DNA of 64,000 bases from Eledone cirrhosa. Taxonomy: Eukaryota. This document shows positions 1 to 64,000 of the stretch, piece after piece. A model generated the notes under the pieces. It was not told the DNA's origin, searched no databases, and worked only from the letters and a program-made list of their open reading frames with translations. The stretch covers positions 114,638,001 to 114,702,000 of the forward strand of contig OZ024741.1 of NCBI GenBank assembly GCA_964016885.1, in the 5' to 3' direction. How positions within the stretch are numbered: position 1 is the stretch's first letter; each line of letters begins with the position of its first letter. Both the position numbers and the translations under genes were made by a program.

Positions 1-3000
1 CCCCAAATAAAAAAACGAGGCACCCAGATAAAAAACGGGGCACCCAAATAAAAAAACGGGGCACAGAAATAAAAAATGGGGCCCCCAAATACAAAAACGA
101 GGCACCCAGATAAAAAACGGGGCACCCAAATAAAAAAACGGGTCGCCCAAATAAAAAACGGGGTACCCAAATAAAAAAACGAGGCACCCATATAAAAAAC
201 GAGGCACCCATATAAAAAACGGACACCCAAATAAAAAACGAACCCCCCCATAAAAAACGGGTCACCCAATTAAAAAAAACGGGGCACCCAAATGAAAAAC
301 GGGGCACCCAGATAAAAAACGGCGCACCCAAATAAAAAAAACGGAGCACCCAAATAAAAAACGGGTCAACCAAATAAAAAACGGACCACCCCATAAAAAA
401 ACGGGGCACCCAAATGAAAAACGGACCCCCCCATAAAATAACGGGGCACCCAAATAAAGGAACGTGGGACCCAAATAAAAAACAGGGCACCCAAATAAAA
501 AACGGGGCAACCAAATAAAAAAAGGACCCCCCCATAAAAAAACGGGGCACCCAAATAAAAAAACGGGGCACCCAAATAAAAAACGGGGCACCCAAATAAA
601 AAAACGGGGCACCCAAATAAAAAACGGGGCAACCAAATAAAAAAACGGACCCCCCATAAAATAACCGGGCACCCAAATAAAAAACTGACCCCCCATAAAA
701 AAATGGGGCACCCAAATAAAAAAATTAACCCCCCCAAATAAATAACAGGGCACCCAAATAAAAAACGGGGCACCCAAATAAAAAACGGGTCAACCAAATA
801 AAAAACGGACCACCCCATAAAAAAATGGGGCACCGAAATGAAAAACGGACCCCCCCATAAAATAACGGGGCACCCAAATAAAGGAACGTGGGACCCAAAT
901 AAAAAACGGACCCCCCCATAAAAAAATGGGGCACCCAAATAAAAAACTAACCCCCCCAAATAAATAACGGGGCACCCAAATAAAAAACGAGGCACCCACA
1001 TAAAAAACGCGGCCCCCAAATGAAAAAACGAGGCACCCAGATAAAAAAGGGGGCACCCAAATAAAAAAACGGGTCGCCCAAATAAAAAATGGGGCACCCA
1101 AATAAAAAAACGAGGCACCCATATAAAAAACGAGGCAACCAAATAAAAAACGGACTCCCCCATAAAAAAACGGGGCACCCAAATTAAAAACGGACCCCAC
1201 CATAAAAAACGGGGCACCCAAATAAAAAAACGGGGCACAGAAATAAAAAACGGGGCACCCAAATAAAAAAACGGGGCACCCAAATAAAAAACGGGGACCC
1301 CAAATAAAAAAATGAGGCACCCAGATAAAAAACGGGTCGCCCAAATAAAAAACGGGGCACCCAAATAAAAAAAACGAGGCACCCATATAAAAAACGAGGC
1401 ACCCAAATAAAAAGCGGATTCCCCATAAAGAAACGGGGCACCCAAATAAAAAACGAACTCCCCCCATAATAAACGGGTCACCCAATTAAAAAAACGGGGC
1501 ACCCAAATGAAAAACGGGGCACCTAGATAAAAAACGGCGAACCCAAATAAAAAAAACGGAGCACCCAAATAAAAAACGGGTCAACCAAATAAAAAACGGA
1601 CCACCCCATAAAAAAACGGGGCACCCAAATGAAAAACCGACCCCCCCATAAATAACGGGGCACCCAAATAAAGGAACGTGTGACCCAAATAAAATACGGA
1701 CCACCCATAAAAAAATGGGGCACCCAAATAAAAAACTAACCCCCCCAAATAAATAACGGGGCACCCAAATTAAAAAACGAGGCACCCAAATAAAAAAACG
1801 GGGCACCCAAATAAAAAACGGGGCCCCCAAATAAAAAAACGAGGCACCCAGATAAAAGACGGGGCACCCAAATAAAAAAATGGGTTGCCCAAATAAAAAA
1901 AGGGGCACCCAAATAAAAAAACGAAGCACCCACATAAAAAACGAGGCCCCCAAATGAAAAAACGAGGCACCCAGATAAAAAACGGGGCACCCAAATAAAA
2001 AAACGGGTCGCCCAAATAAAAAACGGGGCACCCAAATAAAAAAACGGGTCGCCCAAATAAAAAACGGGGCACCCAAATAAAAAACAGGGTACCCAAATAA
2101 AAAACGAGGCAACCAAATAAAAAACGGACCACCCCATAAAAAAACGGGGCACCCAAATAAAAAACGGGGCCCCCAAATAAAAAAACGAGGCACCCAGATA
2201 AAAAACGGGGCACCCAAATAAAAAATGGGTCGCCCAAATAAAAAACGGGGCACCCAAATAAAAAAACGAGGCACCCACATAAAAAACAAGGCCCCCAAAT
2301 GAAAAAACGAGGCACCCAGATAAAAAACGGGGCACCCAAATAAAAAAATGGGGCACCCAAATAAAAAAAAGAGGCACCCAAATAAAAAACGGACTCCCCC
2401 ATAAAAAAACGGGGCACCCAAATGAAAAACGGACCCCACCATAAAAAACGGGGCACCCAAATAAAAAAACGGGGTGAAGAAATAAAAAACGGGGCCCCCA
2501 AATACAAAAACGAGGCACCCAGATAAAAAACGGGGCACCCAAATAAAAAAACGGGTCGCCCAAATAAAAAACGGGGCACCCAAATAAAAAAAACGAGGCA
2601 CCCATATAAAAAACGAGGCACCCAAATAAAAAACGGACTCACCCATAAAGAAACGGGACACCCAAATAAACCCCCCCCCATAATAAACGGGTCACCCAAT
2701 TAAAAAAACGAGGCACCCAAATGAAAAACGGGGCACCCAGATAAAAAACGGCGCACCCAAATAAAAAAAACGGAGCACCCAAATAAAAAACGGGTCAACC
2801 AAATGAAAAACGGACCCCCCCATAAAATAACGGGGCACCCAAATAAAGGAACGTGGGACCCAAATAAAAAACGGACCCCCCATAAAAAAATGGGGCACCC
2901 AAATAAAAAACTAACCCCCTCAAATAAATAACGGGGCACCCAAATTAAAAAACCGGACACCCAAATAAAAAACGGGGCACCCAAATAAAAAACGGGGCAC

Positions 3001-6000
3001 CCAAATAAAAAACGGGGCCCCCAAATAAAAAACGAGGCACCCAGATAAAAAACGGGGCACCCAAATAAAAAAATGGTTCGCCCAAATAAAAAACGGGGCA
3101 CCCAAATAAAAAAACGAGGCACCCACATAAAAAACGAGGCCCCCAAATGAAAAAACGAGGCACCCAGATAAAAAACGGGGCACCCAAATAAAAAAACGGG
3201 TCGCCCAAATAAAAAACGGGGCACCCAAATAAAAAAACGGGTCGCCCAAATAAAAAACGGGGCACCCAAATAAAAAACAGGGCACCGAAATAAAAAACGG
3301 GGCAACCAAATAAAAAACGGACCACCCCATAAAAAAACGGGGCACCCAAATAAAAAAACGGAGCACCCAAATAAAAAACGGGGCCCCCAAATAAAAAAAC
3401 GAGGCACCCAGATAAAAAACGGGGCACCCAAATAAAAAAACGGGGCACAGAAATAAAAAATGGGGCCCCCAAATACAAAAACGAGGCACCCAGATAAAAA
3501 ACGGGGCACCCAAATAAAAAAACGGGTCGCCCAAATAAAAAACGGGGTACCCAAATAAAAAAACGAGGCACCCATATAAAAAACCAGGCACCCATATAAA
3601 AAACGGACTCCCCCATAAAGAAACGGGACACCCAAATAAAAAACGAACCCCTCCATAAAAAACGGGTCACCCAATTAAAAAAACGGGGCACCCAAATGAA
3701 AAACGGGGCACCCAGATAAAAAACGGCGCACCCAAATAAAAAAAACGGAGCACTCAAATAAAAAACGGGTCAACCAAATGAAAAACGGACCCCCCCATAA
3801 AATAACGGGGCACCCAAATAAAGGAACGTGGGACCCAAATAAAAAACAGGGCACCCAAATAAAAAACGGGGCAACCAAATAAAAAAAGGACCCCCCCATA
3901 AAAAAACGGGGCACCCAAATAAAAAAACGGGGCACCCAAATAAAAAAACGGGGCACCCAAATGAAAAACGGGGCACCCAGATAAAAAACGGCGCACCCAA
4001 ATAAAAAAAACGGAGCACCCAAATAAAAAACGGGTCAACCAAATAAAAAACGGACCACCCCATAAAAAAACGGGGCACCCAAATGAAAAACGGACCCCCC
4101 CCATAAAATAACGGGGCACCCAAATAAAGGAACGTGGGACCCAAATAAAAAACGGACCCCCCATAAAAAAATGGGGCACCCAAATAAAAACTAACCCACC
4201 CAAATAAATAACGGGGCACCCAAATAAAAAAACGAGGCACCCACATAAAAAACGAGGCCCCCAAATGAAAAAACGAGGCACCCAGATAAAAAAGGGGGCA
4301 CCCAAATAAAAAAACGGGTCGCCCAAATAAAAAATGGGGCACCCAAATAAAAAAACGAGGCACCCATATAAAAAAACGAGGAACCCACATAAAAAACGGA
4401 CTCCCCCATAAAAAAACGGGGCACCAAAATTAAAAACGGACCCCACCATAAAAAACGGGGCACCCAAATAAAAAAACGGGGCACAGAAATAAAAAACGGG
4501 GCACCCAAATAAAAAAACGGGGCACCCAAATAAAAAACGGGGCACTCAAATAAAAAAACGGGTCGCCCAAATAAAAAACGTGGGACCCAAATAAAAAAAA
4601 CGAGGCACCCATATAAAAAACGAGGCACCCAAATAAAAAGCGGATTCCCCATAAAGAAACGGGGCACCCAAATAAAAAACGAACTCCCCCCATAATAAAC
4701 GGGTCACCCAATTAAAAAATCGGGGTACCCAAATGAAAAACGGGGCACCCAGATAAAAAACGGCGAACCCAAATAAAAAAAACGGAGCACCCAAATAAAA
4801 AACGGGTCAACCAAATAAAAAACGGACCACCCCATAAAATAACGGGGCACCCAAATAAAGGAACGTGTGACCCAAATAAAATACGGACCCCCTATAAAAA
4901 AATGGGGCACCCAAATAAAAAACTAACCCCCCCAAATAAATAACGGGGCACCCAAATTAAAAAACGAGGCACCCAAATAAAAAAACGGGGAACCCAAATA
5001 AAAAACGGGGCCCCCAAATAAAAAAACGAGGCACCCAGATAAAAGACGGGGCACCCAAATAAAAAAATGGGTCGCCCAAATAAAAAAACGAAGCACCCAC
5101 ATAAAAAACGAGGCCCCCAAATGAAAAAACGAGGCACCCAGATAAAAAACAGGGCACCCAAATAAAAAAACGGGTCGCCCAAATAAAAAACGGGGCACCC
5201 AAATAAAAAAACGGGTCGCCCAAATAAAAAACGGGGCACCCAAATAAAAAACAGGGTACCCAAATAAAAAACGAGGCAACCAAATAAAAAACGGACCACC
5301 CCATAAAAAAACGGGTCGCCCAAATAAAAAATGGGGCACCCAAATAAAAAAACGAGGCACCCAAATAAAAAACGGACTCCCCCATAAAAAAACGGGGCAC
5401 CCAAATGAAAAACGGACCCCACCATAAAAAACGGGGCACCCAAATAAAAAAACGGGGCGAAGAAATAAAAAACGGGGCCCCCAAATACAAAAACGAGGCA
5501 CCCAGATAAAAACGGGGCACCCAAATAAAAAAACGGGTCGCCCAAATAAAAAACGGGGCACCCAAATAAAAAAAACGAGGCACCCATATAAAAAACGAGG
5601 CACCCAAATAAAAAACGGACTCCCCCATAAAGAAACGGGACACCCAAATAAAAAACGAACCCCCCCATAATAAACGGGTCACCCAATTAAAAAAACGGGG
5701 CACCCAAATGAAAAACGGGGCACCCAGATAAAAAAAGGCGCACCCAAATAAAAAAAACGGAGCACCCAAATAAAAAACGGGTCAACCAAATAAAAAACGG
5801 ACCACCCCATAAAAAAACGGGGCACCCAAATGAAAAACGGACCCCCCCATAAAATAACGGGGCACCCAAATAAAGGAACGTGGGACCCAAATAAAAAACG
5901 GACCCCCCATAAAAAAATGGGGCACCCAAATAAAAAACTAACCCCCCCAAATAAATAACGGGGCACCCAAATTAAAAAACCGGACACCCAAATAAAAAAC

Positions 6001-9000
6001 GGGGCACCCAAATGAAAAACGGACCCCCCCCCATAAAATAACGGGGCACCCAAATAAAGGAACGTGGGACCCAAATAAAAAACGAACCCCCCATAAAAAA
6101 ATGGGGCACCCAAATAAAAAACTAACCCCCCCAAATAAATAACGGGGCACCCAAATTAAAAAACCGGACACCCAAATAAAAAACGGGGCACCCAAATAAA
6201 AAACGGGGCACCCAAATAAAAAACGGGGCACCCAAATAAAAAACGGTGCCCCCAAATAAAAAACGGGGCACCCAAATAAAAAAATGGTTCGCCCAAATAA
6301 AAAACGGGGCACCCAAATAAAAAAACGAGGCACCCACATAAAAAACAAGGCCCCCAAATGAAAAAACGAGGCACCCAGATAAAAAACGGGGCACCCAATT
6401 AAAAAAACGGGTCGCCCAAATAAAAAACGGGGCACCGAAATAAAAAACGGGGCAACCAAATAAAAAACGGACCACCCCATAAAAAAACGGGGCACCCAAA
6501 TAAAAAAACGGAGCACCCAAATAAAAAACGGGGCCCCCAAATAAAAAAACGAGGCACCCAGATAAAAAACGGGGCACCCAAATAAAAAAACGGGGCACAG
6601 AAATAAAAAATGGGGCCCCCAAATACAAAAACGAGGCACCCAGATAAAAAACGGGGCACCCAAATAAAAAAACGGGTCGCCCAAATAAAAAACGGGGTAC
6701 CCAAATAAAAAAACGAGGCACCCATATAAAAAACGAGGCACCCATATAAAAAACGGACACCCAAATAAAAAACGAACCCCCCCATAAAAAACGGGTCACC
6801 CATTTAAAAAAAACGGGGCACCCAAATGAAAAACGGGGCACCCAGATAAAAAACGGCGCACCCAAATAAAAAAAACGGAGCACCCAAATAAAAAACGGGT
6901 CAACCAAATAAAAAACGGACCACCCCATAAAAAAACGGGGCACCCAAATGAAAAACGGACCCCCCCATAAAATAACGGGGCACCCAAATAAAGGAACGTG
7001 GGACCCAAATAAAAAACAGGGCACCCAAATAAAAAACGGGGCAACCAAATAAAAAAAGGACCCCCCCATAAAAAAACGGGGCACCCAAATAAAAAAACGG
7101 GGCACCCAAATAAAAAACGGGGCACCCAAATAAAAAAACGGGGCACCCAAATAAAAAACGGGGCACCCAAATAAAAAACGGGGCAACCAAATAAAAAAAC
7201 GGACCCCCCATAAAATAACCGGGCACCCAAATAAAAAACTGACCCCCCATAAAAAAATGGGGCACCCAAATAAAAAAATTAACCCCCCCAAATAAATAAC
7301 GGGGCACCCAAATCAAAAAACAGGGCACCCAAATAAAAAACGGGGCACCCAAATAAAAAACGGGTCAACCAAATAAAAAACGGACCACCCCATAAAAAAA
7401 TGGGGCACCTAAATGAAAAACGGACCCCCCCCCATAAAATAACGGGGCACCCAAATAAAGGAACGTGGGTCCCAAATAAAAAACGGACCCCCCATAAAAG
7501 AATGGGGCACCCAAATAAAAACTAACCCCCCCAAATAAATAACGGGGCACCCAAATAAAAAACGAGGCACCCACATAAAAAACGAGGCCCCCAAATGAAA
7601 AAACGAGGCACCCAGATAAAAAAGGGGGCACCCAAATAAAAAAACGGGTCGCCCAAATAAAAAATGGGGCACCCAAATAAAAAAACGAGGCACCCATATA
7701 AAAAACGAGGCAACCAAATAAAAAACGGACTCCCCCATAAAAAAACGGGGCACCCAAATTAAAAACGGACCCCACCATAAAAAACGGGGCACCCAAATAA
7801 AAAAACGGGGCACAGAAATAAAAAACGGGGCACCCAAATAAAAAAACGGGGCACCCAAATAAAAAACGGGGACCCCAAATAAAAAAATGAGGCACCCAGA
7901 TAAAAAACGGGTCGCCCAAATAAAAAACGGGGCACCCAAATAAAAAAAACGAGGCACCCATATAAAAAACGAGGCACCCAAATAAAAAGCGGATTCCCCA
8001 TAAAGAAACGGGGCACCCAAATAAAAAACGAACTCCCCCCATAATAAACGGGTCACCCAATTAAAAAAACGGGGCACCCAAATGAAAAACGGGGCACCTA
8101 GATAAAAAACGGCGAACCCAAATAAAAAAAACGGAGCACCCAAATAAAAAACGGGTCAACCAAATAAAAAACGGACCACCCCATAAAAAAACGGGGCACC
8201 CAAATGAAAAACCGACCCCCCCATAAATAACGGGGCACCCAAATAAAGGAACGTGTGACCCAAATAAAATACGGACCCCCCATAAAAAAATGGGGCACCC
8301 AAATAAAAAACTAACCCCCCCAAATAAATAACGGGGCACCCAAATTAAAAAACGAGGCACCCAAATAAAAAAACGGGGCACCCAAATAAAAAACGGGGCC
8401 CCCAAATAAAAAAACGAGGCACCCAGATAAAAGACGGGGCACCCAAATAAAAAAATGGGTTGCCCAAATAAAAAAAGGGGCACCCAAATAAAAAAACGAA
8501 GCACCCACATAAAAAACGAGGCCCCCAAATGAAAAAACGAGGCACCCAGATAAAAAACGGGGCACCCAAATAAAAAAACGGGTCGCCCAAATAAAAAACG
8601 GGGCACCCAAATAAAAAAACGGGTCGCCCAAATAAAAAACGGGGCACCCAAATAAAAAACAGGGTACCCAAATAAAAAACGAGGCAACCAAATAAAAAAC
8701 GGACCACCCCATAAAAAAACGGGGCACCCAAATAAAAAACGGGGCCCCCAAATAAAAAAACGAGGCACCCAGATAAAAAACGGGGCACCCAAATAAAAAA
8801 TGGGTCGCCCAAATAAAAAACGGGGCACCCAAATAAAAAAACGAGGCACCCACATAAAAAACAAGGCCCCCAAATGAAAAAACGAGGCACCCAGATAAAA
8901 AACGGGGCACCCAAATAAAAAAATGGGGCACCCAAATAAAAAAAAGAGGCACCCAAATAAAAAACGGACCACCCCATAAAAAAACGGGGCACCCAAATGA

Positions 9001-11035
9001 AAAACGGACCCCCCCATAAAATAACGGGGCACCCAAATAAAGGAACGTGGGACCCAAATAAAAAACAGGGCACCCAAATAAAAAACGGGGCACCCAAATG
9101 AAAAACGGACCCCACCATAAAAAACGGGGCACCCAAATAAAAAAACGGGGTGAAGAAATAAAAAACGGGGCCCCCAAATACAAAAACGAGGCACCCAGAT
9201 AAAAAACGGGGCACCCAAATAAAAAAACGGGTCGCCCAAATAAAAAACGGGGCACCCAAATAAAAAAAACGAGGCACGCATATAAAAAACGAGGCACCCA
9301 AATAAAAAACGGACTCCCCCATAAAGAAACGGGACACCCAAATAAAACCCCCCCCCATAATAAACGGGTCACCCAATTAAAAAAACGAGGCACCCAAATG
9401 AAAAACGGGGCACCCAGATAAAAAACGGCGCACCCAAATAAAAAAAACGGAGCACCCAAATAAAAAACGGGTCAACCAAATGAAAAACGGACCCCCCCAT
9501 AAAATAACGGGGCACCCAAATAAAGGAACGTGGGACCCAAATAAAAAACGGACCCCCCATAAAAAAATGGGGCACCCAAATAAAAAACTAACCCCCCCAA
9601 ATAAATAACGGGGCACCCAAATTAAAAAACCGGACACCCAAATAAAAAACGGGGCACCCAAATAAAAAACGGGGCACCCAAATAAAAAACGGGGCCCCCA
9701 AATAAAAAACGAGGCACCCAGATAAAAAACGGGGCACCCAAATAAAAAAATGGTTCGCCCAAATAAAAAACGGGGCACCCAAATAAAAAAACGAGGCACC
9801 CACATAAAAAACGAGGCCCCCAAATGAAAAAACGAGGCACCCAGATAAAAAACGGGGCACCCAAATAAAAAAACGGGTCGCCCAAATAAAAAACGGGGCA
9901 CCCAAATAAAAAAACGGGTCGCCCAAATAAAAAACGGGGCACCCAAATAAAAAACAGGGCACCGAAATAAAAAACGGGGCAACCAAATAAAAAACGGACC
10001 ACCCCATAAAAAAACGGGGCACCCAAATAAAAAAACGGAGCACCCAAATAAAAAACGGGGCCCCCAAATAAAAAAACGAGGCACCCAGATAAAAAACGGG
10101 GCACCCAAATAAAAAAACGGGACACAGAAATAAAAAATGGGGCCCCCAAATACAAAAACGAGGCACCCAGATAAAAAACGGGGCACCCAAATAAAAAAAC
10201 GGGTCGCCCAAATAAAAAACGGGGTACCCAAATAAAAAAACGAGGCACCCATATAAAAAACCAGGCACCCATATAAAAAACGGACTCCCCCATAAAGAAA
10301 CGGGACACCCAAATAAAAAACGAACCCCTCCATAAAAAACGGGTCACCCAATTAAAAAAACGGGGCACCCAAATGAAAAACGGGGCACCCAGATAAAAAA
10401 CGGCGCACCCAAATAAAAAAACGGAGCACTCAAATAAAAAACGGGTCAACCAAATAAAAAACGGACCACCCCATAAAAAAACGGGGCACCCAAATGAAAA
10501 ACGGACCCCCCCATAAAATAACGGGGCACCCAAATAAAGGAACGTGGGACCCAAATAAAAAACAGGGCACCCAAATAAAAAACGGGGCAACCAAATAAAA
10601 AAAGGACCCCCCCATAAAAAAACGGGGCACCCAAATAAAAAAACGGGGCACCCAAATAAAAAAACGGGGCACCCAAATAAAAAACGGGGCACCCAAATAA
10701 AAAACGGGGCAACCAAATAAAAAAACGGACCCCCCATAAAATAACCGGGCACCCAAATAAAAAACTGACCCCCCATAAAAAATGGGGCACCCAAATAAAA
10801 AACTAACCCCCCCAAATAAATAACGGGGCACCCAAATTAAAAAACGGGGCACCCAAATAAAAAACGGGGCACCCAAATAAAAAACGGTGCACCCAAATCA
10901 AAAACGGACCTCCCATAAAAAAACGGGGCACCCAATTAAAAAACGGACAACCCCCATAAAAAACGGGGCACCCAAGTAAAAAACGGCCCCCTCCCATAAA
11001 AAAACGGGGCACCGAAATAAAAAACGGATCCCCCA
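1..11035. repeat. Tandem satellite array, ~20-21 bp monomer (CCCAAATAAAAAA[A]CGGGGCA) with higher-order repeats; continues beyond the window start
   Basis: Continuous monomers seen directly. Diagnostic variants (CACAGAAAT/GAAGAAAT, AAGGAACGTG) recur periodically, and near-identical artefactual ORFs recur at offsets of 6575 and 6677 bp. Monomers degenerate over the last ~150 bp. Confidence 0.98.
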
Positions 11036-11045
11036 ATATTTGTAA

Positions 11046-11233
11046 CGGTGGATTGGCAGTATCGGTGGAGGGTCGGACGCCATGCTTTCCACATAGTTAC
11101 ATCCCTTTACGATCTGAGTTCAAATCCCGCCGAGGTTGACTTTGCCTTTCATCCTTACGGGGTCGATAAAATAAAGTACCAGTAATGTACTGGTAATTGC
11201 TGGCCTTGTGCCTAAAGTAGAAACAATTATTAT
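11046..11233 (+). mobile_element. tRNA-derived SINE (B-box GAGTTCAAATCCC; central GACTTTGCCTTTCATCCTTACGGGGTCGATAAAATAAAGTACCAG; ATT tail)
   Basis: B-box plus conserved body; further copies at 23341-23527, 38468-38680, 38841-38960 and 62091-62218. Confidence 0.9.
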
Positions 11234-12696
11234 TTGATGACTGAAAACGTCATCAATAGATGTGTATTTTTATACCTTTAGCGGCGATGAACGAGGTGAC
11301 ATGTTATTTAGAGCCAGATTTATATATACGGGGTATGTAAGCTGTCTTATACAATATCTGTATACATGTTTAGCTTTGACTCCACCTAGCAGACATGCTG
11401 GGGTACCCGGTGGATTTAATGAAATGGGCACTTTGTATTATTTCCTTTTCTGTTTTGTATAGATTGTTTACCCACGTGCTGTTCCGGATTGCTGCCGCTT
11501 TTACCAGGAATTGTTCGTGACTGGATTGTGTGTGGAGACTTTGGTTATATAAAATCTGGAGCTGAAAATTGAACACATTACGCTATACGATCTGGGATCT
11601 TAAACATATGGTTTTTTTTAATGTATATATCCAGCATGTCATTCATGTTACTAGATGAGATGCTATGTTTGAATGATAGTATAAATCCAACTATTTTTAC
11701 TTTTGAACGATCTACATATATGTATAATTTAGACTGATTGGTTATCTAATGACAATCCTATTTCTATATAACCCCTAGACAATCGGGACATATGTGGCCG
11801 ATTGGTCTAGCCTATGCGGTTAATATACATGTGTAGTAACTCTTTGCCAGTTGGTTTTACAGTAACTGAAATAATATTGTGGGGCTATTGCTGCAGTTCT
11901 ATCTTATAGTAACCCCGCTTTGCTTGTCTATAGCTTGCTTTATTTGTGGTGCCTGTCTATATACTTGTTATACTCTGCTCTATCCTGTAATAACCCCACT
12001 TCGCTTGTGTATAGCTTGCATTTATGTGTTGCCTGTCTATATGCTTGTGGAACACCCTTGGGCTACGTAATTCAGGTGCCTACCAGTATACCTTGTATAT
12101 GTATATATACCATGGAGGGGATTTTAATTACTCTGGTCTTTCTGGATGTACCTTAAGAACATATTAGTGCTTATATAACTATAAGTTACTGGGATCCTAT
12201 TCACTTATATAGGGACCAGTGCTTAAATTCCTCTGGCTTTTTTATGTGCTTAAAACTCTTCCTTTTTTTCTTTTTTCTTCTTTCTTTTTTCACCTCTTTC
12301 CCTTTAAAATAAAAAAAAAATCTTCTACCTTTTTATTCACTTTTTATCTCTTTATATTATCTTCCTTTTACTTTTTTATTATGTTTTAACCACTGTTTGT
12401 ATTTTTGATTTTGTGTGCCATCAATTGTATCTGCATCTTGTGGGATCTGCTTGTGCGCTAGCATTTAGCTGTGGTGCTTAACAACCCCAGCATATACTCT
12501 CTCCTTATTCGCCATCTCCGATCTCCCTATCTTTACCCTCTATTGTATTCCGATTGTTCGTGTGACTAAGCTTGGTAGAGCTTATACTCAGCACTGTGTT
12601 TATTAAGCTCTGATGATTCCTACCAAACGGTATGGATGAAACATTGTAAGCAAATAAAAACTGTTTGAGTATGTAAGTGTTCTTTGGTTTCTTTTA
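11234..12696 (+). mobile_element. Putative non-autonomous Penelope-like element ending in hammerhead + AATAAA before (TA)n
   Basis: Non-coding ~1.45 kb with a hammerhead fold at 12607-12651, then AATAAA and (TA)n. Internal ~60-bp direct repeat at 11909-11968/11990-12048. Left boundary uncertain. Confidence 0.5.
12607..12651 (+). ncRNA. Minimal type I hammerhead ribozyme
   Basis: GCT-CTGATGA-T-TCCTACC-AAAC-GGTATGGA-T-GAAAC-ATT-GTA^AGC: intact CUGAUGA and GAAA core, stem I GCT/AGC, stem II TCC-TACC/GGTA-GGA, GUA cleavage triplet. Confidence 0.75.
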
Positions 12697-12838
12697 CATA
12701 TATATATGTATGCATATATATATATATATATAAATTAGAAATTAGAAATTATAAGCTTTCACCGTATTTTAGACTAAAGACATTTCTAGCCTGATAGTGA
12801 GGTTTATAACCCTCGGAGAAATGGAAAAAGATGAGTGT

Positions 12839-12909
12839 TGCCGTACATGCGAGTCGAACCCACATCTTTGGTTATCCGGACCACTGTGCTACCATTACAC
12901 CAATACACA
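12839..12909 (-). ncRNA. tRNA-like Pol III cassette (copy 1) within the 291-bp unit
   Basis: Reverse complement of the cassette at 13647-13717; A-box, B-box and downstream T5. Confidence 0.65.
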
Positions 12910-13129
12910 TCCCGTCTCCTTCCATTCGAATTAGAAGCTATGAACTTAGCAAGTGAATGATAAACAAGCAAATTATAAATGTAAACATGTAAGTATGTTT
13001 TTGAAACGGTGCGCGAGTTTGAAAATTAGAAATTAGAAATTATAAGCTTTCACCGTATTTTAGACTAAATAAATTTCTAGCCTGATAGTGGGGTTTATAA
13101 CCCTTGGAGAAATGGAAAAAGATGAGTGT

Positions 13130-13200
13130 TGCCGTACATGCGAGTCGAACCCACATCTTTGGTTATCCGGACCACTGTGCTACCATTACACCAATACACA
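13130..13200 (-). ncRNA. tRNA-like Pol III cassette (copy 2)
   Basis: Same as copy 1, offset by 291 bp. Confidence 0.65.
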
Positions 13201-13420
13201 TCCCGTCTCCTTCCATTCGAATTAGAAGCTATGAACTTAGCAAGTGAATGATAAACAAGCAAATTATAAATGTAAACATGTAAGTATGTTTTTGAAACGG
13301 TGCGCGAGTTTGAAAATTAGAAATTAGAAATTATAAGCTTTCACCGTATTTTAGACTAAAGAAATTTCTAGCCTGATAGTGGGGTTTATAACCCTTGGAG
13401 AAATGGAAAAAGATGAGTGT

Positions 13421-13491
13421 TGCCGTACATGGGAGTTGAACCCACATCTTTGGTTATCCGGACCACTGTGATACCATTACACCAATACACA
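13421..13491 (-). ncRNA. tRNA-like Pol III cassette (copy 3)
   Basis: Same cassette with a few substitutions. Confidence 0.62.
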
Positions 13492-13646
13492 TCCCGTCTC
13501 CTTCCATTCGAATTAGAAGCTATGAACTTAGCAAGTGATGAACTCGCGCACCGTTTCAAAAACATACATGTTTATATTTATAATTTGCTTGTTTATCATT
13601 CACTTGCTAAGTTCATAGCTTCTAATTCGAATGGAAGGAGACGGGA

Positions 13647-13717
13647 TGTGTATTGGTGTAATGGTAGCACAGTGGTCCGGATAACCAAAGATGTGGGTTC
13701 GACTCCCATGTACGGCA
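13647..13717 (+). ncRNA. tRNA-like Pol III cassette (inverted copy); not a canonical tRNA
   Basis: A-box TGGTGTAATGG, D-arm GTGT/GCAC, anticodon arm GTGGT-CCGGATA-ACCAA, T-arm GTGGG-TTCGACT-CCCAT, weak acceptor stem, T7 terminator at 13727-13733. Confidence 0.7.
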
Positions 13718-13901
13718 ACAGTCATCTTTTTTTCCATTTCTCCGAGGGTTATAAACCCCACTACCAGGCTAGAAATTTCTTTAGTCTAAAATACGGTGAA
13801 AGCTTCTAATTTCTAATTTCTAATTTTCAAACTCGCGCACCTTTTCAAAAACATACTTACATGTTTACATTTATAATTTGCTTGTATATATATAAATATA
13901 A

Positions 13902-13953
<52 letters not shown>

Positions 13954-14040
13954 ATATATTTATGGATTTTATTGTATGTGGATGTTTTGAGTTATATGTG
14001 TAAATGTGTATATGTTTCTGAGAGAGAGAGAGAGGTGGGA

Positions 14041-14398
14041 AATTTTAATTCTATTCTATTATAAGTTGAGCCAAATTATACAGCTTCATATGCAAATGAG
14101 ATTAATCACCTCATACATATTTGTATACAGCTATGTTCGAAGCTAAATTCTAATTCTATAATTTTTGCTTATACCTCTTACACCTCTCTCAAGCATAACA
14201 TCTTTTTAACTCCTGACTCTCCACATGATGTCTATGAGATTAACAACAATTATGTACCCTAAATGTTCTGAATGACTAGGATTTTAGTCACATGTTTTGA
14301 CATTCCCTATGCTCCGATGAATCCAGACTTCCCTTTGGAAGAAACAATTGTCAGCAAATAAATGTTCGAAACTAAAATTTGATTGTTTTAACACTTTG

Positions 14399-14399
<1 letters not shown>
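14041..14399 (+). mobile_element. Short Penelope-like/retrozyme-like element with partial terminal repeat and hammerhead
   Basis: ATGTTCGAA(G/A)CTAAA repeated at ~14133 and ~14362; hammerhead + AATAAA; (TA)n on the right. Confidence 0.55.
14310..14356 (+). ncRNA. Minimal type I hammerhead ribozyme (core variant CCGAUGA)
   Basis: TGCT-CCGATGA-A-TCCAGA-CTTCCCT-TTGGA-A-GAAAC-AATT-GTC^AGCA: 4-bp stem I, palindromic stem III ACAATTGT, GUC triplet; one core substitution. Confidence 0.7.
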
Positions 14400-14474
<75 letters not shown>

Positions 14475-14690
14475 CATAATCATCATCATTTTACGTCCGC
14501 TTTTCCCTGCTTGCAAGGGTGGGACGGGAACTGATTCTGGCTTGATTTCTACAGCTGGATGCCCTTCCTAACACCAACCTCATTTACAGTGAGTGCTGGG
14601 TGCTTTTTTTTCTGTGGCGCCTACACGATCACTTTACAGTGTGGGCTGGGTGCTTTTTTTTTGACGTGGCACCTCCACTTTGCAGTGGAA
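14475..14690 (-). mobile_element. SINE 3' portion with (GAT)n tail
   Basis: CATCATCAT tail on the plus strand and GCTGGATGCCCTTCCTAACACCAACC motif; related fragment near 18030-18110. Confidence 0.6.
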
Positions 14691-14700
14691 TGATAGGGAC

Positions 14701-14849
14701 CCCAGTTCTATCATCTCATTTCTACATCTGAGTAAACTGGAGCAATGTGAAATAAAGTGTCTTGCTCAAGGAAACAACACATCACCTGGTCTGAGAATTG
14801 AACTCACAACATTTCGATTGCAAGCCCAATGCTCTAACCACTAAGCCAT
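14701..14849 (-). mobile_element. tRNA-derived CORE-type SINE
   Basis: Reverse complement reads TGGCTTAGTGG (A-box), GAGTTCAATTC (B-box), then CCTTGAGCAAGACACTT...CCAGTTTACTCAGATGTAGAAATG (CORE-domain-like). Confidence 0.8.
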
Positions 14850-14894
14850 ATAAAGTAAGTCCATAGGATCATTAGATAAAATATATAGAGTATT

Positions 14895-14930
<36 letters not shown>

Positions 14931-15579
14931 CGGAAAAAATGAAACGAAATTTCATTTCCCACTCTTAGTACGGCTGTTACTTAAATATAAGTATGTACAC
15001 GTACATACATATATGTATACAGACGTACAGTAGTATGTATATATATACATACATGCACACATATATATATGCACGTATGGAATCACCGAACATTTATTAT
15101 AATGCTCGGTGTGTTTGTAAACAAACATCCCGTATTAAGCCGTAGTGTCCAGCAACCATCGTTGCTCGTTTGTTCAACACTGACAAAGGAACGCTGTACT
15201 AGTTTCAAGCTTATCAGCTATCGTCAGCAACGTATACCTTCCTGCCAGATTGTTGAATGTATATACTTACCTTATGCATATTAACGGCTGAGTAGCCCAA
15301 TTTGCATATCGAATGGGTTAATCGGCCGGGTGCACCGAAAACGATAAACGAAAAAAATGAAACGAAATTTCATTTCCCACTCTTAGTACGGTTGTTACTT
15401 AAATATAAGTATGTACACGTACATACATATATGAATACATACGTACAGTAGTATGTATATATATATATACATACATGCACACATATATATATATATATGC
15501 ACGTATGGATTCACCGAACATTTATTATAATGCTCGGTGTGTTTGTAAACAAACATCCCGTATTAAGCCGTAGTGTCCA
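14931..15579 (-). mobile_element. Partial-tandem non-coding element (418-bp period) carrying a hammerhead, flanked by (TA)n
   Basis: Direct repeats 14931-15151 and 15349-15579; the unique middle contains the hammerhead at 15192-15232. Confidence 0.7.
15192..15232 (-). ncRNA. Minimal type I hammerhead ribozyme
   Basis: Reverse complement: CGTTG-CTGACGA-T-AGCT-GATA-AGCT-T-GAAAC-TA-GTA^CAGCG; 5-bp stem I, 4-bp stem II, palindromic stem III ACTAGT, intact core. Confidence 0.8.
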
Positions 15580-15598
15580 CATATATATATATATATAT

Positions 15599-15839
15599 AT
15601 ATAATAGAGGTGTGTATGGAAGCATATTCAATATGTTTAAGTATAATTAGCATACAAGAGTCTCCCTATGAATATTTGAAGTTGTGATAATTTCAAAGCT
15701 ACCTAGGTGGCGGTATGATAACATTAGATACATGTTTCTAGAGTTTTATACTGAGATTTACTGTGACTTGACCACAGCTTGAATATTTATAGCGAGACTC
15801 TTGCATGTTTATGCTGCCTTCATATACACCTCTATTATA
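15599..15839. repeat. ~240-bp imperfect foldback element
   Basis: TATAATAGAGGTGTGTATG pairs with CATATACACCTCTATTATA; CAAGAGTCTC..GAATATT pairs with AATATT..GAGACTCTTG. Confidence 0.75.
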
Positions 15840-15864
15840 AATTCTGCTTTAGTAGTGCTTACAT

Positions 15865-16084
<220 letters not shown>

Positions 16085-16096
16085 ATATATATATAC

Positions 16097-16451
16097 AAAA
16101 TAAACATATGAAACAATCACAGGGGATAATTTGTAAAGAGTGTAAGCACACACAGCTAGGTAGGTAACTAATTAAAGTTTAACTAGAACTTAAAAATGAT
16201 TAATATTGTATATATTTCATTAAATAAAGAAATATATTTCACCATCAATCGGTAAATCACAGTAGTCAAATCCCGAATCGTCAGCAAAGGAGAAGATTTA
16301 ACTATCTGCGTTTACGCAGCAAATGCAAATCTGTGATTTACTAGAAGCACGTGTTGCATTTAAAAAAAAATACACACTAGTTACCTACCTAGCTGTGTGT
16401 GCTTACACTATTTACAAATTATCTCCTGTGATTGTTTTATGTGTTTATTTT
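16097..16451. mobile_element. TA-flanked element with ~75-bp terminal inverted repeats
   Basis: 16097-16170 is the imperfect reverse complement of 16378-16451. Confidence 0.75.
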
Positions 16452-16579
16452 ATATATGTATATATATATATTTCTAGTTGATATAAATGTTCGGATCTAT
16501 TCATTGGAATCTTTGAGCATATTCTACAGAGGTTATGGCACATGTTTCTCAGACATGACATCCTTAATTTAATTTTGGT

Positions 16580-16607
<28 letters not shown>

Positions 16608-16612
<5 letters not shown>

Positions 16613-16841
16613 AAAGGTGCCAAGATAACGATAGAATCTTACCTTAGCAAATTTAACGATCCCAAATACCATCAGGTTTAAATTAAATTCTGTCTTCCTA
16701 ACAACAAGTCATCTCCGACAGATCTTTTAAGACCTTCACCGGGATATCCCCTTGATAAAAGGTTTTTAAACCTGAAAATATTTAAAATAGTTAAATTTGC
16801 TAAGTTAATATTCTATCGTTATCTTGGCACATTTACATTTC
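16608..16841. repeat. ~50-bp inverted repeat element adjacent to (TA)n
   Basis: GTGCCAAGATAACGATAGAAT..CTTAGCAAATTTAAC vs GTTAAATTTGCTAAG..ATTCTATCGTTATCTTGGCAC. Confidence 0.75.
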
Positions 16842-16921
16842 TAATGCATTTTATGGTGTTTAAAATTATTTAAATTTATGTTTCCTTTTCAAGAATGCTT
16901 GAAGCAAACTACAGCACTCTG

Positions 16922-16975
<54 letters not shown>

Positions 16976-17155
16976 GTGTCCCAGCATGGCCTCAGCCTGT
17001 GGACTGGAACACGTAATAGTGTAATGGAGTAACATATATAAGAATGTGTTTGGAGCATATCATCTCAAAAGAAGAATTTGTGACTATTTATATATCCAAA
17101 ATAATAAACATATTCTATTACCAGCACGACAGTTGTGAATCGCAGCTGCTACCAC

Positions 17156-17158
<3 letters not shown>

Positions 17159-17208
<50 letters not shown>

Positions 17209-17239
17209 GTCTTTCAAACACATACACACACACACACGC

Positions 17240-17312
<73 letters not shown>
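17159..17312. repeat. (CT)n/(CA)n microsatellite
   Basis: Seen directly. Confidence 0.95.
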
Positions 17313-17313
<1 letters not shown>

Positions 17314-17429
17314 TCCTTCTCTCTCGCTCTTTCCCTTTGCCTGCATCCCTTCACTCAACCTTTCACTCTTTCTCCTTCTACGCTAATACCTTAATAACTC
17401 ATCAACATATTTATGAAAAATAGTAATAT

Positions 17430-18000
17430 GGATGTTATCCAACCATCTTGCTCGGAATCTAACCCTGGATCTCCTGCCGGTTGGTTTTGTCCGTAAAATC
17501 TGTCTAGCGATTCTTTCCTGAGACATTCTAACCATAGCCTGGGAGCTGTGATCTCTTATTTCGGAGGAGTAGTGGTTCTACCTGGAGTGACTCTCTGATC
17601 TCCGAGCTACGCACTCTATCAAGTAACGTTATTCCAAAGACCCTTCGGAGAAACCTCATTTCGGCCGCTTGTATTTGCGATCGTTTTCTATCGGTCATTA
17701 CCCAAGATCCATGACAATAGGCAAGGGTTTGCACGGATATCAAATTGAAGATAGCAAGTTTGGCTTTTACGCCAACTTCCCATCTTCTGATTACTGAATG
17801 CTGAAGCTCGCACATTACTGCACCATCTCCTGCAATTCTTGCACTTAATTCAGCTTCCTGTCTGCCATCACTCGGGAACACAGCCCCGAACTACTTGAAC
17901 TTCTCCACCTGCTTCAGTGGAACTCTTTTCATATGTAGAGTGCACTGTGCCGGCTTCCTTGAGAGGACAAGTGTCTCAGATTTCGAGCATCGATTTTCAT
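17430..18000 (-). mobile_element. 5'-truncated RTE-clade LINE (Rex3/Expander-like), RT C-terminal fragment
   Basis: ORF 17528-17881: KAKLAIF..WVMTDRKRSQIQAAEMRFLRRVFGITLLDRVRSSEIRESLQVEPLLL, typical of RTE/Rex3 ORF C-termini. Confidence 0.8.
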
Positions 18001-18129
18001 TCACATGTAGAGTTCTTTTTTAAGATAATGGTTTGTAATCGGATGCTTTTTTCCTACGCCAACCCTTTTAGTCGCCTCTTGTGACATGCAGGGGTGTACT
18101 GTACCTAATCTTAATCGGGTAGACATAGT

Positions 18130-18910
18130 AACCTATGAGATTCATAATTTAAAGATATCTTGGCTATCGTATTTGAGATGAAGAACATTTTTATGGCGCC
18201 TGTGTCTTTTCAATAATTTTTTTTCCATTAGAAAAAATAAATGAATAAACTCTTTGAATGTTGTTTAAAAAAAAACAACAACATTTTATATCAACGGAGC
18301 AGTATCTTTGCAAACAATAAAAACGTCTTAAAAAAAGTTCAAATTTCTTTAAATATTTAATCAAAGATATCTTTACATCTGTAGTATTATTGAAATTCCC
18401 TGCAGCCCCAAAAGAAAATTATAAATGATTTTAGTTTCCTGAATGGAACGAATGAATGATTTACCATTAATATCAGTTGACGCATCAACGTTTGAAGCTA
18501 AATATTTTACTCTAATAAAAAAAGCTTGTTCTGCAATGTTTGAAGTCATTCCAATTATTCACCCTTCAAACTATTTTTTGTTTATAAGAGCAGAATTTTG
18601 GCAATTTCTTGTTCAACTTCATTACCAAACATTGTTCTAATAATTGAATGATATGCTGAGAAATAAGTGTACTCAACTTTAATGGGTCCTTTCACGTATT
18701 ATAATGCCTTGATTGCAATCTGATGAAAAGCAGAACTTCATTTGAAATTCTTAATTTTTTTTTTTCAAAATAGCCCACATATTTTGTTTGTCAAGTAAAC
18801 TTTCGAAAGAGTATTGGTATTTGTTTTCTAATTTTACATGATTTTAAAATTTACTTCTCATTAAAATATTTTGCAAGATTTTCCTCATAGTGGCAGAGTG
18901 TACTTGATTA
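18130..18910 (-). pseudogene. Decayed hAT (Buster/Charlie, ZBED5-like) transposase
   Basis: Manual minus-strand translation across frameshifts gives IIRTMFGNEVEQEIAKILL, VDASTDINGK (cf. LDESTD), SFIRS..KDIFD and VCKDTAPL (cf. CTDGAP). Confidence 0.7.
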
Positions 18911-19835
18911 AGTGCCAATATGTTACTGATGTTTATTCTGAAGCGATATGATCTAGCTAGGACTTTTGACTCAAGATTAGTGATATTAATAAAACCTCTT
19001 TAACGGCTATGTTTCATAGAATTAAATCTATTTCTTTGTTTAAGAGTTATTACTTTAACTAAAATTAAAGAACTTCGAAACGAAATTCGTTACAATTACA
19101 TTAGTCACAGAAACTAAAAGATGTTTAACAACACTTATGACGCCAGTGTAATATATTTGTTAGCTTTCACTGAGCCATTGTTAACTTCGTATTTTATTTA
19201 TCATATTTTCATCAGTTGATGAGGGGAAGAGGGGAAAGGGCAGAGTCCACAATCCTTTTCATGGAGTCTGCGACTGGTGAGGGGGAATGATGATGATGTC
19301 CCAAACCGGACAGTTAATTTTTATTTCATTTTTAGAGCGAGCGCTGGAGTACGAATGTTTTTGTTATCAAAATGTTAGCTACATCGTTCTTATGACACTC
19401 ACCTGAAAAAGTGATACTGGAATCTGATTCGACGCAGCTCTTTTGATTTGTTTTTATTCTCACCCAAAACGTTGCAACTGGAATCTTATCTTAAATAATT
19501 CTTTTGATTCTCACCTGAAAGGTGGTATTGAAATTCGACGGTTAGTTCTTCATTATATTAATTGACTACATATGTTGGAAGATTAATGTGTCTGTTAATA
19601 CAGGTTAATACAGGTTATAGCGCTGACAAGAAGCCATTTAGGTTAGTATGTGAGAGGAGATTGAAAGTTGTTATTGAACCGTTGGTGTTTCTTAGCAGTA
19701 ATATATATGAGTTGCCTCTTATGAGCGAGTAAGGGTGTGACAGTGAGAGAGAGGAAGTATGTGCGTTTGTGTGTAAATGAGAGATAAAGAGAGCGAAAGG
19801 GGGAAATAGAGAGATTGCATATGTGTGAGTGAACG

Positions 19836-19840
<5 letters not shown>

Positions 19841-19911
<71 letters not shown>

Positions 19912-19925
19912 GAGAGAGAGAGAGA
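19841..19925. repeat. (GA)n microsatellite
   Basis: Seen directly. Confidence 0.95.
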
Positions 19926-20137
19926 TGGTGAAGTTTCGAGTAAAGTATTGACTAAACGTCTCAGTTGAAAATTCAATCTTTTACTACTTTCCAGATTGAA
20001 AGGAAACCTCTCATACAATATACATTTGATCTGTTTTTTTACCGTTTCTTATTGTTGCTACTGAATATCTTATCAAGCTACTTTCAAAACGAAATGCTAC
20101 ATTAACATGCAAAGGTTTTCGACGGTTTTATTTTCTA

Positions 20138-21039
20138 CTAGCAGTGGTATCTGGCGTTGCATGGGATAAGGTATTTTGGAACGCGGGCCGCCAACAGACC
20201 TAATCGTGGAAAAACTGCATGCGTGGACAATATGTAAAGAAAATGAACCGAATACTCTGATGGCTGGATAATCTTTAAAATTGTTCTCTATGAAGCAGGA
20301 AAAATGCAGGTTTTCACCTAATGCGGGCTTAAGGGGATCAAGAAAATGAATTTTTTTATGTGTATAATATGCCTTGAAATTCCGGGAAAATAGGCTAGAT
20401 GTAACGCCTCCAAAAAGCCCTAAAAATCTGAAAAAATGAAGTTTTTCACCTAATGCGGGCCCTAGGCCATAAAAAAGTTGGGTTTTCTTTGCTCACGGAA
20501 TGAAGAAGAGACTGACTAATACATAGTTACAATTTCAAGGAAACCAGTCTGACGTAACGACTCAAAAAACACAGAAACACCTGGAAAAACGCAGTTTACA
20601 ACTAATGCGGGCCTTAGGGGATCAACAAATTGAATTTTTTTATGTGCGTATCACTCCCTGAAATATAAGTAATACACATGTAAAGTGTGAAAAAAGTCGG
20701 TTGCGTACTTATCGAGTTTTAGGGATTCAAACACACACACACACACACAGACATCCTCAGGGAAGTGACGTAATGCAGACAGACAGATATTATAAGGGCG
20801 CGACGTTATATGTATGTATCTATCTAAAAAGAGAAAGACTAAGAATTATAGAAAGAAATCGCTAAATCGCCTAATGCGGTCCCTAGGGAAAATTTGAAAT
20901 TTGTTTTGCTCAGAACACTCCCTGAAACATAAGTATTACATGTGTAAAGTTTGAAAACAGTCCGTTGGGTGGTTCTCGAGTTTTATTGATTCAAACTCAC
21001 ACACACACAGACAGACATCCTCAGTTTTATATATATAGA
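20138..21039 (-). mobile_element. Non-autonomous Helitron
   Basis: Minus strand begins TCTATATATATAAAA and ends ..CATGCAACGCCAGATACCACTGCTAG, inserted between A and T. Internal repeats CTAATGCGG at ~20318, 20449, 20602 and 20871. Confidence 0.8.
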
Positions 21040-21101
21040 TAGCAAGATGTATGTACGTATGTATGTATGTATGTATGTATGTATGTATGTATGTATGAAT
21101 G

Positions 21102-24100
21102 TATTCTTCTGGATTTATAATTTCACAAATTTTTCCCAATAGAGAAAGAGTCGGTTTCTAACATAGACACAAGACTCTCTCATTGGAATTTACGCAACAT
21201 CAACTAGGTAGATTATGTATGCATGCATACATGCATGTGTAGATATGGATGTTATTGTATGTGTGGATGTGTATGTTTTGAGTTGTATGTGTGCCTGTGT
21301 ATATGCTTTGTATCTGTACATGTGTATATGCAGTTATTAGATGCAACATTTTTTTAATGTTTTACATATTTTTACTGTTCCGTTCATGGATTGTACTTGT
21401 AATTTCCTAACTAGTTGTGTTCTTTCTGTTCCTGCGAAGCCTAGCTTCTCAAGATTTATATTGAGGCAGCTACTAACATACCCCAGTGCCCCAATAATCA
21501 CAGGCATAAATCTAAAGGTGTAATCAGGGTGGAGTATCTGCAGATTTCTCATCAGTTCTGCGTAAATATTCTCCTTTTCGCTAATCTTTGATATTATATT
21601 GGCATCTGCTGGGCAGCTAATTTCCACTACTGTGCATGCTTTCTTCTCCCTGTCCCATATCATAATATCTGGTCTGTTATGCCTGCATTTTATTGGGGTT
21701 ATTACTGGAGCATTCCACCAGTACTCTTTCATATTATGTACATGGATGTCTTCCACATTTCTGTAGCTTTTAATGTATTTATTATCGGGGCTATCTTTTT
21801 TACGGATTGCATTGTACAGTGTTTTAGACACTACATCATGCATCATAGGTAGATAGTACCGCGATGTCATCTTTGGACAGCTGCTGATGACATGGGTGAT
21901 ATCTTCGATGTTAATTCTGCAGAGTCTGCACTTGTTATCACATCTAGGTGTTTTGCTTGCATCCCTATCTCTTTTGTGAATCAGGTATTTCGTGTTAATT
22001 TCTTGTTCTTGGATTGCAAAAGCGTATCCTTCAAAGTGGGAGCCAATATAGCGGTTGTTGGTCCAAGACAGACTACTTTCCTTATCTATATTACTCTCAC
22101 TCTGGAGCTTCCTGGCAACATATCCATGCATGATTTTTTGCTGATAAGCATGCAGTTTTTCATCCATGGATTCACTGCGATACAGCTCAGCGACTTCCTG
22201 GGGTGTGAGATTTTGATTATCACACAGGGAATATCTCTCGAGGAGTTCCTTCCCAACTCTCACGATCTTATCTGTTTCATGCAGATAGACTTGCTCGAGA
22301 GACGAGCTCCTACGCTTCGAGGTTCGTAGATGTTATCGGAAGGATATGATGCGACATTCAAATGCTGTCTGGACTGATGTTAGGCCTCTGCCTCCCTGCT
22401 TACATTTAAAGTAAAGGCGGTCTATGTCACTGTTGATGTGGATGTTTCCGGTGTTGTTTAGTATCTTTAGAGATCCAACATCAACTGCTTGGATTTCGTC
22501 TATCGCCCAATTGAGTATTCCAAACGTTGGTGTTAGGACAGGCACAGCAAACACATTGTGAGCCAGTTTTGTTTTGCGCAGAGAGTTCCGATGACCAAAT
22601 CTTTCTTAATCGGGTGTAGTATTCCTTGGTTACGCGTTCCTTATTACAGATACCATTATAGGATATGTTCTCATCTATCCCCAGGTAACTGTAGGAGTCC
22701 TCATCAGATATCGGTGAAAGAGTTAGGCCATTGATGACAATGTTGCTAGATTGGGTTGTTGTTTTCCCCCGCTTTACCGTCATATATGAGCATTTATCTT
22801 GGCCAAACTCCATTCCTATATCCTTTGAGAACGTTGTAACCAGGTCAAGATTTTTCTTCATCCCATTCTTGGCATAGAGTTTCAGATCATCCACAAAGAA
22901 ATTATGGGTTAGGTTCGTATTTTTGTCCTCCCGTGAGCCAACGATGCATCCCTCACATTTCTTGAGCAGAAAGGACAAGGGGTTTAATGACAGGTTGAAT
23001 AATATCACAGAGAGACTGTCCCCCTGAAATATACCCCTGCGATATTTTATTTTATCAGTGAAAATAGAATCCTCCCTCTCTGTCTTTAACCTTAGGATAG
23101 TAGCCCAAGAAGAAGACAGCCTCTCTATGGCTCTGACAATAATGTCTGGGACTTTAGCAAGTTGGAGGGCCTCTATCATCCAAGAGTGGGGAACAGAATC
23201 GAAAGCTTTCCTGTAGTCCAGCCAGACTGTAGCCATATTCCTCCTAAGTTGTCGCACCTCCGACATCGCAGTTTTGTTCAGCACATCCCCAAACCTCTTT
23301 CTTTCCAGGTGCTTGTTCATCTGTGATGATGTTATTATTTTGGATTGGCAGTATCGGTAGAGAGTCAGACACCATGCTTTGAAGCATAGAGTTAGTCATT
23401 TTATGATCTGAGTTCAAATCCCGCCGAGGTTAACTTTGCCATTCATCCTTACGGGGTCGATAAAATAAAGTACCAGTAATGCACTGGGTAATTTGCTGGC
23501 CGTGTGCCTAAAATAAAAACAATTATTTTCACAGTGATCTTGGAGGAATAGGTTCAGACAGGCTGTATACATCTTATACATCAGGTTCTGGCATGCAATG
23601 GGTCGGTAGCTTTTTGCTAAGTGGGTGTCTTTGTTCTTGGGGATCAGTAATGTTTGTGTTAATGTCAACCATTCTGGTATAAGTGTATCTCCCTTAAGAA
23701 CTTGTTGGTAGAGGTCAGTAAAATACCTCCGATATAATATCAGTTTTTTGTACCAGTAGCCTACAATCATGTCTCTTCCTGGTGTTTTCTTATCTTGGAG
23801 TTTTCCTATCACAGTCTCAAGGGTACCCTCACTTATTTCGTATGTTTTTGTTGTAGTGTAGGAGCAATAGTTCTTTCGGATTTCTTTTAGCCACACTGCA
23901 TCTTGGTTGAAATTCTTCTTTTCACCCCATATTTTTCTCCAAAAGGAATCTATGTCTTTCTGGGATGGGGCCTCAGTGACACTTACTATTTTGTTCTTCA
24001 TATCTCTATAGACTGATGTTTGGTTTCGTCTGATATCTTTTATTAAGCACTTTTCTCTCATCTAACTTCTTCAGGTATCGGCGTTTTTCGTTAACAGCTC

Positions 24101-25240
24101 TCAATTCTTGTTTGAGGGTGATCAGCTTATATTGAACAGTTCTGGTTCTACTGTTACCAAACATCGTCTCTATTTTATTTTTCACTCTTTGTTGGTGAGG
24201 AGTGAGGTTTTTTTGTGTTTGTTTGCATGCAAGGAGCATTGTCACATATCCTATGGTTTTTCGTAAGTCAGCAATCTTTTTTTCTATTTTAGTTATATAT
24301 GATGGTATTTTTGGTGGTGTTTTGTTCTTGTTAATATCTCTGCTATCACCAAGATAATGTTTCACTGTCGTTGCTAAGGCATATAAACAGGCGTTGATTT
24401 GCTAAAATGTTGGGGTTTTTATCCGTCGTAAATATTCATCCCCTATTTCGTCAATAACACGTATTATTTCATTATTTGTCTTTTTTTAATTAAATATTAT
24501 CGTTTTAATACGTTCAGCAAGAGAGATGTTTATACATGAATTAATTTCTCCATGGAAGATTTCGTTGAGGGAAATTTTCAATTGTTTATACTTTTGATTA
24601 TTATTATTATCGATAGTATTTTCCACAACAGTCGAGGCAGACTCGGATGGTACACGTGGTGTCAAATTTCTTCGATTATTATTATTATTATTTCTTCGAT
24701 TATTATTATTATCGATAGTGTTTTCCCCAGCATTCGAGGTAGACTTAGATGGTACACGGGGTGTCAAGTTTCTTACATTCATAGTTGTTTCAAGACACTG
24801 TTCGACCTGGTTGCTAGGAAGTCTAATAGCATGGCGACCTGTAGCACGTGTTGTTGATCCCATGTTTGTTGTGGGGGACTTACAATTAATAATATTTATC
24901 TTATTTTTACGTTCAACAAACGTCGCTTGTTGGTGTAATTGTTTCGCTGTGAAATAATTTAGCCCTGGGTCCATTTCATCCCAGTGTAGCTTCATTCTGT
25001 TCATATAGTCAATGGAGGGATTGTTCTTTGCCATTTTATAACAATTAAATAAATCATCATGAAGTTCGCAACTCCAAGAGAAATGCGATTTATAATTTCG
25101 GTTTCTTCTGTAGCTACAACTGAATACATTTTGTTTACCTTTCTCATTGTTTGTCTTCGATACTTCCTTAATTTTGTTGATGTTGATGTTGTGTTCAGCC
25201 ATGTTGTTTGTAGCAAATCCTTGTAAAATGAATTATGTAT
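21102..25240 (-). mobile_element. Near full-length R4/Dong-type RLE LINE (family A), frameshifted
   Basis: ORF pieces 25202-21337: RT (YRPIAC, WLDYRKAFDSVPH, GIFQGDSLS, FFVDD), CCHC knuckle (CRLC..H..SSC), RLE (RPDI..E..CP). 3' end abuts (TATG)n at 21047-21101. Confidence 0.93.
23341..23527 (+). mobile_element. tRNA-derived SINE inserted in the Dong RT region
   Basis: Interrupts the DHCENN|IITD coding sequence; short TTATT duplication at the flanks. Confidence 0.9.
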
Positions 25241-25269
25241 TTAGTCGGATATTTAGTCGGATATCAGGA

Positions 25270-25440
25270 AACTGGGTTAACTCAGCCATAAAACCTGCGG
25301 CTCAGTAGTTACCGATGATGTTGATCTTTTCTTCTTTTCGGGTTATAGCTACTGTCGCTCAGAGAGTGGGATTGGCTCAGTGCACAGTCTTTCCTCACTT
25401 TAAAAATATGCGTCACGCACAGGCATTGCACGAGTGCATT
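25270..25440 (+). mobile_element. Diverged RTE-5'UTR-like fragment
   Basis: AAAACCTGC..GATGATGTTGA..GAGAGTGGGATTGGCT..GCACAGGCATTGC matches the element family at 36912, 58212 and 60183. Confidence 0.55.
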
Positions 25441-25457
25441 AATAATTATTAATAGTA

Positions 25458-25502
<45 letters not shown>

Positions 25503-25503
25503 T

Positions 25504-28500
25504 GGCGACCTACGTAGTAAATCGAATCATCGTGAGCTCCGCAAAGGTTTGTTATTTTCAGTTGTTTAAATTGCCATTCATGGAAAATTTTTATTGTTAA
25601 CTGTATATAAGTGCACATACATTGTTATCTGAAAAGTGTTGCGAAAAGCCGATAACAGCCGCTGAAGTACGGGAGGCAATGACTGGCTGCACAAGGGGTA
25701 AATCGCCTGGTTTGGATGGTCTGTCCTATGAACTTTACGTACAGATGCCAGACTTGTTCGGAGGCCTCTTGGCGGACGTCTACTGCAACTGGCAACAGAA
25801 CGGGAGAATTCTCAGCTCTGAGAGCCAAGGAGCTGTGGCACTGCTGAGAAAGGATCCGAACAAGGGTGATAACATAGATAATTTCAGGCCCATAACTCTG
25901 CTAAACACAGAGTTCAAGATTTTGGCCAAGGTGCTAGAAAAGAGGTTGGCGCTTGTCGTTGGTGGTCTGGTCGGAGAGGCCCAGACATGCGCCATTCCCG
26001 ACAGATCCACGGCAACCTCCACCTCATGCGATACATCGTAGAGAGGGTAGCTAGGGAAACTGGCACGGGTGGGTCCTTGATCAATTTAGATCAGTCGAAA
26101 GCCTTCGATAGGGTCGACCATCGTTACCTAGCGGCAGTCCTGAGGGCGGCTGGCTTTGGGCCCGTCTTCAGAGGCTGGATCGTTGCCATGCACAGCAACA
26201 TCTGCTCTGTGGTGAGAGTAAACTGTCACCTTTCGGAACCGTTCAACATCATGCGCTCAGTCCGCCAAGGAAAGGATGTCCCCTCTCGTCCCTCTTGTAC
26301 GTATTGACTCTCGAGCCATTACTGCACAAACTGGAGACGTTGAGGGGGGTTCCGCGACAACCACCACCCCAACCACCACCGCGATAACATAAACAAAAGA
26401 AACAAATAAATTAACTCCTGATATCGAAATGAATTCAACCAAAATTAACTCTTCCACACCGAACACCACTGACGCCACCACCACCACAACTGAAACTAAA
26501 ATTAATAATAACAAAAATAACGATAACAACAACAGCAACAATGACATTAAGAAAACCACCCTGAGTTTTGCCAGAGTAGCAAAACAGTGCGAAGCATTTC
26601 AGGTAACTCTGGAGGAATTAGAAGAAGCCAAAAATATTATAAAGAAAGATGGGTACAGGGTCAGCCTCACCCCCCACCTAATAAAATGGAGCATCGGCGC
26701 CTATACACCGTGTCTTATCGAACAATTAATATAAAATCGCGCCGAGTGGAACGGGCATCTGAGTCCCAAATCCAAAAAGCTTTGGGACATGTGTGGGCAA
26801 AAAAACCCCACATCAGACGTGGGTAGAAATATGGAACCGTGGACGTGTTCTTTGAAACACCACAGGAGGCTAGAGAACACTCCATGGTCCCATTAAGAAG
26901 TGACAACTTCACACTCGTCCCAAGCTACTGTGGCCAGAGACTATTAAAGATCAGGGTCACCCACCTTCCACCGGCCATCGAAATTCCCTGGCTAATAGCT
27001 GCCGTCCTCGCCGGCATCGAAGCCAACACAAAGATAATCGAAATAGCGAAAGAAAAGCAGGAGAACTCGTCAGAATAGAGTCCATTAGGTTGAGTAAGGC
27101 GTTAGCAATAGAAAAAAATAGAGCAGAGGAGAATTAGTTAGAAAATTAGACGAGGCGCTTAGCAAAGGGATCGCGACCGACGTACTTGCGGCGAAATTGG
27201 CCCTTGACCAATTCTTCAATGCAAAGCACGAAGGCTGCGTTGTCAGAGCTAGGGTGCGTGCTCTCAGACACGAGGGGACGAAAGCCGTTCAATGGGGCCT
27301 AGTGGTGGAGGCGCGTCGTGGCAACAAAGCCACGATCCGGTCTTTGGTGCACCACGACGGGCGCATGCTACTCGATCCCGGGCAAATCTGTGTGAAGCTT
27401 TTCAGCGACACTTCGTACAGCTGTTCGGGGGCAGCGGTGGGCCGGATCGGGGGATGGACTTTAGTGTCTACCTCGACGGACTGCCGCGGCTCTCGGCCAC
27501 TGGGGCGGAGTGTTGCGAAAATCCGATAACAGCCGGTGAAGTACAGGAGGCAATGACTGGCTGCACAATGGGTAAATCGCCTGGTTTGGATGGTCTGCCC
27601 TATGAACTTTACGTACGGATGCCAGACTTGTTCGGAGGCCTCTTGGCGGACGTCTACTGCAACTGGCAACAGAACGGGAGAATTCCCAGCTCTGTGAGCC
27701 GAGGAGCTGTGGCGCTGCTGAGAAAGGATCCGAACAAGGGGGATAACATAGATAATTTTAGGCCCATAACTCTGCTAAACACAGAGTTCAAGATTTTGGC
27801 CAAGGTGCTAGAAAAGAGGTTGGCGCTTGTCGTTGGTGGTCTGGTGGGAGAAGCCCAGACATGCGCCATTCCCGACAGATCCATCCACGGCAACCTACAC
27901 CTCATGCGATACATCGTAGAGAGGGTAGCTAGGGAACCTGGCACGGGTGGGTCTTTGATCAATTTAGATCAGTCGAAAGCCTTCGATAGTGTCGACCATC
28001 GTTACCTAGCGGCAGTCCTGAGGGCGGCTGGCTTTGGGCCCGTCTTCAGAGGCTGGATCACTGCCATGCACAGCGACATCTGCTCTGTGGTGAGAGTGAA
28101 CGGTCACCTTTCGGAACCGTTCAACATCATGCGCTCGGTTCGCCAAGCATGTCCCCTCTCGTCCCTCTTGTACGTATTGACTCTCGAGCCATTACTGCAC
28201 AAACTGGAGACGTTGAGGGGGATACCGCGCGAACTAGGATGCGGAAGATCCGTGTCAGTATATGCGGAAGACGTCACCGTAGTGGTGTCGAACGCCAAAC
28301 ACATCGAGGCGATCGGCACTACACTAAGAGAATACGAAGCGGTAACAGGAGCAATGATCAACCAGGAAAAGTCAGTGGGCCTGCAGCTCGGCACCTGGAG
28401 AGGCAGGTCCATGCCGTCCAACAGCGTCGTCGGGCGCTGGACGGACGGACCGGTTAAATTGCTAGGGGTCTGGTTCGGTCCGAACCTCCCGACGGACAAA

Positions 28501-29870
28501 AACTAGGACGAGGTGACGAGCAGAGTGGCTTCTCACCCAGAAATGGGCGGAGAGAAAGCTATCCCTGAAAGGTCGAGCGAAGGTGGCTAACGCGTACATC
28601 GCACCCGTCATCTACTACCGCCTGACCGTCGTACCTTGTCCTAAGCCCCGCCTGACTGACTGGAGCGTTTGCTCTTTCGCTTTTTGTGGAAGGGACGCGC
28701 TCCGATGGTCAGGCGGTCCATCTGCTGTCAACACCCGCTACGTGGAGGGCTGGGCATGCCGTGGCTGATGATGCGCAGACACGCGCTCAGACTACGACAT
28801 CTCCACCTCTTCCTCGACGGTGATCAGGTGTGGTCGCCGTTTGCTAGACACGTCTTTCCCCAGCTCGTCTCCTTAACGGAGCTGCAGTCCTGGGTCAAGC
28901 GAAGACCGAGAGGGAGCGCTTGGAGACTGGAATGTCTTCAGGCGCTCACGGCCCTCGACCAATCGGGCAATGTGATCGGTGGAAACTCCACCTTGGCGTT
29001 CTATAGAGGATTAGTGGAGGGGAAGAGCGACGACGTACTTGGAGAAACTCTAGGCGTCGACGAAAATCAACTAGCCAATCTCTTCGGAAGGACTTTCGGG
29101 CCGGGGCCTATGGACAACTTCCAGAAATCCCTGGCCTGGCAGTGCTACCGAGGAGCTTTACCAGTTCGGGATAAACTCTACAGACACGGAGGTGCCGTCA
29201 GCCGGGCATGTCCGAGACGCGCGCAGGGCGACGAAACCGTCCTGCACGCACTCGTAAGGTGTTCGAGCATTGCTGACTTGTGGGTTTATGTCGAACACCT
29301 GCTGTCACGTGTAGGACGGATCCAGCTATCAGCTGAGTCCATCTATCAGCCTGCCCCACCCTCTTCCTTTAGCCGGGAAGGGCAGGCAGTTTTTATCTGT
29401 CTGGTGGCCATGGCGAAAGAGATAGTATGGTGGACACGTTTGAAAGGGCTGAAGACGAGCACTTACCTTTTCGGTGGTGCCCTGATTAATTTTTTCAAAT
29501 TTCATTTGAAAAGGAAAATCAGGGTAGGGAGGGAAGTGCTCTCTTCCCAGCATTTTGTTGAATGATGGGTGAGAGAAGCAAGTATGGCCCGAGTGAATGG
29601 GCCTACTCTGAGTATGTGTCTGTAAATTAAAGGTGGAAAACTGGGAGAGGGCACTTGCCCTGGTGGTCAGGGTCACTGTGGCCTTTTAATGGGCTTTCTC
29701 CACAAATGTCCTTCGGAAGTCTCCCCCCTATTGGGGAATTTTTCATTGTTATTTTTTATTACATCCTCTGTTTTTTTACACGCAGAAATGCCCATTTGTA
29801 CCGTCCTGTATTGTCCTGTACTGTCCTTAATGTCTACTTTATGTAAACCCATGTGGTTAATAAAGAAAGC
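25504..29870 (+). mobile_element. Tx1/L1-clade LINE (family 1), internally rearranged copy flanked by (TTA)n
   Basis: ORF2 RT motifs FRPITLLNTEFKIL and NLDQSKAFD, C-terminal ETVLHALVRC; 5'UTR shared with the copy at 29898; ends AATAAAGAAAGC+(ATT)n. Confidence 0.92.
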
Positions 29871-29897
29871 ATTATTATTATTATTATTATTATTATT

Positions 29898-32800
29898 GGC
29901 GACCTACGTAGTAAATCGTATCATCGTGAGCTCCGCAAAGGTTTGTTATTTCCGTTTGTAAAAAATTGCCATTTATGGAAAATTGTTATTGTTAACTATA
30001 TATAAGCGCACATACATTGTTTTCCGAAAAGGAGACCCAAAAAGATTGGGGCCTTGTGCCCAAAATTTAAACTTTTATGATTATCAAAAAATTTCTTTGA
30101 AAAAAAATGGCTAATTCACCTCTGCACCAAGCAGCTGAAAGCCTTCCTCACAAATTAACACCTCACACCGACACCACCATTGTAAATGTTACTACGTTTG
30201 CCAACACTAAAAAAAATATAAGCAGTAGCAATATTTTAAATTTGTCTCAGGCAAACATTCATTTCCCGCCATTACCAATGACTGCAGGTGTTAAAGCCTC
30301 CACCACCACCACCACCGCGACAACCACCACCCCCACCACTACCGCGACAACAGAAACAAATGAAAAAAATAAATTAACTCGTGATGTCGAAATGAAATCA
30401 AGCAAAATGGACTCTTCCCCACCAAACACGACTGACGTCACCACCACCACAACTGAAACTAAAATTAATAATAACAAAAATAACGATAACAACAACAGCA
30501 ACAATGACATTAAAAAAAAACACCCTGAGTTTTGCCAGAGTAGCAAAACAGTGCGAAGCATTTACGGTAACTCAGGAGGAATTAGAAAATGCCCCCAAAA
30601 TGGTAAAGAAAGATGGGTACAGGGTCAGCCTCACCCCCACCTAATAAAATGGAGCATCGGCGCCTATGCACCGTGTCGTACCGAACAATTAATGTAAAAT
30701 CGCGCCGAGTGGAACGGGCATCCGAGTTCCAAATCCAAAAAGCATTGGGACATGTGTGGGCAAGAAAAACCCACATCAGACATGGGCAGAAGTATGGAAC
30801 CGTGGACGTGTTCTTTGAAACACCACAGGACGCTAGAGAACACTCCATGGCCCCATTAAGAAGTGACGACTTCACACACGTCCCAAGCTATTGTGGCCAG
30901 AGACTCGTAAAGATCAGGGTGACCCACGTTCCACTGGCCATCGAAATTCCCTGGCTAATAGCGGCCGTCCTCGCCGGCATCGAAGCCAACACAAAGATAA
31001 TAACAATAGCAAAAGAAAAGCAGGAGAACTGGTCCGGATCTGGGATGGAGCTCCTGATCCAAGCGGACCAAAAAAGCATTGAGGAGATCCCAGAGGTAAT
31101 AGACCTCACTGACGGCAGCCACCTCACCGTAATTGTCGAGGGCAGAAGGCCTAGGTGTGTCGTTTGTGGTGAAAGAACCCAACCAAGGGCTTTCTGCCCT
31201 CAGGCTAAAAGGTTGAGGCCACCTCTCCTACCCACCCCAGTGACTCAACCATCAACACCACCAGTAGCAGAGATGGCAGCAACAACTGTAGCAGCAACAA
31301 CAGAAGCAACTATAACAGCAACAACCCCAGCAACAGTAGCAAAACCAACACCACCACCACCCAACGCGCCAGAACTAGCACCAGCGCCTACACCATCCAC
31401 CACGGCACAACCAAAACTAAAGCCTGTGGAGGATTTTCCACTCCCCGGCCTATCACAACTGGAGACAGATTGTGACGACGAGGAGTGGGAAACGGTATTA
31501 GGAAAAAAAAAGAAACCAAAAAAGAAAAAATTCTCTTCCTTCCCCCTCCAAAAACAAAATACAGAGGGAAACAAATAAATTAACAAACAAAAAGTTAGGA
31601 CAGATATGCCACCATCCACACCAGCATCACCAACCCCATCACCCCAAACACCAACACCATCACCATCATTAACCCCAACACCACCATCACCAACACAACA
31701 AAAGTCACCAAAATGCGAAACAGAAACAAACCCACAACAAACGCAAACAAAATAAAACAACCAAAACGATACACACTACACAGCATTAAATTTGAACAAG
31801 CAATTATTACACTACATCCAACACAACACCAGCATCACAGAAAAAGACTACACAACAACCCCAAAATTCACACCAGCTCCACACATACAAATCACTCGCA
31901 TCACACAGAAAACGTACATGACACTAAAACAAAAATTCCCCAAAGACATCGGAGACTTCCGACAAGCACTCTCCAGGAGGATTTATAAGGACATCCTTCC
32001 TGAGGAGGCCACAAGCAGTGAAAAGGATGGAAAAACCGTCCTTCCTCTACGAGAAGTAAGGTAAGTGGTCTTTCCCATCTTTTCCACTCCATTTCAACAT
32101 GACCTCACTCAGAATAGGCAGCATAAATGCGCGTGACTTGGGGTCGTCATGGAAGCAGGGCCACCTGCTCAACGACCTCAGGTCACTAAACATAGATGTA
32201 GTGGCCATCAGCGAGACCAGAATCTCCGAAGCACGGGCCTTTGCACCGATCTTCGGCGGCTACGATGTGTACGCATCTCCCAGCCGTCCGGGATCGGGGG
32301 TGGAGTTGCTGTGCTTTTTCGGAGAGGTTTGGATCTTGCCATACGGGCCATCTTCCTGGACCCAGAAGGTAAGTTGGTGGTGCTGGACGTGACCAGCGGA
32401 GACGGGCAAGCTTTCAGGTTAGTGGCCGTCTATGCCCCGACAGGAGCAGGGCGGCCTGATTTCTTCCGGCGTCTAGAGACCTTTCTTGGAACGTCCCGCT
32501 CTTTAGTGTTAGTGGGCGACTGGAACGGGATCTTAGATGCACGCTGGGATTGTGTAGGATTAGTGGATATGGAAGGAGGGTGCAAGAGTCTCACCAACCT
32601 GCTCAGGCGTTTTGAACTGTCTGACAGGTACCGATTGGATTTCCCGAATGTACCAATATGGACTTGGACAAATCGTATAGGGTCATCCAGATCATATCTA
32701 GATAGAGTATTTTGTAGGGAAATAGATAGGTCTAGCATAGGCTGTCCACAATTCAAGATAGTCAGCTACACGGACCACAAATTCGTGATCTGTGTGCTTG

Positions 32801-34573
32801 ACTTAGATAGGCTTCATAGACGAGGACCCGGCTACTGTAAGCTAAACGCGTCCTTACCAGCGCGCAAGGCCTACAGAGACCGGATTAGCGAACTAGTTAA
32901 GCGGGCGTTGACGGGGGCCATCGTCAACAACAAGTGGTGGTTTGCTCTGAAAAGAGCAATTAGAATAGAGTCCATTAGGTTTAGTAAGGCTTTAGCAATA
33001 GAGAAAAATAGAGCAGAGGGAGAACTAGTTAGAAAATTAGACGAGGCCCTTTGCAAAGGCATCGCGACCGACGTACTTGCGGCGAAATTGGCCCTTGACC
33101 AATTCTTCAATTCAAAGCACGAAGGCTGCGTTGTCAGAGCTAGGATGCGTGCTCTCAGACACGAGGGGACGAAAGCCGTTCAATGGGCCCGAGTGGCGGA
33201 GGCGCGTCGTGGCAACAAAGCCACGATCCGGTCTTTGGTGGACCACGACGGGCGCATGCTACTCGATCCCGGGAAAATGTGTGAAGCTTTTCAGCGACAC
33301 TTCGCTCAACTGTTCGGGGGAAGTGGCGGGCCGGATCGGGGGATGGACTTTAGTGTCTACCTCGACGGACTGCCGCAGCCACTGAGGCGGAGTGTTGCGA
33401 AAAGCCGATAACAGCGGCTGAGGTACGGGAGGCAATGACTGGCTGCACAAGGGGTAAATCGCCTGGTTTGGATGATCTGCCCTATGAACTTTACGTACAA
33501 ATGCCAGACTTGTTCGGAGGCCTCTTGGTGGACGTCTACTGCAACTGGCAACAGAACGGGAGAATTCCCAGCTCTGTGAGCCGAGGAGCGGTGGCGCTGC
33601 TGAGAAAGGATCAGAACAAGGGGGATAACATAGATAATTTTAGGCCCATAACTCTGCTAAACACAGAGTTCAAGATTTTGGCCAAGGTGCTAGCAAAGAG
33701 GTTGGCGCTTGTGGTTGGTGGTCTGGTGGGAGAGGCGCAGACATGCGCCATTCCCGACTGATCCATCCACGACAACCTCCACCTCATGCGATACATCGTA
33801 GAGAAGGTAGCTAGGGAACCTGGCACGGGTGGGTCTTTGATCAATTTAGATCAGTCGAAAGCCTTCGATAGGGTCGACCATCGTTACCTAGCGGCAGTCC
33901 TGAGGGCGGCTGGGCTTTGGGCCCGTCTTCAGAGGCTGGATCGCTGCCATGCACAGCGACATCTGTAGTGAGAGTGAACAGTCACCTTTAGGAACCGTTC
34001 AACATCATGCGCTCGGTCCCCCAAGGATGTCCCCTCTCGTCCCTATTGTACGTATTGACTCTCGAGCCATTACTGCACAAACTGGAGACGTTGAGGGGGG
34101 TCCCGCGCGAACTAGGATGCGGAAGATCCGCGTCAGCATATGCGGACGATGTCACCGTAGTGGTGTCGAACGCCAAACACATCGAGGCGATCGGCACTAC
34201 ACTAAGAGAATACGAAGCGGTGACAGGAGCAATGATCAACCAGGAAAAGTGAGTGGCCCTGCAGCTCGGCACCTGGAGAGGCAGGTCCATGCCGTCCAAC
34301 AGCGTCGTCGGGCGCTGGACGGACGGACCGGTTAAATTGCTAGGGGTCTGGTTCGGTCCAGACCTCCAGACGGACAAAAACTGGGACGAGGTGACGAGCA
34401 GAGTGGCTTCTCTCACCCAGAAATGGGCGGAGAGAAAGCTATCCCTGAAAGGTCGAGCGAAGGTGGCTAACGCGTACATCGCGTTCGTCATCTACTACCG
34501 CCTGACCGTCGTACCTTGTCCTAAGCCCCGCCTGACTTGCGCTGGAGCGTTTGCTCTTTCGCTTTTTGTGAAG
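29898..34573 (+). mobile_element. Tx1/L1-clade LINE (family 1): 5'UTR, ORF1 (30107-32064), ORF2 from 32099; 3' end replaced by RTE
   Basis: ORF1 with a CX2CX4-knuckle remnant (RCVVCGERTQPRAFC). ORF2 APE motifs (SINAR, SETR, VYAP, GDWN, SYLDR, TDH) and RT (QGCPLS, YADD). Multiple frameshifts. Confidence 0.93.
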
Positions 34574-36890
34574 ATTTCCTCAATCTCATTCCAGAAAGTC
34601 CTGTGAAAGTAGCTCTCGCAGAACCTCCGACGCTTGTGGAGGTTGTAGTGGCTATCTTGAAGCAGAATAGTGGAAGGTCTCCATTATGGATGGCATACAT
34701 GCTGAGCTCCTACAATATGGTGGTGAGAGACTTCTGCAACATCTTCACTCTTTGTTTGGCGGGATATGGGCTAATGAATCCGTACCTGAGGACTGGAGAG
34801 ATGCAGTAATGGTGGTCTTGTACAAGGGAAAGGGTAACAGGAATGATTGTGGGAACTACAGAGGTATATCATTGCTTTCTGTCGTAGGGAAAGTTTTATG
34901 TTGGGTGCTTCTGGACCGTCTGCTGACACACATTGTAGATTGTGTTCTTCCTGAAAGTCAATCTGGTTTTCGTGCTGGACGCGGCACTACTGATATGATC
35001 TTCTCAGCTAGACAGCTCCAGGAGAAGTGCATGGAACAAGGTTTGGATCTGAATCAGGTTTTTGTCGATCTGACAAAAGCTTTCAATACTGTTAACAGAG
35101 ATGCATTATGGAAGGTTCTCCAGAAACTTGGTTGCCCTGATAAGTTCCTTGCTTTAGTTAGGTGTCTTTCCATGACGACATGAAGGCATGGGTTAATGTC
35201 GGAGGTAACATGTCGGAGCCTATCTCAGTAAAAAATGGAGTGAAACAGGGGGATATTCCAGCACCGACCCTGTTTGCCATATACTTTGCAATGGTTTTCT
35301 GTATTGCATTCAGGAATTGCGAGCATGGTGTTTACATCCGATATCGAACCTCAGGCAGAATATTTAACATCAGGCGCTTTGCTGCAAAGACAAAAGTATT
35401 TACATCAATCATAAGAGACCTCTTGTATGCAGATGATTGCGATCTTGTAGCGCACACAGAGAGTGATATGCAGCACATTTTGAATGCATTTTCTGACGCT
35501 TGCACTGCCCTAGGATTGACTGTCAGTCTCAAGAAAACCGTCGTCATGTACCAACCTGCCCCTGGTAAGCAGTACACTGAACCAAATATCTATGTGTATG
35601 GTAAACGACTTGGAGTGGTTGATCAGTTTGTCTACCTGGGAAGCACTGTCAATCGATACGGTAACCTTGACAGTGAAATCTCACTTAGGATTAGGAAAGC
35701 AAGTGATGCTTTCGGAAAGCTAAAAAGGCGACTCTGGGGTCGGTGAGACATATGCAGGAGGACAAAGGTAAAGGTGTACAAGGCATGTGTGCTCTCTTCA
35801 CTTCTTTATGCCTGCGAGACCTGGGTCACATATCGACACCACCTTAAGCAAATGGAGCGTTTCCATCAGATGTGTCTCAGACGGATCCATGGCGTTCACT
35901 GGAGGGACTACATCAGTGATGTCGAGATTTTGGAAAGCTCTATGTGTGACAGTATAGAAGCTCTTGTGCTTAAGCAACGACTCCGTTGGCGTTGTCACCT
36001 TGCCAGGATGAAGGATTCTAGAATACCAAAACAAAAGTTGGTTAAAGGAAAACGACCGCCACATAAACCCCAAAAGAGGTATAAGGATTCCTTGAAAGCC
36101 TCTTTGAAAGACGCTAACATCTCTGCTGATACAGGGGAAAATATTGTTGCTGATCGTAATAAATGGAGAAAGACTGTATATGAGTGGAAAGTTGCCTTTG
36201 AAGCATCTCGAATCGCATACGAGAAAGTAAAGCGGGATGTGAGGAAGGGCATTGCTATTTCACTTCCAGACGGTGAGGATCCTCCTATGGTGCTGACATG
36301 CAGCGTCTGTGCGAGACTCTGCCTAAGCAAAGCTGGACTCGAAAGTCATCTTCGCAGTCATAAAGTAAGACCAGTGGTTGACTACCAGGCTGCTGTTGGA
36401 GATGATACTCATCATGCTTGCCAAACATGTGGTAGAGAATGTAGATCAGCAGGAGGGCTCAAGCGACATGCAAAAGTACATGAACTCCAACCACAGCCAG
36501 CTATTCCTAGTGAATGTTTTGGTTGCCGACTCTGTGCAAGACATTTTAGATCATTGGCTGGGCTAAAAAGCCATATTCGATCGCAGAGCTGTTAGTTGCT
36601 ATCGTCTGTGTGTATGTGTACAGATATGTTTATATGTGTACGTGTGTGTGTATATATATATGTATATGTATATTATTATTGTTGTTGTTGTCGTTATTAT
36701 TATTATTATTGTTATTAATGTATATGTGTGTATGTATATATATGTGTGTATGTATGTATGTGTATGTATATATATATATATATATATTTCTTTATTTTCT
36801 TTTCTTTTCTTTTTTATTTATTTATTATTATTATTTTTTTTTCTCCTCGTGCAATGGCCATACTCGATAACGAGGGGGCAGCCATCATGT
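34574..36890 (+). mobile_element. 5'-truncated RTE-clade LINE with three C-terminal C2H2 zinc fingers and (TATG)n tail
   Basis: NYRGISLLS, LPESQSGFR, FVDLTKAF, GVKQG, LLYADD, YLGS; ORF 35774-36595 has three CX2CX12H motifs. Confidence 0.92.
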
Positions 36891-36911
36891 ATGTATGTAT
36901 GTATGTTATAT

Positions 36912-37250
36912 CAACCCTGATGGTATCCAATGATGTTGACTTGTTATTCTTTTTGGTAAACATCATCTTGGTTAAGAGAGTGGGACTGGCTTTGTTCAGT
37001 GCCTTTGCTCACTATAAAAGCTTCACAGCACAGGCATTGCTTTATATCTGGAGATCTCTCTACACTTGTCGTCACATGGTACCATGGGCCCAGCACTATA
37101 TGTCAATAATTGTCACAAGTGTAGTGTTTGTACCAGAGTTTTCAAGTCGTTGGCTGGACTAAAAGTCACACTCGTTCAGCGCATCAGTAGGGGTTCTCCT
37201 ACATGGATATAATGTCGTGGCCGTACTCGAAAACGAGTTGGCAGCCACCA
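36912..37250 (+). mobile_element. Non-autonomous bipartite RTE derivative (5'-truncated), (TATG)n tail
   Basis: Near-identical to 58212-58727 and 60183-60759; 3' end homologous to the RTE terminus at 36851-36890. Confidence 0.85.
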
Positions 37251-37360
37251 TGTATGTATGTATGTATGTATGTATGTATGTATGTATGTATGTATGTATG
37301 TATGTATGTATGTATGTATGTATGTATGTATGTATGTGCGTATGTGCGTATGTATGTATA

Positions 37361-38135
37361 TGTTCTTCTGGTTTTATAATTTCACAAATTTTTGCCAATA
37401 GAGAGAGAGTCGGTTTCTAACATAGATACAAGACTCTCTCATTGGAATTTACACATCAACTAGGTAGAAGATATCTATGCATGTCTGCATGCATGCATGC
37501 ATGCATGTGTGTGCAGTTATTGATGTTATTGTATGTGTGGATGTGGATCTTTTGAGTTGTATGTGTGCATGTGCATATGCTTTGTGACTGTAAATGTGAA
37601 TATGCAGTTATTAGATGCAGAATGTTTGGAATGTTTTACATATTTTTACTGTTCCATTAATGGATTGTACTTGTAATTTCCTAACTAGTTGTGTTCTTTC
37701 TGTTCCCGTGAAGCCCAGCTTCTCAAGATTTGTATTGAGGCAATTACTAATATATCCCAGTGCCCCAATAATCACAGGCATAAATCTGAAGGTATAGTTA
37801 GGGTGGAGTATCTGCAGATGTTTCTCCTTTTCGCTAATCCTTGATATTATATTGGCATCTGCTGGGCAGCTAACTTCCACTACTGTGCATGCCTTCTTTT
37901 CCCTGTCCCATATCATTATATCTGGTCTGTTATGCCTGCATTTTATTGGGTTTTTACTGGAACACTCCACCAGTATTCTTTCGTATTATGTATATGTATG
38001 TCTTCCACATTGCTGTAGCTTTTAATGTGTTTATTATCGGGCTATCTTTTCTACGGATTGCATTGTACAGTGTTTTGGCCACTACATCATGCCTCATGGG
38101 TAGATAGTACCGCGATGACATCTTTGGACAGCTGC
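37361..38135 (-). mobile_element. R4/Dong family A 3' fragment (RLE domain + 3'UTR) between (TATG)n tracts
   Basis: ORF 37611-37970 RPDIMIWD..EVSCP; 3'UTR matches 21102-21336. Confidence 0.9.
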
Positions 38136-38216
38136 TTATGTATGTATGTATGTATGTATGTATGTATGTATGTAGGTATGTATGTATGTATGTATGTATG
38201 TATGTATGTACGTATG

Positions 38217-38810
38217 TATTCTTCTCTCTCTCTTAATTTTGAGTTTACTTTTGACCGGCAAGGTTGTAAAGAAAAGGAAATGTTCGTCTCTTGTGCAATC
38301 GTTCAGCCATTGAACAGTAAGAATGTTTTACAGATATTGACCGTTCTATGTACCCTGACCATTCGTACTTTATGAATCATGGAGTTACGTTCTTTCTCGA
38401 CATATCGGAGTTCAGTCATATTTTGGTTGAGGCGGATTGGTATATATCCTGTAGCTCCATTAATAATTGTTGCTACTTTAGGCACAAGGCCAGTAATATG
38501 AAGGGAAGGGGGAAGTCGATTAAATCGACTCCAGTACTTACTGGTGTATTATTTTATCGACCCTGTAAGGATGAAAGGCAAAATTAACCTTTGATTTGAA
38601 CTCAGATCATAAAGGGCCGTAACTCTATGCTGCAAAGCATGGTGTCCGACCCTCTACCGATACTGCCAATCCACCGCCCTTGTAGCTCCATTAATAATGG
38701 ACATAAAACTGAAAGTGTATTTTGGGTACTGATATGAAAACTCCTCATCAAATAGTCCTTAGATATCCTCCTTTTCTTGTATCTTTCTTCCTACATGGAC
38801 ATCATGAAAT
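38217..38810 (-). mobile_element. R4/Dong family B-related 3' fragment, split by a SINE
   Basis: GATGYIP..ICKTFL C-terminus; 3'UTR similar to 41533-41615. Confidence 0.8.
38468..38680 (-). mobile_element. Full-length tRNA-derived SINE with 18-bp target-site duplication
   Basis: TGTAGCTCCATTAATAAT at 38450-38467 and 38681-38698. Confidence 0.92.
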
Positions 38811-38840
38811 CTATGTATGTCTGTTCTGGTTTTATATATT

Positions 38841-38960
38841 TTTCTACTAATTTCGCACAAGGCTCGCAATATGAAGAGAAGGGGGAAGTCGATTAAATCG
38901 ACTCCAATTTACTGGTGCTTTATTGTATCCACCCTGTAAAGGTGAAAGGCAAAGCTAACC
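38841..38960 (-). mobile_element. Partial SINE, same family
   Basis: GCACAAGG..GGGGAAGTCGATTAAATCGACTCC..GAAAGGCAAA. Confidence 0.75.
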
Positions 38961-38967
38961 ATATATA

Positions 38968-39056
38968 CAGGTTGTCCCCGAAAATGTATACACACTTCTA
39001 ATAAATATTGCCTGTACAGGTAATCAATGTGTGTATACATTTTTTGGGGCACCCTG
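38968..39056. mobile_element. 89-bp Tc1/mariner-type MITE
   Basis: TIRs CAGGTTGTCCCCGAAAATGTATACACAC / GTGTGTATACATTTTTTGGGGCACCCTG, flanked by TA; central palindrome CCTGTACAGG. Confidence 0.85.
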
Positions 39057-39424
39057 TATACATATATATATATAGAGAGAAATATATATATATATACAGA
39101 GAGAGAGAGAGAGAGAGATGGTTTCTAACATCGACTCTTTTATTGGAATTAAGAACACTGATTTATGTATGTGGCACTAAAAAGGTTAAAGAAGAACCCT
39201 TTAAAAGGGCTTGTTTTATTTCATTAAACCAGAGGCGGTTTAGGAGGTTAAGTTATTATACCGGATGACCTTTGAATAAAAAAACTGATAAATAAAATAT
39301 TTCACGCATTCCACATCCCAATATTGGAGTTAGTTACTCCTCCTCTCAAAAGTCAATAGAATGTATACCCTGTTTCAATAGAACTTTGTTGCGTGAAATC
39401 AATTTTCTCTATATCGAAGCTATA

Positions 39425-39590
39425 GACACAACATGGCCAAATAGTTAAGGAGATTGCTTGGCGATCATTAAGTCCTGGTTTCTCCCCCACTGCGTGGCAT
39501 CTTAGGCAAATATCATTTGTCATAGCCTCGTGTCGACCTATGCTCTGAGAGTGAAATTTGGCAGACGGAAACCGTTTGGAGGTCTGTTGG
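39425..39590 (+). mobile_element. Diverged tRNA-derived SINE
   Basis: Degenerate A/B boxes followed by CCCACTGCGTGGCATCTTAGGCAA..GACGGAAAC. Confidence 0.6.
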
Positions 39591-41532
39591 ATTGACTGTA
39601 CGTGTAATTTCAAAGGGCCAGCCTTGTTCCACAGCATCATGCTGAATTACGTTGAGGGGGCTATTCCGTTGATCGAACAACTCAAACACTCATTGTCGAG
39701 ACCGACGGAGGTCCATTTCGTATATGGAAGATTAACAGTTTGCAAATCTTCGATCGTAAAATTCAGTATATTTTATTACACTGAGTTATTAAATCAAACC
39801 GCGTAAGAATTACGAACCGAGCTGCATAAATAAATATTTGAAAAGGTAAATAAATCTAAGTTGAGATCACTTTTTGAATAACTTGGAAAATTAGTGCCGT
39901 TTGAGACGTCAATGCTAGATTTACGAAATATGACCTGCATGCAATTAATGCTATAGATTCTCGCTTGAACAATAAACACTACTCTCAGTATCATGCAGAT
40001 TTGAATATAACATATTCTATAGACATATAGTATCGATTTTATGTACTATATATAGCTGCCCCTTGGCTCTGTAACCGTCGCCTATTTAGAACATCGATCT
40101 GTTTTTGTTAGGAAAATCCGATTATTCAAATATAAGTAAAAATTGTTTTATACTTTACTTTCAAAATTATTTTTTTCTAAACCATGTTCACCTAACATCT
40201 AATATAAAACAAATGTCATGATGTTTTTCGTCAGTTTATGTTGTGTCTGAAATATTTTAATGTCAATTATTTGTGTCTATAAATTATTTATAATTAATAA
40301 GCATTTTATAAGTTACAAGTTAATTTCATCAACACCTATATTTACTCATTTATCATTTAACGTGTTGAATCCCACGAAACCACATTTGTAAGATATAATT
40401 GAAAAGTATGAAACGGCTCTAAAACTCCACCACATTAAAAATTGAAGTCCTTACACCAATTTTTCACAAATATCTCTCATGTAATAAAGGTACTATAAAC
40501 ATTTGAATTAACAAGCTCATTTTTAGATATTTTCTGCTAAATCATTACAATATTTTAAGTTAATAATCTACAACTCTTGCAATATCTTTTCTTTTTTTCC
40601 CAAACACTGCATAGCCTCTAAATATCATACACAGGACTTCCTCTCTATCTCATAACATCATATAAAATATTGGCTCACAAAAAACTCATAGAAACCAAGA
40701 CCATCGAAATTGTGTTGGCAGTAGTAATTACTTATAACAAAATTGTGATTACCACTACCAATAGGACGATAAGCAACATGAAAACCACAAAAACAATTGA
40801 CTGAGAGTACGAGGTACCTCATATGAACAGGACGTCAGTCCATCGTAGGGTCAACCCCTCATCTACTGCTGGTACTCATTTACAGCCTAGCAGACTGGAA
40901 TGAAATTATGTGTTTTGTTCGAGAACATAACGGCCAAACAGACAGACAATACCATGCCTTTTTTATTTAGATATTTATTTAGTTCTATACAAAGTATTAA
41001 CAGAATTATTATAACTTATAAACAACATCAGCCACAACAACAACAACAACAATAAGCAACAACCGCATGAACCGCAATAAAAATAAAAATAAACAATAAA
41101 CAAAAACAGCAACAACAACATTGAAGAGTATCAATTAAAACAACCTCGATGGCATGTTTCCCTTTGTTTATTTCCCACAAAGTATTTCTTTAAGCTTCAT
41201 TAGCAAAAATATCATTATGTGTCAACTCATTACGTAAAATATTCATATCACGAAATCTAATTCAGAGAAAATAAAAATAAAATTAAAATTAAAATATAAA
41301 ATATATATGTAATAATTTACTTCCACAATTTTCATTTTAGTAAAAATAATGGTTAATATATTAATTTAGCAAACTCACCAGGGTAGAAAACCATTAGATA
41401 TCCTTTAGCCTCCAGCTAGTAGTATGCAAATACAGCATTTATAGATTACCCAATAATTAATGCTAGAATTTTTTTTATTGATTTTAATATACATATACAA
41501 TGCATTTACATATATAATTACAATTATCTATG

Positions 41533-42510
41533 TTATCTCTTTCTCTTAATTTCGAGTATATTTTTTTTTGACCGGCCACCTTCCTGGTGGCAAGGTTGTA
41601 AATGAAAAGAAATTGTCATCCCTTGAATCGCAAGAATGTTTTGCAAATTTTGAAGGTGCCAGCTATCGCAGCCATTTGTAGACTATGAATTAGGGAGCTG
41701 CGCTTTTTGTCCGCAAATCCAAGTTCAGTCATACTTTGGTCCAAGCGGGTTGGTATATAACCCGTAGCTCCAATAATGATGGGTATGAAGCTAAAGGTGT
41801 ATCTTGGATACTGGATTTGTAAACTCCTCATCAATGGTCCGTAGATGTCCTCCTTCTCCTGTATTTTTCTGACAACGTTACATCAAGTGGGCAGCTGATC
41901 TCCACAACAGAACAGGTTTTCAATGTGTGGTCCCAAACAACAATATCAGGCCGGTTGAGCTTTAATTTGGTGGCAGTTTTTATTTTCAGGTTCCACCAGT
42001 ATTCCTTAGTGCCATCTGTCTCAATATATTCTTTCTCGTTTGTTGTTAATTTTGTTTTCCGAAGTGCGTTCCAGATGGTTCTAGCTATCCCATCGTGTCT
42101 CATGGGGAGGTAGTAGCGAGATGACATTCTTTCGCAGCTGGCAACAATGTGGCTTACATCCTCGATCTTTATTTTACATAGCCTACATTTATTGTCAGCT
42201 GCTGGCCCTCCCCTTTTGTGCAGCAGATATTTGGTAGGGAGTTCTTGTTCCTGTATTGCATAGAGATATCCCTCAAGGTGTGATGTCATAAACTTGTCGG
42301 AACTCCATGCCAGGCTTTTTGAGTGGTTTATCCCCTCTATGGTCTGTGTTTTACGCCTCAAGTATCCATGCACAACTTTTTCTGTAAATTGGTCAATTTT
42401 TTATCTTGTTTGAACATTGAATAGGATCTTCCCTTTTCTCTGGGTGAGAGATTTATATCAGGCTTTATTCCATATCTCTCCTCCAGATCAGTCGCTATTC
42501 TAATATTTTT
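41533..42510 (-). mobile_element. R4/Dong family B, 5'-truncated copy (CCHC + RLE + 3'UTR)
   Basis: ORFs 41831-42373 and 41616-41834; 42070-42510 is nearly identical to 54194-54640; 5' junction at (TATG)n. Confidence 0.92.
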
Positions 42511-42723
42511 TTTGTGTATGTATGTATGTATGTATGTATGTATGTATGTATGTATGTATGTATGTATGTATGTATGTATGTATGTATGTATGTATGTATG
42601 TATGTATCTATCTATCTATCTATATATATATCTATCTATCTGTCTATCTGTCTGTCTGTCCGCCCGTCCGTTAGCCCGTTCATCCATCCATCTATCTATA
42701 TATCTATCTATATATCTATCTAT

Positions 42724-45700
42724 GCGGAAATGGGAGCGTTGAAATAAACAAAAGTATGGAAATACATACGGCACAAACAAATATTGAACAAGAAAAAACA
42801 CAACTTCACAAATGAACTCCACAACTACAAATCAAGCAATTGAGAACAACAAAAACAACTATAACGACAACAACGACAACAACAACAACAGCAACCATAA
42901 AAATCTTTTGCCACAATAAGCAAAGGAACTTTTACAAATATTGATATTTCCAATGCAAAGGAAATGATCAATGAAGGAAAAAAATATATTACCTTCGAGG
43001 AAAAAGGGGGATTTAAAATAACCTCTCCGCCACAAATCAAAGCCGACACAATGCGAAGGACTGTGATTTTTCGCACGATTTTGAACAAATAAAAAAAACC
43101 GGCTTTCCTTACTCAAGGCGAAATTGAAATCGTCTTGAAAGAGGCAATGCCGGAAATACAATACATACAAAGGGCTAAACTGCATGGAAGCATTTCGGTG
43201 CTCTTCAAAAGTGAGGCCCTTGCGAAAAAATACTCAGTGACCCCGGTCATCTCTGCCACACACACCTTTTCCCCTACATACATGGGAAAAAGAACACAAA
43301 GAATAAACATCACCAATATACCACCCAACATTAACATCTGGTGGATTCTGGCAGGTTTCTTGGAGGAAGATGAAGACACAATACTGTCGATTCAAAAATC
43401 CACAAGAAACACCTGGAAATTTTGGCCCAAATGAAACCGGAGAGAATTTCCAAGATGCCAGAAAGGGTGCCAGTAGACAATACCAATTACATCCACATTT
43501 CGGCAGATGGGTGGAGGCCACATTGTTTTAAATGCGCGAGCACATCGCATTTAAAGGTCTCCTGTCCCCTCTTACGAACCCCTCCCTCTCCAAGTACTTT
43601 TACCAACACCAACTCCAAAACCACAAAAACAAGCAAACACACAAAAACAAACAACTGTTCAACCACAAACAACAGAAAAAACACAAACAATTCCCCTGAA
43701 AAACACAGTCCCACCCCATCCCACTCCATCCAACACTACCACAATCACACACTCAAACACACAATCACCACACAACATACCCCTCCCACACGCCCCTGAT
43801 GACGATTCATCACCAGACGAGGCTACTTCTCCATCCCCAAGTGAAGATGAAGGAGAGCCTCGTAAATAAAAAAAAAACAAAAAAAGAGACACCACAAAGC
43901 CACAAAAACAACAATCACCAACACAAACACACAACCACCAACACAAATAACAACACAAACACCACTACAACACCCTCCCCCTACAAGCAAAACAAACACC
44001 AACACCTCCCCAAACACATGCCCACCATAAAAAGTAAACTACAAAATGAACAACAAACCAAAACAACACAACAAAAAAACAAACAACAATACACATACAT
44101 TAACACAAACAACAAAAACCTAATGGAGGTCATCTCCCAAGACCCCAAGTAGAAATTAAGGGGAAAACTTTTGTAAAAGCAAACTCTCAACCACACCTAA
44201 AACTAATAAGGGTTTCGATAGAGACCTATCAGACATTGAAAGAAAAGTTTTCACAGGACGTTGGCAACCCCTGTCAAAAACCAATAAACCGTGTCCTGTT
44301 GAAATGTTTCCCCACCCCACTCAACAGCCCCAGCAGAACTGAAATGGAGATTGAACAACCCAATCTCCAGGAAACTGAAAGGTAAGTGCACCTTTTCGTC
44401 CTTTTTGCCAACCCTTCTCCACCAACATGGCTGACTTACGAGTTGGAAGCGTGAATGTACGTGGCCTAGGGGTGCCCTGGAAACAGGGCCAACTTTTAAA
44501 CGACCTACGGTATAGATGTAATACACGGTATAGATGTAATAGCCATCACCAAGTCCAGGATCCACAACAGGCAGCAACTAACCCCATCTTCAATGACTTT
44601 GAGATCTACGCATCTCTCTGTCAGCCGGGAGGTGGATGGGCGTGACTGTCATATTTCGGAAAAACCTGGTTCTTGAAGTACAGCAAGTACACTTGGACCC
44701 GGAGAGTAGACTGGTAGTCCTAGACGTGAACAGTATTGGAGGTGGAGCCTTCAGACTGGTGGCCGTTTATGCCCCGACCGGGCAATCACAATCGCGGCCA
44801 GACTTCTTTAAGCGTCTGGAGTCTTTTCTGGGAGCGTCTCGCTCTTCGCTTTTAGTAGGGGACTGGAATGGTATCCTAGATGCACGATGTGACTATGTGG
44901 ATGCATATCCCAATAGAGCGGGGTGCAACAGCCTCAAAAATCTAATCGGCCAATTCCAACTGGCCGATAGATATCGCCTAGATTTCCCGACTGCACCACA
45001 GTGGACGTGGGCAAACCGCAGCGGGACATCTAGATCGTATCTAGATAGGTTTTTCATTAGAGAAAAGGACAAGAAGATGTTAAGCTGTCCACAAATGCAC
45101 ATGGTTGCCTATTCAGATCACAAACTAGTCGTCTGCATAGTCAACCGTAATAGAATACATAGACAAGGACCTGGATACTGGAATCTGAACGTGCCGTTGC
45201 CGGCACGAAAATCCTACAGTGAACGGATAAGTAGATTAGTTAAGCAAGAGTTGACGGGAGCCATCGTCAACAATAGATGGTGATACTCTCCCAAGAGAGC
45301 AATTAGAGTAGAATCGATAGGGTTTAGCAGAGAATTAGTTTTAGAGAAAAACAAATCAGAAACAGAACTAGTAGCCAAAGTAGAAGAGGCGCTTAGGAGT
45401 GGAAACGCAGCTAGAGTGCTAGCATCGAGAACGGCACTGGACCAGTTCTTCGATGCGAAACACGAAGGCTGCGTGGTCAGAAGTAAATCACGTGCTCTAG
45501 GAAACGAGGGAGCAAAAGCTGTTAGCTGGGCCCGAGTGGCGGAAGCGAAAAGTGGCAACAAGTCCACGATTCGGTCTTTGAAAGACCAAAACGGACGCGT
45601 GCTACTTGACCCCGGGCAGATGTGCGCGGCCTTTCAGCGGCACTTTGCGCGACTGTTTGAGCAGAACGACAGTACACGGAACGGGGCAATGGACTTTGGT

Positions 45701-47932
45701 TCATACCTCGACGGCCTGCCGCGGCTCTCGAGCATGGACGCCGAGTTCTGCGAAAGACCGATCACAGCCACTGAGATACGGGACGCTCTGGGCCGCTGTG
45801 GGAAACGCAAATCACCCGGTCTAGATGGTCTAACCTATGAGTTTTACATAGGCATGCCGGACTTGTTCTCTGGCGTCCTCAAAGCCGTGTACTGCAATTG
45901 GCAGCAGAACGGGACAATTCCAAGTTCTGCAGTCAAGGGCGTAGTAACGCTGATCAGGAAAAACGAGAAGAAGGGGGACGAAATAAACAATTTCAGGCCC
46001 ATAACTCTGCTCAGCACAGAGTTAAAGATTTTGGCGAAGGTGCCAATTTAGATCAGTCTAAGGCATTCGATAGGGTCGACCATCGATACTTGGAAACGGT
46101 TCTCAAGGCGGCCGGTTTCAGTCCTGTTTTCAGAGGCTGGATCAAGGCGATGCACACCAGCATCTGCTCGAGGGTCAAGGTGAACGGCTACCTATCGGAG
46201 CCGTTCGCAATCACGCGTTCCATTCGACAGGGATGCCCTCTCTCCATTCTGTACGTATTGACTCTAGAGCCACTACTGCGGAAGCTGGAGCTTTTGCAGG
46301 GAATCCCTTTAGAACCGGGACTGCGAAAAGCGGGGTCGGCTTATGCCGACGACGTGATGGTAATGGTGTCGAAAACCACCGAAATCGAGGTAATCGGCAA
46401 CCTACTACAGGAATACGAAAGGTTCACAGGAGCAAAACTGAACCCGGACAAGTCTATCGATTTGCAACTCGGAACGTGGAGAGGCAAACCGATGTCGTCC
46501 GACAGCGTCGTCGGACGCTGGACGGAAGGACCGGTGAAATTGCTCGGGGTCTGGTTCGGTCCAAACCTCCAGGTGGAGAAAAACTGGAACGAGGTCATGA
46601 CCAAGGTATTTACGCTCACCCAGAAGTGGGCAGAGTGCAAACTGTCTTTGAAAGGTCGAGCGGAGGTGGCGAACACTTTCATAGCGTCCATCATCTACTA
46701 CCGCTTGACTGTCGTGCCTTGTCTCCGTGAATACCTCACCAAGATGGAACGGGTGCTCTTCCAGTTCCTGTGGAAGAAGCAGGCTGCACTGGTGAGGAGA
46801 TCCGTCTGCTGTCAACACCCTTCCAACGGAGGACTGGGCATGCTGTGGCTAATGATGCGCAAACATGCGCTGAGGCTACGGCATCTTCAGGTATTCCTTC
46901 CCGACCAACCGGTGTTGGCCCCGTTTGTGAGACAGTCCTTCCCACAGCTTGTCTCGCTGACGGAGCTGCAGTCCTGGGTCAAGCGAAGACCGAAGAAGAT
47001 GGGCGCCTGGTACATTGAATGCACCCAGGCGCTCACAGTCCTCTGTCAAGCGGGCACAGCAATCAGTGGAGACTCCACTTCGACATTCTATAGAGAGTTA
47101 GTACTTTACAAGTGCGATGACGTGCTCGGGGAGACTCTAGGCGTCGAGGACGACGTGCTCACCAGTCTGTTCGGTAGGACTTTCCGCCCGGGACCTATGG
47201 ACAACTTCCAGAGGTCCCTGGTCTGGAAGTGCTACCGAGGTGCTCTACCCGTTCGAGATAAGATCTACAGACACGGACGCCCCGGCAGGGATCCTTCCAA
47301 GAGGACGTGTCGAAGATGCGAGCAGGACATTGAAACCGTCTTGCACGCAATTGTACACTGCCCGGGCGTAAGCGACCTGTGGAACTATACAGAACAACTG
47401 CTGTCGCGTATGGGACAAATCCAGTTGACTGTCCAGTCCATAGTAAGCTATAAAACCGCCAGCCTCTTTCAAAAACGAAAGAGCTATGGTGAAAGAAGTT
47501 ATATGGTGGACGAGATTGAGAGGACTGAGGACAGATGCCTTTCTCTCCGGACAACAATTGATTCCCTTCTTTAAGTATCACTTTAGAAGAAGAATCAGAG
47601 TGGAGAGAGAGGCACTGCACCCCAGTAAATTTACTGAAAGGTGGGTGAATGAAGCAAAAATGGCCCGAGTGATTAGGCCTTCTCTGTTTATAAGCCTGTA
47701 GGTTAAAGAAGAGAGCAAAAGGAAGAAGGAAGTACTTGCACAACACGCTCCTGAAGTTGTTCTATCGACGGGGTATTAAACAACCCATTTGTGGCGTCTC
47801 CCCACTATTGGGGATTTCGATTGTTATAAGTGTTTGTTTTATATTTTTTTTTTACACGACTGTATGTAAAATCCCCGGCATGTGTCTCTGTATTGTCCCC
47901 TTTTCTTGTGTGCCCTTGTGGCAAATAAAGTA
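42724..47932 (+). mobile_element. Full-length Tx1/L1-clade LINE (family 2) flanked by (TCTA)n; frameshifts and an internal RT deletion at ~46043
   Basis: ORF1 with CFKCASTSHLKVSC knuckle; ORF2 from 44427 with APE, RT (QGCPLS, YADD) and CRRC..H..C; AATAAA then (TCTA)n. Confidence 0.93.
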
Positions 47933-47994
<62 letters not shown>

Positions 47995-48065
47995 GTACCT
48001 TTAAGATAATTCCCAAGGAGATGTAGCGTGACACTGTGTAGAAACCCTCGCCCTTTGAATAACAG

Positions 48066-48173
48066 GAACGTGAAATAAAATGTCTTGCTCAGGAATGCGT
48101 CACCTCCGGTCCGGGAATTGAATACACGACCTTACGATAGTGAGCTCAGTGCCTTAACCATTAAGCCATGCGC
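48066..48173 (-). mobile_element. CORE-type tRNA SINE head
   Basis: Reverse complement TGGCTTAATGGTTAAGG..TTCAATTCCC..CCTGAGCAAGACATTT. Confidence 0.7.
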
Positions 48174-48479
48174 ATTTCTATACACATACATACACATACA
48201 CACATGAGCACACACATATATACATGCATACATATGGTGCCAAGGAAACCATAACCATAAACCACAGACCGCCTGAGAACAAAGGATAAAACTAATTCCT
48301 GCACCTGTAAGATATCTATTCATTTTCACAGAATGTTTGTTCATACTGTGTTTATTTATTTATTTATTTATTTTCTCACAAAGGAATCTTTATTCTCAAT
48401 ACATGTATTTCACTCACAACTTTGGTTTAAAAACCATTGATAATTACATAGATATGAAAAAGAAAGATAACACCAAAAT

Positions 48480-48990
48480 TAAGTAATGAGAAACGGGGGA
48501 AGAGGTAAAGATGGGGCGATCTGGCTGTATGGGAAAGTAGGGGAAATGATTACAAATGGCATAAATGAGAGGGAAAGAAGGGAAAAATCAGACTCTAGGG
48601 CCACAGAAGAAAGAAAGGGAGCAGGGGAGAGGGTGATGGGCTCTGAGCACACCACGGACAAAACGGCAAATGGATTTCCGCGGACAATGGCCAGCAACAC
48701 CCGCTGCAACAGCCAACTCACCTCGCACGGCTCCTTCCTCAGACGGGCTGCTGACGTTCTGATTTTACGGAGGAGCTCGGCAGTCCGGGGTTCGAGGATG
48801 TCTGAGGTCTCGATGGTGACCGGTACGAAGAGGAACCGACCTGACAAGCCCCAGAATTTGTTTGTCATCCTGTCCTCTGCATTGCAGGTCGCAGTACTGG
48901 GGTTTATGACCGAAGCGATCAACTTGGAGGTGGAGAACGTGATGTCCTAAATATGGGATTTACCTCCTATGAATGGGAAAAGGTTAATTC
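48480..48990 (-). mobile_element. CRE-clade LINE 3' fragment (RLE C-terminus)
   Basis: AEDRMTNKF..FLFVPVTIET..SWLLQRVLLAIVRGN resembles the CRE-type AE..K..KY..FVP.A.ET.G..LS.A..RGN motif. Confidence 0.75.
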
Positions 48991-50093
48991 TCAGGGCGCT
49001 GGCCATTGTGTTTATTTGAATTTTGGATTATTGGATTTCATTGTCATTTTTCTCTTGGTTTTAGTTTAGTTTTGTGTATAAATGACGACTTGGTTCACCT
49101 AGCAACAAACCGGTATTAAAATTAATTGTTTATATACGTCTAAAACTTGATAATCCCAGAGTTCAACCGTGGCTGTCAGCAGGATCGAGGCAGAAACGAT
49201 GTTTACGTAATTATTAAATGTTACATTTACATCTTCTAATTATACACGCACACACACATGTGTGTATATGTGTGTATATAAAAGCTGTTGCTGTTGTATT
49301 AGAATGATATTCCAGATATACAAGCAGCGAAAGAGAGCCATCGACGTTGTCGCTTGATCTGTTGGAAATAGCAATTAGTTTATCACCGAATTAGACAACA
49401 TTGCACCGAATTAGACAACATTGCCATCTCAAGAAAATGAGATTACACATTAGATAATACAGTTACTGTGTATGAGGAACACAACGACATCAACAGCAGC
49501 AGTAACAACAACAACAACAAAAGCACAAACAGGATAATTACATTTAGAATGACTTTGATCATATATCTGCTTAATCAGGACTGATCTAGGGCTAAGCAGC
49601 AGACATGCTGACTTAACATTTTGTGTTATGATACATTTCGGAAAAAAATTTTGTTTTTTAGTTATTCATGACAGAAAATTAATTCTATTATTAGCTTTTC
49701 AAACATATATTTTTAAAAACAAATTAAATATAACCAACAAAAAAAAAAAGAAAACCCAAACCAAAACAAAATAAATACATAAAAATTAAAAATAACTTGA
49801 AGAATATATATATTTTTTTTCTTCCATTCTGAAATGAAAAACAATCGGGAAAGATGTTCAAAGGAAGAAAAGGTTACTTCAAAGATGTTTTAAAAGCATC
49901 TCCAGCCATTGAATAAGATTAAGAGAGATTTTAGAGAGATTTCTTGTTCTATTCTCAGACATGTCATCTTACAAACAACAACATATATATATATGCATAC
50001 ACACATACACATATATATGCACACACGTACATATATGCATATATCCGTACATAAATGCACGAATTTCTCTTTTACCACATCTCCTCTCTCTCT

Positions 50094-50237
50094 ATGTATG
50101 TATGTATGTATGTATGTATGTATGTATGTATGTATGTATGTATGTATGTATGTATGTATGTATGTATGTATGTGTGTATGTATGTATGTATGTATGTATG
50201 TATGTATGTATGCTTGTATGTATGCTTGTATGTATGT
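50094..50237. repeat. (TATG)n microsatellite
   Basis: Seen directly. Confidence 0.95.
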
Positions 50238-50345
50238 AGTCAGTGATTTTATATGGGGCGGATATGATGGAAATATATATATAATCTTTGCATGATATAT
50301 CGGTCGATAGATTTTATAGACATATGTGTAGATGGATATGTATAT

Positions 50346-50383
<38 letters not shown>

Positions 50384-51149
50384 TAAAATAACAAGTTAAA
50401 GTTTAAGCAAAGAATCGCTGCTTTCACCCTTAACGGGATCTTCTGAAACTAACAAAGTCAATCTGTAAACGCAGAAGTGGATATTTCAAAAAACGTTGCA
50501 ACCGGAGGAAGACAGGAAGACGATACTTTGGTTCGTGGAAACGTTCCCTGGCAAAGAACGGGAAAAAACGAATATAATACGTCATTAATAGGAGCAGTGA
50601 AAAACAATTACACGCAAAGACAGAACCACGTTTATGGTATAAAAGAAGTCGTAGACTAATGTTCTCTTAGGTGGTTCATAGAGACGTTCTCTGGCAATGA
50701 ACGAAAAAAAAACGAAGATAATAAGTCATATGTGGAACGTGGAGAACAATTGCACGCAAAGACAAAACCACGTAAATGGCATAGCAGAAGTCGTAGACTA
50801 AAATTCTAACTAGGAAACCGAATGAATCTCCGCTTCAGAGTTAAGAATAAAGTAAATAAAATACAATACAGAGGTAATAGAAAATAAAAAATACATACAC
50901 GCATGCAAAATACGTACATACACAAGCATACGCGAAAACACTTGCCATAGGTATACAAAACCACGCACATATAAATATGTGTGTGTGTGTGTGTGTGCGT
51001 GTATACAAATAAATAAATAAAATAAATAATTAAATAAACGTATATAAATAAATAAATACGTATATAACAAGCGCACAATATATATATATATACGCATACA
51101 TACATACATATATATATACATACGAACATACATACATACATACATACAG

Positions 51150-51221
<72 letters not shown>

Positions 51222-52576
51222 GCATACATTTATTTATCTGTATCTACGTGTGTGTGTTTGTGTGTGTATGTGCTAAGGGCGAGATAGTGAGATGAAGCGG
51301 ACAAGGAGATGATAGATAACAAGTGCAGTGTAGTATACTGTAGAAGCTTATGCACGCTGAAAATATACTGAAAGTATATTGATAGATGGGATTACATTAA
51401 ATATTGAAGTGCTTTGTTAGAAACATCAAATATCTCACTGCGCAGTACACATGTAAAATTTGCTTTTTAAAACCTAAACTTACTCATCCTGATAAAGACC
51501 ATCGTTAAGCTCCTGGAATTATAGCTGTGGTTCTTGTTATTGTTCTTTAGCTCCAGTTCTTTTTTTATCGGACAGGCATATGAGAAAAAAAAAACGTTAC
51601 AACCGTGAGAATTATAGTGTACATAGAAGGATTTCATTGACTGAAGAGTTTGATGTCTGGCAAAAAGTGGTTGATATCGGTAAACAGGATGTTGAATTGG
51701 AAGACGTGGTGGATTGTGACGGTGACAAATTAGTATGTACACAGGTCCGAACACAGAGGAATCAAACTCTCACTTTCATTATTTCCGTCTCTCTCGCCAT
51801 CTCCATTTCTAGTTGTGGTTCTTGTCATTGTCAAACACCAGGTTTCCTTTGATCGGGTAGATTTAAAACCGTGACGGTTCAGTTTTGCATAGAGCAGTGT
51901 ATCTAGGTAGGGTTGGCGCTTCTATTAAGGCCAATCAGGCATTTGCGTTGGACGTAGACATCAGAGAGACATTTAACTGAACCTTAAAGAATCAATTTCA
52001 TATAAAGTTAAATATATGGGAAAAGCCTCAGTGTGAGTGTGTGTCTGTGAAACATACATATACACCAGGTCCCAACACAAAGGAATCAAACTTCTACTGT
52101 CACTACCTCCGTCTCCCCTACTCTTCCCATCTATCATTCTTATGAGCAATTGTATAATTAGATTAAATATATAATAATTTCCTCCAATCAATAAATAAAT
52201 CACAAATACCTTTGTCACGTGTTGTGGAAGTATCGAAAGTGGTGGAGAAGGATGCCTGGTATTATAATTTGTCACGAGATCTGGAGTGCGTAGTAATTTC
52301 TTTATGTGGCCAGATCAATATGTCTCAAAAACTAGATGCGTCAGCTTCTCAAACTGTTACTTGAAATTATTTTATTTTGGGAAACGGAGTCGCCCATAGC
52401 ATGGTTAAGTACGCAGGCACCGTACAACGATCTACGCATGCATTATCTAATGTGTCCGTGCTTCTCCTTTTTTAAGACAGTAGGGCGTATTTTGATGGAG
52501 ATCTGTCGCTAATTTTCGGTATCAAATTCTAATAATAATGTTAGATGAACAACTATACAGACACACATATAGAGAT

Positions 52577-52636
<60 letters not shown>

Positions 52637-52714
52637 AACCGAAACAACAAAGCAAACAACACAGTATATTGAAGAAATATATTAATTTAACGCTTGATAT
52701 AGCAGGAACAGAGG

Positions 52715-52747
52715 TTTTACGTTTCGGACACTAGTCCTTGATCAAAA
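52715..52747 (-). ncRNA. Degenerate Penelope-type minimal hammerhead remnant
   Basis: Reverse complement TTGATCA-A-GGAC-TAGT-GTCC-GAAACGTA: perfect stem II and GAAACGT, but two substitutions in CUGAUGA. Confidence 0.45.
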
Positions 52748-53157
52748 GATGAATGAGAAATAAAAGATGAAATAGAAAGATAGGGAGTGAGAAGATGAAT
52801 GAACAGAAAAAGCTTTTGAGAAAAAGCACATGTGTATTCAGGCAGCTATATTTGAGAATATATATATATATATATATATATACGATATTAACAAATGGAA
52901 GCTATATTTATAAAACCATATTAATTTTATTATACATATTTCAAGGATACCATGTTAAATTATGGTATGCTTTCATCAGACAAAATAAATATATACCAGT
53001 TTTATAAATAAACATTGACGTACCCTTTCAAAATGCAACCGTTACTTTTGGAGGACATCAAGGATAGTGTTTATTTTAGTAAGTCGTTGTGTTAAGGAGA
53101 AGGAAAAAGACGGAGAGAGAGAAAAACCGAGAGAGAGAAAAGTGGAGAAAGAAAGAA

Positions 53158-53380
53158 GAAAAAAGAGAAAAAAGAAAAAAAGAAAAAAAGAAAAAAAGAA
53201 AAAAAGAAAAAAAGAAAAAAAGAAAAAAAGAAAAAAAGAAAAAAAGAAAAAAAGAAAAAGAAAAAAAGAAAAAAAGAAAAAAAGAAAAAAAGAAAAAAAG
53301 AAAAAAAGAAAAAAAGAAAAAAAGAAAAAAAGAAAAAAAGAAAAAAAGAAAAAAAGAAAACAAGAAAAAAAAAAGAAAAC
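53158..53380. repeat. (GAAAAAAA)n polypurine tract
   Basis: Seen directly; the K/E-rich and F-rich ORFs here are artefacts. Confidence 0.95.
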
Positions 53381-54150
53381 AGAAAAACAAGAGAGAGATA
53401 TCAAACCACCAGACAGAGAGAAAAAATCAAGAGAGAGAAATATAGAGATAGAGAGAGGGGGAGAGAACGAAAACCTTAAGTCATGTCATATTAAGTTAAG
53501 TTAACAATTGAGATGAAATGAATAAATAAAATTAGAAATATTAATATTCATGAATGGAATATACATATATAATATGAGAAATTGATCATTGTTTAACTAC
53601 GATTAGATATTTAGTTTAAAAATTGAGATCAATATATTAAAAATTGGAATTTAAACATTACGAAATATATATACTGCTAGAGAAATTACCTATCATATAG
53701 CACGTACATATACGCAAAAATACACATAAATATATATATACACACACACTCAGAAAATACACATTATATCCACTCCCGCATATAATATATACATACAAAG
53801 CATAAATGATTTTTTTTATTAATGTTATACATCCCTTGTGTTATTAAATAAAAATATTTTTTAGTATATATATATAAATATATAGGATTAACTTTCATGC
53901 ATTTATGGCTGTTAAATTATGCCTATCTGCAATCAAATTGTATGGGTACACATGTACATGTACACACACAATTCTTACATATACATATATAAACATGTGT
54001 GTGCATCCTCACCCAATTGGTAGACACGCATCACTCATGCATATATACAGACAGACATATATTCATAAAAATGCATATAACACATGTATATGTATGTTAA
54101 TACACACACATACATACATAGTCGTATAGAGATAAGTATACATCAATATA

Positions 54151-57100
54151 TTACATAGTATAATTGAGTACATAAAATACAAAAGGATTATATTTCCAGA
54201 TAGTTCTAGCTATCCCATCGTGTCTCATGGGGAGGTAGTAGCGAGATGACATTCTTTCGCAGCTGGCAACAATGTGGCTTACATCCTCGATCTTTGTTTT
54301 ACATAGCCTACATTTATTGTCAGCTGCTGGCCCTCCTCTTTTGTGCAGCAGATATTTGGTAGGGAGTTCTTGTTCCTGTATTGCATAGAGATATCCCTCA
54401 AGGTGTGATGTCATAAACTTGTCGGAACTCCATGCCAGGCTTTTTGAGTGGTTTATCCCCTCTATGGTCTGTGTTTTACGCCTCAAGTATCCATGCACAA
54501 CTTTCTCTGTAAATTGGTCAATTTTTTTTTCTTGTTTGAACATTGAATAGGATCTTCCGATTTCTCTGGGTGAGAGATTTATATCAGGCTTTATTCCATA
54601 TCTCTCCTCCAGATCAGTCGCTATTCTAATGATATTTCTTTTTTCATGCTCATAAACCTGAGCAAGATGGTCGCCAACCTTTTTCCTCTGTTGAAGGTGT
54701 TGCTTCAGTGTTACTATCCGGGTCTCATATGTTGTTAATATTGATTTTAGACCCCGGCCACCTTCCTTGCGTGAGAAGTATAGCCTATCCACATCACCAT
54801 TGATGTTAAAGTTCCCAGTAACACTGAGAAGTTTTCGAGTTCTAACATCCATCTCACTTAGTTCTTGCAATGACCAGTTCAGTAGGCCAAATGTTGGCGT
54901 TAGAATTGGCACAGCATAGGTATTGTGGGCAATGTATTTGTTGTATGCTGACAGTTCTGATGACCATATTTTTTTAACTCTTCTGAGGTATTCAGTTCTG
55001 GTTCTCTCCTTATTTATGGGTCCATCATATCTGACATTCTCATCCTGTCCAAGATATCTGTAGTTGTCACCTGACTGCAGAGGTTGTATTGTCAGGCCGT
55101 TCATATCTAGATTTCTAGAGGAGGGCACAGCTCTTCCACGTTTTACTGCCAAATATGCACACTTGGACTCACCAAATTTCATTTTGATGTCGGTTGAAAA
55201 TTGTGTAATGAGGTCCAATTGTTTCTTGATGTCATTGATATTTGGCCCATACAACTTCAGGTCATCAACAAAGAAAAGATGGGAGATACTTCTGGGCCCA
55301 CTTCTTTGTCCACCTTGTTTCCTGAGTAGGTAAGATAGTGGATTCAGTGAGAGAACGAAGAGTAGTACTGACAAGCTATCACCCTGAAAGATGCCCTTCT
55401 GGTAATGTATCCTATCAGTCTTAACCTGCTCCTTCTCACCTCTAAGGATCAAATTGGTGTACCAGTTCTTGGTCAGGCGTTCAACAGCAGCTACTAATGG
55501 TTGTGGGACTTTAGCTAACTGTAAAGCCTTAATAATCCACCCATGAGGTACACTATCAAATGCTTTTTGATAGTCCAGCCACACGACAGTCATGTTTCTG
55601 CGATTCTTTGTTGTTTTTTCCTGAATCATTTTGTTAGTTAGTAGGTGATCTATGCAACCCCACACCTCCCTCTTTCCACCAGCTTGCTCAGGTGTTATGA
55701 TGTTGTTGGTAGCACAGTGATCCTGTAAGAACAGGTTAAGGCACCCAGTATATAATTTATACATGATGTTTTGGCAGGCAATTGGGCGGTAATTTTTAGC
55801 AAGGGTGGTTTGGCTATTTTTGGGAATGAGGAGAGTAGTGGCAGTTGATAACCATCTGGGCAGTTCTTGTGTGCCCTTAATGGTTTCTGTAAACAGCCGT
55901 ATGAGATCTTGCCGATAGAAAGTGAAATTCTTCAACCAGTATCCTGTAATGAGGTCTGGGCCTGGCGATTTCCTATTCGACATTTTCTGTAGAGCTGTTT
56001 CCAGTATTGACCCATCTATGTCATATTGTTTTGTCTGGACATGTTGGCAGTAGTCCTGTTCCAGTTGTTTTAGCCAATTAGCTTGTCTGTTGAATCCGTC
56101 ATCCGTTTCCCATACAGATCTCCAGTAGTTCTCAACCTGTTCTTTTGAAGGGGTGTCGTTTACAGGGATTGAGCTTTTGCCACCGAAGCTGCGATAAACT
56201 GATTTAGGATCTCTGGCAAACAATCTATTTAGCACTTGTCGTTTATGGGCTGTTGACTTATATTTTAGTCTTTCTGTTGTAGCTGTGAGTTGTTGTTTCA
56301 ACTGGTGTAATTTGGAGTTCAAAGTTTTAAATTTGGTATCTCCAAATCGTCTCTCTAACTTTTTCTTTAGGTCTTCCTGGTGTCGTGTGAAGTTTCTCTC
56401 TATGTTGCATTTCATAACGACTGCGATGTGTGAGATACTTCGTCTCAGGGACAAAATTTTGGTTTTTAAATTTCGCATCCACGCTGGTTCAGGCTTTCTG
56501 TTTGTATCTTGATTGCGTGGTTTTAGATGTGTGTTATATGATAGCAATGTGACAGCTGAAACATATAACAAAACATTGAGCGTTTCAAATGTCGTTTCTA
56601 CACCTTTAGATCGTATAGCCTTCAGATAATTGCCAGCTATTTCGTTCACCGCTTCCAATTCCAATTTAGTGGGTTCTTTACTGACTCTAGTGTTGTATGG
56701 TCTGTCACTCACATTAAGGCTGTGTATCTCTTGAAACATATCGTTCCATATCACTTGTAGGGTGCCCACAAGTTTTTGGTGCTCTGTTTGTTCAGTAGAG
56801 TCATGAATTGCAGCCTCGTTGTTGATGTGGTGACAATTACTACTAGAGTCAGCTGACCTTTCTCGCTGTTCTTCAGTGGAAGTGGGATGGATTTCAGCAA
56901 AATTGTTGGTGAGCTGTTCACTGTTAGATTTAGCTGGCCATTCTCTTTGTCTGTCAGTGGAGGTGGGGTGGTTGTCTACAAGGGCTGTATTTGTAGTATC
57001 ACTCGATTCCGTTAGATGTATCAATTTACATCTAATGATACGTTTTGCCTGTTCATTTAGATGCTTTGGAGAAAAGTCTAATTCTGGGTGTTTGGAGTTC

Positions 57101-57249
57101 CATAAAGTTTTTAGCCTTTGCATAAAACCGAACTTTTGGGGTTCAGATTGTTTGTATGCTTCATATAATTCTTTGTTAAGCTCGTAGCTCCACTGTATAC
57201 AACGGTTGTAATTGCGATTTGGTCGAAGGAGACTTGTACTTTTTGCCAT
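54151..57249 (-). CDS. R4/Dong-type LINE ORF (1032 aa): N-terminal domain, RT, CCHC; truncated before the RLE endonuclease
   Basis: Uninterrupted ORF with NYRPIAC, WLDYQKAFDSVPH, GIFQGDSLS, FFVDD, YRYLG, GGRGL and CRLC..H..ASC. Homology stops at ~54194; the last ~14 codons come from the flank. Confidence 0.9.
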   Translation of the reverse strand: MAKSTSLLRPNRNYNRCIQWSYELNKELYEAYKQSEPQKFGFMQRLKTLWNSKHPELDFSPKHLNEQAKRIIRCKLIHLTESSDTTNTALVDNHPTSTDRQREWPAKSNSEQLTNNFAEIHPTSTEEQRERSADSSSNCHHINNEAAIHDSTEQTEHQKLVGTLQVIWNDMFQEIHSLNVSDRPYNTRVSKEPTKLELEAVNEIAGNYLKAIRSKGVETTFETLNVLLYVSAVTLLSYNTHLKPRNQDTNRKPEPAWMRNLKTKILSLRRSISHIAVVMKCNIERNFTRHQEDLKKKLERRFGDTKFKTLNSKLHQLKQQLTATTERLKYKSTAHKRQVLNRLFARDPKSVYRSFGGKSSIPVNDTPSKEQVENYWRSVWETDDGFNRQANWLKQLEQDYCQHVQTKQYDIDGSILETALQKMSNRKSPGPDLITGYWLKNFTFYRQDLIRLFTETIKGTQELPRWLSTATTLLIPKNSQTTLAKNYRPIACQNIMYKLYTGCLNLFLQDHCATNNIITPEQAGGKREVWGCIDHLLTNKMIQEKTTKNRRNMTVVWLDYQKAFDSVPHGWIIKALQLAKVPQPLVAAVERLTKNWYTNLILRGEKEQVKTDRIHYQKGIFQGDSLSVLLFVLSLNPLSYLLRKQGGQRSGPRSISHLFFVDDLKLYGPNINDIKKQLDLITQFSTDIKMKFGESKCAYLAVKRGRAVPSSRNLDMNGLTIQPLQSGDNYRYLGQDENVRYDGPINKERTRTEYLRRVKKIWSSELSAYNKYIAHNTYAVPILTPTFGLLNWSLQELSEMDVRTRKLLSVTGNFNINGDVDRLYFSRKEGGRGLKSILTTYETRIVTLKQHLQQRKKVGDHLAQVYEHEKRNIIRIATDLEERYGIKPDINLSPREIGRSYSMFKQEKKIDQFTEKVVHGYLRRKTQTIEGINHSKSLAWSSDKFMTSHLEGYLYAIQEQELPTKYLLHKRGGPAADNKCRLCKTKIEDVSHIVASCERMSSRYYLPMRHDGIARTIWKYNPFVFYVLNYTM

Positions 57250-57705
57250 GATGAGTTCGTCTATTCACTAATATTTTGTATTTATTTTTTTTAAATAGTC
57301 GATGATCTTCTTTAAAAGTTACGACAAAGTTCTGTCAGAATCAAATTTAAAGTTATTCACAGCTTGGGTAATATTTCTTTTCAGTTAGTTTTTAATTCTA
57401 CAACTGTGTTTTAAACGTTGTTCTTGAATCGTTTGAATCGAGAACAAAAAGAACCGTTACTTAGTATATTCCTTTACGAATGTAATATAATATAACAACG
57501 CTGTATTTATATGTTAAAGTTTATGTATCATTCATATAAATAGGTGTTCTACAACATATTCACAACATTCACAGTTCAAACACTTATATTTTTGTTTCTG
57601 AATCGAAAACGTTACTTTTATATTTCTTTATAAATGTAATATAACAACGTTGCATTTATATGTTAAAGTATATGTATCGTTCATATATCATAAGTGTATG
57701 TATCA
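54194..57705 (-). mobile_element. R4/Dong family B element with intact 5' end and missing 3' end
   Basis: ORF plus ~450-bp putative 5'UTR abutting (TATG)n at 57711-57820. Confidence 0.88.
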
Positions 57706-57829
57706 TAAGTGTATGTATGTATGTATGTATGTATGTATGTATGTATGTATGTATGTATGTATGTATGTATGTATGTATGTATGTATGTATGTACGTATGT
57801 ATGTATGTATGTATGTATGTATATATATA

Positions 57830-58192
57830 AACCTGGAAATGCTCGGCTTGGTGCCCGAGCGCGTAGTTATCCCACAGGTAGTGAGAGACCCTTAGTCCTT
57901 TTTAGGATATCATAGAAGGAGAAGGAAAACTCTGATTTAAAACCTGGATGTCGATGGCAGCCAATGATGTTGACCTGCTCATATATTTGGATACCTGTCA
58001 CCATTGTTCGGAGCGTGGGATTAATCTAGTGCAAGTCTTTTCTCCATTCAAAAAGTTTCAAGTATAAGCATAACTTGATCTAAAGATCTTATACATGCGT
58101 TGCATGTCGGAAAAATGTATGTTTTCGTGCTACCCATGTATGATAGAGGGGATCAAGTGATGACAAATCTCGAACTTGAGTTGCAGATATCA
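57830..58192 (+). mobile_element. Diverged RTE-5'UTR-derived element with TATG tail
   Basis: GACCCTTAG..GGAGAAGGAAAACTCTGAT..CCAATGATGTTGACCTG..GTGGGA, shared with the neighbouring family. Confidence 0.6.
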
Positions 58193-58211
58193 TGTATGTA
58201 TGTATGTATGT

Positions 58212-58727
58212 AGGTTTCTTGGTGAGGAGGGTGACTTTGAACATCCTGCAGGACTAAAAGCAAAACCTGTCAAAGGGCAAAGGAGCTCTTAAGAGTCAAT
58301 GGCCATCCAAAATCACCAGGAGAGATGACCCCTTAGCCTTTGTCAAGGCAGAATTCTAGGAGAAGGAAAACTCTGATATAACACCTGCAACCCTGATGGT
58401 ATCCAATGATGTTGACCTGTTCTTCTTTTTGGTAAATATCATCTTGGTTACGAGAGTGGGACTGGCTTTGTGCAGTGCTTTTGCTCACTATAAAAGCTTC
58501 ACGGCACAGGCATTGCTTTATATCTGGAGATCTCTCTGCACATGTCGTCACATGGTACCATGGGCCCAGCACTATGTGTCAATAATTGTCACAAGTGTAG
58601 TGTTTGTACCAGAGTTTTCAAGTCGCTGGCTGGACTAAAAAGTCACACTCGTTCAGCGCATCGGCAGGGGTTCTCCTACATGGATATAAAGTAGTGGCCG
58701 TACTCGAAAACGAGTTGGCAGTCACCA
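58212..58727 (+). mobile_element. Non-autonomous bipartite RTE derivative
   Basis: Near-identical to 60250-60759; TATG on both sides. Confidence 0.88.
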
Positions 58728-58745
58728 TGTATGTATGTTTGTATA

Positions 58746-60110
58746 TATTCTTCTGGGTTTTTTAATTTCACAAATTTTTGCCAATAGAGAAAGAGTCGGT
58801 TTCTAACATAGACACAAGACCCTCTCATTGGAATTTACACAACATCAACTAGGTAGATTATGTATGCATGCATGCATGTGTAGATATGGATGTTATTGTA
58901 TGTGTGGATGTGTATGTTTTGAGTTGTATGTGTGCATGCTTTGTATCTGTACATGTGTTTGTATCTGTACATGTGTATATGCAGTTATTAGATGCAACAT
59001 TTTTGGAATGTTTTACATATTTTTACTGTTCCATTAATGGATTGTACTTGTAATTTCCTAACTAGTTGTGTTCTTTCTGTTCCTGTGAACCCTAGCTTCT
59101 CAAGATTTGTATTGAGGCAGTTACTAACATACCCCAGTGCCCCAATAATCACAGGCATAAATCTAAAGGTGTAATCAAGGTGGAGTATCTGCAGATTTCT
59201 CATCAGTTCTGCGTAAATATTCTCCTTTTCGCTAATCTTTTATATTATATTGGCATCTGCTGGGCATGCTTTCTTCTCCCTGACCCATGTCATAATATCT
59301 GGTCTGTTATGCCTGCATTTTATTGGGTTTTTTTCTGGAACATTCCACAAGTACTCTTTCATATTATGTACATGGATATCTTCCACATTGCTGTAGCTTT
59401 TAATGTGTTTATTATCGGGACTATCTTTTTTACGGATTGCATTGTACAGTGTTTTTGCCACTACATCATGTCTCATATGTAAATAGTACTGCGATGACAT
59501 CTTTGGACAGCTGCTGATGACATGGGTGATATCTTCGATGTTACTTCTGCAGAGTCTGCACCCGTTATCGCATCTCGGTGTTTTGCCTGCATCCCTATCT
59601 CTTTTGTGAATCAGGTATTTCGTGTTAATTTCCTGTTCTTGGATTGCAAAAGCGTGTCCTTCAAAGTGGGAGCCAATATAGCGGTTGTTGGTCCAAGATA
59701 GACTACTTTCCTTATCTATATTACTCTCATTCTGGAGTTTCCTGGCAACATATCCATGCATGATTTTTTTGCGGATAAGCATGCAGTTTGTCATCCATGG
59801 ATTCACTGCGATACTGCTGAGCGATTTCCCTGGGTGTGAGTTTTTGATTATCACACAGGGAATATCTCTCGAGGAGTTCCTTCCCAACTCTCATGATCTT
59901 ATCTGTTTCATGCAGATAGACTTGCTCGAGAGACGGGCTCCTACGCTTCGAGGTTCGTAGATGTTGTCGGAGGGATATGATGCGACATTCAAATGCTGTC
60001 TGGACTGATGTTAGGCCTCTGCCTCTCGGCTTACGTTTCAAGTAAAAGCAATCTATGTCACTGTTGATGTGGAAGTTTCCTGTGTTGTTTAGTATTTTTC
60101 GAGTTCCAAC
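58746..60110 (-). mobile_element. R4/Dong family A, 5'-truncated copy between TATG tracts
   Basis: ORFs 58988-60041 match 21337-22554; 3'UTR matches 21102-21336. Confidence 0.92.
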
Positions 60111-60153
60111 ATGTATGTATGTATGTATGTATGTATGTATGTATGTATGTATG

Positions 60154-60182
<29 letters not shown>

Positions 60183-60184
<2 letters not shown>

Positions 60185-60759
60185 CATGTATCCCAGTACA
60201 ACCTGTCTCATGGTCGGGTCATTGGCGACTAAACTGGCAACCCCACTAAGGTTTTTTGGTGAGGAAGGTGACTTTGGACATCCTACAGGACTAAAAACAA
60301 AACATGTCAAAGGGCAGAGGAGCTCTTAAGAGTCAATGGCCATCCAACATCACCGGGAGAGATGACCCCTTAGCCTTTGTCAAGGCAGAATTCTAGGAGA
60401 AGGAAAACTCTGATATAACACCTGCAACCCTGATGGTGTCCAATGATGTTGACTTGTTCTTATTTTTGGTAAATATCATCTTGGTTAAGAGAGTGGGACT
60501 GGCTTTGTGCAGTGCCTTTGCTCACGATAAAAGCTTCACGGCACAGGCATTGCTTTGTATCTGGAGATCTCTCTGCACTTGTCGTCACATGGTACCATGT
60601 ACACTATGTGTCAATAATTGTCACAAGTGTAGTGTTTGTGCCAGAGTTTTCAAGTCGCTGGCTGGACTAAAAAGTCACACTCGTTCAGCGCATCGGTAGG
60701 GGTTCTCCTACATGGATATAAAGTAGTGGCCGTACTCGAAAACGAGTTGGCAGCCACCA
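60183..60759 (+). mobile_element. Longest copy of the non-autonomous bipartite RTE derivative, (TATG)n tail to 60833
   Basis: RTE-like 5'UTR (GGAGAAGGAAAACTCTGA) fused to the terminal zinc-finger codons CSVCARVFKSLAGLKSHTRSAH* and the 3' hairpin. Confidence 0.88.
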
Positions 60760-60921
60760 TGTATGTATGTATGTATGTATGTATGTATGTATGTATGTAT
60801 GTATGTATGTATGTATGTATGTATGTATGTATGTTCCATGTATGAATATTCCATCGTGTTTTAGGACATCCATCTATGCATGTATATGTGTATGTATGTA
60901 TGTATATGTATTTATATGCGC

Positions 60922-60977
<56 letters not shown>

Positions 60978-61065
60978 AGTCTTACTAAAAGCGTAAATAT
61001 TCCTTCGTCCTTCAGGACATCCATACAATACAACTAACCTTTTGTATAGCAGTGACGACTGCTAG

Positions 61066-61618
61066 TCATGTTTATACGAATATAATACATTCACTTACAC
61101 ACATATGCACAAACACAAACATATGCATACCCATAAGAAAAAAATAGAATTTTCTTATATGTATATCGAAATTGTATGAAAGATAAGAAATGTATAAAGT
61201 TTCTTACAGAATGACGAAGCGAATGAGAGAAAATAAAAAAATAAGCGAAACGAAGATAATAACAAGATGTACGTATGATATAATATTTCTGTCTAAGTTG
61301 TCTATGCTTTGTTTCCATCACCTTGTGAATTCTGATGAGTTCACAATATAAAGATTCCGTGAGTATAGCTTTTTTCGTTTTGATCTGTGTGTGTGTTGTG
61401 TGTTGTGTGAATGTGTGCACGTTTGTCACTGTGTGTGCATTTTTGCGTGTGTTTATTTGTGTGTGTACTTCTGTTTATGTGTTTGTTTGGTTGGATATGT
61501 GTGTGTGAATGTGCATATGTGTTTGTGTAGTGATATGTACAATTGAGTGATATACGGATATATCTTAATGTGCACGAAACTTTCTGGTAAAAACTCCATA
61601 TGTGACGTGCAACATTTC

Positions 61619-61687
<69 letters not shown>

Positions 61688-61791
61688 TTCGATATACATA
61701 TAAGAAAATTCTATTTTTTCTTATGGGTATGCATATGTTTGTGTTTGTGCATATGTGTGTAAGTGAATGTATTATATTCGTATAACCATGA
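61066..61791. repeat. ~110-bp near-perfect inverted repeat (61066-61177 / 61681-61791) enclosing ~500 bp including ~(TA)30
   Basis: Arms differ by about one substitution and one homopolymer indel. Confidence 0.9.
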
Positions 61792-61977
61792 TTATTTCTG
61801 AAGACAGCATATATATGTGTAGGTATGTATATTCCCTCTGATAGTTTGTAAAAATTTTACATAGATCTATATGATATACATACCAACACAAACATATTTA
61901 TCTTAGAAACGATCGTAAAATGATGAATTTGTTGATATAAGGAACTGTTTCTTTGTTTTTATTCATTATTTTTATTA

Positions 61978-62045
<68 letters not shown>

Positions 62046-62090
62046 GAAAAGAATTTTATTGATAAATTGCAACCTAAGCTAAATGAAAAA

Positions 62091-62218
62091 TAATAATTGT
62101 TTCTACTTTAGGCACAAGGCCAGTAATTACCCAGTGTATTACTGGTACTTTATTTTATCGACCCCGTAAGGATGAAAGGCAAAGTCAACCTCGGCGGGAT
62201 TTGAACTCAGATCGTAAA
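62091..62218 (-). mobile_element. 5'-truncated tRNA-derived SINE
   Basis: Reverse complement of 11107-11233. Confidence 0.88.
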
Positions 62219-62817
62219 TGAACAATAATAATGCTTAGGGAATATTACTCCTACTATGACTACGCCTACGACCATGTCGACTACCACCACTAACAACAAC
62301 AACAACAATAATAATAATAAAAGTGATCTGATGGTGATGATCACTGAAGACTTTTTATAAAACCCTAGAAAATGCTATTTTCATCATTTCTAAAAAATAG
62401 CAAAACAAATGATGCTTTGGATAGGGTCAAATAGCAGTCGTTAGACATGTTCAACCAACCGTGACGCCTAAACGAATCAGCTTTAGTAATCCAGTGAAAC
62501 TACACACCGATTGGTCGAAATACAGTTTGCAAAACTTAGCATTCTGTTGCCACTTTTCACTGTATATAAGGCACAAAATTTAGCCATCTCATTACAGTTG
62601 AAAATTGAAAACTTGACTGTCACCACAGAATATGAACCTGAAGATTGCGAAAGCATGAAAGTACTTGTTCAATTAACACTAAACATTTAATATTCTACCA
62701 TACTATTTCATTCTAATACCATTATAATTTTAAAGGATTGTAAATAAAACGAGTAAATCAGACAAAGTTGGAATTCCTTTTATTAATATAATCCTCTATA
62801 CACAATCATACACACCC

Positions 62818-62899
<82 letters not shown>

Positions 62900-63054
62900 C
62901 GAGAAAGAGAGAGAAAGTGAAATAGGAAATACCACAGAAAATACACTTAAGGATCTGTTTTTCTTTTTTCTTCTTTGATTCGTCAAAGTGACAAGTCCCA
63001 TTATTGAAAAAATGAGAGGAACAATTCTTTTAAAAAAAGGGAGTTTTATAATGT

Positions 63055-63093
63055 ACTAAGTGAATTACCCGGCGTTGCCCAGGTTACTATTGT
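63055..63093 (-). mobile_element. Helitron 3' terminus; the element probably extends rightwards
   Basis: Reverse complement CCTGGGCAACGCCGGGTAATTCACTTAG|T, homologous to the terminus at 20138; imperfect repeats follow at 63360-63970. Confidence 0.55.
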
Positions 63094-64000
63094 TCTTATT
63101 CAGATTATTAAACAATAAATATAAAGATATGGTTTTTTTTCTCATAATTATTTCAAAATATCTATATTTTATTAAAAATAATTATTAAAATTGTAATGAT
63201 AATAGAATTTAGAAATGAAAATCTGTCAATCTTGAAGCACGTTAGGGTAAACAATATTCATTGTGTAATTCATGTATGTGTAGATATGTATGTGTATTTA
63301 ATAACGTACCTAATGAACGGGCAAACACACACAAACTCACAGGCACATACATAATCATATACAAAATGTGACGTCCTATTGTTTTAATCCAAATGAAAAT
63401 AAAAATTATCACACATACACTCACACCCACATACACTCACACACACATATACTCTCACATACACTCATACACACATACGCTCACACACACATCACTCTCA
63501 CATACACTCACACACACTTTCACATACACTCAAATACATATACTAAGACGGACACAAACAGACATACATTCACGCACACCCTGTCAGTATCTGTATCTAT
63601 ATGTATAGATGTGTGGGTGTGTGTTTAATTGTCTGCGTGCACACTCATATACAAAATGAGATGTCGTGGTGGTGGTGGTGGTTTACTATAGTTGACTAAA
63701 GAAAATATCGTTATGTTAATCAACACACACACACACATACACTCTCACACACATACACACTAACATACATTCACATACATATACTAAGACAGACAAATAC
63801 ACATACGAAATGTGACGTCTACACTCTCACACATTATGTGTATGTATGTGTAGATGTGTGTGTGTTTAATTCTCTGAGGCCTAACATACATAACGAATGC
63901 ACAAACACACAGTCTCAGCCACATACACACTCAAATACAAAATGTGAGTCATGGTGGTGGTTTACTGTAGTTGAATATAAAAACATTATTTTAGATAAAT

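Follow-up and report, generated by a model that had tools for sequence, protein, structure and literature searches.

The window, a stretch of 64,000 nucleotides of Eledone cirrhosa DNA, contains a 291-bp unit built around a degenerate tRNA-like cassette that is repeated head to tail and then inverted between two (TA)n tracts, with the ends of the two arms being reciprocal within the unit. We lean towards a model whereby this locus arose as a single non-autonomous retro-insertion into (TA)n by a Penelope-like (Naiad/Neptune-type) enzyme through two-ended priming on one multimeric RNA. Penelope-type or circular-template reverse transcription had been proposed in a sequence-only reading and is supported by the architecture of the array, the reciprocal ends, their sum to whole units and the hammerhead-bearing, TA-terminated neighbours in the window. 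Reciprocity and the whole-unit total make the case for a Penelope-type origin stronger than it was in that reading. All the evidence for it comes from one locus, and mobility of the unit is putative.

Tandem Repeats Finder reports a period of 291 with 2.8 copies and 98% matches at 12732-13538, and BLAST aligns the inverted arm at 13541-13889 (349 bp) with unit positions 229-291 plus 1-288. The array had been described as a direct trimer plus an inverted copy; it is real, and its copy counts are corrected to 2.8 units in the direct part (12732-13540) and 1.2 units in the inverted arm. (TA)n tracts touch both outer ends. With the unit numbered on the plus strand of copy 2, the features are the following.

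12698..12731, no strand: left (TA)n target tract, interrupted
12732..13022, minus strand: copy 1, full 291-bp unit (BLAST)
12752-12732: 3' end of copy 1 in the tRNA sense, with the (A/C)TAATTT(CTAATTT)2 repeat, adjoining the TA tract; putative priming site 1
13023..13313, minus strand: copy 2, full unit
13314..13540, minus strand: copy 3, unit 1 to about 228/229, stopping at the unit position of the outer end of the inverted arm
13538..13542, no strand: head-to-head inversion junction with a 3-nt ambiguity; one parsing gives a 1-nt microhomology (A)
13541..13826, plus strand: inverted near-full unit, positions 288 to 1
13827..13889, plus strand: 59-63-bp extension ("tail" offset), unit 291 to 229-233; putative priming site 2
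13885..13937, no strand: right (TA)n target tract

The extension ends at the right TA tract with a 4/5 match to TATAT. Private to the inverted near-full unit are four substitutions, and it also has lost 4 bp and has a lengthened T run. The three unit junctions are all identical, with zero added bases. Pairwise comparison of the four long copies gives 4-7 substitutions in the 228-291 columns that each pair has in common, bearing out the claim that they are nearly identical. BLAST and nhmmer found no further copies inside the 64-kb window, and a 130-aa ORF at 13417-13809 has no Pfam match. Phage records yielded just a 35-nt tRNA match (2/50,697), and a 24-nt exact unit pattern gave no matches in bacterial and archaeal genomes; both results are uninformative for a eukaryotic repeat.

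Reciprocity of the ends is the feature that was absent from the first reading and the part worth following. The direct arm runs from unit position 1 to 228/229 and the inverted arm from 229-233 to 288, such that the inner end of each arm lies within 4 nt of the outer end of the other, and the two outer ends lie 59-63 nt apart in the unit. Once the inverted arm is flipped by script, the arms together make up an integral 4.0-mer, with 1134-1139 matches against four tandem units of 1164 nt across nine breakpoint choices. In a post hoc simulation with a tolerance of +/-4 nt, the chance of such an arrangement for four random ends was 0.001, or 0.003 with any pairing allowed. The TA-proximal ends do fall at different points of the unit, as originally observed (1 versus 229-233), but the permutation is not arbitrary, because the inner end of either arm matches the outer end of the other. 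The arms lie head to head, and at each TA tract the outer end is a 3' end in the tRNA sense. This polarity fits two-ended target-primed synthesis only if the RNA was the tRNA-sense strand; the other strand misfits.

In our model, the template would be the tRNA-sense RNA strand of the 291-nt unit carrying the degenerate tRNA, a single strand of three units that may have been circular or a linear multimer with unit-bounded ends. The enzyme would prime DNA synthesis from both cut ends of the TA target on the same RNA: primer 1 would start at unit position 1 and run 291+228 nt until meeting primer 2, and primer 2 would start at 229-233 and run about 350 nt to site 1 or to the RNA 5' end. On a circular template, each cDNA would halt at the primer of the other; on a linear multimer, the first cDNA would halt at the second primer and the second at the unit-bounded 5' end. 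The two cDNAs would be joined head to head, a later unequal exchange would add copy 2, and the 59-63-nt offset would represent a PLE-type tail. One template primed at two points would explain both coincidences of the arm ends. Within the unit, no explanation of unit-length ends was found (no hammerhead and no Rfam ribozyme). Inr-like words occur seven times per unit, including one at the unit boundary, and we gave the latter little weight because the pattern recurs so often.

A trimeric original insert is suggested by the history of the copies. Sites 83 and 119 split the copies 2:2 and conflict on a tree, a conflict that is resolved if copy 2 combines the left part of copy 3 with the right part of copy 1. 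Copy 2 resembles copy 3 in its left part and is identical to copy 1 in its right part, and 291-bp segments taken from unit phase 83-118 show one difference as opposed to four at phase 0, a comparison that takes the minimum over 225 phases with few informative sites. Copy 2 is likely a later tandem duplication or recombinant of its neighbours with a crossover at unit 83-118, either here or in the source, in which case the original insert would have been a trimer. Leaving copy 2 aside, private substitutions number 3, 4 and 4 per unit in a star-like pattern of about 1.3%. This pattern fits one event about 1.3% old in which identical templates would have decayed independently; a slightly mixed source array instead of identical templates is possible.

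Published descriptions of Penelope-like elements (PLEs) agree with this architecture in several respects. In excerpts of Craig 2021 (PMC8557442), Naiad/PLE insertions are partially tandem and lie directly next to an inverted copy that is 5'-truncated; they have a tail of 30-40 bp, target (TA)n and lack a canonical hammerhead. The excerpted supplement gives a (TA)n preference for 5/5 cephalopod Naiads. According to excerpts of Frangieh 2024 (PMC11167929), a PLE protein cleaves and extends both strands of AT-rich DNA, synthesis begins at two neighbouring sites inside the RNA, one on either side of the tail, and multi-copy RNA is proposed as template. The locus has tandem copies, an adjacent inverted copy on the 5' side with 3' ends outward and a (TA)n target, the inverted-copy feature holding if the RNA was the tRNA-sense strand. 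It is like Naiad/EN+ PLEs and derivatives such as MRC1 in its tandem organization, its adjacent 5'-side inverted copy and its offset ends (PMC8557442, PMC11167929), and like Naiad/EN+ PLEs in its target and in the absence of a canonical hammerhead; in the excerpted sources, Naiads occur in Octopus species. It is unlike them in that the 291-bp unit has no ORF and is built round a tRNA-like cassette, and in that the offset is 59-63 nt, as measured at a single locus, versus the published 30-40 bp. We found no sequence link to an autonomous family, the 3' ends of Naiad_Obim and Naiad_Ovul (excerpts of roughly 300-350 nt, compared by eye) showing no similarity to the unit, and reciprocal arm ends are not described in the excerpted PLE texts. 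A search for a PLE protein remnant beside the array gave no Pfam family in 11/11 short ORFs at 11241-12603.

The unit resembles a non-autonomous PLE passenger or a retrozyme in its working, yet it is not a retrozyme because a hammerhead is absent. As in the non-LTR retrozymes described in excerpts of Cervera and de la Pena 2020 (PMC7229834) and Li 2026 (10.64898/2026.07.22.740005), which have units of about 300 bp and dimeric to small multimeric forms, and for which PLE dependence and circular RNA intermediates are proposed, the unit is short (291 nt, within 170-400 nt) and has a GC content below 45% (36.8%). It lacks the type I hammerhead that defines them: a descriptor scan of either strand allowing up to two core substitutions gave no match, and no ribozyme was among 64 Rfam matches to E 10, a search in which Rfam also missed the neighbouring minimal hammerheads. 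We rejected a near-match hammerhead (an 8-bp AT-rich stem around GAAAGCTTA) because of three mismatches in the CUGANGA core, HDV-like descriptor matches because they comprise merely the T arm and acceptor of the cassette, and Rfam miRNA matches because they reflect the long hairpin and lie far below gathering scores. It is tempting to speculate that the unit is a ribozyme-less retrozyme, in which host tRNA-processing enzymes would cut the cassette once per unit, the products of partial cutting would be ligated into multimeric RNA circles, and such a circle would be primed at two points by a Penelope-like dimer from both ends of a TA break, each cDNA stopping at the other's primer and leaving reciprocal ends. 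We consider this quite improbable; if true, the unit would belong to a tRNA-derived family moved by Penelope-like elements and not by LINEs, and the locus would preserve in the genome a trace of the way in which inverted PLE structures arise.

Hammerhead-like motifs are present in the surroundings of the unit. In 11028-64000, a descriptor scan found four minimal type I motifs versus 0.03 expected (0/100 shuffles):

12610..12648, plus strand: motif of a neighbouring element outside the unit, with a TA tract (likely the element 3' end) 49 nt further on
15227-15197, minus strand: hammerhead-like motif
52979-52931, minus strand: hammerhead-like motif
62638-62666, plus strand: hammerhead-like motif

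The stricter descriptor (stem III up to 9 nt), to which alone the shuffle null applies, gives four sites including 62638, and the looser one (stem III less strict) gives four including 16284 on the minus strand. For the motifs at 12610-12648 and 52979-52931, cleavage falls precisely 49 nt upstream of a TA tract, an arrangement that resembles PLE 3' ends, and the tract downstream of the former is the left tract of the 291-bp unit array; the remaining two lie 126 and 154 nt from a TA tract, and 4% of random positions have a TA tract within 50 nt. The unit and the hammerhead elements of the window share nothing beyond TA/AT-rich matches.

All four cassettes contain an A box, TGGTGTAATGG, a B box, GGTTC(G/A)ACTC, and a T run that begins 9 nt past the discriminator base, as had been read from the letters with a spacing of about 10 nt; the run is T7 in the inverted copy and T5 in the other three:

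12825..12909, minus strand: cassette 1 (tRNA-like 12909-12839), A box 12902-12892, B box 12860-12851, T5 12829-12825
13116..13200, minus strand: cassette 2, A box 13193-13183, B box 13151-13142, T5 13120-13116
13407..13491, minus strand: cassette 3, A box 13484-13474, B box 13442-13433, T5 13411-13407
13647..13733, plus strand: cassette 4 (tRNA-like 13647-13717), A box 13654-13664, B box 13696-13705, T7 13727-13733

The cassette lies mid-unit, 113 nt from the unit start and about 95 nt before the triple 7-mer at the unit end. Rfam tRNA scores are 34.1, 34.1, 33.3 and 32.0 bits (gathering score 29), and ARAGORN reports no tRNA genes in the whole window. The cassette has CCGGATA as its loop (C33, GGA, U37) and 4 nt in its variable region, the acceptor stem is paired at 5/7 positions, with three G-U, and the anticodon stem has 4 bp, which confirms the loop, short variable region and weak acceptor noted at the outset. 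In folding, the cloverleaf has an ensemble probability of 0.0002 and the T arm alone is stable. Together with the Rfam scores and the negative ARAGORN result, these defects uphold the view that this is not a working tRNA, and we rejected a functional tRNA gene on account of the acceptor pairing, C33, U37, the short anticodon stem and ARAGORN. By its sequence, the cassette is a degenerate tRNA-derived promoter cassette. It is ordinary by itself because cephalopod genomes are rich in tRNA-derived loci, with about 17,000 in the giant squid genome according to excerpts of PMC6962438.

The cassette is predicted to yield a discrete Pol III RNA of about 85-95 nt and, in our model, could be a passenger promoter. 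Because the T5-7 run directly follows it and should stop Pol III, this polymerase is an unlikely source of the multimeric template, which would need read-through from another promoter or leakiness; a tandem source locus may have supplied it through read-through by another polymerase or through leaky termination. In folding, a read-through RNA of the locus itself would pair over about 345 bp and leave a loop of 230 nt (MFE -669.8 kcal/mol). The suggestion that the inverted arms form more than 300 bp of dsRNA stands as the predicted fold of a hypothetical read-through transcript, whereas the suggested cruciform is unlikely to form with arms 61 nt or more apart, and here the spacer is 61 or 230 nt. 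In the fold of the unit, the cassette is closed by a 12-bp stem (z = -1.8, 7/200 shuffles), which we took as chance.

The inverted array could alternatively have been generated at the DNA level, which we regard as possible although rather unlikely. An integral head-to-tail array in a TA tract, supplied by local expansion or by reintegration of an extrachromosomal circle derived from a tRNA-like satellite, would have had its last 350 bp later inverted, or copied in when the fragile TA tract was repaired with template switching. If the inversion took place in situ, the 228/229 contiguity follows of itself and the geometry is the same, copy 2 shows that DNA rearrangement occurred here or in the source, and an integral array is expected of an array-derived circle, since extrachromosomal circles cut from arrays contain whole numbers of units. 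Moreover, amphibians are known to have tandem repeats of this tRNA-like kind, 200-360 nt long, among which PolIII/TAN, OAX, Rana/polIII, Hy/polIII and SINE-derived satellites, as described in excerpts of PMC10702118, share with our unit this tandem length, a tRNA-related segment and unrelated flanks; these form long arrays, whereas the present locus is a 4-unit insertion with an inverted arm and TA flanks. However, two separate events are required, one breakpoint has to lie no more than 3 nt from the edge of the array and bring zero TA bases into the central junction, and the match to published PLE architecture is not predicted. In a retrotransposition route with a different enzyme, which we consider improbable, an ordinary LINE (Tx1/L1-like, RTE-like or restriction-endonuclease type) would have used read-through RNA of the array in trans for twin priming. 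The arms do have L1 geometry as given in excerpts of PMC2912911, being contiguous and non-overlapping with both outer ends 3', short microhomologies, and one end at the RNA end and the other internal; the window has RT ORFs and an AP-endonuclease ORF, with 3/4 scanned LINE-like ORFs passing Pfam cut-offs, and the 7-mer triplet at the unit end resembles a SINE/LINE tail. Unlike L1 twin-priming products, the locus lacks poly(A) and combines a microsatellite target with a multimeric non-coding template and an inner end that is also at a unit boundary. In addition, the unit is unlike any LINE in the window (best E 0.15), inversion in trans is rare for short RNAs (1/5554 Alu insertions; PMC2912911, excerpt), and the LINEs of the window give the impression of being flanked by (TATG)n-type rather than (TA)n tracts.

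Products of DNA transposons or LTR elements, namely a Helitron/Helentron rolling-circle tandem, a foldback element or a Helenus-type TRIM array, are largely refuted and very improbable. Helitrons and Helentrons have TC...CTRR ends with a 3' hairpin, or sub-terminal inverted repeats, and rolling-circle products are integral multimers; the unit begins with TC and has CTAA near its end, but this CTAA is followed by TTTT before the next TC and no pairing involves the terminal 23 nt. Apart from AT-rich 8-mers, the unit has no perfect inverted repeats of at least 8 bp, and the outer ends are not mirror images as they would be in a foldback/TIR element. Helenus TRIMs, according to excerpts of Kojima 2024 (PMC10886601), are short repeats that bear a non-functional tRNA-like sequence with A/B boxes kept and can form arrays, and a 9-nt purine run does lie shortly upstream of the TG opening the cassette; unlike them, the unit has no LTR termini with TG...CA ends, no CA-TGG primer-binding site outside the cassette and no long polypurine tract (a purine run of 10 or more). 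An assembly artefact, either a fold-back read or a mis-join, is the least probable of these explanations. TA tracts and tandem or inverted structures are hard to assemble (PMC8557442, excerpt), and copy 2 differs from the matching halves of its neighbours by 1 base in 291, such that this copy could be an assembly expansion, but the inverted arm has its own four substitutions and two indels, mirror symmetry is absent at the junction and the two flanking sequences are not related. A tRNA-derived SINE was also rejected. The unit has A and B boxes and a simple-repeat tail (three copies of the 7-mer at the 3' end), but 113 nt precede the cassette, the array ends never lie at the tRNA head, and the T5-7 terminator lies between head and tail, nine nt after the cassette; the flanking TA tracts would mask any target-site duplication.

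A Pol III promoter within a tandem unit that needs multimeric copying is also found in the SINE-like Sm-alpha/Sj-alpha tandem retroposons of Schistosoma, in which, according to excerpts of PMC6765202, a hammerhead is present and Pol III reads through; our unit differs in its T5-7 stop 9 nt after the cassette and in the absence of a ribozyme. The origin of tandem and inverted PLE insertions is still undefined in the excerpted literature, and here both arm ends can be read in register because the unit is short and periodic. If other copies are also reciprocal, they would allow two-ended priming on one RNA, possibly a circle, to be tested directly from genomic sequence, and would define a tRNA-derived PLE passenger without a hammerhead. 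If they are not, the unit would be another of the decayed tRNA-like repeats of a cephalopod genome full of repeats and chiefly a source of false tRNA annotations. Neither the 291-bp unit family nor a tRNA-headed, hammerhead-less PLE passenger is described in the excerpted literature, with excerpts of PMC4758252, 10.1101/596502 and PMC6007223 containing nothing on the unit family, which is possibly catalogued in repeat databases (Repbase, Dfam).

The window as a whole is repeat-rich, with a satellite, many microsatellites and LINE fragments. The satellite, at 2-11027, has a 20-bp period, about 544 copies with 77% matches and strong strand asymmetry, and units of 81 bp and 142 bp are each present as two tandem copies at 11910-12066 and 50529-50801. 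At 14926-15579 lies a partial tandem in which a hammerhead motif separates direct repeats of 236 bp (93%); bounded on either side by TA tracts, it looks like a retrozyme or a non-autonomous PLE 1.5-mer. The segments 16056-16488 and 61063-61794 have 115-bp inverted arms (89% and 97%) adjoining TA tracts and may be MITE-like or PLE-type inverted insertions; a further segment between two TA tracts, 16608-16922, has by eye a short imperfect inverted repeat that BLAST did not report. At 14791-14848 on the minus strand, a tRNA-like head distinct from the cassette (Rfam 29.7 bits) is followed by a body and has a relative at 48064-48169; it is probably an ordinary SINE, and a dispersed 130-190-bp repeat, 85-97% identical (11046-11235, 23341-23527, 38531-38676 and 62088-62218), is probably a SINE body. 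Nested GC-richer LINE copies with AP-endonuclease and RT frames occupy 25601-34570 and 43374-47708, and a further RT-like fragment lies at 34671-36595. Fragments of RT-bearing LINE families are found at 21047-25232, 37306-38140, 41831-42513, 54151-57264 and 58212-60847, one with a 1037-aa open frame (RVT_1 and zf-RVT) and several flanked by (TATG)n tracts, possibly making them a microsatellite-targeting group. Residues 330-830 of the RT ORF at 54154-57261 match best, among the best 120 of 420 matches, an Argonauta hians protein with 62% identity.

Follow-up and report, generated by a model that had tools for sequence, protein, structure and literature searches.

The window analysed here is a stretch of 64,000 nucleotides of the Eledone cirrhosa contig OZ024741.1, and between its positions 21105 and 60110 lie six R4/Dong-like copies, all on the minus strand, as the initial annotation had stated. 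They belong, again as annotated, to two divergent families (48.9% identity over 661 aligned residues). Family 1 comprises copy A (21105-~25240, 5' boundary approximate), which is nearly full length but broken and has a start codon at 25202, an RxNRxY motif, a reverse transcriptase (RT), a zinc knuckle, a restriction-like endonuclease (RLE) and a SINE-like insert at about 23341-23527, together with the 5'-truncated copies B (37364..38136) and C (58749..60110), both with CATA repeats on both sides. Family 2 comprises copy D (38220-~38850), which contains a SINE-like insert, has no array on its 5' side and is 73-81% similar to copy E in matched segments; the 5'-truncated copy E itself (41536-~42512), with a 5' array and a degenerate 3' flank; and copy F (54194..57696), whose 3' end is lost, whose open frame runs from an N-terminal three-helix domain through the zinc knuckle, and whose 5' UTR is shorter than that of other copies. 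The reading of E and F as one split element was rejected: they overlap by 437 nt, more than a target duplication would account for, and E shows a 5' junction of its own.

One 1037-aa R4/Dong-like frame combines RVT_1 (E 2.9e-25) and zf-RVT domains, and no match to Exo_endo_phos was found in it by the domain search. The translations of A, C and E contain the motifs CRLC..H..C, RHD/MHD, RPD..D and VE.SCP, conserved in homolog alignment A1, which we take to be a CCHC knuckle and a PD-(D/E)xK RLE. The best PDB sequence matches of homolog P0002, whose full-length model has a pLDDT of 86, were R2 proteins. In a tree limited to the window elements and related loci, the window elements group with (AAT)n-flanked loci and stand separate from two loci whose flanks are presumably 28S rDNA. 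Judged by their sequences, the window pieces appear to be of the single-ORF, RLE-bearing R4 clade type that lacks an APE domain.

On the plus strand lie an RTE-like element and four short RTE-type elements, none of them in the initial annotation and all ending in (ATGT)n. The RTE-like element (34571..36886), 5'-truncated and ending in (ATGT)5, has an RT, C-terminal C2H2 fingers and a microsatellite-rich 3' UTR, and its 5' junction lacks TATG. Each of the four short elements, in contrast, begins beside a TATG repeat as well as ending in one: one at 36907..37249, 5'-truncated and with ATGT on both sides; one of a second family at 57827..58191, ending in (ATGT)5; one at 58213..58726, whose ATGT tail (58727-58748) holds copy C; and the longest at 60184..60758, followed by (ATGT)19 at 60759-60834. 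Another plus-strand piece (25240..25430), 72-73% similar to their 5' part, stands head-to-head with copy A. The short elements have the last 30 nt in common with the RTE (87%) and match its zinc-finger region at 74% over 50 nt, and their 5' part, as we read it, resembles an RTE 5' UTR; RT, C2H2 fingers, a microsatellite 3' tail and a common 3' end are the features of the RTE clade and its bipartite derivatives. Two Dong-like copies, B and C, are inserted in RTE-type (ATGT)n tails on the opposite strand, the array at 37250..37359 being both the tail of the short element at 36907..37249 and the 3' flank of B. The exclusive partitioning of microsatellites among clades that had been proposed therefore falls: RTE-type elements (plus) and Dong-like elements (minus) use the same TATG repeat, which is shared on opposite strands.

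Two Tx1-like families are also present on the plus strand. Family 1 has an internally rearranged copy 1 (25502..29870), preceded by a (TTA)n array (25445..25501) and ending in AATAAA and then (ATT)9, and a copy 2 (29898..34570) with APE and RT whose 3' part has been replaced by the RTE. Family 2 is one full-length broken copy (42724..47932), followed by (TCTA)15 at 47933..47994. Both show the ORF2 features of the Tx1 clade (APE, RT, zf-RVT), with a match to Xenopus TX1 ORF2 at E 2.5e-37 and tblastn matches of Tx1 ORF2 back to the window at E 3e-59 and 2e-40; a PDB sequence search with the Tx1 endonuclease frame gave no match. Family 1 had been assigned to (TTA)n and family 2 to (TCTA)n. Arrays ahead of copy 1 and separating it from copy 2 agree with the former, and a degenerate TCTA-type 5' flank and the (TCTA)15 at the 3' end with the latter, although this amounts to 1-2 junctions for each and, for family 2, to one copy. 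Like Kibi (TC), Koshi (TTC) and crocodilian Tx1 (TTCC, TTTC), as covered by the available part of PMC4494074, where target specificity means that >20% of flanks have a common target, the window families have an APE + RT ORF2 and a pyrimidine-rich sense-strand repeat at both ends; TTA and TCTA are not among the Tx1-clade targets in that part of the source.

The contact of the R4/Dong-like copies with TATG repeats was confirmed for all six at one end at least, although E and F touch the repeat at their 5' end and not at the position stated for them. On the element strand, GAAGAA(T/C)A closes copies A, B, C and D and CATA-type repeats come next, just as annotated, and the 3' junctions on the plus strand (marked by a slash) read ..TAT/TCTTCT in A, C and D and ..TGT/TCTTCT in B; the 3' flank of A is the (ATGT)n array at 21047..21104. 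A clean 3' array is absent at copy E. The 5' flanks, which had been proposed as the means of telling a target from a tail, support a target for the R4/Dong-like families, both at the window junctions and in reads. Four of the six copies (B, C, E and F) have a 5'-side CATA/TATG array with a length of 16 nt or more, while A has only a 7-nt remnant and D none at its window junction. The 5' array of B (38137..38219, (TATG)n) doubles as the 3' flank of D. Three further arrays, (TGTA)n passing into degenerate (TCTA)n at 42515..42723, (TGTA)29 at 57710..57826 and (ATGT)18 at 60111..60183, are each bounded by a 5' end on either side (of E and Tx1 family 2, of F and a short RTE-type element, and of C and a short RTE-type element, respectively), so they are tails of neither neighbour and hence targets. 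TATG arrays of at least 16 nt, extended by 15 nt, make up 1.7% of the region, and a random point would fall in such an array or at most 15 nt to its left with p=0.0168; the resulting probability of at least four 5' arrays among six copies, 1.2e-6, is only nominal, because the copies are nested.

Elsewhere the picture of the 5' flanks is mixed. The loose ends listed (24 of 989 rows) come from runs X13, X1, X4 and X2. Of the four 5'-side ends listed from the raw reads of run X13, aligned to family 2, three carry (TATG)n, at 54394, 54637 and 55577. X13 is a RAD-seq run, in which a row probably stands for a single locus; the junction at 54637 may come from copy E itself. On the other hand, all 12 listed 5'-side rows of the contig runs X1, X4 and X2 lack a clean TATG array, one of them showing a degenerate one, and position 55577 has a non-TATG flank in X1 as against TATG in X13. 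Several contig rows look like divergent relatives continuing past the alignment, and contigs would tend to break at shared repeats. Along copy F, the depth of X4 is ~25-fold lower at the 5' end than at the 3' end, the pattern predicted if many copies are 5'-truncated. Runs X3 and X5-X9, in which part of the element is present, were kept outside the junction counts.

Among 79 related loci, (AAT)n was found on at least one side at 31, (ATT)n at four, (ACTT)n at three and ACAT/ATGT at none; viral contigs contained no relative. Both window families fall together with the three ACTT loci into a clade of 12 rows (support 100/99), five of which have flank data; the clade is about 29-33% identical to the AAT-flanked relatives. 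Two close relatives, L001 and L002, have (CTTA)n at the 5' end, 220-230 nt upstream of the ORF. The 3' CTTA arrays of L002 and L017 were rejected as target evidence, since they come after a common 181-nt segment (88% identical, vs 69% in the coding part) which may belong to another element; a CTTA target is thus backed by the two 5' flanks only. The RxNRxY motif occurs in 8 of 21 rows of alignment A1 and 3 of 39 rows of A3, always in clade members, and also in copy A; it is shared by the clade and lies before a likely Myb-like domain. The N-terminal model consists of three helices (pLDDT 86), and Myb/SANT/trihelix domains make up most of its best fold matches, at Z 4.4-5.1 only, where a value near 5 may reflect no more than a common arrangement of helices. 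Foldseek gave no match to this domain at E<=0.001, nor did sequence searches of PDB and Pfam; the region does align with the AAT-flanked relatives. A Myb/SANT-like domain at the N terminus with no zinc fingers is a criterion of the R4 clade in the available text of PMC7998251.

We consider it probable that the two divergent R4/Dong-like families sit in (CATA)n/(TATG)n with fixed polarity as a result of recognition by the element's protein, nicking of the TATG strand and priming. The protein would recognise the repeat, nick the TATG strand at the position suggested by the 3' junctions (TAT/TCTTCT; TGT/TCTTCT in B) and prime reverse transcription there, with a specificity that possibly comes from the N-terminal Myb-like domain and its clade-specific RxNRxY arm. 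RTE activity may supply many of the target arrays, and the RTE itself may re-insert into TATG arrays from the other strand. The common orientation could have arisen as one insertion after another entered three or four parent arrays facing the same way by chance. More tentatively, an old Dong-like sublineage may have left (TAA)n for C(A/T)TA by a change in the arm and recognition helix of the Myb-like domain, the octopod copies then exploiting the microsatellites of RTE tails on the opposite strand.

The target might instead be inherited through the RNA: the transcript would have a CAUA-repeat 3' end copied from the flank, a loosely specific endonuclease would cut AT-rich DNA, and efficient priming would be limited to sites able to pair with the RNA tail. 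Such priming fits the direct passage from AGAAGA into CATA in both families, the same both-sides pattern in the RTE-type elements with their (ATGT)n tails, and short microhomologies at the junctions. Yet three of four copies have the same 3' junction phase across two families that are 49% identical, a clade-specific N-terminal motif accompanies the non-AAT flanks, and copy E shows an array on the 5' side and none on the 3' side; we regard this explanation as rather unlikely. That the repeats are tails or later expansions, and that insertions merely survived in a repeat-rich dead zone by an 11-kb satellite, is very unlikely. The copies are indeed nested in a repeat-dense region, two of six have no 5' array, and the contig loose ends listed are not TATG, but the arrays with their 15 nt cover so little of the region, three of them are flanked by two 5' ends, not one copy lies in any of the 19 (TA)n runs, and raw reads show TATG junctions at other loci too.

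The strict orientation claimed at first is not above chance. For six of six, p=0.031 presupposes independent copies, an assumption that was rejected, as they form three or four nests (p=0.25 and p=0.125, respectively); strand-specific insertion into a few parent arrays would account for the shared orientation. The complete scheme of the initial annotation, one microsatellite per clade with a regional orientation rule, has TTA and TCTA on both sides of the Tx1 families, hammerheads near (TA)n and 14 perfect TATG runs on the plus strand vs 2 CATA runs in its favour, but is highly improbable given that TATG is common to RTE-type and Dong-like elements, that the Tx1 evidence is 1-2 junctions, that the runs collapse to about 5 clusters vs 1 (p=0.22) and that neither (AC)n/(TG)n nor (AG)n/(TC)n is confined to one strand. 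Partitioning by clade and strict orientation add little.

A CATA target is likely, on the sequence evidence, to be a new variation on the known microsatellite-targeting Dong-like kind. Dong, of the R4 clade, is (TAA)n-specific in insects, molluscs and cnidarians according to the available parts of PMC7998251 and PMC3812793. The window elements have in common with it a single ORF that comprises a putatively Myb-like region of three helices at the N terminus, an RT, a zinc knuckle and an RLE, as well as insertion into microsatellites with fixed polarity. They differ in the tetranucleotide (CATA)n target, with (CTTA)n in two close relatives, and in forming a separate well-supported clade with the RxNRxY arm; TAA on the element strand, the strict Dong target, was found at none of the six copies. 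Waldo, of the R1 clade, is specific for ACAY microsatellites in the accessible text of PMC3812793, and ACAY covers (ACAT)n, a repeat identical to (CATA)n; Waldo has an APE and two ORFs, unlike the single-ORF RLE elements of the window, so the shared target would be convergence. The coexistence of endonucleases of different specificity, which had been inferred at the outset, is the expected situation, several such families being described in that text, some within one species. RTE elements that generate microsatellite tails, and bipartite non-autonomous RTEs, are likewise known from the parts available of PMC2887409, PMC5786205 and PMC9115989 (RTE-2_OV), and are like those of the window in their microsatellite 3' tail, C2H2 fingers and short elements sharing the 3' end. 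Unlike in these systems, an unrelated RLE element lands in the RTE tails of the window, oriented the opposite way, a situation of which no description was found in the literature searched.

If the tentative reading of a target switch and of octopod copies living off RTE tails is true, one retrotransposon builds the niche of another, and the CATA, CTTA and TAA families would form a natural series for decoding how RLE elements change their target. The CATA/CTTA clade with its matching N-terminal change would allow a direct test of target switching in RLE retrotransposons, which, as far as the available text of PMC13586686 goes, are being engineered for site-specific insertion. In Octopus vulgaris, Dong-R4 is abundant and recently active, with 5 families and 1129 recent insertions (PMC13282606); the CATA/CTTA clade could also explain how octopus tolerates more than a thousand recent copies of one family, and why its TATG microsatellites sit in shared repeat flanks.

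As for the hammerhead elements placed in (TA)n, four type-I motifs were found, against a mean of 0.1 and a maximum of 1 in 50 shuffles. All four lie 98-229 nt from (TA)7+, but just one of them (at 52979) falls inside the coordinates first noted. In an Rfam search neither a hammerhead nor any other family of relevance came up; the matches that exceeded a gathering score were all weak, tRNA-like and located at 12841-13714. The (TA)n assignment is not new, a (TA)n bias of Penelope-like elements being published already in the part of PMC8557442 available; type-I hammerheads near (TA)n are a likeness to these elements, with no difference shown. The minus-strand motif at 52915..52987, 98 nt from (TA)n, is likely a Penelope-like remnant, type-I hammerheads in terminal repeats being a mark of such elements that the motif scan recovered here. 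The cores of two more hammerhead-like motifs, near 50440 and 52740, are altered, and these motifs were left uncounted.

Beyond an 11-kb satellite at the start of the window, the sequence is repeat-dense eukaryotic DNA. The satellite (2-11027) consists of a 20-21 nt unit with strong strand skew and is possibly subtelomeric or centromeric. Self-comparison, translation and Pfam searches placed six R4/Dong-like RLE pieces on the minus strand and three Tx1-like copies, the 3' part of one RTE and four short elements on the plus strand. The RLE pieces form two families, with 48.9% protein identity between them: family 1 comprises copies A (21105-~25240), B (37364-38136) and C (58749-60110), which are 83-92% alike, and family 2 comprises D (38220-~38850), E (41536-~42512) and F (54194-57696). 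E and F are 98% alike across 437 nt, D and E 73-81% in their matched segments. Copy D carries a SINE-like insert (38450-38700) with a 17-nt target duplication. The 3' piece of another RLE-type element, which we take to be CRE-like, lies on the minus strand at 48374-49080 (FVPVTIET..QRVLLAIVRGN); it ends in AATAAA followed by (AAAT)n, and its 5' side has no (AAAT)n array. Of the named homologs of the family 2 protein, the one in Argonauta hians is closest, with 53% identity across 83% of the query and 63% across 530 tree columns, and sequencing runs under six organism labels contain part of this element. Among molluscs, R4-Dong and CRE are known almost exclusively from cephalopods (PMC10294476), which together with the Argonauta homolog makes an octopod the likely host.

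On their own strand, copies A, B, C and D read AGAAGA and then pass straight into CATA-type repeats. The 5' sides favour a target: (CATA)n stands immediately upstream of the 5' end in B, C, E and F, while A retains a 7-nt array remnant and D has no array. Moreover, the arrays at 42515, 57710 and 60111 each have the 5' end of an element on either side and therefore cannot be the tail of either neighbour. TATG arrays with a 15-nt margin occupy 1.7% of the non-satellite region, which gives a nominal P of 1.2e-6 for 5' arrays in four of six copies; the true significance is weaker because the copies are nested. For the Dong-like families, the proposal in the initial annotation that the repeat is a target and not a tail is thus supported by the four 5' arrays and the three opposed pairs of 5' ends, and we hold the (CATA)n target to be real with fair confidence. 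F is shorter at the 5' end than other copies, in which one more UTR repeat is present, as contig run X1 and raw-read run X13 show by a joint from 57696 to 57522. The family 2 5' UTR (57452-57697) consists of subrepeats of ~155-175 nt with a TATGTATC stretch, and this stretch coincides with the F 5' junction.

Copy F was compared with four of 15 runs, from which 24 of 989 loose-end rows were examined. In the X13 raw reads, RAD data in which each row is probably one locus, (TATG)n was found in three of the four 5'-side rows listed (54394, 54637 and 55577; the row at 54637 might represent copy E). In contrast, the contig runs X1, X2 and X4 gave a clean TATG array in none of the 12 5'-side rows listed, with one degenerate, and the contig row at 55577 differs from its X13 counterpart. 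We attribute the contig rows to divergent relatives and to contigs breaking where repeats are shared; as evidence, they nevertheless fail to support the TATG target. X4 depth along F falls from about 147,600 at the 3' end to 6,000 at the 5' end.

A metagenome-contig scan, covering half of the collection, kept 79 loci from 344 confirmed. On the element strand, the repeat closest to the ORF is (AAT)n in 31 of these, on one or both sides, 11 of them having it on both; (ATT)n was found in four and (ACTT)n in three, and an ACAT/ATGT flank in none of the 79, many contigs stopping before any flank. Both FastTree (102 rows) and IQ-TREE (31 selected rows) recovered one clade (100/99 in IQ-TREE) that unites the two families of the window with the three ACTT loci, locus L032 and six proteins, and neither tree placed an AAT-flanked locus within it. 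The Dong-like CATA families appear to be part of a wider tetranucleotide-targeting clade; the trees leave its internal branching order open, so whether CATA or CTTA is ancestral cannot be read from them. Loci L001 and L002 have CTTA arrays at the 5' flank, and the CTTA target is counted from these alone, since in both L002 and L017 the 3' arrays come after a common 181-nt segment, possibly a different element; those 3' arrays were dropped. The four (ATT)n loci (L021, L039, L046 and L062, the last with the repeat on both sides) group in the tree, possibly reflecting a strand flip of the same target. Among R4-clade relatives, L053 and L054 have 3' flanks that are presumably the end of 18S and ITS1, which may be an unusual rDNA site, and the flanks of L068 and L075 are, we assume, 28S rDNA.

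In every clade member with an N-terminus, RxNRxY stands ahead of the first tryptophan in the N-terminal domain (alignment A1, 8 of 21 rows; A3, 3 of 39; plus copy A), and no row outside the clade has it in either alignment. The domain was modelled as three helices; PDB and Pfam sequence searches and Foldseek returned nothing significant, and fold comparison of the model gave weak likeness to Myb/SANT/trihelix DNA-binding domains (best Z 5.1, rmsd 2.4 over 58 residues). For Dong, a role in guiding integration has been suggested for a Myb-like domain (PMC7998251). RxNRxY may be a candidate determinant of the non-AAT target, with which it coincides once, at the level of the clade. In one subclade (L045, 393-860; L070, 292-696) the Myb-like domain occurs in two tandem copies.

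Microsatellite targets on record include TAA for Dong, ACAY for Waldo, AC for Mino, TC for Kibi and TTC for Koshi (PMC3812793), TTCC/TTTC for crocodilian Tx1 (PMC4494074) and TG for Togen (PMC4640811). The accessible text of an O. vulgaris annotation gives Dong-R4 numbers without targets (PMC13282606), and that of PMC13586686 and bioRxiv 10.64898/2026.07.22.740005 adds nothing further on targets. Our literature searches turned up no Dong directed at CATA or CTTA, though such an element may already be recorded in Repbase or in the O. vulgaris library on Zenodo.

The (CATA)n repeat is not the property of one clade. The plus-strand RTE (34571-36886) terminates in (ATGT)5. Its final 30 nt (87%) and part of its zinc-finger region recur in three related short elements, and the fourth short element, from a second family, likewise has its 3' end in ATGT. 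An RTE-type 3' end immediately precedes five of the 12 arrays listed, copies B and C are located within RTE-type ATGT tails, and a TATG array adjoins the start of all four short elements, the RTE's own truncated 5' end being joined to Tx1 without one. RTE-type and Dong-like elements therefore share TATG in opposite orientations, against the partitioning of microsatellites by clade, and RTE tails are a likely source of the Dong-like target sites. Microsatellites arising from RTE tails (PMC2887409) and bipartite RTE derivatives (PMC5786205) are known, and C2H2 fingers together with a microsatellite 3' UTR are on record for an octopus RTE (PMC9115989). The RTE 3' UTR also contains (TTA)n (36671-36720), and an RTE-like 5' piece precedes the array holding Tx1 family 1 (25430-25501), so RTE may supply the Tx1 site too. 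A minus-strand fragment at 17385-18140, opposite in orientation to the RTE, reads like what we assume to be an RTE-X/Expander-type 3' region.

Of the strict orientation proposed for the Dong-like pieces, a constant polarity with respect to the repeat is real; the data do not establish a regional rule. Six of six in one orientation gives p=0.031, which becomes p=0.125 for four nests of copies and, arithmetically, p=0.25 for three if an RTE-like piece (25240-25430) joins the first two; perfect runs number 14 TATG against 2 CATA, or about 5 against 1 as clusters (p=0.22). Both partitioning and orientation were thus overstated.

Xenopus Tx1 ORF2 is a relative of both Tx1-like families, which match each other at about 64% identity across 288 residues in the endonuclease region. 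Family 1 (25502-29870 and 29898-34570) lies in (TTA)n with one independent and one tandem 5' junction, and family 2 is a single copy (42724-47932); their assignments to microsatellite targets are suggestive only. Each of the four hammerhead motifs has (TA)7+ at a distance of 98-229 nt; 18% of the region falls no more than 300 nt from a run of this kind. There is no polarity to (TA)n, and Penelope-like elements have already been reported to favour (TA)n or microsatellites (PMC8557442). At 12732-13889, adjoining the hammerhead at 12610, a 291-nt unit with a tRNA-like core occurs in tandem and inverted copies with (TA)n flanks, resembling the tandem and inverted ends described for Penelope-like elements. 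A tandem minus-strand element at 14931-15580, between (TA)n arrays, contains a well-formed hammerhead with its core at 15227.
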